Of a stretch of DNA of 64,000 bases, positions 1-64,000 are shown piece after piece. Below the pieces are notes generated by a model. It saw only the letters and a program-made list of their open reading frames with translations. It was not told the origin of the DNA and did no database searches. Numbering within the stretch: the first letter of the stretch is position 1; each line of letters starts with the position of its first letter. The translations under genes were made by a program, and so were the position numbers. Origin of the DNA: an uncultured Candidatus Saccharibacteria bacterium. GTDB lineage: Bacteria > Patescibacteriota > Minisyncoccia > Phycocordibacterales > DATDWN01. The stretch is from positions 888-64,887 of the forward strand of contig CAZPGQ010000003.1 in assembly GCA_964586695.1 (NCBI GenBank). Direction: 5' to 3'.

Positions 1-488
1 TGCATATTGTATGGCAAAAGTGAAAAAAGTATCTTTGAACCGTCCAGAGGAGGTATTGGCACAAGGTTAAATGTAGCCAAAACAAGATTGACTAGCACTA
101 TCATAGACGACATATATAGAAAGGCGTGCCCGAACTGGCTGGCAATACCAAAACGGATAAGTAGACCGAAAAATACGGCTATACATATATTAGATAGAGG
201 TCCAGCAACCGCCACTATGGCTTCCCCCCATTTCTGGTTACGTAGGTTATATGGGTTAAAAGGTACTGGTTTTGCCCAACCGATAATAAAACCTCCTGTT
301 AGATATGAGACTGTCGGCAATATAATAGAGCCAAAAAGCTCAAGGTGTTTTATGGGGTTAAGGGTCAGTCTTCCTTGATATTTGGCTGTATTATCCCCCA
401 AAAGATAGGCAGAATAGCCGTGGGACACTTCGTGGACCACAACAGAGAAAATGAGCACTAATATAGAGAAGATAAAATCTATTTGCAT
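1..488 (-). CDS. Site-2 protease (peptidase M50, RseP-like), N-terminal part; the gene runs off the window start
   Basis: Hand translation of the minus strand from the ATG at 486-488 gives MQIDFIFSILVLIFSVVVHEVSHGY, with the HExxH zinc motif in a hydrophobic context typical of M50 intramembrane proteases. It is absent from the ORF track because it is open-ended. Confidence 0.55.
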   Translation of the reverse strand, partial: MQIDFIFSILVLIFSVVVHEVSHGYSAYLLGDNTAKYQGRLTLNPIKHLELFGSIILPTVSYLTGGFIIGWAKPVPFNPYNLRNQKWGEAIVAVAGPLSNICIAVFFGLLIRFGIASQFGHAFLYMSSMIVLVNLVLATFNLVPIPPLDGSKILFSLLPYNM

Positions 489-529
489 ATTTAGAATATT
501 ATGTTAGCATATCCAAACAAATAAAACAT

Positions 530-772
530 ATGGCAAAAGTCTGCGCAATCACAAATAAATCATCACAGATGGGAGGAGGATACTCTAACAGAACTCGTGC
601 TACACAGTTCAACCCTACTGGAATGAAGAGACGATATGCAAACCTTCAGAAAAAGAAGATCTATATTCCTGAACTTAAAAAGTCAGTAACTCTTACACTA
701 TCTACAAGAGGAATCAAAACTATTCAGAAAAACGGAGCATATGCTACACTACACAAAGCAGGAGTAATATAA
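530..772 (+). CDS. rpmB: 50S ribosomal protein L28
   Basis: 80 aa protein with MAKVCAITNK...ANLQKKKIYIPELKKSVTLTLSTRGIKTIQKNG, matching the bacterial L28 pattern (M-x-K-V-C, PNLQ, VS-TKG-RTI). Confidence 0.8.
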   Translation: MAKVCAITNKSSQMGGGYSNRTRATQFNPTGMKRRYANLQKKKIYIPELKKSVTLTLSTRGIKTIQKNGAYATLHKAGVI

Positions 773-777
773 AACTA

Positions 778-806
778 AAAACCGCAATCCAGCGGTTTTT
801 AGTTTG
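778..806 (+). terminator. Rho-independent terminator after rpmB
   Basis: aaaaccgcaatccagcggtttttag: a GC stem (aaccgc/gcggtt) followed by a T-run. Confidence 0.5.
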
Positions 807-1710
807 TCCGACACCCGACTATCGCCCCCCTCGCATTCTTATTTTTCAAAACAAACTTTTCTCCATCAGATTCAAAAACTAACCTTCCATTGTTACAGGT
901 GTCATACGTTGGGATTTTTAATTTCTGCATAGTCTCCAAAGTTTCCTTGTGTGGGTGACCGTAGTCATTGTTTACTCCAGAAGATATAACTGTCATTTCT
1001 GGTTTTACAAAAGAAACATATTCTTCGGAACTACTCGTCTTACTACCATGATGCCCTGCTTTGAGAATTGTGCTTTTTAAATTATTCTTATCTAGCCCGA
1101 CTAAATAGTGTTCTATATTTGAAGTTGAATCCCCTTGCAACATAACTGACGTTTCTCCATACACCAGTTTCATCACAAGCGATCCATCGTTCGAAGAAAG
1201 TCCTGATATGTCTCTGTCTGGGAAAAGGATTTGCAGATACGCTCCCCCACCAAGATCAACCACCTGTCCACGACGTGCTAAAACTTTTGGAATTTTCTTG
1301 TCACTTATTTCTTTTTCCAAAAGCGCATAGGTTTCTGTTTTGGAAACTGTCCCCGGTTCCAGAACCACATCAACTGAGTATTTTTTCAAGAGAGATATAA
1401 AACCCTCATAGTGGTCTTTGTCTGGGTTGGTCACAACAAGCATGTCTATGTGTCTGTCATACCAAGGTATTACTTTTGGAATTTCTTTCAAGAGTACGTT
1501 GTTCGGTCCACCATCCACTAGCACCTGAATACCTGTCGGTGACTCTATCCAAAGCGCGTCCCCCTGACCAACATCTAACACTTGAAATTTTAATATCCCC
1601 CTTCTATCTTCATGCAAAATGGCCAGAAAAATAGTTAGACTAAGCAATACTAAAACAAGCAAAACGTACCATCGTAGATATTGTTTAACATGAGAGAAAA
1701 CAGTCTTCAT
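799..1710 (-). CDS. Stand-alone metallo-beta-lactamase fold protein resembling the ComEC C-terminal domain, with a membrane anchor
   Basis: LDVGQGDALWIESP...DGG and KAGHHGSKTSS...DYGHPH motifs of the ComEC-type MBL domain, plus an N-terminal TM helix. The likely true start is the ATG at 1708-1710 (MKTVFSHV); the track ORF extends to 1761. Confidence 0.6.
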   Translation of the reverse strand: MKTVFSHVKQYLRWYVLLVLVLLSLTIFLAILHEDRRGILKFQVLDVGQGDALWIESPTGIQVLVDGGPNNVLLKEIPKVIPWYDRHIDMLVVTNPDKDHYEGFISLLKKYSVDVVLEPGTVSKTETYALLEKEISDKKIPKVLARRGQVVDLGGGAYLQILFPDRDISGLSSNDGSLVMKLVYGETSVMLQGDSTSNIEHYLVGLDKNNLKSTILKAGHHGSKTSSSEEYVSFVKPEMTVISSGVNNDYGHPHKETLETMQKLKIPTYDTCNNGRLVFESDGEKFVLKNKNARGAIVGCRTN

Positions 1711-1752
1711 GTGATATATTATACACACAATTATTAGGCTAATATTTATCAA

Positions 1753-2349
1753 ATGGCACAATTCGAAGAAAAGAAATTTAACATTGGTGAGCTAAAAGGT
1801 ATAAGCGCAAAGACAATCGAAGAACACTTGAAGCTTTATTCTGGTTATGTAAAGAACGCAAATGTAGTGGGACAAAAACTCTATGAAATGTTTCAAGAAG
1901 ATGCAGAGAAAAATTCATATGCCATAGCAGAAACCAATCGCCGATTTGGTTTTGAATACAATGGTATTAGAAATCATGAGGTATATTTCGATTCACTTTC
2001 TGATGGACCAGTAACTCTTAGCGACAACAGCGAACTCAAAAAAGAACTTGAATCTTCATGGGGAAATTTTGATACATTTATGCAATTTTTCAAAATGATG
2101 GCGATGACTCGCGGTGTTGGATGGGCAATGCTTTATTGGGACAGAAAAGACAAAAGACTCCTAACTGCTTGGGTGGATGAACAACATTTAGGACAGCTCC
2201 AGGACTGTGCTCTTATACTCGCTCTCGACATGTGGGAACACTCTTTTGTTGCTGATTATCAACCAAGTGGAAAGAAACAATACGTTGAAGACTTTTTCGC
2301 AAACCTAAACTGGGAGAAGATTGAGCAGAATTTTGTAAACGCTAAATAA
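1753..2349 (+). CDS. Fe/Mn superoxide dismutase family protein (divergent)
   Basis: C-terminal DMWEHSFVADY matches the SOD signature D-x-W-E-H; NHEVYF and an N-terminal His are present. The N-terminal region diverges from canonical HHxKHH. Confidence 0.55.
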   Translation: MAQFEEKKFNIGELKGISAKTIEEHLKLYSGYVKNANVVGQKLYEMFQEDAEKNSYAIAETNRRFGFEYNGIRNHEVYFDSLSDGPVTLSDNSELKKELESSWGNFDTFMQFFKMMAMTRGVGWAMLYWDRKDKRLLTAWVDEQHLGQLQDCALILALDMWEHSFVADYQPSGKKQYVEDFFANLNWEKIEQNFVNAK

Positions 2350-2369
2350 TTAAAGTTTAAAATAGTATT

Positions 2370-2398
2370 TGACAAAATACATTATATAGTATATAATG
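2370..2398 (+). promoter_or_regulatory. Sigma70-like promoter (TTGACA, 17 nt, TATAAT) upstream of the GC-rich small ORF
   Basis: ttgacaaaatacattatatagtatataat gives perfect -35 and -10 hexamers with 17 nt spacing. Confidence 0.45.
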
Positions 2399-2431
2399 TA
2401 TTTTGTATTTAGGTGGGATTCCCCACTCAAA

Positions 2432-2686
2432 ATGGAGACAAAGTTGGACATTCAGACGATGAGAAAATACGCACTCAAGGGAGTGGAGCTGGAAATCGCA
2501 GAGTTGGAAGTGAGGCTCGAACTTCTGCGAAAGCACAAGGTCGAGCTGACTGGTGAGAAGAAGCAGGTCAAACAGCCGGCCCCCAAGAAAATCGTCCGTT
2601 CGCCGGCCTACCGCAAGGCGCACAGCGAGCGGATGAAGAACTACTGGGCGAAGAGGAAGGCCTCAGCCAAGAAGGCGACCAAGTAA
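2432..2686 (+). CDS. Small basic, predicted coiled-coil protein encoded in a GC-rich islet
   Basis: METKLDIQTMRKYALKGVELEIAELEVRLELLRKH... followed by a Lys/Arg-rich tail. Local GC is roughly 50-60% against ~35% background, with GC3-rich codons unlike neighbouring genes. The track ORF starts at 2396; the ATG at 2432 is more plausible. Confidence 0.45.
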   Translation: METKLDIQTMRKYALKGVELEIAELEVRLELLRKHKVELTGEKKQVKQPAPKKIVRSPAYRKAHSERMKNYWAKRKASAKKATK

Positions 2687-2707
2687 CAGAAGGTCGCCGA
2701 AGAGACT

Positions 2708-2745
2708 AGCCCGACGTTGGGAAACCAACGTCGGGCCTTTTTATT
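2708..2745 (+). terminator. Rho-independent terminator
   Basis: cccgacgttgggaaaccaacgtcgggcctttttattt: an 11-bp GC-rich stem plus a T-run. Confidence 0.55.
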
Positions 2746-4204
2746 TATTAAACTTTTTACTAAAAAATAGTGTAGAGAAAATTACCAAATAAATAGCAAT
2801 CAACACTATCGGCGAAAATGCAGAAAGATTTATATAACCATAAGGTACACTTGCTCCGATATGTACGACAGTTAACTGGTACCACAAAAGACAATATGCA
2901 AAGACTCCTGGAACAAAAGAAAGATAAAGTGAAACAAGTCCGAACATTCCAGTCAAAAAACCGAGAAGCATTGTAAGCGGTATTGTACTCAGTATCAAAA
3001 CATTTACCGGAAGCGAAACAATAGAGACTATTCCTGTTGAATAAATCAGATAGGGCAAAACTGTTATTTGTGTAGAAATAGTTGCAGATATGATTTCACG
3101 CAGACCAAACTTTTCTGGAACTCTTTTTAAATTTGGTTCGATAAATGGTGAAACAAATACAAGGCCGATAGTTGCCAAAATTGAAAGTTGAAACGATGGA
3201 TCAAAAACCAAAAGTGCTGGGTTGAGTGCAAGCATAAGTACAACAGCAAAACCAAGAGCCCGAGAAACTTTGTAGTCGCGGTTTGTTTTCTTTGCAAACA
3301 GTGCAACCAAAACCATTATTGCTGCACGCCATGCAGACGCTCCCCCACCAGAAAGAATAGTAAACAAAATAATTCCAAACATACCACCAGCAAAAGAAAT
3401 ATTTTTTGGTAAAAATTTTAAAGCATCCATTATGCTTTCTGCAACGATAGCAATGTTGTAGCCAGACAGTACAACAATGTGTGATGTGCCAGTTTTCTGA
3501 AATTCAGAAAGTAAATCTTTGCCGAGACTTTGTTTCCCACCAAGCAAAAGTCCGGAAAGTAAACTAGATTCTGGTTCTGGCAGTGCGTTGTTGATCGAAT
3601 CAGTAAAAGCATGTTTGACTTTGAATAACGTTGTTTTTACTATGCTACCGTGATTCGAGGAGATAAGTCTTATCGTCGTGAACTGACTTGTGTACCAGAT
3701 ACCACGAACACGGAGATAACCTTTGTAGTCAAAAACTCTGCCATCCTCACCCTCAATAAGTTGTGGCTCTCTCAAAACCAAACTAAGTGAAACTTTGTCA
3801 CCATATTTATATTCTGGATGGATGGGCACAGTAACAAGCACTCTCTCACTAACACTTTCACCCTCTACATTTGTCAGTTTCACAGTGAGTTTTGTATTCT
3901 TCTCCCTAACGTCTGGCTCTTCTACCACAATACCACCTGCTTTTATTTGTTTGTTTATATACCTATCTAAATGAGAATCGGCATATAAATCAGAAATGAT
4001 CATTCGACCCATTCCAAGTGTTACACCGATCAAAACAATAGTAGAGATCACTATTATTTCTCGACTATTTTCATCGACAAAATATTTATAAAAATAAATA
4101 TGTATTGTCAGAAAAATGCAGGCAATAAAAAATCCGAAACTAATCGGAATAAAAGATGCTATTGCTATGCCTGCTATGAAACCAATTGAGAGTTGAAGTA
4201 GCAT
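2741..4204 (-). CDS. comEC: DNA internalization competence protein ComEC/Rec2 (DUF4131 plus the competence channel domain); lacks the MBL domain
   Basis: Polytopic membrane protein with an N-terminal OB-like region and the competence motif region (GLLLGGKQSLGKDLLSEFQKTGTSHIVVLSGYNIAIV). It ends without the beta-lactamase domain, which is encoded separately at 799-1710. Confidence 0.7.
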   Translation of the reverse strand: MLLQLSIGFIAGIAIASFIPISFGFFIACIFLTIHIYFYKYFVDENSREIIVISTIVLIGVTLGMGRMIISDLYADSHLDRYINKQIKAGGIVVEEPDVREKNTKLTVKLTNVEGESVSERVLVTVPIHPEYKYGDKVSLSLVLREPQLIEGEDGRVFDYKGYLRVRGIWYTSQFTTIRLISSNHGSIVKTTLFKVKHAFTDSINNALPEPESSLLSGLLLGGKQSLGKDLLSEFQKTGTSHIVVLSGYNIAIVAESIMDALKFLPKNISFAGGMFGIILFTILSGGGASAWRAAIMVLVALFAKKTNRDYKVSRALGFAVVLMLALNPALLVFDPSFQLSILATIGLVFVSPFIEPNLKRVPEKFGLREIISATISTQITVLPYLIYSTGIVSIVSLPVNVLILSTIPLTMLLGFLTGMFGLVSLYLSFVPGVFAYCLLWYQLTVVHIGASVPYGYINLSAFSPIVLIAIYLVIFSTLFFSKKFNK

Positions 4205-4205
4205 G

Positions 4206-4667
4206 TTAGTATCCAGATGGTGGAATTACTTTTTCACCCAGCATTCCGAGTTTTAAATTTTTTATTTCTTTATCAGCTTCACTCACAAATTCTGCCAACT
4301 TTTTCCTTTCACCATCTGTCTTTGAAGACAAAACAAAATCCAAAGCTTTTTCAAAATTATTTTTAAATTTCTGATTTATATCTTTCCAAAGTACCCCCTT
4401 TAAAATGCCTCCTATTTCTTCAGAATAACTCAAAACCTTAATCTTCATTAAAAAAGCTATTGCCGGATATCCTAAAGTATCTGTCCAATAAGAACTGTTA
4501 TCGTTGGACATTATTTCATTACTTTCTGGTGCATAATTTATTTCATAGAACTTATTTCGAGAAGATGAAAAAACTTTTCCAGTATTCCCAGAAATCTCAA
4601 CTCTTTTATCCGCAACCGCACCAAGCGCTTCATATATCTTTACGGGTTTTGGATTTTTCCATTTCAT
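4206..4667 (-). CDS. Hypothetical protein
   Basis: 153 aa ORF tightly packed between comEC and rnhA on the same strand; no recognisable motif. Confidence 0.4.
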   Translation of the reverse strand: MKWKNPKPVKIYEALGAVADKRVEISGNTGKVFSSSRNKFYEINYAPESNEIMSNDNSSYWTDTLGYPAIAFLMKIKVLSYSEEIGGILKGVLWKDINQKFKNNFEKALDFVLSSKTDGERKKLAEFVSEADKEIKNLKLGMLGEKVIPPSGY

Positions 4668-4669
4668 AG

Positions 4670-5344
4670 CTATTCAACAAATTCTTTTATAATTTCTTCT
4701 TCGTCAGATGGAGATACAGATTTTTTAAAACGTGCACCAGAAACCCCATTCACCCGAGCTTTGCATTCATCCCAAGTTTTGTGAGTTTGAACAACCCCAT
4801 CCACCATACTCACATACGAATACGCCTTACTTTTTGATTTAGATTTTTTATCTGAAACAGTTTCACTAATTTTTATATCAACACCATATCTTTCTCGTGA
4901 TCCGTTATATAAAATAACCGGATCATTATCCGCAAAAGATGTAGCAATAACATCACATCTTTCGTTCCCTGCTGTACCACTGTGACCTTTTATTAACTGC
5001 CAGTTTATATTTTTGTGAACAGTAGCCTCTACCATTTCTTGCCACAAGTCTTTGTTCAAAACATCATCCTTTGTGGATGTCTTCCAATTATTTTTCTCCC
5101 AACCTTTCACCCATCGAGTGGCGCCATTTAGTACGTACGCAGAGTCAGTATACAAAGTTATTTCTTCATCCTTTCCAACAGCATTGAGTGCAGAAATAAC
5201 AGCAGTCATTTCCATTCTGTTGTTTGTGGTTTCATCTTCTCTACCTCCGATTTCAAAAGCTTTTTCATCGGATAAAATTATTGCACCCCACCCACCTGGT
5301 CCCGGGTTACCCCGAGAAGATCCGTCAGTAAAAATAGTTATCAT
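4670..5344 (-). CDS. rnhA: Ribonuclease HI with a C-terminal hybrid-binding (Cauli_VI-like) domain
   Basis: FTDGSSRGNPGPGGWG...TNNRMEMTAV...YTDSAYV...GHSGTAGNERCD is classic RNase HI. The C-terminal KAYSYVSMVDGVVQTHKTWDECKARVNGVSGARFKK resembles the RNase H1 hybrid-binding domain. The track's upstream start is TTG inside a hairpin; the ATG at 5342-5344 is preferred. Confidence 0.75.
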   Translation of the reverse strand: MITIFTDGSSRGNPGPGGWGAIILSDEKAFEIGGREDETTNNRMEMTAVISALNAVGKDEEITLYTDSAYVLNGATRWVKGWEKNNWKTSTKDDVLNKDLWQEMVEATVHKNINWQLIKGHSGTAGNERCDVIATSFADNDPVILYNGSRERYGVDIKISETVSDKKSKSKSKAYSYVSMVDGVVQTHKTWDECKARVNGVSGARFKKSVSPSDEEEIIKEFVE

Positions 5345-5362
5345 AATATTTATTATAGCAAA

Positions 5363-5385
5363 AGGGCGCCTCAATTTCAGGCGCC
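5363..5385 (-). terminator. GC hairpin with a T-run on the minus strand
   Basis: gggcgcctgaaattgaggcgccc followed on the minus strand by ttttgc. Confidence 0.4.
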
Positions 5386-5542
5386 CGTTATCATGCGTAC
5401 CTTTCTACTCCCTGTGACGGGAATGGATACAATACCAACCGAAAGGGTTCAGAAGCCCGTAGCTTTCTCGATAGATTTCCTTTCTGTTAAGAACTACTTA
5501 TATTATATCACCTCCTATTTTTTTGTCAAGTAGTTTTTAGGA

Positions 5543-7273
5543 TTAAAAAATATCCACTATTCTTAGTCGTAATTCTGGGAAATTGCGAAAAACAGACTTT
5601 TCGAGAGTTGCGACAAGGTTTATAGAACTCCCCTCTTTTATTGAAACAGGAAACTTATCACCAGTCTGAAAAAAAGCTATTGCTGTTACATCCTTGCCGT
5701 TTGAATTTTTAAATTTAATCTCTAAATGATTTCTCTCTTTACCAAAAAGTTTCATTGCAGATACTGTTATATTTTCAAAAAGGAAAAGCGGCTTTGGGTT
5801 ATCCAAACCAAAAGGAGCAAACTTTTCTACCGAACTGTATGTGTTCCAATTCACATCATCAAGGGAAAGTTTTTTATCTAGTAGTGTATCTTCTATTATT
5901 CTGTTTTCATTCAAAAGCTCAACGAAAGCCTCATTCAACCTTTCCTCTAGTGTATGAACATTTTCTTGGAGTATTGAAAAACCACCGGCGCCTTTATGTC
6001 CGCCATAGTCAACAAAAACATCTTTGACTTTTTCCATTAGCTTTACAATATCAGTATCACCTCCCGCCCTGCACGAACCTTTTATCAACCCATCGCCTTC
6101 TGTCTCACCATTTCTTCCCCAAAAGAAAACTGGTCTGTTATGTTCGTCACCAAAACTATTTGCAACAAGACCGAGTAGCGATGGCTTCCATTCTGGATTT
6201 CCAAAAACCAAAACGTGTTTCATTTCTGTATCACTTCCTTCTATCCTTTTCTTTACTTCCTTTATCATGCTTCCCACAACACCCTTTCTTTCATCATTTT
6301 TATTATTCAAATGTTCTGCAAGCATACCTGCTTCAACTTCGTCTGTAGTAGATAGTAATTTAAATGCATCAAGTGGAATTCCCATACGGCTTGCTGCATT
6401 TATACGAGGAGTAACCATAAAACCAATGTCATCCTCTGTCAGAGTACTTTGGTTGATTTTAAGTAGCGAAAGAAGTTTCAAAAGTCCAACACGAGGACTC
6501 CTCTGCAAAACTTTCATTCCAAAATAGGAAATAATTCTATTCTCACCCAAGAGCGGCACCATGTCAGAAAGCGTAGCCAGTCCCACCATATCGAGAAACC
6601 ATTTTTCGTGACCGTCTTTTATATCTATTTGCCCTGTTTCTTTTCCTCTTATTACGAGAGCCTGAATAACTTTGAAAATAACCCCGGACCCACACAGCAT
6701 TTTCTCTGGGTACTCACAGCCTTTTTGCTTTGGATTAATTATGGCAAAAGCTTTTGGGAGTTTCTTTCCTGGGATATGGTGGTCAGTGATAATCACATCC
6801 ATGTCATGCTTGTTGGCAGTCTCAACCTGCTCAACATCTGTGATACCACAGTCTATTGTAATAACTAGTTTTACATCTTGAGATGCAATGTTATCTATAG
6901 CTGTGTGGTTTAGTCCAAAACCCTCTTCATTACGAAGTGGTATGTAGTTTATGAAATTGTTGTAACCAATCTTTTTGAAAAAGTCGTGGAGTGTCACTCC
7001 CCCAGGAATACCATCTGCATCATAGTCACTAAAGATAGCTATTTTCTCGTTTTCCTTTATTGCTTTTAAAATCCTCTTTGTTGCCTTGTCCATATCCTTT
7101 AGTAGAAATGGATCATGAAGACTCTCATACTTTGGATTGAGAAAACTCTCTGCATTTACCAAATCCTCTATCCCCCTAGAATATAAAAGTGAACGAACAA
7201 GTGGAGAGTATACCTCAAACAATTTATCTATACTTTCTGGAATCGGCTCACGTAAGGCATACTTTTTGGACAT
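5543..7273 (-). CDS. recJ: Single-stranded-DNA-specific exonuclease RecJ
   Basis: DHH motifs (FSDYDADGIPG, ITDHH) and a DHHA1 region; 576 aa. Confidence 0.85.
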   Translation of the reverse strand: MSKKYALREPIPESIDKLFEVYSPLVRSLLYSRGIEDLVNAESFLNPKYESLHDPFLLKDMDKATKRILKAIKENEKIAIFSDYDADGIPGGVTLHDFFKKIGYNNFINYIPLRNEEGFGLNHTAIDNIASQDVKLVITIDCGITDVEQVETANKHDMDVIITDHHIPGKKLPKAFAIINPKQKGCEYPEKMLCGSGVIFKVIQALVIRGKETGQIDIKDGHEKWFLDMVGLATLSDMVPLLGENRIISYFGMKVLQRSPRVGLLKLLSLLKINQSTLTEDDIGFMVTPRINAASRMGIPLDAFKLLSTTDEVEAGMLAEHLNNKNDERKGVVGSMIKEVKKRIEGSDTEMKHVLVFGNPEWKPSLLGLVANSFGDEHNRPVFFWGRNGETEGDGLIKGSCRAGGDTDIVKLMEKVKDVFVDYGGHKGAGGFSILQENVHTLEERLNEAFVELLNENRIIEDTLLDKKLSLDDVNWNTYSSVEKFAPFGLDNPKPLFLFENITVSAMKLFGKERNHLEIKFKNSNGKDVTAIAFFQTGDKFPVSIKEGSSINLVATLEKSVFRNFPELRLRIVDIF

Positions 7274-7481
7274 AAAGACATTTTAGCACACAGACAGAAT
7301 TAGCGTTGAGCCAACACCTTTTCAGAGCATCCGCAGGCTAGAAGCATGGTCTTGTCAAAGTCCGAGTGGAGCGAGGTTCATTGACAAGTTCTAGCTGAGG
7401 ACTAGAACGAACTTTTCGCCGGAAAAGTGAGTGTATCTGAAAAGGTTTTGGTGAGAAAGATTATTCTGTTATAATTCCAAA

Positions 7482-7841
7482 ATGAACGATTGTATATTTT
7501 GCAAAATAGTTAGAGGAGAAATACCTAGTTACAAAGTCTATGAGGACAATAAATTCCTGGCCTTTTTAGACATTAACCCTCAATCCCCTGGTCATGTGCA
7601 GGTAATACCGAAAGACCATCATAGATGGGTATGGGATGTGCCAAATGCAGGTGAATATTTTGAAGTAGCAAAAAAAGTGGCCTTAGCGCAAAGAAAAGCT
7701 TTTGATACAGAATGGATTTTGGAAAAAATAGTCGGCGAAGATGTAGAGCATGCTCACATCTGGGTTTTTCCAAACAAAGAAGTAAAAGGTGAACTAAAAG
7801 ATTTTGAAGGAAACCTAAAGGTAATAAAAGAAAATATGTAA
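7482..7841 (+). CDS. HIT family hydrolase
   Basis: Histidine triad [10 protein letters not shown] and an N-terminal CIFCKI motif. Confidence 0.8.
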
Positions 7842-7844
7842 ACA

Positions 7845-7873
7845 AAAAACCACCATATGGTGGTTTTTTGTTT
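7845..7873. terminator. Bidirectional terminator between the HIT gene and pgk
   Basis: aaaaaaccaccatatggtggttttttgttt: a perfect stem flanked by A/T runs on both sides. Confidence 0.55.
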
Positions 7874-7878
7874 ATTCT

Positions 7879-9018
7879 TTATTTATTCAGAGCCTCAATT
7901 CCAGGCAAAGTTTCGTTGACTAAATAGTCGAGCATTGCCCCTCCACCAGTCGAAACAAAACTGAAACCATGTTCGAACTCAGCAACATCTATCGAAGCCA
8001 GCGTATCTCCCCCGCCAACTATACTTTCTGCTCCATTTTCACTAGTTGCGCCAGCAATTATTCTAGCTAGCTCTTCTGTTTTATCTTTAAAACCTTTTTT
8101 ATATTTGCCCAACGGTCCATTCCACACAATAGTTTTTGACCCCCCCACTAACTCCTTTAGTTTTTCTATTGTCTTTGGACCAACATCAGAAATATATTCG
8201 TCAACAGAAACACTATCAGGTGATTTGAATTCTGTTGTACCGTCTGGTTTTAAAACCATAACATCAATAGGTGTAACAAGTTTTGGATTGTTTATAATAT
8301 TCTCCAAATCAAAATCTCCTTCTGTTAGAAGTGAAGTTCCGACTTCATAACCTTTTTGTTTAAAAAGATCATTAGCCAAAGCACCTGCAACAAAAACGGT
8401 ATCTGCCTTTTCTAGATATTTATGTATTAAAGGTAGTTTTGTATCAAACTTTGCTCCACCAAGGATAAAAAGAAATGGTTTGTTGGGATTAAAAGCTTTT
8501 GAAATATTTTTGATTTCCTCTTTGACAAGAAGCCCTGCATAGTGAGGAAGAAACTCTGGCACACCAACAATGGAAGCATGTTTTCTATGCATAGCACCAA
8601 ATGCATCATCTACATATATTTCTGCCATCTGTGAAAGCTTTTTTGCAAAGTCTTTATCATTTCCTTTTTCCTCAGGGTTCATTCTCAGGTTTTCAAAAAG
8701 AAGAACTCCTTTGTCTTCCAGTTTAGCTATCATATCTATAGCAATGGCATTGAAATATGTCTGGCAAAAATCTACCTTGTAAAAACCATTCAAATATTGA
8801 GCGACCGGAAGAAGCGACATATTACCTTCACTTTCTGTATGAGCAATAATAATGACTTTAGCTTCGTGCTCTCGCAAATAGTCTATTGTAGGTATAGCCC
8901 TCTCTATTCTATATGCATTCCCCACCTGACCATCAACTATTGGAACATTTAGGTCCAACCGCAGTAACACGTATTTTCCTTTCAAATCGTCTCCCTTTAG
9001 TTCATCTATATATTTCAT
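7879..9018 (-). CDS. pgk: Phosphoglycerate kinase
   Basis: VLLRLDLNVPI, IIAHTES and related PGK motifs. The start is probably the internal ATG (MKYIDEL) at 9018; the track extends to 9042. Confidence 0.9.
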   Translation of the reverse strand: MKYIDELKGDDLKGKYVLLRLDLNVPIVDGQVGNAYRIERAIPTIDYLREHEAKVIIIAHTESEGNMSLLPVAQYLNGFYKVDFCQTYFNAIAIDMIAKLEDKGVLLFENLRMNPEEKGNDKDFAKKLSQMAEIYVDDAFGAMHRKHASIVGVPEFLPHYAGLLVKEEIKNISKAFNPNKPFLFILGGAKFDTKLPLIHKYLEKADTVFVAGALANDLFKQKGYEVGTSLLTEGDFDLENIINNPKLVTPIDVMVLKPDGTTEFKSPDSVSVDEYISDVGPKTIEKLKELVGGSKTIVWNGPLGKYKKGFKDKTEELARIIAGATSENGAESIVGGGDTLASIDVAEFEHGFSFVSTGGGAMLDYLVNETLPGIEALNK

Positions 9019-9028
9019 ATCTACAAAA

Positions 9029-9796
9029 TTACTGTTTATCAACTGACTTAATAATTTCTACAAAATCTTTTGGTTCCAGACTTTGTCGTCCGATCAAAAA
9101 GCCAGAAACGTTTCCATCTTTTATCAAACTTTCTGCATTAACTTTATCTACCGCACCGCCATAAATAACGCGAACATCTTCACCAACAATACTGTAAGTA
9201 TCCTTTAGAACTTTTTTTATATAAATAGACATCTCATGCAGGTCTCTAGGTTCCATTGCTGACTTTGCACCAATAGCCCAAAGTGGCTCATATGCAATAA
9301 CAATATTTCCAAAAGATTTCTTTGGAACATCCTTTAAGGCTTTTTGAATCTGCTGTTTTATAAAATCAAAATAGTCACCACTTGAATCACGCAGAGACTC
9401 CCCCACACAAATAATAGCTGTCATACCCAGAGAAACAACAGACTGAACTTTTTTATTTACAACTTCATCTGTCTCTCCCATTTTTCTTCTTTCAGAATGA
9501 CCGACGATAACAAATTTTACTTTGAACTGTGGTAACTGGAGATGTCCAACCTCGCCAGTAAAAGGTCCAGCAGTTTCACTATTTGCATTTTGAGCACCAA
9601 GATAGAAACTTCCCTTTGGTGAAGTTGAAAGCGGTGAAAGATAAACAAAAGAAGGACAAACCACAATGTCTGTTCGTCTTATACTCTTCATTGCACGTTT
9701 AATAACACTTACTATCTTTCTACCTTCTTCAAGAGAAGTTGGATTCATTTTCCAATTCCCCACCACAAGTTTCTTTACTTTTTTCATACCCATCAT
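9029..9796 (-). CDS. tpiA: Triosephosphate isomerase
   Basis: VVGNWKMN, AYEPLWAIG and YGGAV motifs. Confidence 0.9.
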   Translation of the reverse strand: MMGMKKVKKLVVGNWKMNPTSLEEGRKIVSVIKRAMKSIRRTDIVVCPSFVYLSPLSTSPKGSFYLGAQNANSETAGPFTGEVGHLQLPQFKVKFVIVGHSERRKMGETDEVVNKKVQSVVSLGMTAIICVGESLRDSSGDYFDFIKQQIQKALKDVPKKSFGNIVIAYEPLWAIGAKSAMEPRDLHEMSIYIKKVLKDTYSIVGEDVRVIYGGAVDKVNAESLIKDGNVSGFLIGRQSLEPKDFVEIIKSVDKQ

Positions 9797-9826
9797 TGTA
9801 CCATAACAATATTGGCATTATAAAAT

Positions 9827-9945
9827 TTCATAATCTGGATGAAATTCAAGGCGGAATGAAAAAATGCGAGGAGCCTTACTATAACGTAAGGTGACGAGAA
9901 TTTTTGATATTCCAACGCAGAAGTTCGCCAGATTTGGAATTTTAC
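9827..9945 (+). repeat. Copy A of a ~110 nt structured repeat element (conserved ~75 nt core within a covarying closing stem, U-tracts on both sides)
   Basis: Core ttcaaggcggaatgaaaaaatgcgaggagccttact...gtaaggtgacgagaatttttga.attccaacg is near-identical to 32700-32772. It is flanked by ttcataatctgg / ccagatttggaa, which pair with each other. Confidence 0.5.
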
Positions 9946-11411
9946 TTCGTTTCGTCCCAGGAGATGGTTTGATATTGATCTGAAGTCAGCGGAAAGCTCG
10001 GTGGAGGTCCATACAGCAAGTTTGCATCATATATAATGTCTCGTTCGTCGTAACCAGTACCGTCTGTATAGGCAAAACCATATCTACCGTTTGATCCTAT
10101 CATTCCATAAAGAGTGAGTTTTGTTCTCTGGTAAGCAGTTCCACAGCTAGAATTATAGTAGTATCTTCCAGCACGACCGTTTTGAGCCACAAGAGCTGCA
10201 TCAATTCTCAATGTGTCCAAACTAGAAAGACCGACATTTATGTTTCCTTGTGAGATTAGTGACAACACATCCTGACCACTGTAGTTTGTATACAAAAGAT
10301 TGTTGTTTACAGTGATGTTTGGTCTTGTTGCTGCATTGTCTGGGAATCTACCGTTTGCAACCGTTATACGTGCACTGTTTATCTGACCCTCTACCCACAA
10401 ATGATCCTCTACAAAGATTAGGCCGTTAACAGGATTTGCATAGTTGCCAATAAGAGTTTGATTTCCATTTCCAGAAGTTCTTATACTCCATGTACCCCAA
10501 CCGGTTTGGTTTTGAACATTACTACAGCCATTTGGTGCAGAAAGTAGGTTATTAACTCTATACAAGTCATAAGTATCGTTTGTTTTAAATACAATTCGAT
10601 AACCTTGAGCACCTGAACTTGGGATGTATTTTCCAGCTGACTGCGCATTGGTTTTTATTTGTGACAAATCTGTCGTCATACCAACAAAATCGACTGCAGG
10701 CACAGGAAATTGTCTGCCAGATTCAAAAACATCTATTCTATTTTGGAGAGTAGAAGGTGGAGCCTCTAACGCACGAAAAGTGTCGCTTATATTACCCCCA
10801 GGCAAAACAACGTGAGTATGAACACCAAACTCATCGTTACCTGTGTGGTCTGGATCATTGTATTTATCCTTTGCGCTGGTAATTATATTGTGAGCTAAAC
10901 CATCAAAACGAATTCCTCCATTAGAATGAATAGGCCCGAAAACTTCTGTTCCCTGTCCAAAACGCATATCTGTGTTCGCAACCACTGCAAATTTTGCTAA
11001 AGAGGGCTTTGCCAACTGAACAGATATGACTCTTGATATTGTAGGATCAGAATCCACCTTTCCTGTTGATTTGATTTTTACCAAAGTAAAACCAAGAGCT
11101 GGAGGGGTTATCTCAAGAGAAAATGTACCTATCTTGATTCCATCTTTGTCATAAAAATCGTGAACATAAGGTCCAGGTGTTGTAGTTGCGTCAGTAAAAT
11201 CAGTTGGACTATGTGCTAAATGCCATCTATAGTAGTCTATCCCTGCTTCTGCTATCTGTAGTGCTTGTTCTCTTTTTAGACCAACCTTTGATGCTTTTAT
11301 ATTTATACCTGCCCAGGCAACAAGTGAACCAATCATCACAACAGAAATGGTTGCAAAAACCAAAGCTTGCACCAATATTGTCCCTGACTGTTTTTTGTTT
11401 TTTTTATTCAT
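9942..11411 (-). CDS. PilX-like type IV pilus minor component (N-terminal PilX_N-like TM segment)
   Basis: N-terminus QSGTILVQALVFATISVVMIGSLVAWAGI resembles the PilX N-terminal domain; large Gly/Asn-rich extracellular part; lies in the pilus operon. Confidence 0.45.
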   Translation of the reverse strand: MNKKNKKQSGTILVQALVFATISVVMIGSLVAWAGINIKASKVGLKREQALQIAEAGIDYYRWHLAHSPTDFTDATTTPGPYVHDFYDKDGIKIGTFSLEITPPALGFTLVKIKSTGKVDSDPTISRVISVQLAKPSLAKFAVVANTDMRFGQGTEVFGPIHSNGGIRFDGLAHNIITSAKDKYNDPDHTGNDEFGVHTHVVLPGGNISDTFRALEAPPSTLQNRIDVFESGRQFPVPAVDFVGMTTDLSQIKTNAQSAGKYIPSSGAQGYRIVFKTNDTYDLYRVNNLLSAPNGCSNVQNQTGWGTWSIRTSGNGNQTLIGNYANPVNGLIFVEDHLWVEGQINSARITVANGRFPDNAATRPNITVNNNLLYTNYSGQDVLSLISQGNINVGLSSLDTLRIDAALVAQNGRAGRYYYNSSCGTAYQRTKLTLYGMIGSNGRYGFAYTDGTGYDERDIIYDANLLYGPPPSFPLTSDQYQTISWDETK

Positions 11412-12031
11412 TAAAGATTATCCTTAAGATTACGAACACTAACTTGAGATGTTGTGATTATACTTATAGGAGATCTGTTTGGATCTTTATCAATTATAAC
11501 AGCAACTTTAACCAAACGTATAGATGAGATATCGACAGGAACAGTAAGCGGTGATGATGTTCCAGCATAACTTGATGGATAGTATTGGAAAAGTGGCAAA
11601 GTAGAACTCGAAACAAAGCCGGAAATAATTGTAGAAAGTTTTTCTTGTGTATCGTCGTAGACTAAGGGACTTCCAGTTGGAGTCACAACTCCTCTTTTTA
11701 GGTTAGTTCCACTTATAAAATATCTAACCTTCTCTCTTATTCCGTTATTATCAACATCAGAATAAAAAATAAGATTTGATGGTGTCGCAGATGCAATAGC
11801 GTACGCTCCCAAAGCACTTGGACCTGCCTCTCGTAATTCTGTAACAATAATTTTAACAACATGTCTTGAATCTATTTCTGCATTTAAGTTTCCCTGCAAA
11901 ACATAGTTGAGAGAGAAGATGTCTCTTGCAAAAGAGCTTATCAATAATGATATAAGCAAAAATATTGAAACTCCTATAATAGTCTCTACAAAAGTAAAAC
12001 CTCCCTTTCTGTTGTTCTTTATATTTTTCAT
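11411..12031 (-). CDS. Type IV pseudopilin with a prepilin-type N-terminal cleavage/methylation domain
   Basis: KGGFTFVETIIGVSIFLL: class III signal with the G/FTxxE motif. Confidence 0.6.
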   Translation of the reverse strand: MKNIKNNRKGGFTFVETIIGVSIFLLISLLISSFARDIFSLNYVLQGNLNAEIDSRHVVKIIVTELREAGPSALGAYAIASATPSNLIFYSDVDNNGIREKVRYFISGTNLKRGVVTPTGSPLVYDDTQEKLSTIISGFVSSSTLPLFQYYPSSYAGTSSPLTVPVDISSIRLVKVAVIIDKDPNRSPISIITTSQVSVRNLKDNL

Positions 12032-12032
12032 A

Positions 12033-13841
12033 TTAACTAGCTACTAAAGTAACTTCTATTGACTGCCACGATGTATTCAATGGAACATTTATATCCTGAC
12101 TTTGATAACCAGCTTTAGAAAGGTGTAGCATATAGTCACCTGAAGGTAAGCCCTGGTACGAAACTTGTCCTGGAGGAGTACAGAGAGTTGTAAATGTAAA
12201 AGAAATATCTGAAATATTTGGGGTAAAAGCATCTATCGCTGTATCAAAGAATATTTTATACCGTAGGTAACGATTCCCGTTATTAATAGAATTTATATTT
12301 TGATTTGCAACAGTGTAGTAAGTGCCTGCAGTTCCATCTGGTCCTGCAAAATTCCAAGTTGCACCGTCATTGTTTGTAGCTATTTGAACACGTATATCTG
12401 GAGTTCCTGTCTGTATTGGTTGTGCTGTTGGGTTCCAAAATAGTTGTTGGAAGTTAGAAGCTGAACCAGTATCAAATGATGACGATGTTATAACCCCAGA
12501 TAAAACGTAACTTCCTAAAATATTTTTCAACTGAATATCACCAACAGGATCAGAATTTTCTATGTTACCGTCAGAAGAAAGGTACATTGTTGGATCAGTC
12601 GAAGTTGCCTGACCTCCCCCACCAGACCAGTCAGTCTGGCCCATAAAACCTTGTCCTGTTATTTTTGTAACATCAACAGCTCCCCCATTTTCAAGTCTTG
12701 CGGTTACTCCTGATAATGGCAGGCCAGTAAGACCGTCTTTTACTGTAACGAGTAGTGTTCGAGGATTTTTTGGTGAAACTACAAGCTGAACACTTTGATT
12801 ACTGTTTGGTGCTATAGTCACAGGTGATATTGGATTTATCCCTATTAAGTCATACAAAGCATCTATATTTGCAAAAGAATAAATATCCCATTCTATATTG
12901 GCCAAAGTAAGCAAACCACTACCATTTGTTGATTGGTTCTGACTATATTTTAATAAACTAGGTGTACCTATAAGTTTTGAGCCTGATAGTGAAAAGTCCA
13001 TCGAGCCAACAGGAGAACACACATCATCTACTGAACTAATATTAAATGTACTAAGCCTATCGATAACAAAACTTATCTGTGTTACTTGTTGTAAAACTAC
13101 AGTGGCATGAGGTTTTACTGGGTTCGGATTTCCAACACTCACAACAAGCGTTTGATCTGTAGAATAACCAGACTTTGTAACCGTTATTTCATAAGCATTC
13201 ACTCCTGGAGGAGCATCAACCACCTGGAGAAGTCCGCTTGCATTTGTAACATCATCAATAACTATGTTAGGAATAACTTGATTATTTTCTATATGAACAT
13301 TTGCATCAGGAACAGGATTTCCATTTGCATCAAACACTTTTACGAACAATGCTCCGTTTGTAGAAGCCGTCTCAAGATTCTTTGGGGCTACTCTTGTAGT
13401 AACAATCATTTCTGGGAAATTCACCCTGCAGTCAGTACAGGTTATATCTATCTCAACTAATTTAAAATCCGCAGGAGAAAGATCGTTTGGCGAACCTCCC
13501 AAAGTTCCATCGAACGGATCATCAACATTTCTAACCGTTGTAGTTACAGTATATGTGTATTTATCTCTATTTATTGTCTGAATATGATCAAGTTTACCTC
13601 TAGGAATACCACTCAGAATACCCACGTCAGAATAAGGAAGGTTTCTAACAATTTCTAGTTGCTCATTTATAATACTTATTGCTTCTATCTTTGCGCGACT
13701 AGCATACACAACGTCAAAAATACCGCGATATGCGTTGTAAACAGAAATGATTATAAAAGCAAAAACTGCTACACCAACAATCAGCTCAACAAATGTAAAA
13801 CCTTTATTTGTTTTTATTTTGCTTTTATTATTTTTAAACAT
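12033..13841 (-). CDS. Large type IV pseudopilin / pilus-associated protein with a prepilin-type N-terminus
   Basis: NKGFTFVELIVGVAVFAFII: G/FTFVE prepilin motif, followed by a ~570 aa beta-rich extracellular region. Confidence 0.55.
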   Translation of the reverse strand: MFKNNKSKIKTNKGFTFVELIVGVAVFAFIIISVYNAYRGIFDVVYASRAKIEAISIINEQLEIVRNLPYSDVGILSGIPRGKLDHIQTINRDKYTYTVTTTVRNVDDPFDGTLGGSPNDLSPADFKLVEIDITCTDCRVNFPEMIVTTRVAPKNLETASTNGALFVKVFDANGNPVPDANVHIENNQVIPNIVIDDVTNASGLLQVVDAPPGVNAYEITVTKSGYSTDQTLVVSVGNPNPVKPHATVVLQQVTQISFVIDRLSTFNISSVDDVCSPVGSMDFSLSGSKLIGTPSLLKYSQNQSTNGSGLLTLANIEWDIYSFANIDALYDLIGINPISPVTIAPNSNQSVQLVVSPKNPRTLLVTVKDGLTGLPLSGVTARLENGGAVDVTKITGQGFMGQTDWSGGGGQATSTDPTMYLSSDGNIENSDPVGDIQLKNILGSYVLSGVITSSSFDTGSASNFQQLFWNPTAQPIQTGTPDIRVQIATNNDGATWNFAGPDGTAGTYYTVANQNINSINNGNRYLRYKIFFDTAIDAFTPNISDISFTFTTLCTPPGQVSYQGLPSGDYMLHLSKAGYQSQDINVPLNTSWQSIEVTLVAS

Positions 13842-13847
13842 TTTATT

Positions 13848-15068
13848 TTAGAGAGCATCCGCAAGACTGTATGTAGGACCCAACATAGAGATAGCAAAGA
13901 ATCCTACAGCAACACCGATAAAAATCATAAGTATAGGTTCTATTATCGATGACATATCCTTTGTCTTTTGATCCACTTCGTCTTCATAAAAAACAGCTAC
14001 AGAAAGAAGCATCTCCCCTATCTTTCCCGTTTCTTCTCCCACAGAAACCATCTCTCCCACGAATATCGGGTATAGATCATTGTATCTAGAAAACACTCCG
14101 GATATTTGATCTCCTCTTTGAATTGTTGACTGGATCTCATCCAAAACTTCTTTATAGTAATGGTTTTGAATAACATCTTTTGTTACCCCAATAGCCACAA
14201 CAATATCTACTCCAGAAGAAAGAAGAGAGGAAAGTGTTCTTGCTGTTCTGGCTGAATTAACCTGCTTTACGATTTCACCTATAACTGGCACTTTTATTGC
14301 AACAGTGTCTACAACTTTCTTTCCTGATGCAGTTCTTATCCACCAAACAAAACCAGTTACAAACAGAGCTGTGCCAACAATAATATATGGGAAATAATTT
14401 TTTAGCGCGTCACTAACAGCAATTATCATTCTAGTAGAAAGTGGTAGTTTTACACCTAGACCAACAAAAGTAGATGTCAGAGTTGGCACCATGTAGACCA
14501 TCATCAGAACTCCAATAACAGCCATCAATGAAAAAATAACAGCTGGGTACATCAGAGCACCTCTTATCTTTCTCGTTAATTGATACGACTTCTCCATCTG
14601 AATACCAACATTGTTTAATGCCATTGATAGATTTCCAGACTCTTCACCAGCTCTAACCATAGAAACAAACAGTGTAGAAAAGACATCTGGATAAGCTTTC
14701 ATTGAGTCACTAAATGTATTTCCTTTTGAGATTGAGTCACCCAATTCACCTATAATTTTTTTGAATTTGCCTTTAGACTGTCTCTCTATAATAGAAAGGC
14801 CTCTGGTTACAGGAAGTCCTGCATCAATCATCTTTGAAAGATTTTTTGCAAAAGTGATTTTGTCGTGAGCTTTTACTCTACTTAAAAAAGGTAGGTCTAT
14901 GTTACTGCTAAAACTGATTCCCTTTTCTGCACCAACTTCTTCGACAGATACAACAGTGCTACCGTCCTGTTTTATAGAATGATACAAAGCAAACTTGTCC
15001 TTTGCCTCCATCTCTCCCTCTTTCACCTTTCCTTCAGGATCTAAAATTTTATATTTAAATATAGCCAT
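13848..15068 (-). CDS. pilC: Type IV pilus assembly platform protein PilC (GspF family)
   Basis: Two GspF-type repeats and three TM segments; sits directly downstream of pilB. Confidence 0.85.
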   Translation of the reverse strand: MAIFKYKILDPEGKVKEGEMEAKDKFALYHSIKQDGSTVVSVEEVGAEKGISFSSNIDLPFLSRVKAHDKITFAKNLSKMIDAGLPVTRGLSIIERQSKGKFKKIIGELGDSISKGNTFSDSMKAYPDVFSTLFVSMVRAGEESGNLSMALNNVGIQMEKSYQLTRKIRGALMYPAVIFSLMAVIGVLMMVYMVPTLTSTFVGLGVKLPLSTRMIIAVSDALKNYFPYIIVGTALFVTGFVWWIRTASGKKVVDTVAIKVPVIGEIVKQVNSARTARTLSSLLSSGVDIVVAIGVTKDVIQNHYYKEVLDEIQSTIQRGDQISGVFSRYNDLYPIFVGEMVSVGEETGKIGEMLLSVAVFYEDEVDQKTKDMSSIIEPILMIFIGVAVGFFAISMLGPTYSLADAL

Positions 15069-15069
15069 A

Positions 15070-16821
15070 TTATTCAGAAATAACTCTTAATACTTCTTCT
15101 ATTGTTGTGTAACCTTGAACTGCTTGGAAAATACCATCTTCTATCATAGTTAACATTCCCTCTTGTTCAGCTATCTTTTGGATTTCGTCAGCATTTCCAG
15201 ATTTCAAAATTGCTTCCTTGATTGCAGGAGAAACTTTTAATATCTCATGAATACCAGATCTCCCAGAAAAACCTTCTTCTACTGAAACATCTTTCTTCAC
15301 TCTCCAAAATGGAACTTTTTCCCAATCATCAGACTTACCAACTACTTTTTCTTCCTTTAATGCTTCTAGAACTTTATCTAGATTTATAGATTTACCCAGA
15401 GTGTTTATTTCTGCTTTTGTTAAAAAGTACTTTTCCTTTTGATCAGTTAGTTTTCTAACCAATCTCTGACCAATGATAATATTTACAGTAGAAACAATAA
15501 GGAAAGGCTCGACTTTCATATCTATAAGTCTTGGTATAGCACCTGCAGATGAGTTTGTGTGGAGTGTTGAAAGTACAACGTGACCTGTAAGCGACGCGTT
15601 AACAGCAAGAGACGCTGTTTCGTTATCTCGAATTTCTCCCACCATAATAATATCTGGGTCTTGTCGCACCAAAGTTCGGAGTCCAGAAACGAAAGAGAAT
15701 CCTATTTCTGGTCTAACCTGTGTCTGATTAACTCTTTTCATCTGGTACTCAATAGGGTCTTCAATAGTAGAAATGTTCACGTCTGGTGTATTCAATATAT
15801 CCAAAATTGTATAAAGAGTTGTAGTCTTTCCTGAGCCTGTTGGACCTGTAGCAAGTATCATTCCTGTTGTAGACTTCAAGGCCGTGTGGATTCTTTCAAG
15901 ACCTGTTCCATGAAATGACAGACCCTCTAGAGTAAAACCAGATACACTATCTCGCAAAAGTCGCATCACAATTTTCTCTCCGTAGTATGTTGGCAGTGTA
16001 GAAACACGAAAAGAAACTTTCTCTCCATCAGAATCTATTTTGAAACGACCGTCTTGAGGCAGTCTTTTTTCATCCAACTTTAGAGATGAAAGAACTTTTA
16101 TACGCGCAGCAATACTTGGTGCCATATTCTTTGGCAGAATCATGGCGTCATGCAAAAGTCCGTCGATTCTGTATCGAACAAGCAACTGCAACTCCTGAGG
16201 TTCTATATGAATATCGGATGCGTTTTGCAAAATTGCGTGTTTCAAAAGCGTATCAACGATACGAATCATAGGAACATCATCAGCTAATTTCTTCAAATCA
16301 GCTTCGTTCATTTCATCCAACTTGTCGTCAGGAATACTTTTTATCTGACCAACATCTTCTGCAATAAGATCGCCGAATTCTGCTTTCAAACTTTTCTGGT
16401 ATTGCAAAATAGCACTCTTCATTGAATCAGCATCAGTAAGTCGAGGAAGGATTTTCAAACCAACTTTCTTTTTTACGAAATCAATAGCTGTTAAGTCCTC
16501 TGTATCAAGCATGGCAACCTCCAAAGTGTCGTTTGTCTTTTTAAAAGCTACGATGTTGTGGTTTCTTGCAATAGGTTCTGGAATAAGAGAAAGAACTTCA
16601 AAAGGGAGTTTCTCCCCTTTCAAATCAACAAAAGGAATCCCAAGAATGTATGCTTGCATTCGTCGCAAGTCGTCTTCTGTAAGCTTTCCTTTATTAACCA
16701 AAATTTTACCCAAGTTCCCCGCTGTTTCTTTGGCTTCTTTTTCAGCGGATTCCAAATCTGCGCGAGAAACTAGACCAGAGTCTAAAATAAAATTCTTTAA
16801 TTGTGATTCTTCAATGTGCAT
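15070..16821 (-). CDS. pilB: Type IV pilus assembly ATPase PilB (GspE family)
   Basis: N-terminal GSPII_E_N-like region; Walker A GPTGSGKTTTLY; Asp box and His box of GspE ATPases. Confidence 0.9.
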   Translation of the reverse strand: MHIEESQLKNFILDSGLVSRADLESAEKEAKETAGNLGKILVNKGKLTEDDLRRMQAYILGIPFVDLKGEKLPFEVLSLIPEPIARNHNIVAFKKTNDTLEVAMLDTEDLTAIDFVKKKVGLKILPRLTDADSMKSAILQYQKSLKAEFGDLIAEDVGQIKSIPDDKLDEMNEADLKKLADDVPMIRIVDTLLKHAILQNASDIHIEPQELQLLVRYRIDGLLHDAMILPKNMAPSIAARIKVLSSLKLDEKRLPQDGRFKIDSDGEKVSFRVSTLPTYYGEKIVMRLLRDSVSGFTLEGLSFHGTGLERIHTALKSTTGMILATGPTGSGKTTTLYTILDILNTPDVNISTIEDPIEYQMKRVNQTQVRPEIGFSFVSGLRTLVRQDPDIIMVGEIRDNETASLAVNASLTGHVVLSTLHTNSSAGAIPRLIDMKVEPFLIVSTVNIIIGQRLVRKLTDQKEKYFLTKAEINTLGKSINLDKVLEALKEEKVVGKSDDWEKVPFWRVKKDVSVEEGFSGRSGIHEILKVSPAIKEAILKSGNADEIQKIAEQEGMLTMIEDGIFQAVQGYTTIEEVLRVISE

Positions 16822-17078
16822 AAGAGTAATTTGTTTTTAAATTATATCACGTGCTCACAAATAATTTCTATTTAAATATGTTAATAAGAATTTCAGTTAT
16901 CTTTTTTACAAAAGAAATTGCATCTTAGAATGTTAAAAATGGACTATTTGACAAATAAATTGGTTACTGCTATTATTATTGTATTGAAGTTCGCCTCACG
17001 GCGGGCCATTTTTTTACCAGATTTTCAAGAGATAGGGTAAAATAATAAATAGATTAAAAATTTGTAACAATAAACAAT

Positions 17079-18218
17079 ATGATGGACTTAAAAGTGATAA
17101 ACAGTGTTCTAGCCCAGCTAGAAGAAGAGCGTGGCATACCTCAAGCAAAAATAATTGAGGCTATTGAACTTGCACTAGCTACTGCATATAAGAAAGAGTA
17201 CGGAAAGAAAGGACAAATCGTACGTGCAAAATTTGACTTGAATTCAGGCAAAACTGAAATGTTTCAGGTTAAAATTGTCGTAGATGAGTCAACTATAGTA
17301 ATGAATGAGGATGAAATTCCTCTAGAACTAAAGGAAGGTGAAGTGGAAATCGAGCTTTATAACCCAGAGAAGCACATAATGATAAGTGACGCTCGAAGAA
17401 TCAAAAAAGACGTAAAACTTGGCGATGAAATGGTTTTCCCTCTAGAAGGACAGGATGACTATAGTAGAATCGCTGCTCAGACTGCAAAGCAGGTTATTAT
17501 GCAGAAAATCCGAGAAGCAGAGAAAACTCATATTATTAGTGAATTTGGAAAGAAAGAAGGTGAAATCGTCTCTGGAACAGTCCAAAGAATGGAAAGAGGT
17601 AACATATTTATAGATATGGGCAGAGCTCCAGGCATACTTCCTTATGAGGAACAAATCCCAGGAGAGAGATTTGGCCAAGGAGAAAGAATTCGAGCATACC
17701 TATATAAAGTAGAAGAGTCTGGAAAGGGTGTGTTCCTACGACTTTCTCGAAGTCATCCAAAATTCCTTGAAAAATTGTTTGAAACAGAGGCTCCAGAGAT
17801 AGCAAACGGCTCAGTTATAGTAAAATCTATTGCTCGAGAAGCTGGTTCTAGAACAAAAATAGCTGTTTCTTCAAAGGATTCACATATTGACCCTGTTGGA
17901 TCAATGGTTGGACAGCGAGGAGTGCGTGTTTCTACAGTTATGTCAGAGCTAGGAGGTGAAAAAATCGATATTATAGAGTGGTCAGAGGATCCAAAGAAGT
18001 TCATCGAAGATGCTCTATCCCCTGCAAAAACTATTGATGTGAAGATTAATGAGGCAGAAAAACAAGCAACTGTTACTGTTTCTGAAGACCAGCAGTCACT
18101 GGCTATTGGAAAAGGAGGACAAAACGTTCGACTAGCCGCAAAACTAACAGGCTGGAAAATAGATATTCAGTCAGCAGGTGGAAATACTGAAGCAGTTGAA
18201 AGTGAGAAGGTAGAATAA
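17079..18218 (+). CDS. nusA: Transcription termination/antitermination factor NusA
   Basis: N-terminal NusA domain, an S1 domain, and two KH domains (GxxG motifs). Confidence 0.9.
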   Translation: MMDLKVINSVLAQLEEERGIPQAKIIEAIELALATAYKKEYGKKGQIVRAKFDLNSGKTEMFQVKIVVDESTIVMNEDEIPLELKEGEVEIELYNPEKHIMISDARRIKKDVKLGDEMVFPLEGQDDYSRIAAQTAKQVIMQKIREAEKTHIISEFGKKEGEIVSGTVQRMERGNIFIDMGRAPGILPYEEQIPGERFGQGERIRAYLYKVEESGKGVFLRLSRSHPKFLEKLFETEAPEIANGSVIVKSIAREAGSRTKIAVSSKDSHIDPVGSMVGQRGVRVSTVMSELGGEKIDIIEWSEDPKKFIEDALSPAKTIDVKINEAEKQATVTVSEDQQSLAIGKGGQNVRLAAKLTGWKIDIQSAGGNTEAVESEKVE

Positions 18219-18227
18219 ATAATAATT

Positions 18228-18256
18228 AAATAAAAACCCGAGATTATCTCGGGTTT
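18228..18256. terminator. Bidirectional terminator between nusA and the pyrophosphatase gene
   Basis: aaaaacccgagattatctcgggtttttattt. Confidence 0.55.
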
Positions 18257-18260
18257 TTAT

Positions 18261-19193
18261 TTATGGAAGTTTTAGCGCTGGGGCAATCTGCTTCTTTCTA
18301 GATAGAATTCCTGGAAGGACCTTTGTATCACCATCAATTGAGACACCGAAAGATGTTTCTACTAATTTTTTAGTAAAATCGTTATACGTGAGAACAATTG
18401 CCTCTTCCTTAAAAATATCAATAACAAAAACTAGAACATCATCTGTATCTGGTTCTTGAGACAGTATCTCAGCTATAGCAGATACAAGACCTGACTTTCT
18501 TTCCAATATTGGTGCTGTATCAGTAGTTTCCACCACAGAAATTCTCACTGTTTTATCTCCAACATCAAATTTCTTACTATCGAGATGAAGTAGTCCGATG
18601 TCTGTAAAGTCTGAAACATCTGATTTTGCCTTAAACATCTCATTTGCATATGACTGAATGTCTACATCAAGCTGTTTTGCCAACTTTTCTGCAATATATT
18701 TGTCGTGAGCTGTTGTTGTTGGTGATCTGAAAGCTAAAGTGTCAGATAAAATACATGAAAGCATTATTCCAGCAATATTGTTAGGTAAACTATTGGCAAC
18801 ATCACCGATCAAATCATGGATAACAGAAGCAGTTGATGCCAAAGGTCTCAATGTAACTTCAATTGGGCCTTTTGTCTCCAACCCTCCAAATAACTTGTGA
18901 TGGTCTATTATTTTTAAAATATTTGCGTCCAAAATGTTTGGAAATAGTTCCTGAGGGTTATTTGTGTCCACAATAACAACATCATCGCCAGCATCTATAG
19001 AAGACAAAAGATCTGGTTCAGAAAAACCCCATCTATTTAACACAAAAGATGTTTCTTTATTCAACGCACCAAGCACATACGGTCTAGATTCTACTCCCCC
19101 GTGTGTATTCATATACCAAGACCACAGGATCGCACACCCTGTTGCATCTGTATCTGGAGACATGTGTGAAAATACTTTTATCATGATTAGCAT
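18261..19193 (-). CDS. ppaC: Manganese-dependent inorganic pyrophosphatase (family II, DHH-DHHA2)
   Basis: HxxPDxDAxG N-terminal motif, DHH (IIDHHKL), and the C-terminal SRKKQ signature of family II PPases. Confidence 0.8.
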   Translation of the reverse strand: MLIMIKVFSHMSPDTDATGCAILWSWYMNTHGGVESRPYVLGALNKETSFVLNRWGFSEPDLLSSIDAGDDVVIVDTNNPQELFPNILDANILKIIDHHKLFGGLETKGPIEVTLRPLASTASVIHDLIGDVANSLPNNIAGIMLSCILSDTLAFRSPTTTAHDKYIAEKLAKQLDVDIQSYANEMFKAKSDVSDFTDIGLLHLDSKKFDVGDKTVRISVVETTDTAPILERKSGLVSAIAEILSQEPDTDDVLVFVIDIFKEEAIVLTYNDFTKKLVETSFGVSIDGDTKVLPGILSRKKQIAPALKLP

Positions 19194-19277
19194 AATACAG
19201 TATTGTATTTCAAAATCAAATTGCTAGAGTGCAGTGCTATTGATATAATATTCTCATTAACAAAAATTATTTTAAGT

Positions 19278-20030
19278 ATGAAAAAAATTATTTTAAATTT
19301 GATTATGGCAGTACTTGTGTTTGGAGGTGCCAATTTTGTATACGCTGAAGACGGAATGGCGGGCATGGATATGCCAGCAAGTAGTAGTATGAAAATGAAC
19401 AAACCTCCAGTAAGACCTCAACCAGTAAAAGAGGCTGTGCAAGCTAAAAGAGAGGCTGGACAGGAGAAAATTCAAGATATAAAGCAGAAAATGGCTAGTA
19501 CAACTGAAGTCAAAAGAGATTTGCGACAAAAGATGGCAAGTACTACAGAGGACAAGAGAGAACTAAGACAAAAACTGGCTAGTACAACAGCAGAGAAACG
19601 AGATGAAAGAAAAGAGTTGATTAAAACTAGAATCGAAAATAAGTTCGGCAAAATGTTTGCTCGATATCAAGCAACAATAGAGAGAGAAAGAGAAATAGCA
19701 ACAAAAATCACAGCTAGAATAGAAAAAATCAAAGCTAACGGCGGAACAACTACAGAAGCTGAAAAGTTTGTAGCAGAAGCAAAAACATATCTAGACGAAG
19801 CTCAAAAACAACTTGATGCACTAAAGTCTACAGCAATGAACGACTCACAGGTAGCATCGTCTACAACAGCTTCAATTGCAAAAGAAACTTTGTCAGCAAT
19901 GAAAAAAGCTAACCAAGATCTAGAAAAGAACTTGAGATCAGCACACCAGTCACTACAAAAGTCAGTCGGTAGTCTAAAGGGAATGTCTCAGCTTAAAAAC
20001 GCTTCATCGACTAGAGAGCAAAATAGCTAA
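19278..20030 (+). CDS. Secreted coiled-coil protein with tandem KQKMASTTExKRxLRQ repeats
   Basis: Signal peptide MKKIILNLIMAVLVFGGANFVYA (start moved to the ATG at 19278). Three consecutive ~15 aa repeats, then an Ala/Lys/Glu-rich helical region. Confidence 0.45.
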   Translation: MKKIILNLIMAVLVFGGANFVYAEDGMAGMDMPASSSMKMNKPPVRPQPVKEAVQAKREAGQEKIQDIKQKMASTTEVKRDLRQKMASTTEDKRELRQKLASTTAEKRDERKELIKTRIENKFGKMFARYQATIEREREIATKITARIEKIKANGGTTTEAEKFVAEAKTYLDEAQKQLDALKSTAMNDSQVASSTTASIAKETLSAMKKANQDLEKNLRSAHQSLQKSVGSLKGMSQLKNASSTREQNS

Positions 20031-20048
20031 TAATTAACAAATAAAAAT

Positions 20049-20399
20049 ATGGAACCAACAATACAACCAACAGCGCCTATACAGCCACCTATACAGCAAC
20101 CTATTGCACCACAAGATACAAACAAGTCTTCTATTGGATCAATAATAGGAATAATAGTTATTATTGCAGTAATAATACTAGGTGGACTATATTTCTGGGG
20201 CAAAAGAGTTGAAGAAGCAAAACTTAGACAGAGTATAGTAGAAGAAAATGCAGTAGCCACACAAGAGACTGTACCTGTAGACGAATCAACAAAAATAAAA
20301 GCAACAAGTCAGTCAGACGACTTAAATTCAATTGAAGCGGATTTGAACGCTACGAACCTTGATGATCTTGATGCAGAGCTAGATCCTCAAGCGATGTAA
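20049..20399 (+). CDS. Small single-pass membrane protein, Pro/Gln-rich N-terminus
   Basis: TM segment SIIGIIVIIAVIILGGLYFW; followed by the terminator at 20421-20447. Confidence 0.4.
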   Translation: MEPTIQPTAPIQPPIQQPIAPQDTNKSSIGSIIGIIVIIAVIILGGLYFWGKRVEEAKLRQSIVEENAVATQETVPVDESTKIKATSQSDDLNSIEADLNATNLDDLDAELDPQAM

Positions 20400-20483
20400 A
20401 TATAAAATCTCTGTAAAGTAAAAAGCCACTAAATGTGGCTTTTTACTTTACAAAATACGGCCTACAATATAGACTTGGAAACT

Positions 20484-21554
20484 ATGACAACAAAGCACTA
20501 TAAAGATATAAAAATCAATATTCTTCCAGAAAGAGAGGTTGAAATAATCGGCTCTATTACTGCAGAAAAAATGAGTCTAATGAGAGAAAAGGCTCTAAAA
20601 AAGCTGAAGGGGTCTGTTGAAATTCAAGGTTTTAGAAAGGGTCATGTTCCAGAAAACCTTATTGCCCAAAAGGTTGGAGAGGGATCGCTTCTAGAAGAAG
20701 CTGCTGAAATTGCCTTAAATGAAGAGTACCCAAACATTCTAGAGGAACACAAACTTGATGCTATTGGACGACCAGAAATAACAATAACTAAAATTGGTGT
20801 TGGAAGTGATATGGAGTTCAAAGTCAAAACTGCACTTATGCCAGAAGTAAAGCTTGCTGATTATAAAAAAATAGCAAAGAAAACAATATCGAAAGATACT
20901 AGTGCAGTAACTGTAGCAGAAAAAGAAATTGACGATGTCATAAAAACAATCAGAGAAAACATTGCGCACGAAAAAGTTCACGCTGAAGCTGGTGGAGGCA
21001 AAGAACACAATCACAGAGAGATAACTGATGCTGATTTGCCAGAAGTTAATGATGACTTTATTAAAATGCTTGGTGATTTCAAAGATCTAGAGGATTTTAA
21101 ATCAAAAATCAAGGAAAATATAACAAAAGAGAAAGAAATCAAAGAGAAGGACAAGAGAAGAACTGCAACTTTGGAAAAAATAATAGAAGAATCAACAATA
21201 GACCTACCTAAAATAATAATTGACGGTGAGTTAGACAAAATGACTGCACAGTTTAAAGATGATATCGCTCAGTCTGGTTTTTCTTTTGAGGACTACCTAA
21301 AGCATATAAAGAAAACTGAAGAAGACCTTAGAGCAGAATGGAAAGATACAGCAGTAAAGAGAGCGAAGTCACAAGTAATCCTAAATAACATCGCAAAGGA
21401 TGAAAATATAGCTCCAAAGGAAGAAGATATAAAAAAGGAAATGGAAAATATCCTATCTCACTACAAAGATGCTGACCGTTTCCGAGTAAGAATGTATGTT
21501 GAGACATTTATGACAAACGAGCTTGTATTCCAGTTCCTAGAGAATCTTAGCTAA
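20484..21554 (+). CDS. tig: Trigger factor
   Basis: QGFRKGHVP hallmark motif. The start is the ATG at 20484 (MTTKHYK); the track starts earlier. Confidence 0.85.
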   Translation: MTTKHYKDIKINILPEREVEIIGSITAEKMSLMREKALKKLKGSVEIQGFRKGHVPENLIAQKVGEGSLLEEAAEIALNEEYPNILEEHKLDAIGRPEITITKIGVGSDMEFKVKTALMPEVKLADYKKIAKKTISKDTSAVTVAEKEIDDVIKTIRENIAHEKVHAEAGGGKEHNHREITDADLPEVNDDFIKMLGDFKDLEDFKSKIKENITKEKEIKEKDKRRTATLEKIIEESTIDLPKIIIDGELDKMTAQFKDDIAQSGFSFEDYLKHIKKTEEDLRAEWKDTAVKRAKSQVILNNIAKDENIAPKEEDIKKEMENILSHYKDADRFRVRMYVETFMTNELVFQFLENLS

Positions 21555-21573
21555 TTTTTGGCTTAATAAAATT

Positions 21574-22272
21574 CTAAAGTAAAAGCAAACTTGTTGCAGA
21601 TATTGCGGCTGTTTCTGCACGCAAAACTTGAGAGCCAAGCGAAACGGCTGGGATGTTAAAGGTTTCGAATACTTTTAGCTCATTTTCGCTCCAACCACCC
21701 TCTGGACCGATAAAAATAGAAACTTCTTCATCATTTTCATCTACAGCATCTCTAATATACTTTCCGTCTAAATGTAGTAAGAGCTTTTTCTCTGGCAAAT
21801 TACCCTCTTGCAGTAACTCTTGCAGATCTACAATGTCACTGATAGCAGGAACACTTCCCCGTCCAGACTGCTCAGATGCTTCGACTACAATTTTCTGAAG
21901 TCTCTCCATATTTAAATTTTTCTTTTCACTTCTTTCACACAAAATAGGAATTATTCTTGAGACTCCAAGCTCTGTAACTTTTTCTGCAACTAATTCAAAA
22001 TTATCTTTCTTTATTAGAGCCATACACAGTGTAAGAGCGACTTTTGGTTTTTCACCACCATCTAGCTCCTCGACGACCTCGACCGTTGCGCTTGCGTTAG
22101 TCAAAAGTGTAATCATACATAGATAATCTGTCCCACTACCGTCAAAAAGAATAACCTGACTACCAACATTGTATCGAAAAACAGATCTCCACTGATGAAC
22201 CAGATCCCTATCGGGAACATCGAACTTTGAACCACTGACTGGTGTATTCAAATAAAATCTATGAATTCTCAT
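21574..22272 (-). CDS. rsmE: 16S rRNA (uracil1498-N3)-methyltransferase RsmE
   Basis: MRIHRFYL N-terminus, PUA-like and SPOUT regions (IFIGPEGGWSENE). The track ORF runs to 22506 only because no stop occurs in the GC-rich islet upstream. Confidence 0.8.
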   Translation of the reverse strand: MRIHRFYLNTPVSGSKFDVPDRDLVHQWRSVFRYNVGSQVILFDGSGTDYLCMITLLTNASATVEVVEELDGGEKPKVALTLCMALIKKDNFELVAEKVTELGVSRIIPILCERSEKKNLNMERLQKIVVEASEQSGRGSVPAISDIVDLQELLQEGNLPEKKLLLHLDGKYIRDAVDENDEEVSIFIGPEGGWSENELKVFETFNIPAVSLGSQVLRAETAAISATSLLLL

Positions 22273-22306
22273 AATAAAATGATAGCATATTTTCTGGAGG
22301 GCGCCG

Positions 22307-22399
22307 ATGACACAGAGGAACCGTGGATACATCTGTCCGAATTGTGGGCAGAAGTTCAAGAGATTGGATGGGCACGATAATTGCCCCAAGAGACTTTGA
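22307..22399 (+). CDS. Possible 30-aa zinc-ribbon micro-protein inside a GC-rich islet
   Basis: ggaggg RBS 5 nt upstream of the ATG; MTQRNRGYICPNCGQKFKRLDGHDNCPKRL with CxxC...HxxC; followed by a GC hairpin at 22468-22497. Too short for the ORF track. Confidence 0.3.
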   Translation: MTQRNRGYICPNCGQKFKRLDGHDNCPKRL

Positions 22400-22561
22400 A
22401 ACCAGGAGAACCCGCCGCGACCAGCGAGTCCGTTCTGCATATCGATGATGCATTCGGCCGAAAGTTCCCGTTCTGAACCCACGAGCCCCGATGAAGCGAT
22501 CTTCATCGGGGCTCTAACGATATGTTTTGCCTATTTTTGACTTTCTGATATACTCATTGTC

Positions 22562-23134
22562 ATGTTAATACCAACAGTAATAGAAAAATCACAGTTCGGA
22601 GAGAGAGCCTACGACATATTCTCTCGACTTTTACGAGACAATATTATATTCCTAGATGGTCCTATCGATGACCATGTAGCCAACCTTATCATAGCTCAAA
22701 TGCTATTTTTACAGTCAGAAGACCCTAAAAAGGATATTTCTTTCTACATAAACTCACCTGGAGGAAGTGTTACAGCTGGTTTGGCCATAATCGACACAAT
22801 GAACCACATAAAAAACGATATTTCCACAGTAGCTGTAGGAATAGCCGCTTCTATGGGGGCTCACATCCTAGCAGCAGGAGCAAAAGGCAAAAGATTTGCC
22901 CTGCCTAACGCAGAAGTTATGATTCACCAGCCTTGGGGAGGAGGAATTGAAGGAAAAGTCTCAGATATTGAGATTACAGCTAAGCAAATGCTCAAAAATA
23001 AGGATAGTTTGAACAAAATCTTCTCAAAAAACACAGGAAAACCCCTATCACAGGTAGAAAAGGATATGGATCGAGACTTCTTTATGTCAGCAGACGAGGC
23101 AAAGAAGTATGGAATAGTAGACAAAGTTCTATAA
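22562..23134 (+). CDS. clpP: ATP-dependent Clp protease proteolytic subunit
   Basis: [14 protein letters not shown], the Ser in AASMGA, and the His in MIHQP: classic ClpP. Confidence 0.9.
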
Positions 23135-23136
23135 TA

Positions 23137-23901
23137 CTAAGCTTTTATATCACTCGATAAATTCCAAATTTCATCAAAAACGGCACGCATCATCTTGGCG
23201 TGCTGTTTTGATTGAATTAAAACAGCACTATTCTCCTTTTTAGGAGCGATGTATAACGTCTTATCATCATAAATAAAAACAGTTGTTTCAAAGCTATTAT
23301 GCATAGATACAGGTAGTTGCCTTAAATCGGACTCGGAATAATATTTCCTCAAAACCTCTTTATTTGGAATGTCTTCCCATAAAGCCTTAGTCTTAAGACC
23401 TCTTTTCAGTTTTTCTCCTACATATTCATTTATAAAGTCCTCTCCAAGTTCGTGAAAAAAATTGTTTCCAGGGACAATTGACCGAATAATTTTCTCCTTT
23501 CCATAAAGAGTAAAAAATATCGCTGATTTTATCGATATAAGATTATCAAAATTAGAAACAATAGTCGCATTTTCTCTCTTTTTTAAAGGGTAGTACTTCT
23601 TAATTTTCTCCGCTCTATCTAATAATTGGTTTTGCTTCCTAATATTGATATTTATTAGCTCTAAAAGCTTATCCAATGGTTCCAGCTGGAATTTATTACC
23701 ATAATCTTTACCTGTTTTACTAACCAACCCTCTTTTTTCCAATGATGCCAATGAATAATACACTGTGGGTCTTTTTTCATTAGTAATCTTCATTATTTCT
23801 TTAACAGAAATTACACCATCAAGTAGTGCGGAATATACGGATATTTCCGCCTTTGGAAGACCTATTTCTTCCAAAATTATTTTTAGCTCTTTTTTGTCCA
23901 T
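23137..23901 (-). CDS. TrmB-family (winged helix) transcriptional regulator
   Basis: N-terminal HTH LPKAEISVYSALLDGVISVKEIMKITNEKRPTVYYSLASLEKRGLV, typical of TrmB-like regulators. Confidence 0.55.
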   Translation of the reverse strand: MDKKELKIILEEIGLPKAEISVYSALLDGVISVKEIMKITNEKRPTVYYSLASLEKRGLVSKTGKDYGNKFQLEPLDKLLELININIRKQNQLLDRAEKIKKYYPLKKRENATIVSNFDNLISIKSAIFFTLYGKEKIIRSIVPGNNFFHELGEDFINEYVGEKLKRGLKTKALWEDIPNKEVLRKYYSESDLRQLPVSMHNSFETTVFIYDDKTLYIAPKKENSAVLIQSKQHAKMMRAVFDEIWNLSSDIKA

Positions 23902-23995
23902 AATTTATAGTTGTATAGTTATTATTATACATTATTAAACAATTCTTTCAATTAACCTACTATAAACATAGATAGTTCTTTGAAAGGAGAAACCA

Positions 23996-24400
23996 ATGAG
24001 TGCAGAAGATTTTGTTTTCACCCTGATAAACATCTGGTTTGGACACTTTCTTGCCGACTTTTTCCTTCAGACAACGGAAATGGCGGACAACAAGTTTGTG
24101 CAGACAAGAAATGGAACCTACTGGTGCACGATTCATGTAATCGTATACACCTTAACCATAATGCTATTCCTTGAACAGAAAGATGTTGTTGCCTTCTTAG
24201 GAATCTTCATTCCCCACTGGATTATCGACAGATACTCCTTGGCATACAAGTGGATGAAGATTACAGGCGGTTCAGCAATGCTTTCTGGAAATAAGGAGGT
24301 AGCAAGTCACCCGTTTGGTCCAGTTGTTTACGTTGTAATGGACCAGATGCTTCACCTTTTCTCTCTGTATCTTTTGTTGAGATACATATCGGTCTTCTAG
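23996..24400 (+). CDS. DUF3307-like small polytopic membrane protein
   Basis: aaaggag RBS; three TM helices. The resemblance to the DUF3307 family is from memory only. Confidence 0.45.
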   Translation: MSAEDFVFTLINIWFGHFLADFFLQTTEMADNKFVQTRNGTYWCTIHVIVYTLTIMLFLEQKDVVAFLGIFIPHWIIDRYSLAYKWMKITGGSAMLSGNKEVASHPFGPVVYVVMDQMLHLFSLYLLLRYISVF

Positions 24401-24410
24401 GAGGTATGAG

Positions 24411-24791
24411 ATGGGACTTGGATTATTTCGTGGCTCATTTTGTTCGAATGAAAGCGATTTCCAACAAATTAAGCCTCAACGACGTGCAAAGGAACAGACA
24501 CCAATTTCACAAGAACTGGTACTTGGGAACCCAAATCCCAACAACTTTGAGATCACCCGACTTGAAAAAGTACTCCGTTTTGTTGTGGTGATGATCAAAT
24601 ACCCAGATTGTAAGAACTACGAAGGAAACAAGATCCTCGTTTTTGAGGGGGTACCAACAAAGACCATTCTAAACCAGAAATCAATTGATCCACACTTCTG
24701 CAATTCCAAAACTCATCCTTCTCCTGTCGCAAGGTTTGAACCAACAGAAAAAGGTTGGGGTTATGCTGTTAAATTCTGCCAAACAGCATAA
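24411..24791 (+). CDS. Hypothetical protein (moderately GC-elevated), translationally coupled to the upstream gene
   Basis: aggagg RBS 6 nt upstream; 126 aa, cysteine-containing, no known motif; followed by the terminator agaggcgtcgattgttcggcgcctct. Confidence 0.4.
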   Translation: MGLGLFRGSFCSNESDFQQIKPQRRAKEQTPISQELVLGNPNPNNFEITRLEKVLRFVVVMIKYPDCKNYEGNKILVFEGVPTKTILNQKSIDPHFCNSKTHPSPVARFEPTEKGWGYAVKFCQTA

Positions 24792-25036
24792 AACGAAGAG
24801 GCGTCGATTGTTCGGCGCCTCTATTCTTATTTTTGACTTATTATCGAGTTTCTTATATAGTGAGGTTATTATTGATTAAATAATAACGGTTGTTTTTTGT
24901 TTTTCCCGTCATTTCCTGTTTATATCCAGACAATCAGAAATCCAAATTACCTTAAATATCTTAGAAAATTTAGAATTCATTCCCTACAAATACTAGAAAT
25001 TTCAAAAAGAGAGACGAAGGACGGCCAGCATAAAAT

Positions 25037-26569
25037 ATGATTCCATTACAAATAGTAGCGTACCTGCTTATAGCAGCATCGCTGATTTCACTAGGACTTG
25101 GTTACGGTTTGCGAATTTTGGTTTCTCGAGGAAAAAGAGGCTCAATGGAACTCGACATCAAACAAATGATGCTTGAGGCAAAGGACAAAGAGCAAAGGAT
25201 CCTGACAGAAGCAGAAGGTAAAGCAGAAGAAATACTTAAAGTTGCTAGATTCGAAATAAGACAAAAGGAGGATGCAAACAAGAAAAATGAAGAAAGACTT
25301 ATCAAAAAAGATGAGCTTCTTGATCATAGACAAACAGAAATAGACAAAGAAGTCGAAGAAGTAAAGAAAAAAATAGAAGAAATAAAAAATATAAGACAAA
25401 GTGCAGAGCAAATAGAAAGCCAAAAGAAAGAAGAGTTACAGAAAATTGCGAGACTAACAACAGAGGAAGCTCGTGAAGAAATTTTGAAAACTGTTGAAAA
25501 AGAATCTGAAGAGGATATCTTGGTAAAGATGCGAAAGATGGAACAGACTGGCCAAGAAAAACTAGAAGACAAAGCAAAAGAGATTCTAGCTACATCTATC
25601 CAACGACTAGCAAACTCTGTTTCATCAGACATGCTCACAACTCAAGTCACAATCCCAAGTGATGAACTTAAAGGAAAGATCATTGGTAAGGAAGGTAGAA
25701 ACATCAAAGCTTTTGAAAGAGCGACAGGTGTGGAAGTTATTGTTGACGATACTCCAGGTTCTATCACCATCTCCTCTTTTGACCCAGTAAGACGACAAAT
25801 CGCAAGAAACGCTCTCGAGAAACTTATTGCTGATGGAAGAATACAACCAGCAAAAATAGAAGAAATGGTACAGAAAGCAGAGAGTGAAATTGCAAAAACA
25901 ATAAAAGAAAAAGGTGAAGAAGCCGTCTATGAAACTGGTGTATTAGGACTAGACCCGCGAGTAGTTTCCATACTTGGACGACTCCACTTTAGAACAAGTT
26001 ATGGACAAAATGTTCTTGCTCACTCTATAGAGATGGCACACATTGCAGGAATGATAGCAGAAGAGATCGGTGCAAACGTACAAGTGGCAAAGGCAGGCGC
26101 GCTCGTTCATGACATAGGAAAAGCTCTTGATCACGAAGTTGTGGGAACACATGTAGAAATCGGAAGAAGAATTCTTCAGAAGTTTGGTACAGATGAAAAT
26201 ATCATCAAAGCAATGCAGGCTCATCATAATGAGTATCCGTACGAAACTCTTGAATCAATGATAGTTCAGTCTGCTGACGCAATATCTGGCGGAAGACCTG
26301 GAGCAAGACGAGACAGTATAGAAAATTATTTGAAGAGACTAAAGGATCTAGAAGCTGTTGCCTCTTCATTTACTGGCGTAGAGAAATCTTATGCCTTACA
26401 AGCAGGACGAGAAATTAGAATTTTTGTTACACCAACAGAAGTTACAGACCTTGAAGCAAAGAAAATGGCTAGAGATATAGCACTACGAATTGAATCTGAA
26501 CTGAAATATCCGGGAGAGATAAAAGTTACGGTAATAAGAGAGTCTAGGAACATCGAGTTCGCAAGATAA
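25037..26569 (+). CDS. rny: Ribonuclease Y
   Basis: N-terminal TM, coiled coil, KH domain (GKIIGKEGRNI), and HD domain (HSIEMAHIAGMIA...LVHDIGK). Confidence 0.9.
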   Translation: MIPLQIVAYLLIAASLISLGLGYGLRILVSRGKRGSMELDIKQMMLEAKDKEQRILTEAEGKAEEILKVARFEIRQKEDANKKNEERLIKKDELLDHRQTEIDKEVEEVKKKIEEIKNIRQSAEQIESQKKEELQKIARLTTEEAREEILKTVEKESEEDILVKMRKMEQTGQEKLEDKAKEILATSIQRLANSVSSDMLTTQVTIPSDELKGKIIGKEGRNIKAFERATGVEVIVDDTPGSITISSFDPVRRQIARNALEKLIADGRIQPAKIEEMVQKAESEIAKTIKEKGEEAVYETGVLGLDPRVVSILGRLHFRTSYGQNVLAHSIEMAHIAGMIAEEIGANVQVAKAGALVHDIGKALDHEVVGTHVEIGRRILQKFGTDENIIKAMQAHHNEYPYETLESMIVQSADAISGGRPGARRDSIENYLKRLKDLEAVASSFTGVEKSYALQAGREIRIFVTPTEVTDLEAKKMARDIALRIESELKYPGEIKVTVIRESRNIEFAR

Positions 26570-26710
26570 AATTAGACTCGCTCGATTTTAATGCAACTTA
26601 TTACAGACTCTGTCAATCTATTGCGCTAAAAAAGCCTTAATATATAATACTCTTATAGTAGATAAGGTTGGTCATAAGGTTTAGAATTATCATTAGTTAA
26701 TTTTATCATT

Positions 26711-26983
26711 ATGAATAAAGCATCAATAGTAGACGCAGTTCACGCGAAACTAGGTGGTACAAAAGTTCAAGCAGAGGAAGTTGTAGATACAGTTATTGAT
26801 TCTATCGTTTCTACTCTTAAAAAGGGTGGCGAAGTTTCAATCGCGGGTCTAGGAATCTTCTCTACAAAGACTAGAGCTGCAAGACAAGCTCGAAATCCTC
26901 GAACAGGAGCTACTATCTCAGTACCTTCAATGAAGGTTCCAAAGTTCAGAGCAGCTAAGGCTTTGAAGGAAGCAGTGAAATAG
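26711..26983 (+). CDS. hup: DNA-binding protein HU
   Basis: Typical HU length and arm motif RNPRTGATISVPSMKVPKFRAAKALK. Confidence 0.85.
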   Translation: MNKASIVDAVHAKLGGTKVQAEEVVDTVIDSIVSTLKKGGEVSIAGLGIFSTKTRAARQARNPRTGATISVPSMKVPKFRAAKALKEAVK

Positions 26984-27157
26984 TCGCTTGGTCTTTTTTG
27001 CGAATTTCTTTGTTGTTCGTTACGTTTGCTCCACGCGCAGTATACTTATACAGCTTGGTCACAAGCCTCACTCACAACTTCGAACTTCATCAAAAAATCC
27101 TCAAGCTTGCGTTCTCTCGAGAGAATATCAAAAAAGAGCCTCATGGCTCTTTTTTGA

Positions 27158-27649
27158 TTATTTATACTTTTCTAACATTTCTAATGCTCTTTTCATTAGA
27201 TGATCTCCTATTTCTCCCCATTTAACATATTCTTTGTAATCTTGAGGGTCTATTAGTTTTATTTCCAAAATATCTCCATCAGGGTCTGACTCAAATTCCC
27301 CATACGGTTCAACAATAGCAACCATTCTAGCTTGTCTTGATAGTGTTTTTTCTTTTTCAAACCATACATCTTGATAACCTATATATTCCATAGACAAAAC
27401 TCTCATATTCGATTCTTCTTTAATTTCTCTTTCTGCAGCCTCAGTATACGTTTCTCCTTTTTCAATAGCCCCGCCAGGTGGAGTCCACTCACCTCTCCCA
27501 TTTTTTACAACAACCAATTTACCCTCACAAAAACAAAAACAGTGTACTCCATGCAAGGTAGATTCACCTAAGTTTTGGCCAGGATCTTCATCTTCATAAG
27601 TTACATGATATGTTTCTCCTCTATTTTCAATTTGAGTTTTTATTTGCAT
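27158..27649 (-). CDS. NUDIX hydrolase
   Basis: Nudix box GGAIEKGETYTEAAEREIKEESN. Confidence 0.8.
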   Translation of the reverse strand: MQIKTQIENRGETYHVTYEDEDPGQNLGESTLHGVHCFCFCEGKLVVVKNGRGEWTPPGGAIEKGETYTEAAEREIKEESNMRVLSMEYIGYQDVWFEKEKTLSRQARMVAIVEPYGEFESDPDGDILEIKLIDPQDYKEYVKWGEIGDHLMKRALEMLEKYK

Positions 27650-27675
27650 GTAAAAATACTAACATGATTAATATA

Positions 27676-27800
27676 TGCGGGATAGCGGATGTCTCACTTC
27701 TTGGAAACCGACGGTTTTCCAACGGAAGCAAAGCTTCCTGCCTTCCTGCACGGGAAACCAGACAGGTTTCCCGACCCCTTCCTTGGTTCGACTCCGCTCC
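27676..27800 (+). ncRNA. Candidate tRNA-like structured small RNA (unknown family)
   Basis: Putative promoter TTGCAT-18-TAATAT immediately upstream. An ~10 bp closing stem (gggatagcgga / tccgctccc) encloses three perfect hairpins (ggaaacc.., ggaagc aaa gcttcc, gggaaacc agaca ggtttccc) and a T-loop-like GGTTCGACTCC. It is followed by the terminator hairpin at 27811-27835. Confidence 0.3.
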
Positions 27801-27840
27801 CACAAAACAAAAAGCCCCCTAAAGGGCCTTTTGTGTTTTG

Positions 27841-27911
27841 TGCGGGATAGCGGAGTCGAACCGCTCTCCACAGTTTGGAAAACTGTTGTTTTACCGATAA
27901 ACTAATCCCGC
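27841..27911 (-). tRNA. tRNA-Gly (anticodon UCC)
   Basis: Manual cloverleaf of the minus-strand sequence GCGGGAT TA GTTT ATCGGTA AAAC A ACAGT TTTCCAA ACTGT GGAG AGCGG TTCGACT CCGCT ATCCCGC A. Confidence 0.8.
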
Positions 27912-27982
27912 AATACAAGCTATAGTATCAGAAAATAAATACTCTATCAAATTGTATTAGTGGCAAGTGATATAATACTGTT

Positions 27983-29083
27983 ATGTTTCTAAAAACCGCC
28001 ATTTCATTCATATTTGCTCATTTGCTTCTTTTAAGTGGAACAAACACCAAAGTTTATACTGCTCCAGATGTAAAACCTACGCAAAAAGCCAGTTCTACTA
28101 TTGCGATAATAGCTACAACAACAAAACCAATAATCAAAGTTGCAAAAACGTCTACTACAACTCCAAAAACAAAAGTGATACCAGTAAAAACTGTTTCTGA
28201 AACACCAAAAGTAGAAACTAAACCAGAACCAGCCCCAGACTTTGTTGCAATAAACGAATTTGCACGAAAAGCTACAGTAAATATTCTCTGTACAGCAAAA
28301 GGTGGTGAATTGTCCCCTATTTCTGGTACAGGTGCGATAGTTGGACCGAGCGGACTTATACTGACCAATGCACACATTGGACAATATCTGCTTTTGAGAA
28401 ACTATAGAGAAAAAGATTTTATCCAGTGTGTAGCAAGAACAGGTAGCCCCGCTTATCCAAAGTACAATATCGAATTAGTTTACATCTCCCCCACTTGGGT
28501 TTCGGAGAATAAAACCCAACTAAAGGACCAGAATCCACAAGGGACAGGAGAAAATGATTTTGCCTTTCTACGAATAACAGGAATGGTTGATGGATCAAAA
28601 ACTCCAGACAGTTTTCCTTTTGTGACTATGAATATCCGCGAAGCGATAAACGTGAATGAACCAGTTTTGCTTTCATCATATCCAGCTGGGTTCCTTGGTG
28701 GACTTTCTATACTTCAAAATTTAAATGTAACTACTGCTATTACAAACATACAGGACGTTTTTACATTTAAAGACGGAACTATAGATATAATCTCTGTTGG
28801 AGGCACAGTTGTGTCACAAAAAGGCTCTTCTGGCGGACTTGTAGTTGATAAAAATTCAACTCTTATTGGTGTTATATCAACTAGCTCAAATGGTGACACT
28901 ACAAGTAGTAGAGGCCTTAATGCCATTACTTTAGGTTACATAAATAGAGCAATACAAAAGGAGCTAGGCTTTGGATTTAAAGAATTTCTATCACAGACAC
29001 CGGAAAATTTTGCGAAAACATTTGCAAGTACTACAGCTCCCCTACTAACAAAAATAATTACAGACGAACTAAACAAACAATAG
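27983..29083 (+). CDS. Secreted trypsin-like (S1 family) serine peptidase with a Thr/Lys/Pro-rich linker
   Basis: Signal/TM N-terminus; catalytic His context ILTNAHIG and Ser context GSSGGLVVD. Confidence 0.65.
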   Translation: MFLKTAISFIFAHLLLLSGTNTKVYTAPDVKPTQKASSTIAIIATTTKPIIKVAKTSTTTPKTKVIPVKTVSETPKVETKPEPAPDFVAINEFARKATVNILCTAKGGELSPISGTGAIVGPSGLILTNAHIGQYLLLRNYREKDFIQCVARTGSPAYPKYNIELVYISPTWVSENKTQLKDQNPQGTGENDFAFLRITGMVDGSKTPDSFPFVTMNIREAINVNEPVLLSSYPAGFLGGLSILQNLNVTTAITNIQDVFTFKDGTIDIISVGGTVVSQKGSSGGLVVDKNSTLIGVISTSSNGDTTSSRGLNAITLGYINRAIQKELGFGFKEFLSQTPENFAKTFASTTAPLLTKIITDELNKQ

Positions 29084-29386
29084 TTATTTATTTGCAAACT
29101 CAGCAGAAATCTGGACTATCATATCAAAATTATCTTCTTTTACTGCCTTGTTAGGCTTTTCAAAACCACACTTAACACATTTGTGTTTGATAATATATTC
29201 TTTCCCCTTTTTCTCTATGCCAATAGGCTTCATAAAGCCTCCACAAGTGTTTAATCTATCTCCAGGGTTAATGTCTACATGTTTTGAATATAAACATTGT
29301 GGGCAATGATTTGTATATCCATCCCCTTCTACAGAAAAACCACAATGTTCACAAACAAAATCTTCAGTTTTACGGATAAATGTCAT
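29084..29386 (-). CDS. RNHCP domain zinc-ribbon protein
   Basis: CEHCGF...YTNHCPQCL...KCVKCGF: RNHCP motif and four Cys pairs. Confidence 0.55.
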   Translation of the reverse strand: MTFIRKTEDFVCEHCGFSVEGDGYTNHCPQCLYSKHVDINPGDRLNTCGGFMKPIGIEKKGKEYIIKHKCVKCGFEKPNKAVKEDNFDMIVQISAEFANK

Positions 29387-29387
29387 C

Positions 29388-29981
29388 TTACTTTTTAATG
29401 GCTATAAAATTCAGATAATTCTTATTATTAGGTCTGAATTCCTGAAAAAATACTTCTTCAAATCCAAATTTCAAAAATAATTCTCTTATTTCCTCCTTGG
29501 TATAAAAACTAAACCATCTTTCCATATTTATTCCAGAACTTTCTTTATATAGTTCTTTCTCTCCCTCTATCAAGCCTAGCCCCAAAACTCCCCCAGCATT
29601 CAAGACCCGCGATATTTCTTTAAAAGCAGATTCTACTTCTGATTTTGGAATGTGTAAAAGAGATGTATACGACCACACACCGCCAAAACTTCCATTTTCA
29701 AAAGGAAGATCAAGAAAATCCCCTTCTATAGCAACTAGTCCTCTTTCCTTTGCTATTTTAACCATTTCTGTAGAGGCATCTAGGCAAACAACATCAAGTC
29801 CACTATTTTTTAAAAGTAGTCCATCCCTACCAGGCCCAGCACCTATATCTAAAATTTTCCCAGAAACTAAATTCACAAAATTATCCAAAATACTTCTGGG
29901 AAATCTATCCCAGAAATCTACAGTTTCTTCATCATATTCCTTAGCCATCTTATTGTAAGTATTTATGGTTTTTATATCCAT
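29388..29981 (-). CDS. Class I SAM-dependent methyltransferase
   Basis: Motif I ILDIGAGPGRDG and an acidic motif II (VVCLDAS). Confidence 0.75.
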   Translation of the reverse strand: MDIKTINTYNKMAKEYDEETVDFWDRFPRSILDNFVNLVSGKILDIGAGPGRDGLLLKNSGLDVVCLDASTEMVKIAKERGLVAIEGDFLDLPFENGSFGGVWSYTSLLHIPKSEVESAFKEISRVLNAGGVLGLGLIEGEKELYKESSGINMERWFSFYTKEEIRELFLKFGFEEVFFQEFRPNNKNYLNFIAIKK

Positions 29982-30008
29982 TTCTTAAATACAATAAAGA
30001 TTAATCTG

Positions 30009-30081
30009 TCGGAGTGCTGGGATTCGAACCCAGAGTCGCCTGTTCCCAAAACAGGAATGTTAGCCGTTACACTACACTCCG
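30009..30081 (-). tRNA. tRNA-Pro (anticodon UGG)
   Basis: Minus strand CGGAGTG TA GTGT AACGGCTA ACAT T CCTGT TTTGGGA ACAGG CGACT CTGGG TTCGAAT CCCAG CACTCCG A. Confidence 0.8.
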
Positions 30082-30139
30082 AATACCGACAAATACAAGT
30101 AAGAGTCTAACATAAATAACTCAAATAACAAACAATATC

Positions 30140-30586
30140 CTAAAGAACAATGTCCTCTAACAAAAAGACACGACTTATTCTTTTGGACATATCTATATGG
30201 ACGGTAGCTATATCAAACTGCCAGTCTGTTTCATCTGAAACATCCCTTTCTAGCAGATATGACTGGATCGTCCTCCCCAGTCTCTGAAGCTTCCAAGGAT
30301 GGACATTATCCTCTGCTCTATAGGAATCGTTGGATGTTACATGTGTAACATCTGACAAAACCCTTGAAACAGCCTTTACTTCAATAAAGTGTAGCTGCTT
30401 ACCTTTCCTAGCTATAACATCTATCTCTCCCCACTTCTTCAGATAGTTTCTCTCTATAACCTTATAGCCATTACTTTCTAGCCATTTACAAGCAGAATCC
30501 TCCCCTATCTGGCCGATTTTTTGTTTCTCAGTTGGTTCCCTGGAGAAGTTCTTGTTATACATAACATAATTATATACTTGGAACAC
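30140..30586 (-). CDS. YraN/UPF0102 family endonuclease
   Basis: GEDSACKWLESNGYKVIERNY...GEIDVIA...LHFIEVKA matches the UPF0102 pattern. Confidence 0.65.
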   Translation of the reverse strand: MFQVYNYVMYNKNFSREPTEKQKIGQIGEDSACKWLESNGYKVIERNYLKKWGEIDVIARKGKQLHFIEVKAVSRVLSDVTHVTSNDSYRAEDNVHPWKLQRLGRTIQSYLLERDVSDETDWQFDIATVHIDMSKRISRVFLLEDIVL

Positions 30587-30778
30587 CAGAGTTACACATG
30601 TAACATATATCTATCATTTCACGTGAAACATTTTCTATTATTCTAAAAAACAGACATAAAATGGACATTTGTCTGTAAAAATACCCTTATTTAGAGCCAC
30701 ATCTCGGATAGATTTTGTAAAATGTCTTAAAAATTGTCAGTGGTCAAAGACCTGTCTTTAATACACATGTCCCCAGAC

Positions 30779-30797
30779 TTATCCACAGTTTTCCACA
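30779..30797 (+). promoter_or_regulatory. Tandem DnaA boxes (TTATCCACA and TTTTCCACA) outside oriC
   Basis: cttatccacagttttccacaaagg: a perfect consensus box plus a one-mismatch box, the same arrangement as in the dnaA-dnaN spacer. Confidence 0.4.
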
Positions 30798-30868
30798 AAG
30801 GACAGGGGATAAATAGGGTACTTTTAATTTTAAAAACTTTAGTATATGATGATATACGTTCAGTTATT

Positions 30869-30939
30869 GCGGGCATGGTTAAGTGGTATAACAGGTCCTT
30901 GCCAAGGACCAGTCGGGGTTTCGATTACCCCTGCCCGCA
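30869..30939 (+). tRNA. tRNA-Gly (anticodon GCC)
   Basis: GCGGGCA TG GTT AAGTGGTAT AAC A GGTCC TTGCCAA GGACC AGTC GGGGT TTCGATT ACCCC TGCCCGC A. Confidence 0.8.
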
Positions 30940-30991
30940 CAAAGAACATAGACAATAGTCTATAAAACTAGTATTGTATTAAAAGATTAAT

Positions 30992-31066
30992 GCACCCGTA
31001 GCTCAACGGATAGAGTACCGGTCTTCGGAACCGTGGATGTGGGTTCGATTCCTGCCGGGTGCACCA
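30992..31066 (+). tRNA. tRNA-Arg (anticodon UCG), CCA encoded
   Basis: GCACCCG TA GCTC AACGGATA GAGT A CCGGT CTTCGGA ACCGT GGAT GTGGG TTCGATT CCTGC CGGGTGC A CCA. One C-U mismatch at 27:43 and two GU pairs in the T stem. The acceptor resembles E. coli tRNA-Arg. Confidence 0.7.
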
Positions 31067-31212
31067 TTAATATAGCTATAAAACACGAAGTGTTTTGATC
31101 GTTGGCAGGAATCGAAGCCTGATTGAGATATTTTACGAGTTTACGAAGTAAAATATCCAATTGGGGTACTGATCCTGTAAGGATCGATTCCGTTAGTATA
31201 TAATTCACTTAC

Positions 31213-32679
31213 ATGAATTTTCCTATCCCAAAAGAGGTTTCATATGTAACAAAACAGCTAGAAAATGCAGGTTTTGAGGCTTTTGTCGTGGGTGGATGTG
31301 TAAGAGACCTTATTCTAAACAAGGCACCAAAAGACTGGGATGTAACAACAAATGCAACCCCAGAGCAGATTATCGCTTTATTTCCAAAAACTTTTTATGA
31401 AAACACCTTTGGAACTGTCGGCGTTGTGAACGAGGAAACTACTGAACCAACCTTAGTAGTAATCGAAGTCACTCCATACAGAATAGAAGGGGAGTATTCT
31501 GACAATCGACATCCAGATACTGTTATTTTTAGCCAAAAAATAGAGGATGATCTAAAAAGAAGAGACTTCACAATGAATTCTCTTGCTTATTCTGTATCAA
31601 AAAAAGAAATTATTGATTTATTTGATGGTGAGAGAGATATAAAAGACAAAGTAATTCGAACTGTAGGGGATTCTGTAAGCAGATTTAAGGAAGATGGACT
31701 CAGAATACTACGGGCTGTGCGTTTTTCTGCTGAACTTGGCTTCGAAATAGAAGCAGGGACTGAAAAAGCCATATTTGAAAACTCAGAACTACTGAAAAAT
31801 ATTTCTCTAGAGAGAATACGAGACGAATTTACAAAGATGATAATGTCGGCAAGGCCCATGGATGGCTTAATTGCAATGAAAAAAATGAGTCTTTTGTCGT
31901 ACATAATTCCTGAATTGAAAAATACTATAGGTGTAGAACAAAATAGGGCACACTCATACGATGTATGGGAGCATTTACTTAGATCTCTACAGGGAGCTGC
32001 AGATAAAAATTATCCTTTGGACCTGCGTTTAGCGGCTTTGTTGCACGATATTTCAAAACCAGAGTCACGAAGATGGGGAACAGAACAAAATACTTGGACT
32101 TTCTATGGACATGAAGTACTTGGAGCTCGTGTTGCAAAGAAAATTCTTACAAATTTAAAATATCCGACGAAAATAATAGAAAAAGTTACAAAAATGATTC
32201 GTTGGCATATGTTCTTTTCTGATACAGAGCAAATAACGCTCTCAGCGGTCCGTAGAATGATTGTAAATGTTGGACGAGAGAATATATGGGATTTGATGAA
32301 TCTACGCATATGCGACCGTATAGGGACTGGTAGACCCAAAGAAGACCCGTACCGCCTCCGAAAATATCATGCAATGATAGAAGAAGCTCTGCGAGACCCG
32401 ATTTCTGTAGGAATGTTAAAGATAGATGGTAAAAAAATAATGGATGTTACAGAAATTACTCCTGGACCACGCATTGGTTACACTCTACACGCACTCTTAG
32501 AGGAAGTTTTGGAAGATCCAAAGAAAAATACTGCAGAATATCTAGAAGAAAGAGCGAAAACTCTTGTAAATTTACCTATAGAGGAGCTGGAATCACTAGG
32601 AGAAAAGGGAAAACAGTCAAAAGAAGAAGCTGATGAGGAGCAAATAAAGAAAATCCGCTCTAGCCATCACGTTAAGTAA
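31213..32679 (+). CDS. cca: CCA-adding enzyme / tRNA nucleotidyltransferase with a C-terminal HD domain
   Basis: GGCVRDLIL...DWDV polymerase-beta head motif; HD domain (LLHDISK). Confidence 0.85.
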   Translation: MNFPIPKEVSYVTKQLENAGFEAFVVGGCVRDLILNKAPKDWDVTTNATPEQIIALFPKTFYENTFGTVGVVNEETTEPTLVVIEVTPYRIEGEYSDNRHPDTVIFSQKIEDDLKRRDFTMNSLAYSVSKKEIIDLFDGERDIKDKVIRTVGDSVSRFKEDGLRILRAVRFSAELGFEIEAGTEKAIFENSELLKNISLERIRDEFTKMIMSARPMDGLIAMKKMSLLSYIIPELKNTIGVEQNRAHSYDVWEHLLRSLQGAADKNYPLDLRLAALLHDISKPESRRWGTEQNTWTFYGHEVLGARVAKKILTNLKYPTKIIEKVTKMIRWHMFFSDTEQITLSAVRRMIVNVGRENIWDLMNLRICDRIGTGRPKEDPYRLRKYHAMIEEALRDPISVGMLKIDGKKIMDVTEITPGPRIGYTLHALLEEVLEDPKKNTAEYLEERAKTLVNLPIEELESLGEKGKQSKEEADEEQIKKIRSSHHVK

Positions 32680-32681
32680 AA

Positions 32682-32798
32682 CCTCAGATTTGAGTATAGT
32701 TCAAGGCGGAATGAAAAAATACGAGGAGCCTTACTTAGAGGTAAGGTGACGAGAATTTTTGAAATTCCAACGAAGAAATATGCCAAATCTGAGGTTTT
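32682..32798 (+). repeat. Copy B of the ~110 nt structured repeat element
   Basis: Same core as 9845-9917. It is flanked by cctcagatttg / caaatctgagg (a perfect 11-bp pair), with a U-tract on both strands. It lies immediately after the cca stop codon. Confidence 0.5.
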
Positions 32799-33304
32799 AC
32801 ATTTAAAAAACCGCCCAATGAGGATGATTCGTACGTTATCTTTGTACAAATACTCATCATTGAGCGGTTCGAGGGAAGAAGAGCTCTACAGTTAATGACG
32901 CAGTTAGTAAACAGCATCACGAATTTAAAATAAAATAGTAGATAAAGTGGGGATGTGTTGATTGTCCAACCACACATAACCAGAGAGTCTTCTTAAGAGA
33001 GGAGGTGCGCACCTCCTAAAGCACATATATTTAAAGAACAACTGAGAAGTTCCATCAAACGCAGGGTTTATTGCATTAAATTTCAAATCTCGATCTGCCA
33101 TTCATTGTATGTTTTTTAAAAAGACAAGTAAAGGACAGTAAAAGACAAATGTGTGGATAACTTTGTAAAACAACTAAAATTACCCCATCTACGTTGTTAG
33201 ACTTCAGTAAAATAATCCTCACTTTATATTTATAAAGCTCGAATTATTTTCCTTGTCTGCCTAGTATCTGAGGCAATTTAATTTGTTTTACTAACAAGTG
33301 TCTT

Positions 33305-34102
33305 TTATAAATCAATATCTATCTGAACAGGGCAGTGGTCAGATCCCAAAACATCCTTATGGATTAAAGCTTTTTTGACTTTTCCTTCTAGTCTTTTGCT
33401 TACAAAAACATAGTCAATTCTCCAACCAACATTTCTCTCCCTCGCGTTTGCAAAATGACTCCACCAAGTATAGTGACCATTTCCTTTTGTAAAAATTCTA
33501 AATGTATCTACAAAATTTTCATCTATCATATTCTGTATTCCTTCTCTTTCTTCTTTTGTAAATCCTTTTTTACCAATATTATCTTTGGGTCTAGCGAGGT
33601 CATCTTCTGTATGTGCAACATTTAAATCACCACAAAATACAACTGGCTTCTTTTTGTCTAACTCTTTTACATATGACAGAAAAGCAGGGTCCCACTGTTT
33701 GTGACGGAGTCCTACTCTTGAAAGGTCGTCTTTTGCGTTTGGTGTATAGACTGTAACTATATAAAAATCATCATATTCTAGTGTGGTAACCCTACCTTCT
33801 GTGTTTGGATCACCGTAACCGTTCTCATCCCAGTCATATTTCTTCGTAATATTCTCTGGCAAACCCAATAATATAGAGAGGGGACTTTTCTTTGCGAATA
33901 TCGCAGTGCCACTATAGCCTTTTCTTTCTGCAGAGTTCCAATATTCACTATATTCTGGCAAATCTACTTCACTTTGGTCTTCCTGAGCTTTTGTCTCTTG
34001 CAGACAAAGCAAGTCTGGCTTGTATTTTTCTACAAACGGCACAAACAAACCTTTTTTATGAACTGCACGTATTCCGTTTACATTCCAAGATATTATTTTC
34101 AT
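33305..34102 (-). CDS. xth: Exodeoxyribonuclease III
   Basis: MKIISWNVNGIRA...LCLQETK...GDLNVAH...SDHCPV: the ExoIII/APE1 fold. Confidence 0.85.
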   Translation of the reverse strand: MKIISWNVNGIRAVHKKGLFVPFVEKYKPDLLCLQETKAQEDQSEVDLPEYSEYWNSAERKGYSGTAIFAKKSPLSILLGLPENITKKYDWDENGYGDPNTEGRVTTLEYDDFYIVTVYTPNAKDDLSRVGLRHKQWDPAFLSYVKELDKKKPVVFCGDLNVAHTEDDLARPKDNIGKKGFTKEEREGIQNMIDENFVDTFRIFTKGNGHYTWWSHFANARERNVGWRIDYVFVSKRLEGKVKKALIHKDVLGSDHCPVQIDIDL

Positions 34103-34167
34103 AAACAAAGTTTAACATAAAACGAATCGCCCGCACCTACAGCGTTGTAAGTGCGAGCGAATTAGAG

Positions 34168-34569
34168 CTAGTGTCGTTCGGTGAGTCGATTGAAAAACTC
34201 ACCGAGTGCGCGCTCGTACTCGGGTGAACCTCGACGGACGACTCTGAAGTGACGGCGAGCGAGTTCGATGACAGAAATCCGAATAGCCTCACCGGAGGTG
34301 TAAGCATTCGGGGAATACATGTTGACTCTGTCATTCTGGGTCTCCGGCTCCGGACCAACAACTACATAGACTTGTTCCCCAGAACTGACCAAGTCGCCCA
34401 GATGAACCGTCATCAGCTCCCTTTCGAACCCGGTGTGAAGTGAACCATGACCCATGTGAGCCTTGGCTTCTTCAGTATTGATTGAATCCACTCGTCTTAT
34501 TCCCGCAAGTAGCAGTGCAATAAGAATTACACCTGTACTCAATGCGAGGATTTTCTCTTTCCAATTCAT
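34168..34569 (-). CDS. GC-rich islet gene: membrane-anchored hypothetical protein
   Basis: aggagg RBS 7 nt upstream of the ATG; N-terminal TM LALSTGVILIALLLAGI. GC is visibly higher than the ~35% background, and a GC hairpin (34137-34167) follows the stop. Confidence 0.45.
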   Translation of the reverse strand: MNWKEKILALSTGVILIALLLAGIRRVDSINTEEAKAHMGHGSLHTGFERELMTVHLGDLVSSGEQVYVVVGPEPETQNDRVNMYSPNAYTSGEAIRISVIELARRHFRVVRRGSPEYERALGEFFNRLTERH

Positions 34570-34607
34570 GCTTGGCCTCCTGCCCTAGTTTGAAGTATGA
34601 AATATTT

Positions 34608-34628
34608 AATATATTTGTCAAATATATT
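34608..34628. other. Perfect 10-1-10 bp palindrome (AATATATTTG t CAAATATATT) abutting the recombinase stop codon; candidate recombination or operator site
   Basis: Read directly: both arms are exact reverse complements. It sits between the xerC-like stop (34629-34631) and the GC-rich gene. Confidence 0.4.
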
Positions 34629-35552
34629 TTATCCCTTCTTATGGAATTTCTTATGGACGTCGCGGAGATGTTTGTCCGTCACATGAGTATAAATCTGTGT
34701 AGTTATAATACTAGAGTGGCCTAACATAGCCTGAACTGAACGAATATCTGCTCCATTTGAAAGCAAATCTGTTGCAAATAGGTGACGCATTGTGTGGGGA
34801 GTAACTTTTTTTGAGATTCCCGCCTTTATTGCGTGCTTTTTTACAATTCTCTCTATGGACCGGTTATTTAGAAAACCATACTCTCTTGTAGTGTTTTTCT
34901 TAAAACTTTTTTCATCAGCTGGAGAAAAAAGTGCATTACTTATATCTTTTCTTACAGCTAAGTATTCTTTTACGGCCTTTCTTGCTCCGTCAGATATAAA
35001 AACCAGGCGAACCTTGCCACCTTTTCCTCTGACAGAAAGCTCGTCTGAGTTTAGATTTATATCGCGAGTTAGCGATCTTAACTCTGAAAGACGCAGTCCT
35101 GTAGAGAAAAACAACTCCAAAATAGCCTTGTCGCGCAAATCTCTTTCATCTTTACCACCTGGAGAAGCAATAAGCCGAGCCAGTTCTTCTTCTGTTATAA
35201 GATCAAGAGACCTTTCAGAAACTTTTGCTAGTTCTATCCTGTCTGCAGGCAAAGTCTTTATCTCTTGTCTTGCCATGTATTTGAGAAATGCTCTCAGGGC
35301 TATTAGATAATAGTTCTGTGTTTTTCGAGACAAAGTCTCACTATTATTCTTGTGTCCTGTGGGTTGTCTGTTGAGCCAAAGGCGAAATTGACGGACCAAA
35401 TCATCTTTTATATCCGCTGGGTTATCAGTTTTGATAAAATCGAGGAATCGGTTGAGGTATCGGTCGTAATTTTCGACGGTTTTGACAGAACGACCCTTTT
35501 CTATCTCTACATATTCCAAAAATTGTTGTTTTAAGCGCTTTAAAGATGCCAT
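34629..35552 (-). CDS. xerC: Tyrosine site-specific recombinase (XerC/XerD family)
   Basis: N-terminal SAM-like core-binding domain. Catalytic region GLRLSELRSL (the Arg), HTMRHLFAT (His-x-x-Arg), and GHSSIITTQIYTHV (His and the Tyr nucleophile). Confidence 0.8.
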   Translation of the reverse strand: MASLKRLKQQFLEYVEIEKGRSVKTVENYDRYLNRFLDFIKTDNPADIKDDLVRQFRLWLNRQPTGHKNNSETLSRKTQNYYLIALRAFLKYMARQEIKTLPADRIELAKVSERSLDLITEEELARLIASPGGKDERDLRDKAILELFFSTGLRLSELRSLTRDINLNSDELSVRGKGGKVRLVFISDGARKAVKEYLAVRKDISNALFSPADEKSFKKNTTREYGFLNNRSIERIVKKHAIKAGISKKVTPHTMRHLFATDLLSNGADIRSVQAMLGHSSIITTQIYTHVTDKHLRDVHKKFHKKG

Positions 35553-35664
35553 ATTTAAGTTAATTATAGCATTAAGTCATAATATTGTGCGACATGGGTC
35601 GCTCGGGAAGGGGGTACTCTTTGGGCTTGCAAATGCCTATCTTTTGTGATATCTTATAGGAACA

Positions 35665-35931
35665 ATGCTTACAAAGACAAAGAAATCAAAAGTTATAAAG
35701 GATGTCCAAGTACACGACAAAGATACTGGTTCTCCTGAAGTACAGATAGCTATTTTGAGCCGTCGAATAGACGAGCTTGCATCTCACTTGAAGAAAAATG
35801 CAAAAGATAATCACTCAAGACGAGGATTGCTACAAATGGTAGCAAGTCGAAAGACTCACATGAAGTATCTAGAAAAGAAAAATCCAAAAAGATACGCTGC
35901 ATTAAACAAGAAGTTAGGTTTGAAGAAATAA
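35665..35931 (+). CDS. rpsO: 30S ribosomal protein S15
   Basis: GSPEVQIAILSRRIDELASHLKKNAKDNHSRRGLLQMVASRK is the S15 signature; a terminator lies at 35941-35968. Confidence 0.85.
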   Translation: MLTKTKKSKVIKDVQVHDKDTGSPEVQIAILSRRIDELASHLKKNAKDNHSRRGLLQMVASRKTHMKYLEKKNPKRYAALNKKLGLKK

Positions 35932-36056
35932 TCTCCTCAAAAACAAACTGAAAAGTTTGTTTTTGATTTTGGACAGAGTAAGCATTTACATTTGAAATAG
36001 TATACAATTAGATTGTTAGCTTTTTTGAAATTTTAGAATTAATTTTTTTTATATAT

Positions 36057-36611
36057 ATGAGTGTAATTAAACACAAAAACCAAAGGGTTGGTATCTTCAT
36101 AGATACCCAAAACCTATATCACTGTGCCAAAAATATTTATGGCGCAAAAGTAAACTTCGACCAAGTTGTAAAAGATGGTCTATCAGGCAGGTCTCTAACA
36201 AGAGCTGTTGCATATGTTATTACCACAGAAGCAGGGGATGAGAAAAACTTTTTCGAAGCTCTTGAAAAAATGGGGATAGAAACAAAAACAAAAAACCTCC
36301 AGATATTTGCTGGTGGATCAAAAAAAGCCGACTGGGATGTGGGTCTTGCTGTTGATGCAATAAAACTTGCGCCAAAACTTGATGCCATAATTCTTGTTAC
36401 AGGAGATGGGGACTTTGTTCCGCTTGTCATGCATCTTCAGAACGAAGGATGCCAAGTTGAAGTTATGTCTTTTGGAAAGGCAACTTCTGCAAAACTTATA
36501 GAAGCAAGTGACGACTTTATCGATCTCGATCTAAACCCAAGAAAATATTTATTAGGATTCCGAGATAGAAATACTCGACGATCCCCAAGAATAAAAATTG
36601 AGGAAGAATAG
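36057..36611 (+). CDS. NYN domain (LabA-like) protein
   Basis: VGIFIDTQNLYH...AVDAIKLAPKLDAIILVTGDGDFVPLV: the NYN/PIN-like acidic residues. Confidence 0.6.
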   Translation: MSVIKHKNQRVGIFIDTQNLYHCAKNIYGAKVNFDQVVKDGLSGRSLTRAVAYVITTEAGDEKNFFEALEKMGIETKTKNLQIFAGGSKKADWDVGLAVDAIKLAPKLDAIILVTGDGDFVPLVMHLQNEGCQVEVMSFGKATSAKLIEASDDFIDLDLNPRKYLLGFRDRNTRRSPRIKIEEE

Positions 36612-36647
36612 CTTTCCTCTTTGAGTTTTTTTGCTAAAATAATATAA

Positions 36648-37502
36648 ATGCCTCCAGAAGAAAAAAAAGACAGAGTTCCAATAAAATCATTGCGAACATA
36701 TCAAGGTGATGTCGAAGAAGCTATTGGAAGAAACAAAGAATCCAGTACAACTATTTTTGTAGCAGAAGAAAAGAGGAAAGTAGAGAATCCAGAAAAAGTT
36801 GTTGAGGTGAAATACAACCCGACAAAAAATAAAGTTTTTGTTTATATGGGTGCTGCTTTTTTTATCCTTGGTATTTTTGCAATAGGGGGTGTTTACTATT
36901 TTAGATATAGCGAAAAAACTGTAATTGAACAGCAAGCCAAAACCCTCCTAAAATTCTCAAAAGAAAAAACTTTATCTCCATATGGTCTAAGCAAAGACAG
37001 CTTTATACAAAAACTTGTTGACGAAAGAGAGGCCTTCCAACTACCAATAAACTCTGTGCTGTACGTAAACACAACAATAGAAGGCAGTGACTCTCTTGGT
37101 CAAGTACTTGCTCATGTTGGACCAAATATGCCAGGTTCTTTAGTGAGGTCTTTTGACCAAAATTATATGATTGGAGTTTACTCATACGACACAAACGAAA
37201 TCTTCTTTATCCTAAAAGTTAAAGACTTTGCTTCAAGCTATTCTGGAATGCTTAAATGGGAAAAAGATATGGCCAATGATATGCAAGAAATATATTCTAT
37301 TGATCCTTTTCTGGTTTCCTCATCAACTCCTTTTATAGATGAAGCAATAAAAAACAAGGATTTGCGCGTAATAAAAGACCAGAGTGGCAAAACCCAACTA
37401 CTTTATACTTTCCTGGACAAAGAAACCTTACTTATAACAAAGAACGAGAGCATATTCGGAGCCATACTGGGCAGATACACTGTTAGCAAACAAGCGAAGT
37501 AA
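36648..37502 (+). CDS. Hypothetical single-pass membrane protein
   Basis: TM VFVYMGAAFFILGIFAIGGVYYF; no recognisable domain. Confidence 0.4.
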   Translation: MPPEEKKDRVPIKSLRTYQGDVEEAIGRNKESSTTIFVAEEKRKVENPEKVVEVKYNPTKNKVFVYMGAAFFILGIFAIGGVYYFRYSEKTVIEQQAKTLLKFSKEKTLSPYGLSKDSFIQKLVDEREAFQLPINSVLYVNTTIEGSDSLGQVLAHVGPNMPGSLVRSFDQNYMIGVYSYDTNEIFFILKVKDFASSYSGMLKWEKDMANDMQEIYSIDPFLVSSSTPFIDEAIKNKDLRVIKDQSGKTQLLYTFLDKETLLITKNESIFGAILGRYTVSKQAK

Positions 37503-37541
37503 GCCCCTCGCTTGTGCTTTTGTTTTTGGTATAATACATAT

Positions 37542-37901
37542 ATGACTATAGACACACAACAATTTAAGGATGCGCTATTAAAAGAACAAGAAGTTCTAGA
37601 AAAGGAACTGTCTTCAATGGGTCAGAAAAACCCAAATGACTCCACAGACTGGGATGCGAAAACAGAAGCTGACACAACAGATGACGCAGATGAAGGTGAT
37701 GTGGCAGATTCAATGCAGGAATTCGAAAACAAAAATAGCGAAGTAGACCAACTAGAAGTTCAGTTAAGGGAAGTAAAAGGAGCACTAGAAAAAATCGAAG
37801 GTGGGACTTACGGAAAGTGCGAAGTTTGTGGTGAAGACATAGAAGTAGACCGACTTTCAGCAAACCCTTCCGCAAAGACTTGCACTGTGCACATGAATTA
37901 A
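37542..37901 (+). CDS. DksA/TraR-like acidic zinc-finger protein (tentative)
   Basis: Acidic coiled-coil N-terminus and a C-terminal CEVCGEDIEVDRLSANPSAKTC, a C4/C3-type finger. Confidence 0.4.
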   Translation: MTIDTQQFKDALLKEQEVLEKELSSMGQKNPNDSTDWDAKTEADTTDDADEGDVADSMQEFENKNSEVDQLEVQLREVKGALEKIEGGTYGKCEVCGEDIEVDRLSANPSAKTCTVHMN

Positions 37902-37909
37902 ATTTCATT

Positions 37910-39469
37910 ATGGCTGTCTCAAAAATTTATTCAGCTCAAGCAACACTACTCTCTGCACAACAAATAGATATAGAAGTGGACCTTTCAAAAGGGCTCCACT
38001 CTTTTTCTATTGTTGGGTTAGCGGACAAGTCAGTTGATGAGTCAAAGGATAGAGTAGGAGCAGCAATAAAAAACTCTGGTTGGAAGTCGCCGAAAAACAA
38101 AAATCAAAAAGTTGTAGTTTCACTGGCACCTGCTGATATCAAAAAAGAAGGTCCTTTGTTCGATTTACCTATCGCATTGGCTTACCTTATATCCTCCGGA
38201 GACATAGATGCCGAGGTAGAACACAAGTTATTCATTGGGGAACTATCTCTGGACGGAAAATTGAGACCAATCAAAGGAGCTTTGCCTATAACACAGATGG
38301 CGAAGAAAAAAGGTTTCACCGAAATATTTTTACCTTTAGAAAATGCGGAGGAAGCGTCCAGCATAGATGGTATAAAAGTTTTTGGGGCAGAGTCATTACT
38401 CGATGTAGTAAAGCATATAAACACAAAAGAAAGTGAGGATGAGGATGCTCTACCAAAAGTAAAACTGAAAGAATATAAAAGTAAAAAGAAAAAGAAAACA
38501 AAAAGAGAGATAGAGGTGGATTTTTCCGATGTCAAAGGTCAAGAGTCAGCAAAAAGGGGATTGGAAATTGCAGCGGCAGGTGGACACAACATAATAATGT
38601 ATGGGCCACCAGGAACAGGGAAAACGATGCTGGCCAAAGCATTTTCTCATTTACTACCAGAACTTTCTTTTGATGAAATGCTAGAAGTTACTTCTATCTA
38701 CTCTATTGGAGGAATGCTTCAGGAAGGACTTATCGAGAACCCACCATTCAGATCACCGCACCACACGGCTTCATACGTTTCACTCGTCGGTGGTGGAACA
38801 AATTTAAAGCCTGGGGAAGTTACACTTGCTCACAAAGGAGTATTATTCCTAGATGAATTTCCAGAGTTTGATAGAAAAGTTCTAGAGACACTCCGACAGC
38901 CTTTGGAAGATAGGGAGGTGACAGTTTCTCGTGCAAAAGGTTCTGTAAAATACCCTGCACATTTTATACTGGTTGCCACCATGAACCCCTGTCCGTGTGG
39001 AAACTATGGAGTAAAAGGTAAAGACTGTGTTTGTTCTGCTGTGGCTATAGAAAGATACAAAAGGAAACTGTCTGGACCGATAGTAGATAGAATAGACTTG
39101 TGGGTGGAAGTTTCAAAAATAGAACACGGAAAACTTACAGACTCACGCGACCTGCACGAGAAAACAGAAAATATTATTCCGCGTGTAGAAAAAGCCAGAA
39201 AACTCCAAACAGATAGGTACAAAGATATAAAAATAAAAACTAATGCAGAGCTCTCCGCAAAGGACCTTATAACAAATATAAAACTGAGCGAGAAAGTTAA
39301 AGAACTACTGAATGCTTCGGCAAAACAACTGGACCTCTCTGCTCGTTCATATCACCGAATAATAAAGCTAGCCAGAACAATAGCAGACCTTGACGGGGTA
39401 GAGGATATCGGAGAAAACCACATACTCGAAGCATTACAGTACAGACCCAAGAAATATCAGACATTATAG
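37910..39469 (+). CDS. comM: YifB/ComM family Mg-chelatase-like AAA+ ATPase
   Basis: N-terminal Lon-like domain; Walker A GPPGTGKTML; the zinc-finger insert CPCGNYG; the C-terminal YifB domain. Confidence 0.8.
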   Translation: MAVSKIYSAQATLLSAQQIDIEVDLSKGLHSFSIVGLADKSVDESKDRVGAAIKNSGWKSPKNKNQKVVVSLAPADIKKEGPLFDLPIALAYLISSGDIDAEVEHKLFIGELSLDGKLRPIKGALPITQMAKKKGFTEIFLPLENAEEASSIDGIKVFGAESLLDVVKHINTKESEDEDALPKVKLKEYKSKKKKKTKREIEVDFSDVKGQESAKRGLEIAAAGGHNIIMYGPPGTGKTMLAKAFSHLLPELSFDEMLEVTSIYSIGGMLQEGLIENPPFRSPHHTASYVSLVGGGTNLKPGEVTLAHKGVLFLDEFPEFDRKVLETLRQPLEDREVTVSRAKGSVKYPAHFILVATMNPCPCGNYGVKGKDCVCSAVAIERYKRKLSGPIVDRIDLWVEVSKIEHGKLTDSRDLHEKTENIIPRVEKARKLQTDRYKDIKIKTNAELSAKDLITNIKLSEKVKELLNASAKQLDLSARSYHRIIKLARTIADLDGVEDIGENHILEALQYRPKKYQTL

Positions 39470-39471
39470 AT

Positions 39472-39503
39472 TCTAAAAAATCTCCTCGCTGGAGATTTTT
39501 TAG
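39472..39503. terminator. Bidirectional terminator (13-bp stem) between comM and the M23 peptidase gene
   Basis: ctaaaaaatctcctcgctggagattttttag. Confidence 0.55.
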
Positions 39504-40540
39504 AATGGGTTTCGAGCGCCTCTAATTTCAAAGTGTAGATGTATTCCAGTATGTCCAGTTACCTGACCAGAATTACCCATATATCCTATAACTTGACCCT
39601 GCTTAACGTCATCTCCAGCTGAAACTGCTGTACCACTTAGATGACCATACAATGTCTGAGTTCCATTTCCATGCTTAAGTACAATGTATGAACCGTATCC
39701 TCCATTCCAACCAGAACTCTTTGAAATTAGAACTTCTCCATCTGCTGAAGCATAAATCTTTGCTCCATAAGAAGATGCTAGATCAACTCCGTTGTGGCCA
39801 TGAACTCCTTGTGTTTTGATACCTCCAATAATAGGTCGCATATAGTATCCATTGTATGAAGGAACAGAACTATTAGATTTTGTAGTTTTTGAGCCATTAT
39901 TTGTGGCAGGAACTGAAACAGCCTCACCATCTGGCACAAAAATCACATCGCCAACTGCAATTTTAGAATTTTTTGCTAGGTTGTTATACTGCAGAACCTC
40001 ATCAAGATCTCCTTTATGTTGTTTTGCGATGCTTTGAAGTGTGTCTCCAGATTTAACAGTGTGTTGTATTCCAGAAATAGGCAAAATAACCAGAGTCTGA
40101 CCAACTGAAATTGAGTTTCCCTTTATATCATTTCCCCAGCGAATAGTATTTACAGAAACACCGAACATTTTAGCTATTGCTGGTAAAGTATCACCCTGAT
40201 GGACTACATAAAGACTAATTTGATCGTTATCTACAACTTTTGAGTCCGGTGAGACTTGAGTTTCTGTTGCAAGGGAATTACCGGCAACAATAACAGAAGA
40301 ATCCTTTGTGGTTGAAGCTTTTGGATCTGGAGTTATTACAGCCTGAAGTAGCGCCATGTTTTGAGAATTTGTCTCAATCTCCTCAGCCATAGCAGAATCC
40401 GCACAAAACAGCCTGAACACTGAACACGCAACATCACCCACACTTGCGTTTGTGTGAATTGGGGCTAAAAATAACGTCGAAATCAAAATTGAAGGGATAA
40501 CTGACGTTCGTATGTTCACCGAGGTGATGACTGATCCCAC
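39500..40540 (-). CDS. M23 family metallopeptidase with two LysM domains
   Basis: Two LysM repeats (GDTLPAIAKMFGVSVNTI, GDTLQSIAKQHKGDLDEV); M23 motifs HNGVDLAS and GNSGQVTGHTGIHLHFEIR. Confidence 0.8.
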   Translation of the reverse strand: MGSVITSVNIRTSVIPSILISTLFLAPIHTNASVGDVACSVFRLFCADSAMAEEIETNSQNMALLQAVITPDPKASTTKDSSVIVAGNSLATETQVSPDSKVVDNDQISLYVVHQGDTLPAIAKMFGVSVNTIRWGNDIKGNSISVGQTLVILPISGIQHTVKSGDTLQSIAKQHKGDLDEVLQYNNLAKNSKIAVGDVIFVPDGEAVSVPATNNGSKTTKSNSSVPSYNGYYMRPIIGGIKTQGVHGHNGVDLASSYGAKIYASADGEVLISKSSGWNGGYGSYIVLKHGNGTQTLYGHLSGTAVSAGDDVKQGQVIGYMGNSGQVTGHTGIHLHFEIRGARNPF

Positions 40541-40821
40541 TTTAATTAGTTTTCTCTTGAAAACAGCAAAAGTGATTTTAAGACCAGACCATGACTTTGG
40601 ATCCTGTAGTGGACCTAAAATAGGCTAAATTTAAACGTATATTCTGAATTTCAGAGTATAATATGGCTCTGTTAAGCCGTATTATTTACAACATTTTCCG
40701 TACCTAACCATTATATAGTCTAGGACCCTGGGGTCAATAGCAATTACACACAGGCTAATTTTTAAAAATAAGTCAAAGAATAAGTTTTTTTGATATTTAT
40801 TTGTATAATATCTAATACAAA

Positions 40822-41478
40822 ATGAAAAAAACCTTTAAAAACCCTTTTATATATTTACCTCTTTTTACTATTTTATCTTTTTTGAGCTCTACTCCAGCCT
40901 TCTGGTTAGTTAGAAATGGATCAATAGAAGGGAACAGTGTTTTATTTTTCTTTCTTGTGACTATTGGTGCATTTTTTACGATGCTAATATTACCCTCTTT
41001 TCTAATTAAATACATATGGGGTGAGAATACTTCTAGTTACGGACTTCGTATGCCGGAAAAAATAGAATATGCAGTAAAACTGACATTTTTAGCCTTTGTC
41101 CCTATTATTTCACTAATAATACTACTTTCAAGAACCGAAGCGTTTAGAAGTTTTTATATAACGGACCCCAAATTATCTTTTGTATTTTTTATAGAAATAA
41201 TCCTAAGTTTCATATATTTTTTTTCTGAGGAATTCCTTTTTAGGGGTTTTTTACTCTTTAGCTTATGGGAGAAACTGGGACAAAAAGGTTTTTGGGTAAT
41301 AAATATTATATTTTCATTACTTCATGTTGGAAAAGCATCTGGAGAAGTATTTATATCATTTTTTATTGGTATAGTGTTCAGTTACCTATCCATAAAAACT
41401 CAATCTATCTGGCCAGCAGTTATCTTACATTTCTGTATGGCAATATTACTAAACTTTCTTATTTTTTTCTCAAATTAA
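40822..41478 (+). CDS. CPBP (CAAX protease/Abi) family intramembrane metalloprotease
   Basis: EEFLFRGF motif, SLLHV, and a second His in a TM helix; 6-7 TM segments. Confidence 0.65.
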   Translation: MKKTFKNPFIYLPLFTILSFLSSTPAFWLVRNGSIEGNSVLFFFLVTIGAFFTMLILPSFLIKYIWGENTSSYGLRMPEKIEYAVKLTFLAFVPIISLIILLSRTEAFRSFYITDPKLSFVFFIEIILSFIYFFSEEFLFRGFLLFSLWEKLGQKGFWVINIIFSLLHVGKASGEVFISFFIGIVFSYLSIKTQSIWPAVILHFCMAILLNFLIFFSN

Positions 41479-41510
41479 GATAAGATTTTTAAAAATGCTA
41501 TAATCTCGCA

Positions 41511-43460
41511 ATGACTGTTAGTAAAAATTATCTAGATTCATTAAATACGGAACAAAAAAAGGCTGTTCTTGCCACAGATGGCCCAGTTCTCATTGTCGCA
41601 GGTGCAGGAGCCGGAAAGACAAAAACTCTTACACACAGAATACTACATTTAATAGCCAGTGGTGTTTCTCCAGATAGGATATTGGCTATTACGTTTACCA
41701 ACAAAGCAGCAAAAGAAATGAGGGAGAGAGTGATGGGGCTTTTAAGTAATGATCCGGAACTTTCACATCTACGAAGAAACCCTCCGTTCATAAGCACATT
41801 TCACTCGCTTGGAGTTCAACTAATAAAAGAGAATGCGGAGTTACTTAAACTACCTCGTCACTTTAGCATTTTTGATACTTCTGATACAAAAAAAATATTA
41901 AAAGACGCAATAACCAAAATTGGTCTTGATCCCAAAGAACATTTGGATAAAATCCGTCACATAATATCCGGAGAGAAGGGAAGAGGAGTCACAATGACAG
42001 AGTACCTTGAAAAGGGTAGTTATGATTTTAATTCTGAAATGACAAAGAAAGTTTGGGCAATCTATGAAGAATCCCTTCGAAAAGAGCACGCTTTGGACTT
42101 TGATGACCTGCTATTAAAAACTTTAAAACTATTAGAGAAAAATCCTGAAGTATTGAAACACTATCAAGAAAGGTTTCTGTACATTCATATTGATGAATAC
42201 CAAGACACAAACAGAGTTCAAAACGCTATAGTTGAAATGCTTGCAAGAAAGCACAGAAATCTTTGTGTGGTTGGAGATACAGACCAGAACATCTACAGTT
42301 GGAGAGGTGCAGAAATAAAAAACATGCTTCATTTTGAAAAAACATATCCTGACGTACAAACTTTTTTCCTTGAACAGAATTATAGATCAACAAAGAATAT
42401 TCTTGCGGTTGCCAATGAAATAATAGAGAAAAATAATTTTCGAATTCCTAAAAAACTTTTTACAGAAAATACAGTGGGGGAGAAAATTGGAATCTTTGAA
42501 GGCCGAAATGAAATAGACGAAGCTCATTTTATTGCACTAAAAGCAAAGGGGTTGATCGAAGAAGGAACAAAAGCAGAGAACATTGCTGTTCTTTATAGAG
42601 CCAACTTTCAGTCTCGAGTTTTGGAAGATGCATTTATAGCATATGGTGTTCCTTACCAGATGCTTGGAACAAAATTTTTTGAACGAAAGGAAATCAAAGA
42701 TATGATTAGTTTTATTAGAGCAAGTTTGAATACAGAAAATGTTAGTGACTTTGCCAGAATAATAAACATCCCAGCTAGAGGCATCGGAAAAACTACTCTC
42801 CAGAAAATAATTGATGGTAAAGAAAACGACTTACCGGAGTCAATGAAAATTAAAATAAATAATTTTAGGAGAATGCTTGTAGATTTTGAGAATGTTTTGA
42901 ATACAGAAAAACCGAGTGAAGCTTTAAAATATATTATTCAAAAATCTGGAGTTGAAGATTCATTGAAAACAGGATTAGAAGAGGATACAGACAGGTTAGA
43001 AAACATAATGGAACTTGTAACGCTAGCAAAAAAATATGACGAATATATTGGAGAAGAGGGAATAGAAAAATTCCTGACTGACACATCTCTAGCTTCCGAC
43101 CAAGACTCATTAGATGGTGAAAAAACAGGAGTAAGGTTGATGACTGTGCATGCCTCAAAGGGTCTAGAATTTGATTACGTTTTTATTTGCGGACTTGAGA
43201 ATGACTTGTTCCCACACAAAGGAATGGGTAACTCAAAAAAGAGTGGGGAGGATGCGGAAGAAGAAAGAAGGCTATTTTATGTTGCTGTTACAAGGGCAGG
43301 GAAGAAGCTGTTTTTAAGCTACGCCTCAACCCGTACTATATTTGGTACAATGGAGGTCAACTCCTCCTCAGAGTTTTTGGATGATATTCCAGATCAATAT
43401 ACAGAGAGGGAGGGTTTTGGTGGTAAGCCGAAATCTCCGTTATTCAGCATAGATTTTTAA
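41511..43460 (+). CDS. pcrA: ATP-dependent DNA helicase (UvrD/PcrA family)
   Basis: Walker A AGAGAGKTKTLTHRI; helicase motifs II (DEYQDTN) and onwards. Confidence 0.85.
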   Translation: MTVSKNYLDSLNTEQKKAVLATDGPVLIVAGAGAGKTKTLTHRILHLIASGVSPDRILAITFTNKAAKEMRERVMGLLSNDPELSHLRRNPPFISTFHSLGVQLIKENAELLKLPRHFSIFDTSDTKKILKDAITKIGLDPKEHLDKIRHIISGEKGRGVTMTEYLEKGSYDFNSEMTKKVWAIYEESLRKEHALDFDDLLLKTLKLLEKNPEVLKHYQERFLYIHIDEYQDTNRVQNAIVEMLARKHRNLCVVGDTDQNIYSWRGAEIKNMLHFEKTYPDVQTFFLEQNYRSTKNILAVANEIIEKNNFRIPKKLFTENTVGEKIGIFEGRNEIDEAHFIALKAKGLIEEGTKAENIAVLYRANFQSRVLEDAFIAYGVPYQMLGTKFFERKEIKDMISFIRASLNTENVSDFARIINIPARGIGKTTLQKIIDGKENDLPESMKIKINNFRRMLVDFENVLNTEKPSEALKYIIQKSGVEDSLKTGLEEDTDRLENIMELVTLAKKYDEYIGEEGIEKFLTDTSLASDQDSLDGEKTGVRLMTVHASKGLEFDYVFICGLENDLFPHKGMGNSKKSGEDAEEERRLFYVAVTRAGKKLFLSYASTRTIFGTMEVNSSSEFLDDIPDQYTEREGFGGKPKSPLFSIDF

Positions 43461-43463
43461 ATA

Positions 43464-44249
43464 ATGTTAAAAAAGAAATCACTAGGTCAAAACTTTTTGA
43501 ACTCTCCGAAAATCGTGAGCGATATTGTTGATGCTGGAGAGGTTAACTCTAGTGAAACAGTTCTAGAAATAGGACCAGGGGAGGGCGTGATGACAGAAAA
43601 ATTACTTGAAACTGGAGCTCATGTTATTTGTATTGAAAAAGATGATCGCTTAATACCAGAACTACACAAAAGATTTTTAAAAGAAATTTCTGGAAAACAG
43701 TTGGAACTAATTCACGCTGATGTTTTGGATACTGGTATAACACACATAATAAAAGTTAAGTACAAAGTAGTTGCAAACATACCATACTATATAACAGGTC
43801 AGATAATAAGAATGTTTCTAGAAAGTGACAACCAACCTGAAAGAATGACACTACTAGTTCAAAAAGAAGTTGCTGAAAGAGTTGTGGCAAGAGATGGAAA
43901 AGAAAGTTTACTTTCATTGTCTGTAAAAGTTTTTGGTAATCCAAGACTGGTTCGTGTTGTTGGTAGGGGAGCATTCACACCGCAACCAAACGTGGACTCT
44001 GCTGTGTTAAATATTGAAAACATATCCAAAGAAAGATTGGATGGTGTAGATGAAAAATTATTTTTCAAAATTATTCACGCTGGCTTTGCACACAAAAGAA
44101 AACAGCTTCTACCAAACCTAGCAAGTATTTACAAAAAAGAGGATTTGATTTCAGCTTTTGAAAAATGTGGAATAGATCTAAAAGCTAGGGCAGAAGATAT
44201 TGAATTAAATGGCTGGGTTAAACTTTGCAAAAGCTTTTACGGCAGTTAA
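43464..44249 (+). CDS. rsmA: 16S rRNA (adenine1518/1519-N6)-dimethyltransferase
   Basis: LGQNFL, VLEIGPGEG, NIPY motifs. Confidence 0.85.
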   Translation: MLKKKSLGQNFLNSPKIVSDIVDAGEVNSSETVLEIGPGEGVMTEKLLETGAHVICIEKDDRLIPELHKRFLKEISGKQLELIHADVLDTGITHIIKVKYKVVANIPYYITGQIIRMFLESDNQPERMTLLVQKEVAERVVARDGKESLLSLSVKVFGNPRLVRVVGRGAFTPQPNVDSAVLNIENISKERLDGVDEKLFFKIIHAGFAHKRKQLLPNLASIYKKEDLISAFEKCGIDLKARAEDIELNGWVKLCKSFYGS

Positions 44250-44273
44250 ACTTGTATGATACAATAATAAATA

Positions 44274-45104
44274 ATGTTGAGCTTAAAAATTCACAATAAA
44301 ACTTATGTTGTTCTTGTTATCTGTATAGCGTTTATTGTATCTGTCTGGCTGGTACAAAGGAGTATTCCAACGAAGAAATCGCCAGATAATATCCTAGAAA
44401 CATACTCCACAGAAAATACAACAGATGAATCTTGGAAAAGCACTCTATCAAGCATAAATTTTAGTGATCCAGACATATCCAGCACACTATCACCAGATGA
44501 TCCGAATACATTTGACGAAACATCACTGACAGGCCAGATGGCTCGAGATCTGTTTTCCAGATACTTACTAACAATAAAAGATAACCCTACTCAAGAAAAC
44601 CTTGACAAGATATCAGACTCGATATTATCTTCAGAAAATTATTCAAAAATATCTAGTGTTACATATAATCTAAACAATATAAATATTAGCCCATCAAACA
44701 CACCACCAAGCACAAAACAGTATGGGGATAGTTTGAACAAAATAATAGTGGGGGAAATGATGGCCACTCAAAAAGCAGATCCTCTCCCAACAATACTTAT
44801 AGAATCAATACAAAGCGAAAATAAGAAAAGGCTTGGTGACTTAGAAACATATGTTAAGGCTTTTAAAAATATAACGAATGGCCTATTGAATATGTCTGTA
44901 CCAAGTGATTTCTCTCAATTACATCTAGAACTCCTAAATTCTTCTAGTGCTGTTTACACTGATTTGAAAGCAATGTCAGAGTTTCTAGATGACCCAATAA
45001 AAGGTATTATCTCTGTAAAACAATACTCTGATGACCTTGTGCTTATGGAAACTATTCAGGAAAAAATAAATGTCTTATATAAACAAAAAATGGGGATAAA
45101 ATAG
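44274..45104 (+). CDS. Hypothetical membrane-anchored protein (first gene of the T4SS-like island)
   Basis: N-terminal TM YVVLVICIAFIVSVWLV; a Ser/Thr/Asn-rich extracellular region. Confidence 0.35.
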   Translation: MLSLKIHNKTYVVLVICIAFIVSVWLVQRSIPTKKSPDNILETYSTENTTDESWKSTLSSINFSDPDISSTLSPDDPNTFDETSLTGQMARDLFSRYLLTIKDNPTQENLDKISDSILSSENYSKISSVTYNLNNINISPSNTPPSTKQYGDSLNKIIVGEMMATQKADPLPTILIESIQSENKKRLGDLETYVKAFKNITNGLLNMSVPSDFSQLHLELLNSSSAVYTDLKAMSEFLDDPIKGIISVKQYSDDLVLMETIQEKINVLYKQKMGIK

Positions 45105-45183
45105 TTACTTTTCAACACAAAATGCTAGTGCGAGAAAAATAACTGGTATATAATAATAGATGTTGATTTAGGTCTAAATTCAA

Positions 45184-47187
45184 ATGAAAAAAATAAAAAA
45201 AATATTTGGATCTTTACTTTTTGTTTTTGTACTATCCACAACTTTGTTTGCAGTTCCACAAAGAAGTTATGCTTTCTGGGGTATCGCTGATATTAGTTTT
45301 GACCCATGGAACTTTGTTCAAAATAACGTAACTGCTGTATCAACAAGCATAACTGCTGGCTCAGGAACAGTAACCGCAGTAATGACAACGGGAAGTAAAA
45401 TAAAGGAATTTATACTAGACCCAGCTGCTAGAGTTGCCATGAGAACCATAATACAGAGGGTTACCGCTCAGACAGTAAACTGGGCGAATTCTGGTTTCAA
45501 AGGTAATCCAGCCTTTATAACAAACCCAAAACAATTTTTCTTAAATGTAGGTGACAATGTAGCCTCAAACTTCCTTTCGAGCTCTGGGGTAAACCAACTA
45601 TGTACACCATTTAGGTCAAAAGTTAGACTTGCTTTGGTTAAAAACTACATATCAGAAGAACAAAATTTCTCTTGTACACTGAGTATACTAAAGAACAACT
45701 ACACTCAATTTGCAAAAGATTTCACTGGTGGTTGGGATGCTTGGTTTGAAGTTACTCAAAATACTCAAAATAACCCTTACGGTGCGTACATGGCAGCAGA
45801 GGATGAGCTAAATGCCAAAATTGCTGAGGAAAAAAACAAATATCAACAACAGATAGACCAAGGTAGGGGATTCCTATCGTGGGAAAGATGTCCTGATAAC
45901 GCAGTTGTTACGGCAGCAAACCAAGCCCAACTCTCCACTGACTCTGGTAAGAAATTTGAAATTGGTGACTGTGCGGGACCACTAGAGGCAGCTACACCGG
46001 GTAGTGTTATAGAATCTCAATTACAAAAATCTCTTGGGGCTGGTATAGATCAATACATATCAGCTAAAAATTTTGATGAGGTTCTTGGTGCTGTTGTTGT
46101 CGGCTTATACAAAAGAGTCGTCGGTGGTGGTCCTGGCTTGTTAGACAAAACTCCTGGCGGACAAAATCTTCCTCCTCCACCAACTTCTGGAGCTCCAACT
46201 ATAGCCTTACAGGGTCAAAACCCTCTAAACGTTCTTACTGGTACGAGACTGAATGACCCTGGTGCTGTAGCTTATGATGCGAGTGGAGTAGATCTCAATG
46301 TTCTCGCAGTAAGCAACGTAGATACATCATATGCTGGAAGCTACAATATAACCTACTATGCCACAAGCACTAATGGGCTTCTAGTTTCATCAAAAACAAG
46401 AACTGTTATTGTTGGAATATTCAACAATAACCCAAACTCTTGTCTAACACAGACATACGCAACTTACGCCTCAACTTGGCCAGCACTTTTGGATCTATTA
46501 ACCATAAAACTAGGAAATATAGACGAGGGTCAAATAAAAAGAGCACTTACCACAATGATCTCTGTAACAAATGCAGAGAGAGTCTATCTGATTTCCCAAA
46601 AACAAAAGGATGTTATTGTTGACCTAGAAGATATACTAACAAAAATGGACGACTTGTATGAATACGCTGATAGAGCAGATGAAAACTCAATCAGAGATGT
46701 CCTGCAACTAGAAAGGGATAGGTCTGATTTAAAAGAAGCCCTGAAAAACTTAACTACAGTCTATTCTTGTCCTATTCCACCACCAACTTATGCACTTACT
46801 CCAATAGACACATCACCAACTGCAGGAGGTGGAGGAGGAAGTTGTATAGCTCCTTCAGACGCTTCGACCAGATGGCCAAATCATCAGGCAGAAGTTGATG
46901 CAGCAAAAGCACAGCTAGCAGCTAGTGGCATGACATGGCAAACTTCAGATCCAAACTTTGAGTGTAACAGATTTGAAATAACCAGATTGGCAGCAAAAAT
47001 GATTGGTGGAGCGGCAGGAATATACTCAAAACCTGTAGGAGCAAACTGTAACGGTTATGCGATAGATATAGTTGCATTTAACGATGGTTATCTATATGAC
47101 GTAACCGTTGGAGTAGACGGTGCACCAACACAATGGGGTGCGGCAACATGTAATCCACCAGATCCTAGTAGGTGGGTAGCACCGTAA
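45184..47187 (+). CDS. Large secreted protein with an Ig-like (DUF5011-type) domain
   Basis: Signal peptide; segment PTIALQGQNPLNVLTGTRLNDPGAVAYDASGVDLNVLAVSNVDTSYAGSYNITYYATSTNGLLVSSKTRTVIV is typical of Ig-like surface-protein domains. Confidence 0.4.
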   Translation: MKKIKKIFGSLLFVFVLSTTLFAVPQRSYAFWGIADISFDPWNFVQNNVTAVSTSITAGSGTVTAVMTTGSKIKEFILDPAARVAMRTIIQRVTAQTVNWANSGFKGNPAFITNPKQFFLNVGDNVASNFLSSSGVNQLCTPFRSKVRLALVKNYISEEQNFSCTLSILKNNYTQFAKDFTGGWDAWFEVTQNTQNNPYGAYMAAEDELNAKIAEEKNKYQQQIDQGRGFLSWERCPDNAVVTAANQAQLSTDSGKKFEIGDCAGPLEAATPGSVIESQLQKSLGAGIDQYISAKNFDEVLGAVVVGLYKRVVGGGPGLLDKTPGGQNLPPPPTSGAPTIALQGQNPLNVLTGTRLNDPGAVAYDASGVDLNVLAVSNVDTSYAGSYNITYYATSTNGLLVSSKTRTVIVGIFNNNPNSCLTQTYATYASTWPALLDLLTIKLGNIDEGQIKRALTTMISVTNAERVYLISQKQKDVIVDLEDILTKMDDLYEYADRADENSIRDVLQLERDRSDLKEALKNLTTVYSCPIPPPTYALTPIDTSPTAGGGGGSCIAPSDASTRWPNHQAEVDAAKAQLAASGMTWQTSDPNFECNRFEITRLAAKMIGGAAGIYSKPVGANCNGYAIDIVAFNDGYLYDVTVGVDGAPTQWGAATCNPPDPSRWVAP

Positions 47188-47205
47188 GAGTTGTTGGTCT
47201 AAAAA

Positions 47206-49698
47206 ATGAAAAAAATATTTACCAATATAACAATAGTAATACTTTTTATAGGGATTTTTGTTCCTAGTTCAAACGTTAATGCCCAAAACCCAATAAATCC
47301 TGGTCCAGGTGATATAGGAACTTGTACGTATCCTGGTCCAAATCAACAACCAACACCAAACCTGCCATACAAAATATGTATAGATGGCGGAGGAACTTGG
47401 ACAGCCAACCCGCCTTCATCCCAAACACAACCAACTCCAGAACAAAAAGCTGATGATGGTGGTTGGTCATTAAGTAACGCTTTTTTTGGTGGAATTAACG
47501 ACTTTGTAAGTGGAATTTTCTACGGAATACTGATGATGATGTCTTGGATAGTTTGGTTTGCAGGAACACTACTAAACTACGTTCTAGACTTTACTATAGT
47601 TAATATGCAAAAAAATATATCGGGCTTAACTGGTATAAATATTGCTTGGAAAATTATTCGAGACCTTATGAATATAGTTTTTATATTCCTATTAGTGTAT
47701 GAGGGTATAAAGCTAATCATAGACCAAGGCGATCTAAAAAGTTTGAAAAATTTTATATTTGGGGTAGTTCTGGCCTCACTACTCATAAACTTTAGTCTAT
47801 TTTTCACAAAAGTTCTAATAGATGCTTCAAATGTAGTAACTTTGGGAATTTATACCTCCATAACTGGACCTAGTAACTCACTTATTAACTCTGGACTATC
47901 CGACCCAATAACAAACGCTCTGGGTGTAAGCTCAATTTATGGAGATAAAGCTCCACCAGACATATTTACTGGTAGAAACATGGGGAAAAAATTAGTTATG
48001 TTATTTGGTTCTGGAATAGTCATACTTGTTACTGCTTTTGCCTTTTTTGCTATAGCAATAATGTTTATTATTAGATTTATAGCCCTAGTTATACTGATGA
48101 TGACTTCTCCAATAGCCTATATGGGAATGGCCATACCAGCAATGAAATCTTACTCGAAAGAATGGTGGGAATCCCTCAAAGGCCAGCTCCTCTTTGCTCC
48201 AATTTTTATGGTTATGATACTTATCTCGATAACTTTCATGTCGAGTCCCGGATTTATAGTAGAAAAAGATTTTGCTTCTCTTATGGACACATCAGCAAAA
48301 CCAGACTTTTCAACAATGGGCCTGATGCTTAATTTTACAGTTATAATAGGTTTGATATTTGGATCAATAATTGTTTCTAAAAAAACAGCTGCATCTGGAT
48401 CAAAATACATAGGAAATGCCACAAAAAACCTAACTTCATTTGCCGGTGGAGCAGTATTTGGTGGAGCAGCAAGGTTTAGCAGAAATACTTTGGGCAGGTT
48501 TGGAAACTCTTATGCAAACAACCAAGAGCTACTAGACCGAGCAGCAAGAGGGGATAAATTTGCTAGAGCACAACTTGCTGTTGCAAACAAAGCAGCAACC
48601 AGCACGTTTGACGCTAGAGGTTCTTCTGCCTTTGGTAAAATAGCCTCCGGAGCGGGTATGGAAAAGGACTTTGGAAAAGCGGATGACTCAAAGAAGCAGA
48701 ACTTTAGAAAGATCAGAGAAGAACAGATAAAGAAAGATGTTGATGATGCAAAGAAATACAAACCAAATGATGCTGCTGTAGATGAAGCAAAAGCAAGACT
48801 TAATAGTCAAGAGTTCAAGGATGCAGAAGAAAAAAGAGCTAGGGAACGAAAAGAATATTTGGAATCAGAAGCTTATCTAAAATCAGACGAGAAAAAGAAG
48901 GAGACTGGAATGGAAGAATCTAATAGAAAAGACGCTATCGCGTTAAGAGATAATGACATTAAAATTAAATCATCAGAAGACTCCATCAAGAAACTCAAGG
49001 AAGATGAAAGAAATCAGGCTGAGTATATTAAAAAACAAATGGAAATGGGACTACTTAATGGAGATGAGCTAAAAATACAAGAGAAAAAGAGTAGCGAGAT
49101 AAAAGAAAAAATAAGGAGAAAAGAACAGGAGCTTGAGTTACAAGAGATGCAGAAGAAAAATCTTGCTGAGTTTATTGCAAAAAGAGAGATAGAACTAAAA
49201 AATATAGCTCATGAAAAAGAGAACTATATGTCGGAAGAAAAAAAGAAGCTAATTGCACTGGCAGGTGGACAGAAAACAAAGGATGATAATGGCAAAGTTA
49301 GAAAAAACAGCGAAGGTAAAATTGTAGACCAATTTGGAAATGTGGTGAATGAAAGTAAAGTAATTGAAAATTCCTATTCTCAGAGACTTGAGGCTCGCGC
49401 AAAAAGAGAAGAGGCTGGACCTGCGTGGCGTTGGTCAGCAAACATAATCGGAACGCCGTTATCAGCCGTTATTCCAATGAAGCCAAAAACAAAAGCAGAC
49501 AGAAGTGAAACTGCTAGGCAAATAAGAAAACTAAAGTCTGGAAAAACTCCTGAACAGGAAGCTGCGGAAGCTTTTAGCAAGTTAAAGAAAGCTGCGGAAG
49601 CAAAAGGGGATAGAACATACACCACAGAAGAAGAGTCTGCTCCTGGACCAGTAGCTCCAGAGGCTAAACCAGCCGAGGAGACACCACCAACAGCATAA
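47206..49698 (+). CDS. VirB6/TrbL-like polytopic membrane protein with a ~350 aa Lys/Glu-rich coiled-coil tail
   Basis: Signal peptide, about six TM helices in the first 400 aa, then a long charged low-complexity C-terminus (KKQ.., EEKRARERKEY..). Confidence 0.45.
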   Translation: MKKIFTNITIVILFIGIFVPSSNVNAQNPINPGPGDIGTCTYPGPNQQPTPNLPYKICIDGGGTWTANPPSSQTQPTPEQKADDGGWSLSNAFFGGINDFVSGIFYGILMMMSWIVWFAGTLLNYVLDFTIVNMQKNISGLTGINIAWKIIRDLMNIVFIFLLVYEGIKLIIDQGDLKSLKNFIFGVVLASLLINFSLFFTKVLIDASNVVTLGIYTSITGPSNSLINSGLSDPITNALGVSSIYGDKAPPDIFTGRNMGKKLVMLFGSGIVILVTAFAFFAIAIMFIIRFIALVILMMTSPIAYMGMAIPAMKSYSKEWWESLKGQLLFAPIFMVMILISITFMSSPGFIVEKDFASLMDTSAKPDFSTMGLMLNFTVIIGLIFGSIIVSKKTAASGSKYIGNATKNLTSFAGGAVFGGAARFSRNTLGRFGNSYANNQELLDRAARGDKFARAQLAVANKAATSTFDARGSSAFGKIASGAGMEKDFGKADDSKKQNFRKIREEQIKKDVDDAKKYKPNDAAVDEAKARLNSQEFKDAEEKRARERKEYLESEAYLKSDEKKKETGMEESNRKDAIALRDNDIKIKSSEDSIKKLKEDERNQAEYIKKQMEMGLLNGDELKIQEKKSSEIKEKIRRKEQELELQEMQKKNLAEFIAKREIELKNIAHEKENYMSEEKKKLIALAGGQKTKDDNGKVRKNSEGKIVDQFGNVVNESKVIENSYSQRLEARAKREEAGPAWRWSANIIGTPLSAVIPMKPKTKADRSETARQIRKLKSGKTPEQEAAEAFSKLKKAAEAKGDRTYTTEEESAPGPVAPEAKPAEETPPTA

Positions 49699-49702
49699 AA
49701 AT

Positions 49703-50389
49703 ATGGAGCCAACAAATATAACAACAAAATACCTCGAATCTTTACCTGATAACATTAAAAATGTTATTTCTAATCCAAATATAGAAAGTCGTATCAAAGA
49801 AATATCTAGAAAATATTCTTTAAATGCCGAACAAGGAGAGAGTTTGGTTGATATAGTAATGCTAGTTTTAGTGGGGATTGATAGCCCAGACACACTGATC
49901 GAAAACATAATGTCAGATTTGTCCGTTTCTGAAATTGTAGCAGAACAGATAATGAATGATCTGGAAGGTCGGGTATTTGAATATGCACTTAAAGAATCTG
50001 GTAGCACTGATGAGGTACCAAGGGTTAGTAGAGCAACGGCAGTTGATGTCAATTTGCCAGAAATACGACCTGATAATCTACCCTCAACAGAAGTTACAGA
50101 TCAAATACCAGTAAAAAATAATGTGCCTGTTTACACACCAAAACCAAAAGTTTTAGTGGGGGAACCTGTGCAGACTCCAGTATCTGTACCACGCTTTAGA
50201 GCTGTGCCACTTACCGATAACGAAATCGGAGCTGACTTTATTCCAAAATTAGCACCAAAACCTTCTGCCGGTGGAATAATGGAGTCAAAACTAAACAATG
50301 TAACGCCTGGAATTACAGAAACAAAAAAAGACAATTCTCCTATAATAAAGAACTATTCGGTAGACCCTTATAGAGAACCATTAAACTAA
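49703..50389 (+). CDS. Hypothetical acidic protein with a Pro-rich C-terminus
   Basis: No TM segment; no known motif. Confidence 0.35.
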   Translation: MEPTNITTKYLESLPDNIKNVISNPNIESRIKEISRKYSLNAEQGESLVDIVMLVLVGIDSPDTLIENIMSDLSVSEIVAEQIMNDLEGRVFEYALKESGSTDEVPRVSRATAVDVNLPEIRPDNLPSTEVTDQIPVKNNVPVYTPKPKVLVGEPVQTPVSVPRFRAVPLTDNEIGADFIPKLAPKPSAGGIMESKLNNVTPGITETKKDNSPIIKNYSVDPYREPLN

Positions 50390-50393
50390 AGCT

Positions 50394-50834
50394 ATGAGAT
50401 ACCAAGTACCACAATTTATAGAAGTAGAAGATAAAATAATCGGGCCATTTACGATAAAACAGTTCGTCTACATGGCAGGGGGAGCGTTTATGTGTTACAT
50501 AATATACACTTATGTGCCATTTTTTATAGCAATTTTTCTTCTGGCGATAGTTGCTCCTCTGGGTCCGATGCTTGCTTTCTATAAAATAAATAACAAACCA
50601 TTTATAGACTTTCTTGAGTCTGCATTTCTATTTTACACCAAAAACAATCTCTACCTTTGGAAGAAAGAGGATCGGAGTATAAAAAAAGAAACCACTGACT
50701 ATGCAGAAGAATCTGCAAACCAAGTTTTTGTTCCAAGGCTTTCTGAAAGTAAACTGAAAGAACTTTCTTGGTCACTAGACATAAACGAAAACCTTAATCC
50801 ACTAACAGGGGAGGATGGCAAAACAACAAAATAA
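50394..50834 (+). CDS. PrgI-like (VirB3-like) small membrane protein
   Basis: MRYQVPQFIEVEDKIIGPFTIKQFVYMAGGAFMCYIIYTYVP followed by a second TM; this pattern matches PrgI-family proteins that precede VirB4 in Gram-positive type IV systems. Confidence 0.55.
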   Translation: MRYQVPQFIEVEDKIIGPFTIKQFVYMAGGAFMCYIIYTYVPFFIAIFLLAIVAPLGPMLAFYKINNKPFIDFLESAFLFYTKNNLYLWKKEDRSIKKETTDYAEESANQVFVPRLSESKLKELSWSLDINENLNPLTGEDGKTTK

Positions 50835-50903
50835 AATGATTTTTTTAATAAATAGTGGATTGAAAAACTAGATGATGATTACTAGATACTGTATACTATT
50901 GTT

Positions 50904-51542
50904 ATGGTAGTTTCTTCAAAAGCAACACAAGAATTTGTTCCAATACAAGAGGTTCGTGATGGCATAGTTATGCTAAAGGATGGCACTATGCGGGCTGTAG
51001 TTTTGGTATCTTCTCTAAACTTTAGTCTCAAGTCTGATGATGAGAGAAATGCGATAATACTCCAATTTCAAGATTTTTTAAACTCGCTAGATTTTTATGT
51101 ACAGATATCTGTTCAATCAAGAAGACTCGATATAAGGCCCTACATTGCTCTACTCGAGGAAAGGTACAAAGAACAGATGAATGATCTTATGAAAATCCAA
51201 ACCAGAGAATACATAGAGTTTATCAAGAAATTTACTGAGACGACGAATATAATGACAAAGAGTTTCTTTGTTGTTGTTCCTTACGATCCAGCAATGCTGA
51301 GCATAAAAGGTGGGTCAGGTATAAACCCTTTTAGAAAAACTTCTAGCTCCGAGGAAAAGAGAAGTAAATTGGCCTCTTTTGAAGAAAACAGGACTCAACT
51401 TGAACAAAGGGTGTCAGTGGTGGAGCAGGGTCTTTCTAGATGTGGAATACGTGTTGTTAGACTTGGAACAGAAGAAGTTATAGAACTATTTTATAAGATA
51501 TTTAATCCAGGAGACACAGAGAAACCTATTAAAACTAGCTAA
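50904..51542 (+). CDS. VirB4-family N-terminal-region-like protein (possible detached N-terminus of the following ATPase)
   Basis: FVPIQEVRDGIVMLKDGTMRAVVLVSSLNFSLKSDDE resembles, from memory, the N-terminus of Gram-positive VirB4/TrsE-like ATPases. It ends 5 nt before the next ORF in a different frame. Confidence 0.4.
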   Translation: MVVSSKATQEFVPIQEVRDGIVMLKDGTMRAVVLVSSLNFSLKSDDERNAIILQFQDFLNSLDFYVQISVQSRRLDIRPYIALLEERYKEQMNDLMKIQTREYIEFIKKFTETTNIMTKSFFVVVPYDPAMLSIKGGSGINPFRKTSSSEEKRSKLASFEENRTQLEQRVSVVEQGLSRCGIRVVRLGTEEVIELFYKIFNPGDTEKPIKTS

Positions 51543-51547
51543 AACAT

Positions 51548-53362
51548 ATGGGAATATTTGATTTTTTAAAAAAAGAAAAAAAAGAGGAGGTTGTATCGAC
51601 AATTCTACCTCAACAAATCTATGACTCAGGAGCTCTAGAATTAAAAGACATTATTGCACCCAGCGCACTAGAGGTTACACCCAAACAAGTAAACCTTGGT
51701 GAGAAAGTCTTGAGAAGTTACTTTGTTATTTCTTACCCTAGATATCTTACAGAAAACTGGTTCGCGCCAATAATAAACCTTGATAAGATATTTGATATAG
51801 CTATATTTATAAAACCAATAGATACTGCGGGTGTACTTAGAAGTTTCCAGAAAAAAGTGGCAGAGGTTCAAAGTCAGATAAACTCTAGAGAGGCAAAAGG
51901 TTTGGTGAGAAACCCTATGTTGGATACAGCATATCAAGACCTTGAAAACCTGAGAGACCAACTACAGCAAGCTCAAGAAAGACTTTTTGATATTGGACTA
52001 TACATAACAATATACGGGAACTCAGAAACAGAACTAGATAAAATTGAGTCTGAAATAAAATCGATCTTAGAAGCGAAGCTCGTGTATGTAAAACCTGCAT
52101 TATTCCAACAAGAGCAGGCATTCAAGACAACTATTCCTATAGGAACTGATGATCTAAAAGTATATAGCAAGCTAAACTCTTCACCTCTTTCATCACTATT
52201 TCCTTTTGTGTCTTTTGACCTAACATCAGACAGGGGAATACTTTATGGAATAAACCGACACAACTCATCACTAATTCTTTTTGATAGATTTTCTTTAGAA
52301 AACTACAACTCTATCACTTTTGCGAAGTCAGGATCTGGAAAATCTTACGGGACAAAACTAGAAATACTCCGTACACTAATGTTTGATACAGATGTAATCG
52401 TTATCGACCCAGAAAAGGAATACGAATACCTAGCAGAAGCTGTTGGAGGAAGATACTTCAACATATCACTTAACTCTGAACACCACATAAACCCGTTTGA
52501 ACTTCCAACTCCATCAGAGGGGGAGTCGTTCTCTAGTGTGTTGCGATCAAACATAATAAATCTTGTTGGACTATTTAGAATCATGATGGGAGGACTTTCT
52601 CCAGAGGAAGATGCCATTATTGACAGAGCCATAACAGAAACATATGCCCTGAAAGATATTACTGCAGACTCAAACTTTGAAAACGTCGAGCCACCTCTAA
52701 TGTCAGACTTCGAGTTGGTGCTTTCAGGTATGGAAGGAGGAGACTCTTTAGCACAAAGGCTAACAAAGTATACCAGAGGAACTTGGGCTGGATTCATAAA
52801 CAAACCTTCAAACGTAGATATAAACCAAAAATTCATAGTCTTTTCTCTTCGGGACATGGAGGACGAGCTAAAGCCGATAGCCATGTATATTATAATGCAC
52901 TATATATGGAACATGATTAGAAAGAAGCTTAAAAAGCGACTTCTAGTCATTGATGAGGCTTGGTGGATGATGAAGTCTGAAGATACTGCTTCATTCCTGC
53001 TTTCTCTTGCAAAAAGAGGAAGAAAATACTACTTAGGACTCGCCACAATTACTCAGGATGTAGATGATTTTATGAAATCTCCATATGGAATGCCAATTAT
53101 TACAAACTCATCTATACAAATACTTTTAAAACAGTCACCAACATCCATAGATAAACTCCAACAAACTTTTAACCTTACGGATGAGGAGAAATACCTATTA
53201 CTAGAGTCGGATGTGGGGGAGGGTATATTCTTTGCAGGATTGAAACACGTCGCAATAAAAATCATAGCTTCATATACAGAAGACCAGATAATAACGTCTG
53301 ATCCTTCCCAGATTCTCTCAATAAAAGCTGCAAAATCTGAGTTAGAAAACTCTGTAAAATAA
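51548..53362 (+). CDS. virB4: VirB4/TrbE/CagE-family type IV secretion ATPase
   Basis: Walker A FAKSGSGKSYG; Walker B RLLVIDEAWWMM; the N-terminal pattern of VirB4 (YFVISYPRYLTENWFAPIINL). Confidence 0.75.
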   Translation: MGIFDFLKKEKKEEVVSTILPQQIYDSGALELKDIIAPSALEVTPKQVNLGEKVLRSYFVISYPRYLTENWFAPIINLDKIFDIAIFIKPIDTAGVLRSFQKKVAEVQSQINSREAKGLVRNPMLDTAYQDLENLRDQLQQAQERLFDIGLYITIYGNSETELDKIESEIKSILEAKLVYVKPALFQQEQAFKTTIPIGTDDLKVYSKLNSSPLSSLFPFVSFDLTSDRGILYGINRHNSSLILFDRFSLENYNSITFAKSGSGKSYGTKLEILRTLMFDTDVIVIDPEKEYEYLAEAVGGRYFNISLNSEHHINPFELPTPSEGESFSSVLRSNIINLVGLFRIMMGGLSPEEDAIIDRAITETYALKDITADSNFENVEPPLMSDFELVLSGMEGGDSLAQRLTKYTRGTWAGFINKPSNVDINQKFIVFSLRDMEDELKPIAMYIIMHYIWNMIRKKLKKRLLVIDEAWWMMKSEDTASFLLSLAKRGRKYYLGLATITQDVDDFMKSPYGMPIITNSSIQILLKQSPTSIDKLQQTFNLTDEEKYLLLESDVGEGIFFAGLKHVAIKIIASYTEDQIITSDPSQILSIKAAKSELENSVK

Positions 53363-53773
53363 ATGGATGGAAATAAATCAAAAATATCAAATGTTGAATG
53401 GGGTCTAGTTATAGGTGCGCTTTTTGCTATCGATATAACTCAAATAATAATCGAATGGTTGCTTGGATGGATTGGAATCGGTATATTTATCAATTGGATA
53501 ATTGATTTGATGACAGGAATGAGTCTGGCTTTATATCTACAACTCCGAGGGCAGAGCATGGTCAACCCAAAACGTTTAGCTGGTATAGTTGGAACTTTTG
53601 TGGCTGAGCTAATACCTATAGTAGATCAGTTGCCGCTTTGGGGAATGGATGGAATATTTAACATGGTAATTTCAAAGAGCGATACGCTTGTCTCTAAAAT
53701 TCCTGGTGGCTCAAACCTAACCACCGGGATTGAGCTAACAAAAACTAATCCGAACCTCCAACAAAAACCATAA
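53363..53773 (+). CDS. Small polytopic membrane protein (possible T4SS pilin/VirB2-like component)
   Basis: Two hydrophobic hairpins; 136 aa. Confidence 0.35.
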   Translation: MDGNKSKISNVEWGLVIGALFAIDITQIIIEWLLGWIGIGIFINWIIDLMTGMSLALYLQLRGQSMVNPKRLAGIVGTFVAELIPIVDQLPLWGMDGIFNMVISKSDTLVSKIPGGSNLTTGIELTKTNPNLQQKP

Positions 53774-53915
53774 GGGATCAGATTGATAATTCCACATCAC
53801 AAATAAGAAAAATGGATGCTGCCATTAAAAATAAATCACAAAAAAATTATGGATCGGAGTGATGTTGTGTACAATATGGTTTTTCATACACAATAATGTG
53901 TTAAAATATATACTA

Positions 53916-54917
53916 ATGAAAAACTGTGCTTATATACTATTGTTAATGCTCATTTTCGCACTATCTTCCACAGTTAGTGCACAGATTGAGGTGCCCAGCA
54001 CAACAGATATAAATATTGAGTTGATACCCTCTAGTCCAAAACCAAACGAACTAGTTAGCGCGTCTATAACTAGTTATTCAACAGACATTAATAGTGCAAA
54101 AATAACTTGGAGTGTAAACGGAAAAACTCAAAAAAGTGGCGTTGGAGAAAAAGGTTTTATTTTTAACTCTGGTGATGCTGGCACAACAAATATTCTTTAC
54201 ATATCAGTAAAAACAAAGGAGGGGGAGCTTATAGAAAGAAGCCTGACTGTATCACCTGTAAGTGTAGATCTTATTTGGCAAAATGATAGCTTTGTTCCAC
54301 CTTTTTATAAAGGCAAGGCCTTGTATAGCCACCAGAACAAAATAACCTTTATAGCTCTTCCACACATCTTTGATAATGGAAAAGAAGTTTCTCCAAAAAA
54401 TTTAATATACACATGGAAAAAAAATGGATCGGTAGTGGATTCCGCTTCTGGGTATGGAAAAAATACCTATACAACTGAAGGATCGGTCATATCTAGAACA
54501 CTAAATATAGAGGTTAATGTAACATCACCAACAACAAGTGCTGGTGGGTATGCACATACAATAGTCACACCAATAGAACCCTCAATTGTGTTTTACAAGA
54601 AAAACCCTTTGTACGGAATAGAATTCCAAACAGCATTATCTGGAGCCGTTAATATAAAAAACTCAAATGAAATAAACATTTTAGCAGTTCCTTTTTTCTT
54701 TGGTGTTACCGATAAAAAATCAATAGATCTTACATATATTTGGTCAATAAATGGCAGTGAAATATCAAATACAGGATCAAGCAATCAGGTGTTTCGTAAA
54801 AAAGAGGGGACAGAAGGAAACTCTTTTATATCACTCTCAATAGAAAACTCAAACAAAATACTACAGTACGCGTCTGCGGATTTCAATTTGGTTTTCAATA
54901 ATAAGTCATCACTATAA
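53916..54917 (+). CDS. Secreted protein with three internal ~90 aa repeats
   Basis: Signal peptide MKNCAYILLLMLIFALSSTVSA (start moved to the ATG at 53916). The motif repeats as ITWSVNGKTQKSG / IYTWKKNGSVVDSASG / TYIWSINGSEISNTGS. Confidence 0.4.
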   Translation: MKNCAYILLLMLIFALSSTVSAQIEVPSTTDINIELIPSSPKPNELVSASITSYSTDINSAKITWSVNGKTQKSGVGEKGFIFNSGDAGTTNILYISVKTKEGELIERSLTVSPVSVDLIWQNDSFVPPFYKGKALYSHQNKITFIALPHIFDNGKEVSPKNLIYTWKKNGSVVDSASGYGKNTYTTEGSVISRTLNIEVNVTSPTTSAGGYAHTIVTPIEPSIVFYKKNPLYGIEFQTALSGAVNIKNSNEINILAVPFFFGVTDKKSIDLTYIWSINGSEISNTGSSNQVFRKKEGTEGNSFISLSIENSNKILQYASADFNLVFNNKSSL

Positions 54918-54921
54918 AAAT

Positions 54922-55809
54922 ATGAATAAAATCATTAAAAATTCACTGCTTATTTTAACAATTTGTTTCTATCTCTTTCCTTTTGTAACAACCGTCGCCC
55001 AAACACCAACTCCATCGGATTACGTTGTTTTAACACCATTACCAGGAACAACCAACTGTGGAAACAACACAACAAACAGTGGTTGCGTAACTAACCTTGG
55101 ACTATATTTGCCACAGATGTTTAATCTTATAGTTGCAATAGCAGCTGGACTTGCTTTTGTGATGATAACACTTGGAGGTATAACTTATGCGACTACTGAC
55201 GCAATAATGGAAAAAAGCCAAGGTAAAGAGTGGGTTACTAATGCAATTTATGGACTACTTTTAGTTATTTCGGCTTATGTAATTTTGTATACAATAAACC
55301 CTCAGATACTTGAATTTAGTCTGGATATTAAACAACCCGTCATTATAAACAACGCTCCTGGTGCTGTAGCCATATCTCCGATGACGGCTCAAGAAATAGC
55401 TGATGATGCTGCTGTCAGAGCTCAATTAACAGGAATCAAGGTAAACCATACGGCTTGTATAAATGGTGGAACAAGAGGTTGCACAAACCTGAATGGGCTA
55501 CCTCAGAATGCAATCGACGGAATAAATGGCTTAGCCACAACAATAGGAGCAAACAACATCACAATAACAGGGGGGACAGAAGGCGGTCATGCAACACATG
55601 GTGTGGGAAAACCTATGGTAGATCTTTCTCCAAATGTAAGAATTACTTCCTTATTAATGGGGCCAACAGGTATACCCCATGATGGATATTCCAAGTCTGT
55701 ATCTTTTGGTCTTAATGGTAAATATCACGCAACCTTCACATACGAGAGTGCTGGTGGTAATCCAAACGGAACATCAACTGGCGATCATTGGCATGTAATA
55801 TTTAATTAA
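54922..55809 (+). CDS. Membrane protein with a TrbC/VirB2-like pilin N-terminus and a C-terminal domain carrying an HxH motif (possible LAS-type zinc peptidase / cell-wall hydrolase)
   Basis: Signal peptide, then two TM helices (LIVAIAAGLAFVMITLGG, AIYGLLLVISAYVILYTI). C-terminus GGHATHGVGKPMVD ... GDHWHV. Confidence 0.3.
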   Translation: MNKIIKNSLLILTICFYLFPFVTTVAQTPTPSDYVVLTPLPGTTNCGNNTTNSGCVTNLGLYLPQMFNLIVAIAAGLAFVMITLGGITYATTDAIMEKSQGKEWVTNAIYGLLLVISAYVILYTINPQILEFSLDIKQPVIINNAPGAVAISPMTAQEIADDAAVRAQLTGIKVNHTACINGGTRGCTNLNGLPQNAIDGINGLATTIGANNITITGGTEGGHATHGVGKPMVDLSPNVRITSLLMGPTGIPHDGYSKSVSFGLNGKYHATFTYESAGGNPNGTSTGDHWHVIFN

Positions 55810-55811
55810 CT

Positions 55812-57032
55812 ATGTCTAAAAAAAACATACTTCTAATAAGCTCTCTCGTTCTAGGATTAATCTTTGTGGGCCTTGTGGTTTATCTTTTATCAATAAACTC
55901 AAAAGCGACATCTACTGGTGGAATTTCTGTATTTAGAAAATTCCTTCCTTTTGGTGGGGACACTGTAATAGTGGATGATGAAAATAATACCGCCACCAGC
56001 ACACCGAAAGAAGAAACTCCTGGTAATTCTGAAAATTTTAAACAGTCTCTTAGAAAAATATCGTCCGAACCTGTTGCTGGCGCTGGAACTCTTGATATAA
56101 AATTAGGGACAATAGTGCGTTATGTTGAAAAAGCCACCGGACACATTTATGAAGTTGAACTATTTTCACCAAAACATGAGCGGATTTCCAATACCACAAT
56201 ACCATTAACGTACGATGCTTTGTGGGGCAACAAGAATAACTCATTGGTTGCTAGATATTTAAACAGTGATGACGCGCAAGTAGAAAGCTACTATCTAACA
56301 CTTAACAACAGTAGTTCCACAGAAAATACACTGAAGAGCATCGCCCTACCAAAAAACATAGAGGACGTATCCTCTTTTGGAGCAAACTTCTTTTACTTAG
56401 TACAGAATACAAATTCCTCTACTGGTTACGTGAGTGATTTTAATGGCAAAAACAAAATGATCTGGAGTTCTGATATCAAAGAGTTGACCACTCAATTTGT
56501 AAACTCAAAAATAGTAGCTCTGAACACAAAACCTGCACAAAAAATCTCAGGTTATCTGTACTATGTAGATACGGCGACAGGACAAAACAAGAGAATTTTA
56601 GGAGATATATCTGGACTAACCACACTTTCTGATCCACTGGGTGAAAAAATTGCTCTTTTATCACAAGATGATTCTGTTAGATTTATGTTTTATACAGTAA
56701 AAACAAAGGCTTACGTTGATATTAACCCAATAACATTCCCAGAAAAGTGTGTTTGGAGCAAAAAAGACACAAATGTTTTATACTGTGCCGTTCCCAAAGA
56801 TTACATATCTGGAAACAGTCTAATATCTTGGTACAAAGGACTTATTTCATATTCTGATGATATATGGAAATACGATCTAAAAAATAATGTATCGACTATA
56901 GTGGGAGAATTGAGCAAAGCCTCCTTGGTGGACATTGATGTTATAAAGCCCCTACTATCTGAAAACGAACAATATATAGTCTTTATAAACAAGAAAGACA
57001 ACTCTCTCTGGAGTTTGGACCTACTTCAGTAA
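55812..57032 (+). CDS. Hypothetical membrane-anchored secreted protein (last gene of the island)
   Basis: N-terminal TM ILLISSLVLGLIFVGLVVYLL; a beta-rich remainder. Confidence 0.35.
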   Translation: MSKKNILLISSLVLGLIFVGLVVYLLSINSKATSTGGISVFRKFLPFGGDTVIVDDENNTATSTPKEETPGNSENFKQSLRKISSEPVAGAGTLDIKLGTIVRYVEKATGHIYEVELFSPKHERISNTTIPLTYDALWGNKNNSLVARYLNSDDAQVESYYLTLNNSSSTENTLKSIALPKNIEDVSSFGANFFYLVQNTNSSTGYVSDFNGKNKMIWSSDIKELTTQFVNSKIVALNTKPAQKISGYLYYVDTATGQNKRILGDISGLTTLSDPLGEKIALLSQDDSVRFMFYTVKTKAYVDINPITFPEKCVWSKKDTNVLYCAVPKDYISGNSLISWYKGLISYSDDIWKYDLKNNVSTIVGELSKASLVDIDVIKPLLSENEQYIVFINKKDNSLWSLDLLQ

Positions 57033-57035
57033 AAC

Positions 57036-57764
57036 CTAAACAACAAGTGTGTGTTTGTGGTACTTTCTCCTTATATATATCTCTTGAACGATTGCAAAAA
57101 TGTTACTTGTGATTAGATATAAAGCTATAGCAGAAGATATTGTGTAGGCAATAATAGTCATCAAAACAGGGAAGAAGTACTTCATTTGCATAGTCATGGC
57201 CTTCTGTAGGTCGCTCTGTGGGGTGTTTTCTTCATTCTTTGTTGTTGGTGAGGAGGCCAAACTTATCTGGTAATAAGTGGTCAATCCAGCAATAACAGCC
57301 AAAATCATACTCTTTTCAGAAATGTTGATTAGGTGAAGAAAAACCATGTTGATATTTTCTGGGGAAGAAACAAAAGAATAAAGTATTGTAGTGTTTATAA
57401 TTGGTAATCCGGACTTCAAAAACACTCTATACAGTCCGATCAGGATAGGAAGTTGAATTATAAGTATAAATATACCAGCAAAAGGGTTTATGCCTTTCTC
57501 TTTATAATATTCGAACTGCTTCTTTGCTTGTTCTTCTTTATTGTCTTTGTATTTCTCCTTAATAAGGGCAAGGTCTTTCTCTGCACTCTTCATTTCAAGC
57601 TGAGACTTTGAAGCTTTTATTGAGAGAGGAAGAATAATTATCTTTATTACAATAGTAAATATAATAATAATGACACCTGCATCAAAAAAGGGGAGTAGAT
57701 CCATCAAAAGAATCAGCCCGTTATAAAGTGGTTGTGAAATTATAAGATTAAAAAGTGATGACAT
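57036..57764 (-). CDS. yidC: Membrane protein insertase YidC/Oxa1 (short form)
   Basis: Five TM helices and the conserved amphipathic region; position downstream of rnpA. Confidence 0.75.
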   Translation of the reverse strand: MSSLFNLIISQPLYNGLILLMDLLPFFDAGVIIIIFTIVIKIIILPLSIKASKSQLEMKSAEKDLALIKEKYKDNKEEQAKKQFEYYKEKGINPFAGIFILIIQLPILIGLYRVFLKSGLPIINTTILYSFVSSPENINMVFLHLINISEKSMILAVIAGLTTYYQISLASSPTTKNEENTPQSDLQKAMTMQMKYFFPVLMTIIAYTISSAIALYLITSNIFAIVQEIYIRRKYHKHTLVV

Positions 57765-57768
57765 TTGG

Positions 57769-58110
57769 TTATTCTAACATATAAGAACCTGAAAGTAATG
57801 CTTCTATTTCTTTCTCCAAAATACTGAATTTTACAGGAATTGATCCCTTCTTATAAACAAAAAAGAGAAAGTACCCGGATTTTATATTACTTAAAAATTT
57901 TGATACTACTGAGTACCCAATTCTTCTGTATCTATTTCTATCAACAGCTTTTGGACAAACCTTCTTTGAAACAGAAAAAGCCACTCTTGATGGGCTGTTT
58001 TCTGGCATTTTATCCAAATAAAGCAGTAGTTTTGAAGAATTAAACCTTATTCCGTGAGATAGTATATGTGTGAAATTATCTCTCGGTATTCTTCTGTTTT
58101 TTGGAAGCAT
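57769..58110 (-). CDS. rnpA: Ribonuclease P protein component
   Basis: Basic ~113 aa protein with the RNR motif region (KAVDRNRYRRI); conserved rpmH-rnpA-yidC order. Confidence 0.75.
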   Translation of the reverse strand: MLPKNRRIPRDNFTHILSHGIRFNSSKLLLYLDKMPENSPSRVAFSVSKKVCPKAVDRNRYRRIGYSVVSKFLSNIKSGYFLFFVYKKGSIPVKFSILEKEIEALLSGSYMLE

Positions 58111-58127
58111 TTTAGATTTACTTACCA

Positions 58128-58261
58128 ACAGTTGTTATAGCCTTTCGTCCTTTTCTTCGTCTCCTAAGTAATGTATTCTGGCCTGTTTTTGTTCTACTTC
58201 GAACTAGGAAGCCGTGGGCTTTTGCTCTTTTTCTTTTTTTAGGTTGATATGTTTTTGACAT
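58128..58261 (-). CDS. rpmH: 50S ribosomal protein L34
   Basis: Hand translation of the minus strand: [47 protein letters not shown], near-identical to bacterial L34. Absent from the ORF track because it is under 60 aa. Confidence 0.85.
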
Positions 58262-58374
58262 GTTTTTGGTTTATGGTGAACAAATATCAGATATGTCTCT
58301 GTACACATATTATTAACATATCTATAGCTTTTTAACAAGTACTATCTTTTTTCCTTTTCTATATAATATGTTCC

Positions 58375-59715
58375 ATGATGGATAACAAAAAACTTTGGGA
58401 TAGTGTTTTGGTAGAGATGGAGTTAACTTTATCTAAACCAAATTTCAATACTTGGTTTAAAGATACATCCATAATCAAACAAGAAGACGGTGCAGTTTAT
58501 CTTGGAGTCCCAAATACATTTGTTCAAGACTGGCTTGGTAGTAAATTTCACAACCAAATATTAAAAGCCTTAAGAAATATTTCTAGCACAATACAGTCTC
58601 TTCACTATATTATTTCAAAAGAGGAAATGAAGGATAGACCTTCCCAAGAAAAGATCCCTCAACAAACAAGAGAGCTCCCGATAGCAGATACCTTTATAAA
58701 CAAAGAAGACAACCTGAACCCTAGATATACTTTTGAGTCTTTTGTTGTTGGCCCATTTAACGAATTCGCCCACGCTGCCAGCCAAGCAATTATTAAAAAA
58801 CCTGGAATTGTATATAACCCTTTGTTTATATATGGAGGCACAGGTCACGGAAAAACACATCTTATGCAGGCGGTGGGGAACCACCTGAAAAATTCTAGTA
58901 ACAAAAAGGTGTTTTATACTACGTCAGAAAAATTCTCTCAAGAATACGTTAATGCTCTACAGTTAAACAAACCTAATTTCTTTAAAGAAAAATATAGAAA
59001 GTATGATGTTCTTATTATGGACGATATTCAGTTTTTCTCTGGCAAAATGCAACTTCAGGAACAGCTTTTTCATCTTTTTAACCATTTATATGAGAACAAC
59101 AAGCAGATTGTATTTTCATCAGATAAGCACCCTGGCTTAATCCAAGATCTAGAAGATAGACTAAAGAGTCGTTTTAGTGCTGGTATGATTGTTGATATAC
59201 CAACACCAGACAACGAGTCGAGAGCTGCCATAATACGAACAAAATCAGCTTCAAGTAAGTACCCTTTATCAAAAGAGGTTATAGATTACCTTGCTTACTC
59301 TATAACAGGGAATATTCGAGAGCTTGAGGGAATTATAAATTCTGTTACTTGTCAGTCTGATTTAAAGGAAAGGGAACTATCATTGGTAGAAGTAAAGAAT
59401 TTTGTAAAAAACAACACAAAACCGAAAAAACTAGTATCAACAAAGGAGGTTGTTAAAGCTGTTGCTGAGTTCTATAACATAGAAGAACAATTAGTATACG
59501 ATAAAACTAGAAAAAAGGAGGTTATTAAACCTAGACAGGTGATTATGTTTATTTTAAGGGAAGATTTTAATATATCTTATCCAGCCATAGGAGAAAAACT
59601 GGGTGGTAGAGACCATACAACAGTGATGCACTCTTGCGAGAAGATAAAGAATGACATGAAAGCAGATGAGAATTTGGTTCAAGAAATCACTCAATTGCGG
59701 TCTATCTTTGTGTAA
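58375..59715 (+). CDS. dnaA: Chromosomal replication initiator protein DnaA
   Basis: AAA+ Walker A GGTGHGKTHL; sensor motifs; C-terminal DNA-binding domain (HTTVMHSCEKI). Confidence 0.95.
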   Translation: MMDNKKLWDSVLVEMELTLSKPNFNTWFKDTSIIKQEDGAVYLGVPNTFVQDWLGSKFHNQILKALRNISSTIQSLHYIISKEEMKDRPSQEKIPQQTRELPIADTFINKEDNLNPRYTFESFVVGPFNEFAHAASQAIIKKPGIVYNPLFIYGGTGHGKTHLMQAVGNHLKNSSNKKVFYTTSEKFSQEYVNALQLNKPNFFKEKYRKYDVLIMDDIQFFSGKMQLQEQLFHLFNHLYENNKQIVFSSDKHPGLIQDLEDRLKSRFSAGMIVDIPTPDNESRAAIIRTKSASSKYPLSKEVIDYLAYSITGNIRELEGIINSVTCQSDLKERELSLVEVKNFVKNNTKPKKLVSTKEVVKAVAEFYNIEEQLVYDKTRKKEVIKPRQVIMFILREDFNISYPAIGEKLGGRDHTTVMHSCEKIKNDMKADENLVQEITQLRSIFV

Positions 59716-59943
59716 AAAACTGTGTATAGTGTGTAGATAAGCTATTTAAAATCCTGTGTAATCGTGTTAATTAGATTTAATAACTTTGTAAAAGTTAGAG
59801 TTTTCCACACTTTTACCACAGTTATCCACATGTATATTTGTCATAATATGGCTATATATATAGATTTTATAGAGTAATCCAGTTATATACAGGACTAGTA
59901 GTAGTAGATTTCTTAAATAAATAAAAAGACTAAAATTAATACT
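59716..59943. promoter_or_regulatory. Probable oriC: DnaA box cluster plus an AT-rich DNA-unwinding element between dnaA and dnaN
   Basis: gttttccacacttttaccacagttatccaca (consensus TTATCCACA plus variants) at 59799-59829; a reversed box tgtgtagataa at 59737-59747; and an AT-only tract atatggctatatatatagattttatagag. Confidence 0.6.
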
Positions 59944-61044
59944 ATGAATATAGAGTGTATAAAAGATAAGCTTTCATATGCGGTAGCAAAGGCAGAAAGG
60001 ATTACAGCAAAGAACATAACCTTACCAGTTCTGAGTTGTATACTACTTGAAGCAAAAGACTCTACTTTGACTATTAGATCAACAAACTTAGATCTTGGTT
60101 TAGAAATAACTGTACCTGTTAAAGTAAACAAACCTGGAAAAATAGCTGTCTCAGGTTCAATCTTGTATAGCTTTATATCAAACATAACCAATGATAAAAA
60201 CGTAACATTGGAGGCAATAGACGGAAACTTAAAAGTTTATACAAAACATTCAGAATCTATTATAAAAGCATTTCCTGTAGATGATTTTCCTAACATACCA
60301 AAGGTTATAAATGAAAAATCTTTTACTTTTAATGTCCCAAACTTAATAAAAGGTTTTAAATCTGTTATGTATAGTTCTTCAGTTTCTACTATACGGCCAG
60401 TTTTATCTAGTATTTTACTTGCATCTGAAGAGGATAGTGTTGTTTTTGTTGCTACAGACTCATTTAGATTGGCTGAAAAAAGAGTTGGAACAAAGAATCA
60501 TAAAGAATTTAATCAGATACTTATACCATTTAAGAATGTTGGAGAAATAATTAAGACATTAGAAGATATAAAAGAGGACGCTCAAGTTTATTTAAATGAA
60601 AATCAAATAGCTTTTCATTATAACGACATCTACATAACCTCTAGGGTTATAGATGGAACATTCCCCGACTATAAACAGATTATTCCAAAAGAGACAAAAA
60701 CAGAGGTTACTTTGTTAAAACAGGACTTTTTAAGTAGTCTTAGAATATCAAATATCTTTTCAGATAAATTTAGTCAGGTTACATTTTATATTTCACCAAA
60801 AGATAAAATTTTTAGAATTACTACAAAAAATATGGATGTAGGTGAAAACATAAACAACCTCGACGCTGTTATAAAAGGGGAGGAGTTAACAATTAGTTTT
60901 AACTACAAATACATTATTGATTGTTTTCAGTCTATAGAATCTGACTCTGTTACTCTGATGTTATCTGATATGAGTAGAGCAATGGTTATTAAAGGGACTA
61001 ACGATAAGTCGTTTTTGTATTTAGTAATGCCAATGAATAAATAG
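59944..61044 (+). CDS. dnaN: DNA polymerase III beta sliding clamp
   Basis: Three-domain beta-clamp, 366 aa, directly after dnaA. Confidence 0.9.
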   Translation: MNIECIKDKLSYAVAKAERITAKNITLPVLSCILLEAKDSTLTIRSTNLDLGLEITVPVKVNKPGKIAVSGSILYSFISNITNDKNVTLEAIDGNLKVYTKHSESIIKAFPVDDFPNIPKVINEKSFTFNVPNLIKGFKSVMYSSSVSTIRPVLSSILLASEEDSVVFVATDSFRLAEKRVGTKNHKEFNQILIPFKNVGEIIKTLEDIKEDAQVYLNENQIAFHYNDIYITSRVIDGTFPDYKQIIPKETKTEVTLLKQDFLSSLRISNIFSDKFSQVTFYISPKDKIFRITTKNMDVGENINNLDAVIKGEELTISFNYKYIIDCFQSIESDSVTLMLSDMSRAMVIKGTNDKSFLYLVMPMNK

Positions 61045-61298
61045 TGATGTTCAATATTGAGCAATATCTAAAAAGATTCTCCAGAAACCTATTCTCTATA
61101 GAGGAAAATAAAGTAAAAATACTAGAAATAGTTAGAAATTATACAAAGTTGAATTTAAATATTTCAGATTTAGAGTTAAAAAACTATATTGTTTTTGTAA
61201 GAACAAATGCGGTAGGTAAGAATCAAATTTTTTTAAACAAAACAAAGATTCTTGAAGAAATTAGTAAACAAAATATTAAAGTAGTTGATATAAAATAG
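61044..61298 (+). CDS. DUF721-like small protein (tentative)
   Basis: 84 aa ORF overlapping the dnaN stop; the pattern ILEIVRNYTKLNLNISDLELKNYIVFVRTNAVGKNQIFLNKTKILEEI resembles DUF721 proteins often found near dnaN/recF. Confidence 0.4.
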   Translation: MMFNIEQYLKRFSRNLFSIEENKVKILEIVRNYTKLNLNISDLELKNYIVFVRTNAVGKNQIFLNKTKILEEISKQNIKVVDIK

Positions 61299-61301
61299 TT
61301 T

Positions 61302-63449
61302 TTATTGAAAACCATTTTCCGTAGCCCATTTCCTTACAGCATATTCCCATCTCTCGAATTGAGAATCCATACTAGGGAATATTGGTTGTCCTCCTCGAGG
61401 ATCATCCTTATTAACCCAATAAAGTATAGAATGAACACCTCCAGATAGAGATTCTTGCGGTGTGTTATTTGGGTCAAAAACGGTTCCTACTGGTATATTA
61501 GAGACTCCACCTTGCCATTTTCCTCTTAATACTGGCTTTAAGTCAAAAGAAGACTCTTTTTGGGGCTTTGTAAAAGTGTTTCCAGGATCAGTTTTAAGTA
61601 CTTCATCCATGAAAGCTCTCCACATAGGAGCAACTATAAGGCCAGAAACCTTTTTTGCCATTGGTGTGTTGTCGTTATTTCCTGCCCAGGTTCCAACAAC
61701 GATGTCTGGAGTGTAACCAACAATCCAAGCATCCTTATAGTTGTTTGTTGTACCAGTTTTTACTGCAACATCACGACCAGGGAAGTAGATAGAAGAATTT
61801 GTTCCATATAGAGGCGCTCTTGCGATGTTGTCATTTAATATATCTGATATTTTTCTAGCAACTTCTGGTTCCAAAACCTGTTTTGGTCGAGGAGTTATTT
61901 CTTCTAATATTTTTCCATTCTTATCTTGAACTTTTAAGATTGCTGTATAAGGATTTCTCATTCCTTCTGTTGCAAAGACTCCGTAGGCGGAAGTCATATC
62001 AAGTAAAGAAACTTCGCCGCCCCCAAGAACAAGTGTCAGTCCATACTGGTTTTGATCTCCCAGGTTTGTGATACCCATACTTTCAGCTAGGTTTATTGAG
62101 TCTTTTATTCCAGCAAGGTAGAGTGTTTTTACAGAGGGAACGTTTATAGACTGAGCAAGTGAATCTCTAAGTGTCATTGGTCCTCTAAATTTATCATCAT
62201 AGTTTCCGGGAGAGTAACATCCATCTGTGCTTGTAAAATTATCAACAGCACACTTTGTAGAAAATTGTGTTGGAACATCAAACAAGACAGTGTCCGGTGT
62301 GTAGCCCTTTTTAAAAGCTTCTGCATAAACAAACGGCTTGAATGTTGAACCAGGCTGTCTTCTTGCTGTTGTTACGTTAAATTGGCCATCTATTTTTGTA
62401 TCAAAATAATCTCTTGATCCAACCATTGTTAAAATACCTCCAGTTTTTGGGTCTATCGCAACAAAAGCATCATTCGATCCATTGAAACTTTTCTCGTTTA
62501 TTTCTGCGTATTGTCTTGCTATTGCTTCAGCTTTTACCTGAAGTTCATAGTTTAATGTAGTAGTAACTTTTAAACCTCCTTGTTCTATAACATCAGCGCC
62601 ATATTTTTTCTCTAAATAATCTTTAATAAACATAACAAAATGGGGGGCTCGTATACTAGAATTTGATTGTGGTAGAAACTCTACCTTTTCATTGATTGCA
62701 ATATCGTGCTCCTCCTGAGTTATTTTTTTGTCTTTAAGCATTTCCTTTAGAACCAGATTCTTCCTTTTATCAAGAAGATCTCTGTTTTTTCCATAAGGAG
62801 ACAGTCTCGACGGTGCTTGTGGGAGGGAAGCTAGATAGGCTGCCTGTGCAAGTGATACAGAACTAGATGTTGTAGCAAAAAAAGTTTGACTGGCTTCCTC
62901 AACACCATATATGGTTCCCCCGTAGGGATTTTCGTTCAAATACATACTCAAAATCTGATCTTTGCTTATTACATTTTCTAGTTTTAGAGACAATGCAATT
63001 TCTTTAATTTTTCTTGTAACAGTCTTGTCTCCGACTAGAAGTGAATTTTTAACAACTTGCTGTGTTATTGTTGAGCCACCCTGTGAATACTCTCGATTAA
63101 TAAAATTCACAATTACAGCTCTAATAAAAGAGGTTGGTTTGAATCCACTATGTGTGTAAAAGTCTTTATCCTCTATAGATATGGTGGCGTCTTTAATATA
63201 CTGACTAATGCTTTCAAGTGAAACGACCGTTCTTTTTGCTTTATTATGAACATCGTACAGAAGTATTTTTCCTGTATTATCATAAATTTTTGTTGATTGG
63301 CTAACTTTTCTTTGTTCGATTGTGTCCAAAGAAGGGATTTGGAAAGTTGAAACCCAGATAAGGAGTATTCCACAAACAATAACTCCACATGAAAAGGCAA
63401 AAACGAGCAAATTTCTCAGTTTATGTTTTGTAAAAAGACTTTTTTTCAT
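61302..63449 (-). CDS. mrcA: Class A penicillin-binding protein (PBP1A, glycosyltransferase plus transpeptidase)
   Basis: GT51 motifs (SIEDKDFYTHSGF, GGSTITQQVVKN); the transpeptidase SxxK (STFKPF), SxN and KTG(T) motifs. The start is probably the ATG at 63449 (MKKSLF); the track extends to 63608. Confidence 0.85.
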   Translation of the reverse strand: MKKSLFTKHKLRNLLVFAFSCGVIVCGILLIWVSTFQIPSLDTIEQRKVSQSTKIYDNTGKILLYDVHNKAKRTVVSLESISQYIKDATISIEDKDFYTHSGFKPTSFIRAVIVNFINREYSQGGSTITQQVVKNSLLVGDKTVTRKIKEIALSLKLENVISKDQILSMYLNENPYGGTIYGVEEASQTFFATTSSSVSLAQAAYLASLPQAPSRLSPYGKNRDLLDKRKNLVLKEMLKDKKITQEEHDIAINEKVEFLPQSNSSIRAPHFVMFIKDYLEKKYGADVIEQGGLKVTTTLNYELQVKAEAIARQYAEINEKSFNGSNDAFVAIDPKTGGILTMVGSRDYFDTKIDGQFNVTTARRQPGSTFKPFVYAEAFKKGYTPDTVLFDVPTQFSTKCAVDNFTSTDGCYSPGNYDDKFRGPMTLRDSLAQSINVPSVKTLYLAGIKDSINLAESMGITNLGDQNQYGLTLVLGGGEVSLLDMTSAYGVFATEGMRNPYTAILKVQDKNGKILEEITPRPKQVLEPEVARKISDILNDNIARAPLYGTNSSIYFPGRDVAVKTGTTNNYKDAWIVGYTPDIVVGTWAGNNDNTPMAKKVSGLIVAPMWRAFMDEVLKTDPGNTFTKPQKESSFDLKPVLRGKWQGGVSNIPVGTVFDPNNTPQESLSGGVHSILYWVNKDDPRGGQPIFPSMDSQFERWEYAVRKWATENGFQ

Positions 63450-63486
63450 ATCTCGTATTTTATCATATTTATGGTAAAGTAATAAT

Positions 63487-64000
63487 ATGTTTAGCTTCAA
63501 AAACGAAAAAATAAATACTGACTTGGAAAAAATAGAAGATATTCTTACTAGGGGGGTAGAGGATGTTTTTGTTGTAGAGAGTTTAAAAAAAAGACTTTTG
63601 TCTGGCAAACAACAAAGGGTGAAGCTTGGTTTTGATCCAACAGGATCAAAAATTCACATAGGTAGAGCAGTTATTCTAAGAAAGCTAAAAGCCTTTCAAG
63701 ACCTGGGGCATAAAGTTGTTTTTATTGTGGGGGATTTTACTGCCGAGATTGGAGACCCATCTGATAAGTTAGAAAAAAGACCAATGCTAGACAGAAGTAA
63801 AATTCTGGAAAATCTAAAGGATTATAAAAATCAGGTTGGAAAAATAATTGATATTTCAAAAGCTGAATTTTGTTTTAACAGTAAATGGTTGTCAAAACTA
63901 GGTTTTCACGAGATTGGGCAATTAGCCGAAAGCTTTTCTGTTCAGCAGATGTCTAATAGAAGGAATTTTAAAGACAGGTTAGAAAAAGGGGAGGAAGTTT
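63487..64000 (+). CDS. tyrS: Tyrosine--tRNA ligase, N-terminal part; the gene runs off the window end
   Basis: MFSFKNEKINTDLEKIEDILTRGVEDVFVVESLKKRLLSGKQQRVKLGFDPTGSKIHIGRAVILRKLKAFQDLGHKVVFIVGDFTAEIGDPSDKLEKRPML is a class I HIGH-region TyrRS pattern. It is absent from the ORF track because it is open-ended. Confidence 0.75.
   Translation, partial: MFSFKNEKINTDLEKIEDILTRGVEDVFVVESLKKRLLSGKQQRVKLGFDPTGSKIHIGRAVILRKLKAFQDLGHKVVFIVGDFTAEIGDPSDKLEKRPMLDRSKILENLKDYKNQVGKIIDISKAEFCFNSKWLSKLGFHEIGQLAESFSVQQMSNRRNFKDRLEKGEEV

Follow-up and report, generated by a model that had tools for sequence, protein, structure and literature searches.

The window, i.e., the whole 64-kb stretch of DNA that was analysed, contains four copies of a repeat folding into a long hairpin, each lying at or near the stop codon of a gene (Table 1). 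In agreement with the original prediction, copy A is located between the stop codon of a pilX-like gene and the start of tpiA, antisense to both genes, and copy B directly follows cca; the last three nucleotides of copy A are the reverse complement of the pilX-like stop codon, and copy B, in the sense orientation, starts at the cca stop codon TAA (32677–32679), which falls inside the helix. Beyond this pair, two divergent copies were found, namely, copy C, in the sense orientation 13 nt past the stop codon (33305–33307) of an xth-like gene, and copy D, in the antisense orientation 3 nt from the stop codon of the HU gene (26981–26983). Model R1 scores copies A, B, and C at 126.8, 120.5, and 45.1 bits, respectively (E = 3e-7 for copy C), and copy D has 22.9 bits (E = 0.012) in the covariance-model search with filters off. 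For the cca protein of the window, the nearest proteins come from Zambryskibacteria, Paceibacterota, and Minisyncoccia MAGs.

Table 1. Repeat copies in the window and the sequence elements discussed in the text
Feature	Position	Strand	Description
Copy A	9821..9944	+	124-nt rod hairpin, core type I (double tandem G.A)
Copy B	32676..32800	+	125-nt rod hairpin, core type I
Copy C	33165..33291	-	Divergent, 127 nt, single tandem G.A beside apical hairpin (CGAG/UGAG)
Copy D	26986..27106	-	Divergent, 121 nt, core type II (UGAC/GGAG single tandem G.A)
Apical module, copy A	9867..9898	+	CGAGGAG-[CCTTAC loop GTAAGG]-TGACGAG
Apical module, copy B	32722..32753	+	Motif as in copy A, loop differs
AAGGCGG block, 5' arm of copy A	9846..9852	+	Also in ERIC consensus
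CCAACGCA block, 3' arm of copy A	9912-9919		Partner of AAGGCGG
Stop codon TAA of pilX-like gene	9942..9944	-	Last three paired bases of copy A

Copies A and B are 86% identical over ~140 nt, and their interior is nearly the same from TTCAAGGCGG to ATTCCAACG, as had been described; within the window, a 30-nt core pattern matches these two copies only (no matches in 100 shuffles). The inner hairpin CCTTAC/GTAAGG, with loops differing between the copies, and the closing stem, which differs in sequence while complementarity is kept, are likewise present as predicted. The two copies had been placed correctly, but their extents had to be corrected to the full helices listed in Table 1. TTTTAC, originally placed after the closing stem, is not a free U-tract: TTTTA forms the last part of the helix and is paired with TAAAA of the 5' end. 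The supposed swapping of the arms was an over-reading: these outer arms share ancestry, and the changes that separate them are compensatory; the outer-arm classes of copies A and B recur in other genomes. The near-invariance of the core among the retrieved homologues is partly due to ascertainment, since the search pattern demanded that core; copies found by the model only carry other cores.

The suggested search for further copies demonstrated that the family is not confined to two members and has dozens elsewhere: about 40 copies were collected from the window, one MAG, and ~25 metagenome contigs, mostly Paceibacteria-like, with local density reaching 4–5 copies per 12 kb. The two repeats are members of a large mobile-hairpin family in tiny-genome groundwater bacteria. 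TA is found at symmetric positions of both helix ends in ~27 of 42 copies (counted by hand from the termini), and the 3' terminal run reads GTTCTA, not a U-tract, in most copies. Neither solo arms nor REP singlets were found, except for one degenerate copy.

Every copy is an imperfect palindrome and folds into a rod hairpin of ~125 nt (118–129 nt in all low-GC copies; 146 and 149 nt, with longer helices, in the gammaproteobacterial copies L007 and L017), the fold Z-scores being -5.9 for copy A and -9.5 for copy B. The rod comprises one or two tandem sheared G.A pairs flanking a covarying apical hairpin, and an internal-loop module AAGGCGG/CCAACGCA; in copy A, the helix of the apical module is continuous and reads C-G, G.A, A.G, G-C, G.A, A.G, G.U, followed by the hairpin. 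A kink-turn motif was considered and rejected, as, according to the sequences and folds, the G.A pairs are in symmetric 2x2 contexts with Watson–Crick or G.U flanks and there is no 3-nt bulge. In the alignment of 36 homologues (A4), compensatory change is observed in 34 out of 36 pairs, and pairing cells account for 93.7%, compared with 34–53% in slid-partner controls. G-U/U-G cells (177) greatly outnumber A-C/C-A cells (10), so the fold is strand-specific; the purine strand is the more stable one in 35 out of 36 copies, usually by 10–20 kcal/mol, whatever the gene orientation. Thus, the earlier inference from covariation to a selected single-strand structure holds, given the compensated pairs and the strand-specific G-U excess. 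At the same time, a simple function as an RNA hairpin in mRNA does not explain the G-U signature, because the best-folding strand is mostly antisense to the mRNA.

The copies are situated at 3' ends of genes, and a stop codon typically falls within the final turn of the helix. The stop codon of an opposite-strand ORF lies from -5 to +9 nt from the 3' end of the helix in 27 out of 42 copies, and copies sitting between co-directional genes are antisense in about 20 cases out of 22. Copies are found in 3' UTRs in both orientations, and one is in a 5' UTR. As copies A and D are opposite in absolute orientation and alike relative to genes, it is unlikely that orientation follows from replication direction alone.

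The site of copy B is empty in relatives L033 and L035, and the site of copy C, in L033, L034, and L035; L033 has copies after clpP and in the HU 5' UTR that are absent from the window, the L016:3522 copy is missing in L031, and no copies were found in 21 and 16 kb of syntenic DNA of L034 and L035, respectively. The pilX–tpiA and HU-stop sites are filled even in genomes with proteins only 60–70% identical, and different genomes have different subfamilies there, e.g., the HU-stop site of L033 carries a subfamily other than that of copy D. Filled and empty sites in relatives, together with subfamilies differing at one site, therefore indicate that the family is mobile or turns over. The filled/empty pairs, which have ~80% identity and intergenic flanks that do not align cleanly, are compatible with insertion at the TA of a stop codon or in an A/T run. 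Orthologous copies are 91–94% conserved, compared with 77–79% for the flanking coding DNA, which argues for selection in place or gene conversion and against plain selfish decay. Of the options offered originally, a MITE-like repeat is the best supported one (dispersed copies, TA termini, filled/empty sites, and subfamily turnover at one site). A terminator with a functional insert fits poorly, since the T-run is paired in the helix and separate canonical terminators often follow the element. An intrinsic terminator was rejected as well: the ~60-bp helix is rich in A+T, its TTTTA or TTCTA pairs with the 5' end, and separate canonical terminators adjoin several copies.

Comparison with Rfam yielded no matching family: in the scan of the window with Rfam 15, only four tRNAs reach the gathering scores, and E-value scans of copies A, B, and C produced only weak C/D snoRNA-like noise. 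REPINs are similar in being extragenic ~100-nt long hairpins with high copy number, compensatory changes, and a proposed single-stranded intermediate (PMC3116915), but the arms of the repeats studied here lack REP units and GTAG or CGTC tags, the ends are TA, and no RAYT was seen; no Y1 transposase is encoded by the genes called in the 21-kb region around cca and in L033–L036. Correia/NEMIS of Neisseria and RUP of pneumococcus share the size of ~100–150 bp and the TA termini; they duplicate TA, form stable transcript hairpins, and affect neighbouring mRNAs (PMC2229807). No sequence similarity to them was noticed, and their conserved part is the terminal repeats, matching IS630-type elements (shown for RUP), whereas in the Patescibacteria repeats conservation across subfamilies is seen in internal modules. 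A repeat of ~155 bp, bcr1 of the Bacillus cereus group, is likewise mobile, with compensatory changes maintaining the RNA-level structure, and is transcribed (PMC3184786). Its fold, however, consists of two stem-loops, and it generates 5-bp direct repeats and has an unrelated sequence.

The claim that the element resembles no known family did not survive the comparison with ERIC (enterobacterial repetitive intergenic consensus, also named IRU or RU-1). A covariance model, R2, built from 11 ERIC/IRU repeats only (E. coli, Salmonella, Klebsiella, Citrobacter, Yersinia, and Serratia), picks out the window copies specifically: when the window was searched in full with the filters off, the four top-ranking matches are, in order, copies B, A, C, and D (31.1 bits, E = 1e-5; 26.9 bits, E = 1.3e-4; 22.6 bits, E = 0.0018; and 12.3 bits, E = 0.93, respectively), all four matches being full-length and on the correct strand. 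R2 recovers at least 11 further copies in related loci, with E-values down to 1e-7 (40.8 bits for L030, 36.3 for L003, 35.9 for L010, 35.6 for L016, and 32.1 for L002, plus others), and does not detect several subfamilies or the gammaproteobacterial copies L007 and L017. In the reverse test, the Patescibacteria model gives 8.9 bits for E. coli ERIC (E = 1.3), not significant, though in register; hence, the ERIC similarity is significant in one direction only. No significant nhmmer matches were obtained between the Patescibacteria copies and ERIC, and the pairwise shuffle test is moderately significant, the observed scores being reached by 5/300 and 2/300 shuffles.

The blocks AAGGCGG, AGGAGC(C)TTAC, GTAAG(G)TGAC, and CCAACGCA have common order and spacing in ERIC and in the Patescibacteria copies, and GGAGC(C)TTAC...GTAAG(G)TGAC of the copy A apical module is also present in the centre of ERIC. 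ERIC is 127 bp long, carries terminal inverted repeats, ends in TA, duplicates the target site, and forms a long stem-loop (PMC2229807). The Patescibacteria copies are close to it in length (118–129 nt) and likewise form a single long stem-loop by pairing of both ends, have TA termini, are intergenic at gene 3' ends, sometimes over the stop codon, in a preferred orientation, and have filled and empty sites. The strand asymmetry of the fold is shared as well (39 G-U vs. 10 A-C in ERICs, with the purine strand more stable in 10 out of 11), and one E. coli ERIC copy, antisense with its end at the ybhI stop codon, has the same layout as the Patescibacteria copies. The differences are that the Patescibacteria copies are AT-rich with outer arms unrelated in sequence, most of those retrieved contain an additional tandem G.A, with an A/U stem in place of CCCCA/TGGGG of ERIC, their local density is much higher, and the hosts are Patescibacteria, not Gammaproteobacteria. 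The window copies fall outside the host range described for ERIC, Enterobacterales/Vibrionaceae (PMC10969869), which is a matter of distribution, not of mechanism.

Taking all this into account, we consider it probable that an ERIC/IRU-type MITE, a non-autonomous element, has colonised a Paceibacteria-like (Patescibacteria, CPR) genome and that the repeats are its copies. They would constitute a new family of ERIC-like MITEs outside Gammaproteobacteria; the kind of element is known, and the phylum is new for it. A transposase acting in trans would insert the element at TA, either within or next to a stop codon or an A/T run; we know of no transposase mobilising ERIC, and none with ends matching the repeats was found here. 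The strand-specific fold may reflect a single-stranded stage of importance for the element itself, as the fold is the same in both orientations relative to the host genes. ERICs lie near or over stop codons in a preferred orientation and are co-transcribed with flanking genes; the orientation rule for the ERICs of Yersinia is reported by De Gregorio et al. (2005). The inserted element would similarly be co-transcribed in the 3' UTR of the upstream gene, and a ribosome terminating on the overlapped stop codon could open the hairpin base, as proposed for the Yersinia ERICs, thereby altering RNase access and changing the stability of the upstream mRNA; the effect of ERIC on upstream mRNA depends on orientation and arises as an RNase E site is exposed in a ribosome-dependent way (PMC2229807, PMC10969869). 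Orientations forming a very stable purine-strand hairpin between co-directional genes would be selected against.

The repeats might instead be host cis-acting RNA or DNA elements held by selection and not currently mobile, e.g., 3'-UTR stabilisers or one-directional terminators blocking antisense transcription into the upstream gene, with the resemblance to MITEs due to an old origin. The higher conservation of orthologous copies than of neighbouring coding DNA, the occupancy of the pilX–tpiA and HU-stop sites in distant genomes, the strong purifying and compensatory selection on the structure, and the purine-strand hairpin, directed against the upstream gene in the manner of an antisense terminator, all conform to this explanation; still, we find it unlikely, as these conserved sites are filled by different subfamilies in different genomes, sites are empty in close relatives, with L034 and L035 copy-free over the syntenic DNA, the T-run is paired in the helix and mostly replaced by GTTCTA, and canonical bidirectional terminators often lie between the element and any antisense promoter. 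Independent transcription of small RNAs from the purine-rich strand, also among the original options, seems very improbable. It agrees with the strongly covarying, strand-specific structure with conserved non-canonical modules and with a sigma-70-like promoter seen by eye upstream of copy A (TTGTAC-17-TATAAA), but the 36 copies of alignment A4 share no conserved promoter motif in their upstream sequences, room for a promoter is sometimes lacking, the 5' end directly adjoins a terminator in L008, L028, and L025, the copies are mostly antisense to both neighbours, occur in UTRs of either kind and, in 3' UTRs, in both orientations, the sites are polymorphic between relatives, and no Rfam family matches.

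The strand-specific fold, observed regardless of gene orientation, could also be that of single-stranded DNA hairpins moved by an HUH transposase of the tyrosine type, in the way that RAYT mobilises REPINs or in that of IS200/IS605-derived elements; the G-T wobble and G.A signature would then reflect recognition of single-stranded DNA, not RNA. Tandem sheared G.A pairs and G-T wobbles are stable in DNA too, and several loci have no room for a promoter of the folding strand. REPINs are comparable extragenic hairpins of ~100 nt with compensatory changes (PMC3116915). Nevertheless, we deem such mobilisation rather improbable, given that the arms contain no REP-like short palindromes and no GTAG/CGTC tags, solo arms are absent save the one degenerate copy, the TA termini better fit DDE (IS630/Tc1-like) MITEs, the genes called in L033–L035 and in the 21 kb surrounding cca include no Y1 transposase, and copies A and D have opposite absolute orientations and the same orientation relative to genes.

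ERIC repeats, described as restricted to Enterobacteriaceae and Vibrionaceae, are used everywhere in strain typing (ERIC-PCR), and their movement and function are still unsettled; to our knowledge, the partner of ERIC has been missing since 1990–91. With an abundant and diversified relative of it in the ultra-small genomes of Patescibacteria, the range of ERIC becomes wider, the internal modules under true constraint are revealed, and streamlined genomes are seen to tolerate, or use, repeats of this sort at the ends of genes. Tentatively, ERIC-type elements may even form a cross-phylum superfamily, in which the conserved single-strand modules, namely, the apex with tandem G.A and the AAGGCGG/CCAACGCA loop, would be recognised by the partner; if so, this partner would be widely distributed and be either the enzyme that mobilises the elements or a factor of the host binding RNA or DNA. 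The gene complement of Patescibacteria amounts to only some hundreds, and their small genomes are a place to search for the mobilising or binding protein; as some relatives carry many copies and others none, correlation of presence and absence could identify it. For genome annotation, the family accounts for a class of conserved hairpins between genes, which might otherwise be annotated as new small RNAs or terminators.

Two repeat copies are present where the original prediction had placed them; when aligned, they are 86% identical over ~140 nt, with a near-identical interior running from TTCAAGGCGG to ATTCCAACG. A 30-nt core pattern matches the window at the sites of copies A and B only, and has no matches in 100 dinucleotide shuffles. 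The plus strand folds at -38.5 kcal/mol in copy A (z = -5.9; reverse complement, -26.1 kcal/mol) and at -47.6 kcal/mol in copy B (z = -9.5; reverse complement, -33.8 kcal/mol). The motif TTTTAC, pointed out earlier, is no free U-tract, TTTTA being paired with TAAAA of the 5′ end. A small peptide encoded from the core ATG (MKKCEEPYYNVR in copy A) was rejected by eye as not conserved, because its frame stops earlier in the homologous locus L002.

The genome-collection scan yielded one true homologue (L002, from a Candidatus Paceibacterota MAG) and one chance match, and the metagenome scan yielded 30 loci, ~25 of them true homologues, some with two copies. The chance pattern matches, L001 from the former scan and L013, L018, L019, L021, and L027 from the latter, lack the flanking arms, and some of them apparently lie inside coding sequence. 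No matches to the core pattern were found in the scanned viral contigs. The covariance model R1, built from 29 copies, detected more divergent copies without the core search pattern, two of them within the window (copies C and D in the table). Copies may be locally dense, e.g., three per 13 kb in L016 and four to five per 12 kb in L031. The window falls within the contig JACCDT010945141.1, and the closest relatives of its cca protein are Zambryskibacteria, Paceibacterota, and Minisyncoccia MAG proteins. The earlier impression that the repeat belongs to no known family holds for Rfam 15, where both gathering and E-value scans gave no matching family, but not for ERICs, a model of which detects the copies (below).

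Copies of the element in the window and the conserved cca–xth intergenic stretch. R1, model of 29 copies of the family; R2, model of 11 ERICs, whose E-values are rough because its calibration was shortened.
Feature	Position	Strand	R1	R2
Copy A, full helix (folding)	9821-9944	+		rank 2, 26.9 bits, E 1.3e-4
Copy B, full helix (folding)	32676-32800	+		rank 1, 31.1 bits, E 1e-5
Copy C	33165-33291	-	45 bits, E 3e-7	rank 3, 22.6 bits, E 0.0018
Copy D	26986-27106	-	22.9 bits, E 0.012 (filters off)	rank 4, 12.3 bits, E 0.93
cca–xth conserved stretch	window 32801-33160; L033:11467-11822; L034:11485-11843; L035:6413-6757	- (window)

The fold is strongly supported by covariation, as had been proposed from the two copies: in the alignment of 36 copies, compensatory changes are seen at 34 of 36 pairs, and standard pairs occupy 93.7% of cells. 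When the partners are slid by 1–3 columns, 34–53% of cells pair, and none of 500 shuffles reached the observed values; the slid control is the fairer one, since the structure string came from the same alignment. In the same copies, 177 G-U/U-G cells are observed vs. 10 A-C/C-A cells, and in 35 of 36 it is the purine-rich strand that folds more stably, usually by 10–20 kcal/mol. Thus, one specific strand is selected to fold.

The rod is 118–129 nt long in every low-GC copy. The stem of the apical hairpin covaries and its loop is free; as read from the sequences, the hairpin is adjoined by one or two tandem G.A/A.G pairs, closed by G.U. The type I core is CGAGGAG...UGACGAG, its invariance among the retrieved loci being partly owed to the search pattern, and the alternatives are CGAG/UGAG or UGAC/GGAA. 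Outward of the apex lies a conserved internal-loop module, AAGGCGG with CCAACGCA, and the outer arms fall into a few classes that recur between metagenomes, the modules being combined variously. A kink-turn or C/D-box was rejected, as there is no 3-nt bulge and the weak snoRNA matches are noise; by eye, the motifs of the hammerhead, hairpin, and other ribozymes, integron attC sites, and SRP, 6S, and RNase P RNAs do not fit either.

The apical sequence GGAGC(C)TTAC...GTAAG(G)TGAC is similar to the ERIC centre, the source region of both ERIC-PCR primers. This 44-nt centre is present in every one of 5,426 E. coli genomes, at a median of 10 sites each. An E. coli ERIC copy (L039) of ~125 nt ends at the ybhI stop codon in antisense orientation, and its strands fold at -47.5 vs. 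-33.3 kcal/mol. The consensus of 11 ERICs from six enterobacterial genera and the Patescibacteria elements have four blocks in common, AAGGCGG, AGGAGC-TTAC, GTAAG-TGAC, and CCAACGCA, alike in order and spacing, and these ERICs have the same strand bias (39 G-U vs. 10 A-C cells). The model R2, built from these 11 ERICs alone and applied with filters off to the entire window, ranks the four copies as listed in the table, each matched end to end on the folding strand. R2 also detects L030 (40.8 bits), L003, L010, L016, L002, L012, L009, L020, L023, and L022. This ranking and the aligned blocks are specific.

The evidence for the similarity is one-directional. The Patescibacteria model scored the E. 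coli ERIC at 8.9 bits, though in register; nhmmer with the family HMM gave no significant match to an ERIC; and the pairwise shuffle test was moderately significant, the observed scores being reached by 5/300 and 2/300 shuffles. R2 misses some subfamilies and L007, which of the two GC-richer loci is the one scanned with filters off. Therefore, we call the family ERIC-like, that is, ERIC-related and not simply ERIC copies. L007 and L017 hold GC-richer copies (L017:3292-3424 and L007:160-293; 48–52% GC), which are 146–149 nt long with the same core CGAGGAG...TGACGAG and lie between apaG and apaH of thyA-folA-apaH-apaG-ksgA, antisense and 7–14 nt from the apaG stop. This context is typical of Gammaproteobacteria, to which the two loci probably belong, judging by gene order. 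BLAST against the 5,426 E. coli genomes matched neither the element nor the L017 copy. ERIC is described as a 127-bp element with terminal inverted repeats, a target-site duplication, TA termini, and a long stem-loop (PMC2229807, table 1), found in Enterobacteriaceae and Vibrionaceae (PMC10969869), also in Y. pestis and V. cholerae (PMC2267715), with 30 copies in E. coli K-12, 150 in Salmonella Typhimurium LT2, and 711 in Photorhabdus luminescens (PMC10969869).

Comparison of relatives points to turnover. Three loci, L033, L034, and L035, share synteny with the window and are 76–87% identical to it in nucleotide sequence. The copy B and copy C sites are empty in L033 and L035; in L034, the copy C site is empty and the copy B site has only a 29-nt simple hairpin, TAAAATCCTGGATTGAATCCAGGATTTTA (L034:11467-11500), right after the cca stop and exactly at the copy B position, which may represent an ordinary terminator, a footprint, or a minimal outer-arm relative. 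Conversely, the window lacks counterparts of the copies that L033 carries after clpP and within the 5′ UTR of HU; the ~1.7 kb of window positions 23137-24828, encoding a TrmB-like regulator, a DUF3307 protein, and a hypothetical protein, are missing from L033, which carries its clpP copy there. At the HU-stop site, the window and L033 carry different subfamilies. L016 and L031, ~80% identical, differ by one copy and have different subfamilies at the pilX–tpiA site. Copies occupy this site in at least six genomes with TpiA and Pgk proteins 60–66% identical to those of the window. From the filled and empty sites and the subfamily swaps, it follows that members of the family are acquired, lost, and replaced. 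Within a subfamily, orthologous copies are 91–94% identical vs. 77–79% for the flanking coding DNA; in place, the family is thus conserved or homogenised as well.

The insertion junctions are compatible with the TA of a stop codon or an A/T run, the intergenic flanks being too diverged for an exact target duplication to be read; a clean duplication was sought in near-identical strains, and the contigs with an identical cca protein are all filled at the same sites. A search with half-arm HMMs for a larger autonomous element with the same ends gave only a degenerate copy (L012:9041-9162, plus strand), which folds poorly (-20 kcal/mol) and retains only a recognisable 3′ arm (nhmmer E 1e-5); it is likely a decaying remnant. 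Directly beside the L002 copy, on the opposite strand, a weak R2 match (L002:4246-4376, plus strand; 19.8 bits, E 0.016) could represent another copy, inverted and decayed. L035 contains a large serine recombinase gene (L035:121-1782; Resolvase, Recombinase, and Zn_ribbon_recom domains) that is missing at the corresponding place in the window and L033.

The helix ends are mostly TA(A/G)A...T(Y)TA, and ~27 of 42 copies carry TA at each end. In 27 of 42, a stop codon on the opposite strand (ORFs of at least 70 codons) lies -5 to +9 nt from the helix 3′ end, most often at -2, where the final base pairs of the helix are made by the stop codon. The folding strand runs antisense to its neighbours in ~20 of the 22 copies located between co-directional genes, and the sense-oriented copies are mostly found between convergent genes. 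Copies A (after the pilX-like gene) and D (after HU) are of the common antisense type, and copies B (after cca) and C (after the xth-like gene) are of the rarer sense type. No conserved promoter was found upstream of the folding strand, and some loci have no room for one.

Since a separate canonical terminator lies beyond several copies in the gene direction, the element is usually within the 3′ UTR of the upstream gene and is not itself the terminator. Insertion into loops of pre-existing terminators was rejected, because the outer-arm classes are common to different genomes. Several copies are directly adjoined at their 5′ end by a short canonical bidirectional terminator (A-run, G+C hairpin, T-run), located at L008:5049-5075, at L028:471-497, and in the L025 and L023 flanks; the element with its terminator is 94% identical between L008 and L028, and the neighbouring genes are 77% identical. 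Orientation set by replication was also rejected: GC skew mostly tracks gene direction, and copies A and D break a replication-only rule. The cumulative GC skew has its minimum at ~30000-36000 of the window, with gene orientation switching nearby, which could mark a replication origin or merely the change in gene direction; DnaA boxes are not enriched in the window (25 vs. 19.6 expected).

The cca–xth intergenic region has a conserved ~350-nt stretch without an ORF in four genomes. On the minus strand, it ends with a conserved long hairpin and a T-run (32866 to 32800), and its internal hairpin GAGGTGCGCACCTC covaries; it has no Rfam match and resembles an ncRNA gene missed by annotation. At its 5′ edge lies a perfect DnaA box, TTATCCACA (33152-33160, minus strand), which is conserved in three of the four genomes.

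ERICs are co-transcribed with their neighbours, and their effect depends on orientation: translating ribosomes block folding of the hairpin, an RNase E site in the 3′ repeat is exposed, and the upstream mRNA is lowered (PMC2229807, PMC10969869). By analogy, the Patescibacteria copies would be non-autonomous elements inserted at gene ends and transcribed within 3′ UTRs, and, with the stop codon in the helix base, the terminating ribosome may control folding. Beyond this analogy, the G-U signature is always on the same strand of the element, whichever way it faces relative to the gene, and in most copies the folding strand is not the mRNA strand; hence, read most simply, the fold would serve propagation of the element itself or a partner shared by the copies. 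In that case, the orientation bias would be secondary, arising, e.g., from selection against having the highly stable hairpin of the purine-rich strand between co-directional genes. The element may also pass through a stage as single-stranded DNA, like REPINs (PMC3116915).

The literature searched contains no description of such MITEs in Patescibacteria. While elements of this type are well known, what is new is the host phylum, the double G.A core, the density, and the subfamily diversity.

Follow-up and report, generated by a model that had tools for sequence, protein, structure and literature searches.

What occupies the interval between a NUDIX hydrolase gene and tRNA-Gly(UCC) in the 64,000-nucleotide stretch of DNA analysed here (the window), and how might it have come to lie there? 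The local gene order is HU, NUDIX, the candidate segment, tRNA-Gly(UCC) and a protease, and the segment has a G+C content of 0.56 in a window of ~0.37 (~37%). The window holds a gene set typical of Parcubacteria/Paceibacterota (RNase Y, HU, trypsin-like protease, RNHCP protein, CCA-adding enzyme and Xer-type recombinase), and the genomes of the related loci discussed below are labelled Parcubacteria, Minisyncoccia, Paceibacterota and similar. Bacteria of the candidate phyla radiation have tiny genomes, and to our knowledge their mobile elements and non-coding RNAs are little characterised. An earlier note on this DNA had offered two ways of reading the segment, namely as a remnant or miniature integrated element, or as a tRNA-derived small RNA gene. 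The surrounding genes are the following:

26711-26983, plus strand: HU gene, from the local gene order
27158-27649, minus strand: NUDIX hydrolase gene (Pfam NUDIX, E = 8.7e-14), outside the element
27841-27911, minus strand: tRNA-Gly(UCC), the putative target gene (ARAGORN; Rfam tRNA, 65.4 bits)
27983-29083, plus strand: trypsin-like protease gene, from the local gene order
34629-35552: Xer-like tyrosine recombinase gene (Pfam), the nearest recombinase, 7 kb off

A Pfam check covered 10 genes, from 26711 to 35552, and the Xer-like gene is the sole recombinase among them, with no integron integrase found; in or beside the segment itself there is neither a recombinase nor a transposase, the nearest candidate being this same Xer-like gene 7 kb away.

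The relation of the segment to the tRNA is one of copied sequence. The window has exactly two copies of the 14-nt stretch TGCGGGATAGCGGA (27676-27689 and 27841-27854), with a chance expectation of 0.09 matches even if two mismatches are permitted, and the second copy is the reverse complement of the final 14 nt of tRNA-Gly(UCC). A direct repeat of the tRNA-Gly 3' end had been described in the earlier note; the repeat is exact, but its first copy had been placed one base off, at 27675-27688. A tRNA T-loop-like sequence had been described as well, and it is present and more than T-loop-like, as GGTTCGACTCCGCT (27785-27798) is a 100% inverted copy, over 14 nt, of the T-loop and T-stem of tRNA-Gly(UCC) at 27849-27862. 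The tRNA-derived parts are hence:

27841-27854, within tRNA-Gly(UCC): X1, direct-repeat copy 1, the last 14 nt of the tRNA
27676-27689, plus strand (as reverse complement): X2, direct-repeat copy 2 of the tRNA 3' end, from the repeat search and its position relative to the ancestral flank
27785-27803, plus strand: X', inverted copy of the tRNA 3' end, consisting of T-loop, 3' strand of the T-stem and a degenerate acceptor strand

The acceptor part of X', CCCAC, carries a 2-nt deletion and one change. X2 pairs with X' and closes the fold, and the pairing of the segment ends reported earlier was recovered as GGGA(TA)GCGGA with TCCGCTCCC, containing a 2-nt bulge. X' is also part of a single long palindrome (27785-27862), which has its centre at the terminator loop and includes the terminator arms 27801-27820 and 27823-27842. 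Judged from its sequence and place, we read X2 as the probable original end of the tRNA, displaced from the gene.

Between these arms, and between the element and the tRNA, the following structured features were located:

27701-27722, plus strand: core hairpin H1, TTGGAAACC-GAC-GGTTTTCCAA, 9 bp with one bulged T
27724-27738, plus strand: hairpin H2, GGAAGC-AAA-GCTTCC, perfect
27741-27747, plus strand: CCTTCCT, unpaired between hairpins, invariant in the alignment columns
27751-27773, plus strand: core hairpin H3, C-GGGAAACC / GGTTTCCC-G with the loop AGACA, perfect over 27752-27772
27771-27775, plus strand: CCGAC, invariant in the alignment columns, overlapping the 3' foot of H3
27801-27842: terminator palindrome between tRNA and element, with a G+C core stem of 27814-27817 and 27824-27827 and flanking A/T runs

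Three perfect hairpins had been claimed for the segment, which is right for 27724-27738 and 27752-27772 and not for 27701-27722, where a T is bulged. H2 is specific to the window: the segment of equal length in the other type-A copies has no hairpin evident by eye, and in type-C copies it is missing entirely. The hairpin and T-run seen after the segment in the earlier note are real (27811-27839) and form half of the longer palindrome 27801-27842; sequence and inverted repeat here have the form of an intrinsic terminator, a G+C-rich hairpin with a T-run, which a simple terminator scan misses because the T-run is interrupted. The terminator of the window has a T-run in both directions, whereas in related loci (read by eye) the T-run is always good in the tRNA sense and only sometimes in the opposite sense. 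Folding of the plus strand gives -53.2 kcal/mol (z = -5.4) and that of the minus strand -58.3 kcal/mol (z = -4.1).

The segment corresponds to no RNA of a known kind among those searched for. ARAGORN found no tRNA or tmRNA in it and reported only the neighbouring tRNA-Gly, while Rfam (release 15), searched with both strands of 27676-27803, gave no family at gathering thresholds and nothing credible at E-values up to 10. Rfam at gathering thresholds, applied to the window and 10 related loci, likewise gave genuine tRNAs only, and tRNA, tmRNA and other known RNA families were rejected on these grounds. Searches of both kinds had been proposed as checks in the earlier note, and with the neighbouring tRNA-Gly as their sole outcome, and no tmRNA or other tRNA-like family, they agree with its observation that the segment does not fold into a canonical cloverleaf; a kinship with tRNA or tmRNA families that goes beyond the copied 3'-end arms finds no support in them. 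Weak microRNA and leader matches in the Rfam search just follow the palindrome. Hammerhead and other small ribozymes, SRP RNA and the glycine riboswitch were likewise dismissed, as no core motifs were seen by eye and no Rfam signal was obtained. Coding potential was rejected as well, since the copies have no ORF in common and differ by indels whose lengths are not multiples of 3. The promoter that had been suggested ahead of the segment does not hold either: TTGCAT (27644-27649) and TAATAT (27669-27674) are separated by a 19-nt spacer, the NUDIX gene starts, on the opposite strand, with the CAT at 27647-27649, a consensus scan reports no plus-strand promoter, and the motif is missing in homologous loci, where a terminator abuts the element.

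More was learned from a comparison with ~20 related Parcubacteria loci (given L-numbers here) from about 12 independent genomes, all of them metagenome-assembled. L007, a more distantly related NUDIX locus of identical gene order, contains tRNA-Gly(UCC), a terminator and a structured segment of near-equal length and different sequence (type B). A palindrome-shaped pattern search of metagenomes returned L009, L011, L012 and one unrelated high-G+C match, and orthologues of the neighbouring protease led to about 20 further loci with the same gene order. Read in the tRNA sense, an occupied site consists of a tRNA ending in X, a terminator hairpin, X', a structured core, X2 and the ancestral flank, and a hairpin is found at the terminator position in every occupied site. 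X' measures 8-23 nt, is mostly perfect and begins 25-63 nt past the tRNA, while X2 measures 7-16 nt and is often degenerate (14/14 nt in the window). Direct and inverted copies of the tRNA end are present together at all occupied sites and at no empty site.

Empty sites exist for both of the tRNAs at which the core of the window occurs. The tRNA-Gly(UCC) site is empty in L017/L018 and L033, which keep the arrangement HU, tRNA-Gly(UCC), protease with no insert and no extra X, and in which 13-15 nt separate the end of the tRNA from the HU terminator. Aligned with these, the element of L013 is a single clean block of ~165 bp, with X2 where the tRNA end sits in the empty sites; the tRNA-Gly(GCC) site is empty in the window and in L024, and the alignment is again one clean block. 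The comparison with related genomes that the earlier note had called for hence identifies the ~165 bp segment as a clean presence/absence insertion, and its idea of a miniature or remnant integrated element is strengthened by the empty orthologous sites, by the distal repeat at the empty-site junction and by the same core at a second tRNA. The label attL/attR, which it had given to the repeats, is an analogy and not a demonstration, because no integrase or other gene lies inside the element.

The gene content next to the insert differs between loci. Various unrelated genes hold the position of the NUDIX gene in other genomes, and the genes from the element to HU vary by genome (NUDIX, HD-domain protein, DUF2784, proteins of unknown function); these variable genes were considered as cargo of a larger att-flanked island, a possibility that was discarded as no further tRNA remnants lie beyond them. 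A NUDIX-linked regulator was also discarded, as the six closest NUDIX homologues (L001-L006, 58-69% identity) have no tRNA or element upstream. Moreover, L013 has essentially the element of the window without a NUDIX gene, and gene and element are therefore independent. It is thus hardly conceivable that the segment acts on the minus strand as a 5' leader or riboswitch controlling the downstream NUDIX gene: the element is co-oriented with this gene and has the tRNA terminator on one side and the NUDIX start on the other, and a gene of the same orientation follows the element in several loci, but L013, L016 and L012 have the element with no downstream gene, which contradicts such a role, the genes that do follow are unrelated between loci (HD-domain, DUF2784, unknown), the closest NUDIX homologues do without the element, riboswitch families gave no match, and the NUDIX gene has a -10-like box of its own, an extended -10-like TGTTAGTAT that was read by eye 6 nt ahead of its ATG.

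The core of the window is also found behind tRNA-Gly(GCC), in four genomes (L013, L015, L017 and L030). What the copies share is H1 (GGAAACC-NNN-GGTTTTCC, with the bulged T), the unpaired CCTTCCT, H3 and CCGAC, and the arms at tRNA-Gly(GCC) copy the 3' end of tRNA-Gly(GCC), including species-specific T-stems (TGCGGGTACCGGGA in L013; GGCAGGGG, paired with a CCCCC run, in L017). Similarly, in L023-L028 the T-loop of tRNA-Gly(UCC) reads TTCGATT, and that of the element's copy likewise reads TTCGATT. The arms are far less constant than the core: L009 and L012 lack the 5' acceptor half, the window and L013 have a degenerate 3' half, and the short type C goes without the T-loop copy. A covariance model built from 11 copies gave 14 matches of 53-117 bits, all beside tRNA-Gly(UCC) or tRNA-Gly(GCC), with a single one in the 64-kb window (27684-27805). 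Within the 11-sequence alignment, H1 and H3 have standard pairs in 165/165 pair cells, 12 cells being changed on both sides; the covariation score of the two hairpins was reached by 0/500 shuffles, and a shift of their partners by one column lowers pairing to 56-78%. H3 occurs with five stem sequences, every one of them fully paired, and has compensatory changes at 4 of 9 positions and one G:U at a fifth, while H1 is near-invariant across copies, with an invariant bulged T and one covarying pair (UA/GC/CG). The base pairing of both core hairpins is under selection.

This conservation bears on the idea that the segment is an inert scar, left by a decayed inverted or tandem duplication of tRNA-Gly or by a larger island, and functionless now. 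Such a history would suit arms that are tRNA-derived and unequally degenerate, a hotspot site with variable genes and another mobile element (in L030, a large serine recombinase gene runs into the end of tRNA-Gly(UCC)), and the likeness of H1 to the anticodon arm of tRNA-Gly(UCC) at 15/18 positions. H1 also stands at tRNA-Gly(GCC) sites, however, and its likeness to the anticodon arm is therefore probably a coincidence; the core has no tRNA homology detectable by ARAGORN or Rfam, it is conserved where the neighbouring protease is only 57-75% identical, and compensatory changes keep its stems perfect. With covariation disfavouring it, we rate an inert scar as quite improbable.

A functional RNA, the main competing explanation, deserves more weight. 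The segment could be a small RNA gene that lies on the plus strand, runs towards tRNA-Gly and has a terminator in common with it, with a C-rich product of ~125 nt whose ends would be clamped by the tRNA-derived arms. Through its exposed CCUUCCU(C)C and GACCCCU, the product would base-pair with purine-rich targets, e.g. Shine-Dalgarno regions; the history of insertion would then be secondary. The G+C content raised over the background, the covarying hairpins and the invariant unpaired motifs speak for it, as do a low copy number at a fixed genomic position and a plus-strand folding z that is the better one in 11/11 copies (-3.5 to -5.6 vs -0.8 to -4.0). The single G:U pair in H3 of L009 would be tolerated on the plus strand only, and the terminator of the window is good in the plus direction too. 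In L015 and L017, the tRNA-Gly(GCC) copy lies 16-24 nt downstream of a co-oriented tRNA-Arg, and as there is no terminator from tRNA-Arg to the copy, it would be co-transcribed. Against this, no promoter is conserved: the scan of the window finds none, and in L012 and L013 the 5' end directly adjoins the HU terminator. Also, the T-run in the plus direction is weak in L012 and L011 (by eye), the arms decay differently in each genome, as described above for L009, L012 and the window, and the sole wobble pair in the closing stem of the window favours the opposite strand. An assignment of the strand by G:U pairs was given up, as informative pairs are too few and conflict between elements. Taken as the primary explanation, a small RNA gene appears to us a tentative and rather unlikely one.

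The sites hold more than one kind of core, which leads back to insertion. The same layout recurs with other types of core, whose sequences have no evident similarity to that of the window's core, and the tRNA-Gly(UCC) site holds such unrelated cores in L007, L011, L031 and L021. The type B core is present in L007 and L011, and its stems have compensatory changes between the two copies (by eye). A type-D/F family is found in L021, L022 and L031; the L021/L022 copy keeps the H1 hairpin and TCCCGACCC, and hence may be related to the core of the window. A further core type lies behind tRNA-Arg(TCG), at 31096-31195 in the window and in L033, and a relative of it sits inside a type-C element in L015. 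Just past the X2 of the element now in place, L011, L016 and L023 each have a short remnant of a different (older) type that breaks off close to the tip of its outermost hairpin; the order of remnant and element fits newcomers entering beside the tRNA. The serine-recombinase element that abuts the end of tRNA-Gly(UCC) in L030 also suits insertion at this site. Terminators and cores are reshuffled, as L016 (type C) and L023 (type A) have a common terminator. Differing cores thus turn over and nest at one and the same site. At least four unrelated cores are built alike, which suggests a common process of insertion rather than a common function as RNA.

An insertion is accordingly what we favour, if with guarded confidence: 27676-27840 is somewhat more probably than otherwise a protein-less miniature insertion cassette of ~165 bp at the 3' end of tRNA-Gly(UCC), moved by an enzyme in trans. 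With a gene-less folded insert in the tail of tRNA-Gly and related inserts at other tRNA tails, it looks like a miniature insertion element, and of an undescribed kind, possibly one that encodes a small RNA; the cassette and the small RNA are not mutually exclusive. Entry would take place by recombination inside the final 14-22 nt of the tRNA gene, with the enzyme supplied in trans. The inserted DNA would bring a replacement 3' end for the tRNA and a terminator, which would keep the tRNA functional, and would also bring X' and the core, in which H3 and H1 are joined by the unpaired CCTTCCT and CCGAC; the cassette would terminate at X2, with the original tRNA 3' end left behind. In single-stranded DNA or in RNA, X' and X2 may form a stem that reproduces the duplex target, and the bulged H1 together with the adjacent CCTTCCT may form a recognition module for the enzyme. 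A stem that mimics the target, and a protein site made of H1 with CCTTCCT, would resemble the folded recombination sites discussed below.

The arms could go further than this and, rather than being scars, serve as target-matching guides, by which a family of protein-less cassettes of the candidate phyla radiation would home to particular tRNA 3' ends, with H1 and CCTTCCT recruiting a host or trans-acting recombinase or an HUH-type nuclease. The folded arms, as single-stranded DNA or RNA, would then reproduce the target duplex or pair with it, and this would explain a layout common to several unrelated cores (tRNA end, terminator, inverted copy, core, direct copy). We consider such guidance unlikely.

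Several observations sit less easily with a cassette. Its copy number of 1-2 per sampled genome region is unlike that of typical miniature transposable elements, ordinary integrase chemistry does not predict X', and the strong conservation of the core would equally suit an RNA that benefits the host. X' matches the own tRNA of each species, so that gene conversion within the palindrome, or an X' made at insertion, is required; and older elements are truncated rather than intact, hence simple serial integration is not the whole story. Free, circular or phage-borne forms were absent from viral contigs and from phage and plasmid records: five pattern scans of viral contigs and BLAST against phage and plasmid records gave no match to the core, and a phage or plasmid origin was rejected on this basis. 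A loose H1 pattern had 104 matches in viral contigs, none of them with the rest of the core, and these were therefore taken as chance.

We would file the element as a novel form of tRNA-end insertion element whose conserved structured motif is new. Rfam release 15 does not contain it, phage and plasmid records gave no match, and the searchable literature yielded no account of elements like it in Parcubacteria/Patescibacteria. As this locus shows, tRNA gene tails in bacteria of the candidate phyla radiation undergo active turnover by several families of structured cassettes that are very small and gene-less, and in one of these families the core is conserved tightly enough to imply a function. 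If mobile, the cassette would be a minimal site-specific insertion unit that comes with a terminator and leaves its target restored, and its target-copying arms would suggest an unusual choice of target; if guidance by the arms were true, the cassettes would amount to a novel, programmable type of miniature mobile element. If the core is an RNA, it would represent a new conserved class of small RNA in a poorly studied bacterial branch. In either case, the covariance model offers a direct handle for a survey of thousands of genomes.

How does the element compare with known systems? Among RNAs, it resembles the C-rich small RNAs RsaE/RoxS in its compact hairpins, in exposed C/U-rich stretches able to pair with Shine-Dalgarno-like sequences and in a 3' terminator, but it has no sequence or Rfam similarity to them and no conserved promoter. 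With tRNA-like RNAs (tmRNA and the bacterial Y-RNA-like YrlA) it has in common a T-loop sequence and a helix identical to a stacked acceptor and T-stem; in contrast to these, it gave no match at E-values up to 10 or in ARAGORN, type C goes without the T-loop copy, and the acceptor halves are not conserved.

Among mobile DNA, MITEs, REP/BIME, Correia and RPE elements are likewise small, non-coding and rich in hairpins, with terminal inverted and flanking direct repeats, and elements of the MITE/REP type can carry terminators. Unlike them, the element described here is not dispersed, with one copy in 64 kb and all copies linked to tRNAs according to the covariance model, and its terminal repeats are copied from the target at hand and are not a fixed site for a transposase. 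The integron attC site and the attP hairpin of CTX phage are folded single-strand recombination sites, and the parallels with these are closer in structure: structure is kept more than sequence, a stem of inverted repeats mimics the duplex target, an extrahelical base is invariant in a hairpin, the length is 60-140 nt, and insertion is proximal. The arms, however, show no R''/R' consensus (RYYYAAC / GTTRRRY) by eye, the 10 genes checked include no integron integrase, the target is a tRNA end and not attI or dif, and single-stranded intermediates are purely conjectural in our case.

The islands that target tRNA 3' ends (P4-type elements, tycheposons and integrase-less cis-mobilisable derivatives) share with the element an insert flanked by a direct repeat of the tRNA 3' end, in which the element's copy restores the tRNA. 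They also share with it empty sites in relatives, several different elements per tRNA and remnants further out, as in tycheposons, where newer elements enter next to the tRNA and older ones are pushed outward. Of the features that mark a tRNA-targeting integrative element, the flanking repeat and the empty sites are hence present and an internal integrase is absent. What departs from this model is that the insert here is only ~165 bp long, with no integrase or other gene, that it places an inverted copy of the target beside the terminator and encloses a conserved structured core of two hairpins, and that its older elements are truncated at the hairpin apex.

Another cassette with the layout of the ~165-bp gene-less element in the 3' end of tRNA-Gly(UCC), and with a different core, is found behind tRNA-Arg(TCG), where its features are, in tRNA sense:

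30992-31066: tRNA-Arg(TCG), with the cassette downstream (31067-31195, +)
within 31067-31195: terminator, AAAACACGAAGTGTTTT
within 31067-31195: inverted copy of the tRNA-Arg T-arm, 13 nt exact, GGCAGGAATCGAA
within 31067-31195: structured core
within 31067-31195: direct copy, degenerate, TCGATTCC

In this orientation the cassette folds with -36.1 kcal/mol (z = -5.2), and a close homologue, likewise behind tRNA-Arg, is present in the compared locus L033, where the direct copy comprises 13 nt. The tRNA-Arg-type core family is found also outside tRNA ends, since in L015 (2150-2245) a relative of this core (…CCTTACAGG…GTACACC…) interrupts a type-C element, a short variant of the tRNA-Gly element's core, and in L012 (2060-2140, opposite orientation) an inverted relative lies between the HU stop codon and the HU terminator.

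Core hairpin H1 of the tRNA-Gly element (27701-27722) agrees at 15 of 18 positions with the anticodon arm of tRNA-Gly(UCC) (27875-27892), a likeness that we treat as coincidence or very old ancestry, because copies behind tRNA-Gly(GCC) carry the same H1.

The interval between HU and tRNA-Gly(UCC) (26984-27840; equivalents in L007, L015, L019, L023, and L031) varies in gene content by genome, harboring one of the following:

NUDIX gene
gene for an HD/YfbR-like protein
gene for DUF2784
genes for proteins of unknown function
no gene

Where present, the gene has the orientation of tRNA-Gly(UCC) and starts directly after the displaced tRNA end, with one exception in L021/L022, a doubtful ORF overlapping the element on the opposite strand. 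The interval genes are not flanked by tRNA remnants that would identify them as a classical island. The same tRNA-Gly(UCC) end is also used by a different mobile element, as in L030 a large serine recombinase gene (121-1793; 553 aa; Resolvase, Recombinase, and Zn_ribbon_recom domains) is convergent with the tRNA and overlaps its 3' end; the contig ends at this gene, so that only this part of the mobile element is visible.

Two genes near the tRNA-Gly element have -10-like boxes:

27965-27985: protease gene, TATAAT
27649-27665 (-): NUDIX gene, TGTTAGTAT

Both boxes lie just 6-7 nt upstream of the ATG, and neither ATG is preceded by a Shine-Dalgarno sequence in the window, which suggests that the two mRNAs are leaderless; the protease box-to-ATG pattern is repeated in related loci.

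In L010 (419-512), a high-G+C metagenome contig, tRNA-like T-arm/acceptor halves form an inverted pair (GGGGTTCGACTCCGCTCACCC…) between two protein genes; ARAGORN identified no intact tRNA there, and an unrelated organism may here carry an analogous structure.

Follow-up and report, generated by a model that had tools for sequence, protein, structure and literature searches.

The DNA between positions 34121 and 34628 of the window, by which we mean the whole 64-kb stretch that was analysed, is probably one allele of a strain-variable accessory slot flanked by the core genes xer and xth. The host is a Paceibacterota (CPR) bacterium, and the core order rpsO<->xer->xth was found in ~150 loci. A sequence-only reading had proposed that the same region is an integration module, in which a palindrome next to a Xer-family recombinase gene acts as the recombination site. 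The following elements were located at the locus.

33305–34102, minus strand: xth, exonuclease III, a core gene (Pfam Exo_endo_phos 4e-31, synteny)
34109–34117, minus strand: TGtTAAACT, the extended −10 promoter in front of xth, whose ATG (34102) follows 6 nt later
34121–34628, minus strand: strain-variable cassette (promoter, RBS, orf133 and terminator), unalignable with close strains
34127–34160, minus strand: cassette terminator of the intrinsic type, a 15-pair hairpin (−25.4 kcal/mol) with a T-rich tail
34168–34569, minus strand: orf133, 133 aa (N-terminal TM helix, His-motif helix, SH3-like beta-barrel and C-terminal helix)
34576–34581, minus strand: Shine-Dalgarno AGGAGG of orf133, 6 nt before the ATG, read directly
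34594–34621, minus strand: sigma-70-like promoter of orf133, TTGACA (34621–34616), 16-nt spacer, CATACT (34599–34594)
34608–34628, no strand: perfect 10-1-10 palindrome with the −35 hexamer of the orf133 promoter at its centre
34629–35552, minus strand: xer, Xer-type tyrosine recombinase, 307 aa (Pfam and NCBIfam profiles, conserved synteny)
35581–35595, minus strand: ATGTCGCACAATATT, a motif at the 5′ end of xer, conserved across the phylum

In close strains the slot runs from the stop codon of xer to the promoter of xth, and the cassette of the window could not be aligned with the DNA found there in L007, L084/L008, L086 and L083, which represent four other alleles of the same slot. Five unrelated alleles were thus present among strains with an identical rpsO protein.

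Allele 1: orf133 (the window allele)
Allele 2: a 130-nt hairpin repeat (the ‘empty’ allele)
Allele 3: a 123-aa lipoprotein
Allele 4: a 115-aa AT-rich membrane protein
Allele 5: a HATPase_c_2 and DUF4325 pair

At their junctions the five alleles had only the stop codon of xer and the −10 promoter of xth in common, and the palindrome, the gene and the hairpin were gained or lost jointly as one cassette. The GC-rich gene was absent from close relatives exactly between these two limits, and the cargo context once suggested for it was borne out in that it is accessory and strain-variable. An assembly artefact is excluded, as the cassette was recovered from no fewer than 8 independent samples, in 9 or more contigs. 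Over a wider range, the order rpsO<->xer->xth<-cca was kept at 56 loci from genomes and 41 from metagenomes; the gap between xer and xth was 35 bp or less in about one third of them, while the remaining gaps held 60–2300 bp of unrelated content, such as methyltransferases, TrmB-like regulators, an MFS transporter and ATPases. The cassettes have their own promoters and some of them lie on the opposite strand. Such variation was not peculiar to the neighbourhood of the recombinase gene, as junctions nearby without xer varied as much as the xer|xth junction (fraction of loci with an insert >300 bp: 0.40 for xer|xth, 0.35 for S15|xer, 0.97 for xth|cca and 0.66 for p284|NYN).

Comparison with individual relatives gave mosaic patterns, all from metagenome assemblies including Logan contigs, in which strain-chimeric assembly could mimic breakpoints: between the window and L007 there were no mismatches in 824 nt of xer and then 14 in its last 100 nt, all of them synonymous, followed by an unalignable cassette and an xth diverged by 5.3%, whereas L089, with the same cassette, was identical to the window from 34721 to 33378 (a 1.34-kb tract) and differed at 51 sites of xer upstream of it, against a background divergence of 7%. 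The divergence tracts reach ~100 nt into xer and also extend into xth. A recurrent breakpoint at 34722–34728 was considered and discarded, as a multi-allele site table showed a fine-scale mosaic with no single fixed point. Divergence into the flanking genes fits exchange by homologous recombination over Xer-mediated integration. After uptake of DNA, homologous recombination between conserved flanks may then have brought the cassette in and spread it, and its source may be GC-richer Patescibacteria, in which the composition of the family looks native and which are candidate donors. Three observations speak against homologous recombination: the ends of the cassette are far better kept than its interior in the comparison with the relative L093, a pattern that a mobile unit with functional ends would show too; orf133-family genes lie beside xer in all five xer-linked contexts; and the best match of the window to E. 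coli dif sits at the right junction.

The recombinase itself was confirmed to belong to the Xer family by its Pfam domains (Phage_integrase PF00589, 5.2e-38, residues 119–295; N-terminal SAM-like core-binding domain PF02899, SAM_1, 4.3e-12, residues 9–96) and by TGLR, GKGGKVR, HTMRH, LGH and IYTH in its translation, which we take to be the catalytic R-K-H-R-H-Y motifs. Its scores on the NCBIfam models XerD and XerC were below the equivalog level (239.4 bits versus a cut-off of 329.6, and 238.4 bits versus 335.15, respectively), and on XerA (XerA_Arch) it reached 220.4 bits versus a cut-off of 220. Orthologues 53–100% identical to it stood in the rpsO/xer/xth synteny of the ~150 loci. Judged from sequence and synteny, xer is a conserved core gene and a bystander to the cassette, and its product would be a housekeeping recombinase that merely neighbours it. 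The window contains dnaA and dnaN (58375–61044), and at ~31–36 kb the cumulative GC skew reaches its minimum and gene orientation diverges, so that on either marker the locus is near the origin and not the terminus, as the sequence-only reading had argued; it is therefore not a housekeeping dif site, a point on which that reading was also right.

The palindrome AATATATTTGtCAAATATATT directly abuts the TAA stop codon of xer (34629–34631) and is perfect, just as first described, but the proposal that it is a Xer recombination site did not hold. Tyrosine recombinase sites need a central region of 6–8 bp between their arms, and the arms of the palindrome are 1 bp apart. No second copy was found in the 64-kb window and none in the ~150 orthologous xer loci examined, which rejects a conserved Xer site after the xer stop codon; across ~70 distinct sequences no conserved motif of any kind followed that codon. 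The search for copies and half-sites was not entirely empty, as the left half together with TTGACAA recurred in one relative among the ~150 loci, L093, where it was identical while the right arm was not kept. A terminator was ruled out by the low stability of the RNA hairpin (only −3.2 kcal/mol). Counting arm lengths of 10 bp or more, the window has 8 palindromes versus 0.58 expected from shuffles; the other seven have arms of 12–18 bp, resemble terminator hairpins and in several cases stand at gene ends, and one of the 10-1-10 size is expected in ~4 of 10 shuffled windows and is thus not rare.

A promoter scan gave TTGACA-16-CATACT 10 of 12 consensus matches, and at the aligned place in L093 we found a perfect promoter without the palindrome, TTGACA-N17-TATAAT (the sequence there reads TAA-AATATATTTGACAA, then the 17-nt spacer and TATAAT). 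From this comparison, the palindrome is best described as centred on the cassette promoter and not as a site for the adjacent recombinase, and its symmetry may be a chance feature, or one particular to this lineage, of the AT-rich DNA upstream of the promoter. It could alternatively be an operator, on which a dimeric regulator bound to the dyad over the −35 hexamer would repress orf133. This would be compatible with the promoter role, and a perfect dyad, exactly centred on the hexamer and occurring only once in the window, is what it would call for; we nevertheless regard it as unlikely, given that the right arm is lost in the sole homologous promoter (L093), that the cassette contains no regulator gene and that a palindrome of this kind in AT-rich DNA is expected in ~40% of shuffled windows.

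The gene driven by this putative promoter has, as had been noticed, a higher GC content than its surroundings: 0.504 for orf133, some 4 sd above the mean of 0.371 (sd 0.033) and the highest of the 58 ORFs of the window, with a GC3 of 0.496 versus 0.291 in window ORFs. The strong RBS described for it was also confirmed (AGGAGG, 34581–34576), and a GGAGG-like RBS stood at the equivalent place in all family members with DNA available. The protein matched nothing in Pfam, NCBIfam, PADLOC or PDB, and the homology search that had been called for returned only 9 family representatives among 1.84 billion proteins; scanning metagenomes with the family alignment gave no match. Its AlphaFold model had a pLDDT of 84.8, and the best Foldseek E-value was 0.086. 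One helix carries H-x2-H-x3-H, corresponding to a His cluster HxGHExxH in most members of the family, the Glu of which is lost in the window copy. The protein may have an accessory envelope function, possibly with metal binding. A non-coding RNA in place of the GC-rich gene was rejected (no Rfam match at E <= 1, with an RBS and family-wide protein motifs present), and so was a phage or defence origin (no tblastn match in 50,697 phage records and no PADLOC match).

The orf133 family is very small, GC-rich and restricted to Patescibacteria. Its genes keep 54–62% GC in genomes of 37–40% GC, and the xer-linked ones have a GC3 of 70–76% within AT-rich genomes, whereas the most distant member, P0009, lies on a 55%-GC contig to which its composition looks native, and adjoins rpoD and alaS instead of xer. 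Family genes adjoin xer in 5 of 5 xer-linked contexts, or 5 of the 6 contexts with interpretable neighbours, downstream of it in the window, L093 and L012 and upstream in L099 and L100. Repeated adjacency of this kind would be explained if the proteins were functional partners of Xer, for example membrane-anchored accessory or regulatory factors. We consider this improbable: a family gene is present in only 5 of ~150 xer loci and is variable among near-identical strains, P0009 has no xer beside it, orf133 has its own promoter and terminator as well as a foreign composition, and the five contexts amount to roughly two independent arrangements. A strain-variable cassette is the reading that we retain, in which promoter, AGGAGG, membrane-anchored protein and terminator would form a self-contained expression unit.

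At the other end of the cassette, the GC-rich hairpin terminator reported earlier does exist, although it lies at 34127–34160 and not at 34137–34167 (z = −6.35, about −6.4; G-U pairs only on the minus-strand RNA). Its stem, GCTCGCA...TGCGGGC, was found with orf133-family cassettes only. Between the window and L093 the segment from the orf133 stop to xth, including the hairpin, was identical at 58 of 62 positions (94%) and the left end of the cassette at 17 of 17, while the first 105 codons of orf133 were only 48–50% identical at the nucleotide level. To the right, the slot ends at the xth promoter (34109–34117). A TGnTAnnnT element ending ~5–8 nt before the xth ATG was seen in most Paceibacterota loci examined, regardless of the cassette, and its upstream flank was not conserved. 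The position of the −10 element, 6 nt before the ATG, implies that the xth mRNA is leaderless, and the strong terminator would insulate xth, which has its own promoter.

This end of the cassette also holds the best match of the window to E. coli dif, a 28-mer at 34110–34137 that reads GGTGCGGGCGA-TTCGTT-TTATGTTAAAC and combines the right arm of the hairpin with the xth promoter (19 of 28 positions, or 17 of 22 for the arms alone). A match of at least 19 of 28 arises ~0.5 times per shuffled window. Its XerD-like half, TTATGTTAAAC (34110–34120), was rejected as a XerD arm, being the extended −10 TGnTAnnnT of xth by cross-locus comparison, and with one mismatch allowed this 11-mer had 8 occurrences versus 7.7 expected, a XerD-arm likeness at chance level; the 28-mer was accordingly rejected as dif.

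One could still suppose that the adjacent Xer inserts or exchanges the cassette in the manner of IMEX or integrons, at the palindrome, at a 13-6-13 duplex of the terminator hairpin or at the hybrid 28-mer. The variable cassette lies directly beside a tyrosine recombinase, with a dif-like match at its right junction, its ends are much better kept than its interior, family members flank xer on either side in 5 of 6 interpretable contexts, and YCGCAY, as read from the sequences, is common to the hairpin arms and an xer-linked 11-mer. The palindrome and the 28-mer, however, meet objections already given, namely the 1-bp spacer of the palindrome and its absence from other xer loci, the frequency of such dif matches in shuffled windows and the presence of the XerD-like half whatever the cassette. 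Beyond these, no direct or inverted repeats were found at the cassette junctions and no shared or duplicated site at either of them; filled, alternative and ‘empty’ alleles replace each other outright; the recombinase scored 137 bits on the integron-integrase model versus a cut-off of 265; cassettes have their own promoters, some on the opposite strand; and the divergence tracts enter both flanking genes. With no junction site and with non-xer junctions equally variable, the integration module of the sequence-only reading was not upheld, and exchange by Xer appears very improbable. We give hardly any credence to a related idea, that the orf133-family cassette is a mobile unit targeting xer flanks, with Xer acting on the hairpin duplex or fold together with the 11-mer TGTCGCACAAT; such a unit would have the 17-nt left end, the 13-6-13 hairpin and the 3′ tract as its conserved parts and would, if real, represent an integron- or IMEX-like gene-capture platform specific to CPR bacteria. 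The literature searched yielded nothing relevant on Xer/dif in Patescibacteria.

Some further elements were observed along the way. The exact 11-mer TGTCGCACAAT occurred once each in 85 of 175 loci and once in the window, near the 5′ end of xer wherever its position was computable (mostly within ~100 nt, up to ~170 nt) and in either orientation. No inverted partner at 6–8 bp spacing was seen on reading the aligned flanks, and a literature search on the 11-mer gave nothing relevant, the sole sequence match being an unrelated PCR primer. A second dif-like match, at 5336–5363, reads as a TGCTATAAT promoter with a leaderless ATG. The 130-nt element is a long imperfect palindrome (~125–130 nt), intergenic and present in several copies per genome at positions that differ between strains. 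In six sequences, 23 of its 42 pairs showed compensatory changes, and selection on an RNA structure is suggested by G-U pairs on one of the strands; SRP RNA, 6S RNA and other known RNAs were rejected (no Rfam match, E <= 1; a multi-copy repeat). The GC-rich family of uncharacterised membrane proteins, the 11-mer at the 5′ end of xer and the 130-nt hairpin repeat could each merit a separate study.

XerS and difSL are genetically linked (PMC2731167). The present locus resembles XerS/difSL and XerH/difH in having a single Xer-like gene with a conserved cis motif, which here is the 5′ 11-mer and not the palindrome. It differs from them in that it has no two-arm site of 28–31 bp, that its 3′ palindrome, with a spacer of 1 bp, is not conserved, and that it lies near dnaA and the skew minimum instead of the terminus; the protein also scored only 117 bits on the XerS model versus a cut-off of 267. 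IMEX such as CTX-phi, TLC and the gonococcal genetic island integrate at dif via XerCD, inserting into the intact dif at the terminus, and are bounded by dif or dif-like hybrid sites. Foreign-composition DNA beside a component of a Xer system is common to both, whereas here the alleles replace each other without a common site, beside the recombinase gene and not at dif. In integrons, promoterless attC cassettes are arrayed next to attI on the 5′ side of intI. A Xer-related tyrosine recombinase beside small exchangeable gene cassettes, and a cassette ending in an imperfect hairpin, are reminiscent of this arrangement; the cassettes of the slot, in contrast, stand at the 3′ end of the recombinase gene in the same direction with their own promoters, form no array and carry a hairpin specific to one gene family. 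Reading of the junctions and the hairpin revealed no R″/R′ core sites, and an integron-type recombinase was ruled out on model scores (TIGR02249, 137.2 bits versus a cut-off of 265; NF011946, 79 versus 435). The 130-nt element is comparable to ERIC/IRU and Correia-type repeats as an intergenic, multi-copy imperfect palindrome whose position varies by strain, but its sequence is unrelated, its host is Paceibacterota and its compensatory changes are strong.

The closest likeness is to the hotspots or flexible genomic islets between core genes that are known in bacterial pangenomes and are exchanged by homologous recombination in their flanks. As in these, a single junction between two conserved core genes is occupied in close strains by many alleles without relation to each other, homology breaks off at functional boundaries (in the present case a stop codon and a promoter) and divergence tracts run into the flanks; five alleles were found within a synteny kept in ~97 loci, together with mosaic tracts in metagenome assemblies. 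On the sequences compared, the locus is thus largely ordinary, with small accessory genes swapped between core genes, and it cautions that what looks like a dif-like site or a palindromic ‘recombination site’ in such a genome can be an AT-rich promoter or the start of a leaderless gene. It departs from typical islets in that the slot is tiny (0–2.3 kb, one or two genes), that every cassette here brings its own promoter and terminator and that several adjacent junctions behave alike in the reduced genome of its CPR host. Here the unit that is swapped is a single cassette, with five alleles, in reduced CPR genomes whose mechanisms of gene flow are poorly known.

The xer gene encodes a 307-amino acid Xer-type tyrosine recombinase, in whose translation the full set of catalytic motifs could be read. 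Its product carried Phage_integrase (5e-38) and SAM-like N-terminal domains in Pfam, and scored 239 bits against XerD and 238 bits against XerC in NCBIfam, both below their equivalog cut-offs, and 220.4 bits against XerA (cut-off 220). Assignment as an integron integrase was rejected (137 bits versus 265 on the integron-integrase model). Orthologues were recovered at 75 genome loci and 74 metagenome loci, and all those with at least 53% identity belonged to Patescibacteria/Paceibacterota, Zambryskibacteria being the closest named group. The gene order NYN<-rpsO<- ->xer->xth-> <-cca, in which xth is the exonuclease III gene, was conserved, indicating that xer is a vertically inherited core gene and not a mobile-element integrase. 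In about one third of the loci xer and xth were separated by no more than 35 bp, while the remaining gaps of 60–2300 bp held unrelated genes (methyltransferases, TrmB-like regulators, an AAA ATPase, an MFS transporter and a nucleotidyltransferase). Inserts longer than 300 bp were present in a fraction of 0.40 of loci at xer-xth, 0.35 at rpsO-xer, 0.97 at xth-cca and 0.66 at p284-NYN, showing that xer does not make the xer-xth junction special. The features around this junction are as follows.

35581-35595, minus strand: ATGTCGCACAATATT, containing the exact 11-mer TGTCGCACAAT
34629-35552, minus strand: xer, 307-aa ORF, its TAA stop abutting the palindrome
34608-34628: palindrome AATATATTTGtCAAATATATT
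34581-34576, minus strand: AGGAGG, downstream of xer on the same strand
34168-34569, minus strand: orf133, 133-aa ORF
34127-34160, minus strand: hairpin, 15 pairs, −25.4 kcal/mol, z = −6.4
34117-34109, minus strand: predicted extended −10 promoter of xth, TGtTAAACT, fitting TGnTAnnnT

The sequence-only reading had combined the palindrome, the GC-rich gene and the recombinase into a possible integration module. The palindrome was indeed found beside the recombinase stop with the reported sequence and position, but by itself it is statistically unremarkable: the window holds 8 palindromes with arms of at least 10 bp (0.58 expected), of which this is the shortest and the sole one almost wholly A+T, the other 7 having longer arms and looking like terminator hairpins. 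Its centre is a perfect −35 hexamer, and a promoter scan predicted TTGACA-16-CATACT on the minus strand (10/12 matches). In the closest homologous cassette, on contig L093 (protein 46% identical), the xer stop is followed by AATATATTTGACAA, a 17-nt spacer and TATAAT; this is a consensus promoter that aligns with the one in the window but lacks the palindrome's right arm. We read the palindrome as the upstream, −35 portion of the cassette's own predicted promoter. At the other end, the hairpin existed as proposed, although a few bases away from where it had been placed; it contains two wobble pairs, which form in the minus-strand RNA only. The raised GC content was also borne out, orf133 being the most GC-rich of the 58 ORFs in the window (0.504 versus 0.371 ± 0.033; GC3 0.496 versus 0.291). 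A second compositional outlier, 23996-24400 on the plus strand (GC3 0.515, mean 0.291), may be another foreign gene.

Contigs encoding an identical rpsO protein or an identical Xer protein were then compared as close strains, and among these the stretch from the xer stop to the xth promoter came in five versions.

Alleles between xer and xth among close strains
(a) orf133 cassette: window and L089; at least nine contigs from at least eight samples
(b) 131-bp long hairpin, no gene: L086, L087, L088 and L090
(c) 521 bp, 47% GC, 123-aa lipoprotein on the opposite strand: L084/L008; gene at L084:2547-2918, plus strand, with an LMSGC lipobox and, adjoining the xer stop, a GC-rich terminator of its own
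(d) 404 bp, 25% GC, 115-aa multi-pass membrane protein on the opposite strand: L007:1601-1948, minus strand
(e) 1.44 kb, 325-aa HATPase_c_2 protein and 96-aa DUF4325 protein: L083 and L092; products at L083:1696-2960

The palindrome, orf133 and the hairpin occurred or vanished as one set, and replacement of the cassette by four other sequences agrees with the earlier suggestion of accessory cargo. On the left, the xer stop codon was all that the alleles had in common, the codon preceding it already varying (G, Q or M); on the right, they had in common no more than the ~20 nt that lead up to the xth ATG. In most Paceibacterota loci examined, TGnTAnnnT ended about 5–8 nt before this ATG, so near to it that leaderless or nearly leaderless mRNAs are implied, and we regard it as a predicted extended −10 promoter of a leaderless xth mRNA. 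Taken together, the features of both boundaries show that the variable segment corresponds exactly to the dispensable DNA from the stop codon to the promoter of the next gene. As for allele (e), both proteins matched the N-terminal part of the PADLOC DrmA model (E = 1e-17 and 2.5e-3), so that the pair may be defence-related. Another strain-variable junction was seen at about 39469-40540, after a Mg-chelatase/ComM-like gene, where the window has a LysM/M23 peptidase (minus strand), L083 a spermine-synthase-like gene and L084 an unrelated 309-aa ORF.

The flanking genes carried tracts of divergence. The window and L007 were identical over 824 nt of xer and then showed 14 synonymous differences in the last 100 nt, followed by unalignable cassettes and an xth differing by 5.3%. 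The window and L089, which have the cassette in common, were identical from 34721 to 33378, and upstream of that xer differed at 51 sites; a table of variable sites for six alleles gave a fine-grained mosaic. These are metagenome assemblies, in which strain-chimeric contigs could mimic some breakpoints, but the tight linkage of the last ~70–100 nt of xer to the cassette is robust to this caveat. Divergence tracts in both flanking genes, outright replacement and the failure to find flanking repeats around the cassette point to exchange of alleles by homologous recombination in the conserved flanks, and are not what site-specific insertion would give. The locus is probably a slot between two core genes whose content is exchanged by recombination and here consists of an accessory-gene cassette, with the palindrome as the −35 region of the cassette promoter.

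A Xer-mediated integration module found no such agreement. No motif followed xer across relatives, the palindrome has a spacer of 1 bp, and the best dif-like match was at chance level; the gene is cargo, but the locus does not constitute an integration module of Xer. Within the window, E. coli dif was matched best by the 28-mer GGTGCGGGCGA-TTCGTT-TTATGTTAAAC (34110-34137, 19/28), and shuffled windows each gave about 0.5 matches of 19 or better. The XerD-like half of this 28-mer is the xth promoter, the 11-mer of that half occurs at chance frequency, and the upstream half was not conserved in other alleles, so the 28-mer was rejected as dif. A second hit (5336-5363) was also rejected, as it looks like a TGCTATAAT promoter together with a leaderless ATG, illustrating how the promoter style of this genome mimics dif. 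An extended −10 a few bases before the ATG is common among window genes (xth, 34109-34117; xer, 35553-35580), and such promoter-plus-ATG strings yield the best spurious dif-consensus matches of the window. The near-origin placement of the locus was upheld, since dnaA and dnaN lie within the window (58375-61044) and the cumulative GC-skew minimum falls at about 31–36 kb, where genes also diverge from mostly minus strand on the left to plus on the right. This switch lies 23–27 kb from rnpA/yidC and dnaA/dnaN, so that in this genome the origin may lie apart from dnaA.

The orf133 product had no match in Pfam, NCBIfam, PADLOC, phage records or PDB, and a search of 1.84 billion cluster representatives turned up just nine for its family. 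Its AlphaFold model (pLDDT 84.8) comprises an N-terminal transmembrane helix continuing into a long helix, a small SH3-like barrel and a C-terminal helix, for which Foldseek returned nothing significant. The family alignment showed conserved GDL and GTPEY motifs and, on the long helix, an AHxGHExxH stretch similar to a zincin motif or to a metal site made up of three His; both the window copy (HMGHGSLH; residues 38–45, 34435-34458) and the family member P0002 have lost its Glu. Family genes adjoin xer in five lineages. Those of the window, L093 and L012 lie downstream of it, those of L099 and L100 separate it from rpsO, and all are much richer in GC than their hosts (54–62% versus 37–40%; GC3 70–76% versus ~26–38%). 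The most distant member, P0009, lies beside rpoD and alaS on a 55%-GC contig where its composition looks native, which suggests GC-richer Patescibacteria as the reservoir. That the cassette is itself mobile is favoured mainly by its ends, which were 94–100% identical between the window and L093, versus 48–50% for the first 105 orf133 codons; the ends could have been converted recently or be strongly constrained, and we consider mobility of the cassette improbable. A second hairpin, GGTGAGT-N10-ACTCACC (34180-34203), lies within the orf133 3′ end and is kept in L093, in a ~130-nt tract ~93% identical between the two otherwise ~50% identical cassettes. In L012:5900-6760 (= L095:3080-4000), the 15-mer AATTAGTTGACATTT occurs twice as a direct repeat, once at the xer stop and once ahead of the orf133 homologue, and encloses a methyltransferase cassette; both copies are −35 regions, which suggests stacking in the slot of cassettes that have similar promoters.

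As an xer-linked cis-element, the 11-mer TGTCGCACAAT is a stronger candidate than the palindrome. Of 175 Paceibacterota loci, 85 contained a single exact copy of it, which lay near the xer 5′ end in every locus with a computable position. Some loci have it as the opening codons (MSHN) of a leaderless xer, and others carry it, in one or the other orientation, upstream of the −10 element at a distance of 0–18 nt. Its conservation extends well past that of the adjacent coding DNA and no second arm was found for it; it could be an operator or a recombinase half-site.

The gene-less allele (b) is one copy of a family of ~130-nt long imperfect-hairpin repeats, located in the window at 33170-33301 (minus strand), 32665-32796 and 9810-9941 (both plus strand), and elsewhere at L086:2840-2972, L009:5920-6050, L010:1161-1291, L012:655-785 and L013:4519-4651. 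Positions vary between strains. RNAalifold on six copies gave compensatory double changes at 23 of 42 pairs, with invariant G-U pairs on one strand, and no Rfam family matched even at E ≤ 1. In architecture these repeats are like ERIC or Correia elements.
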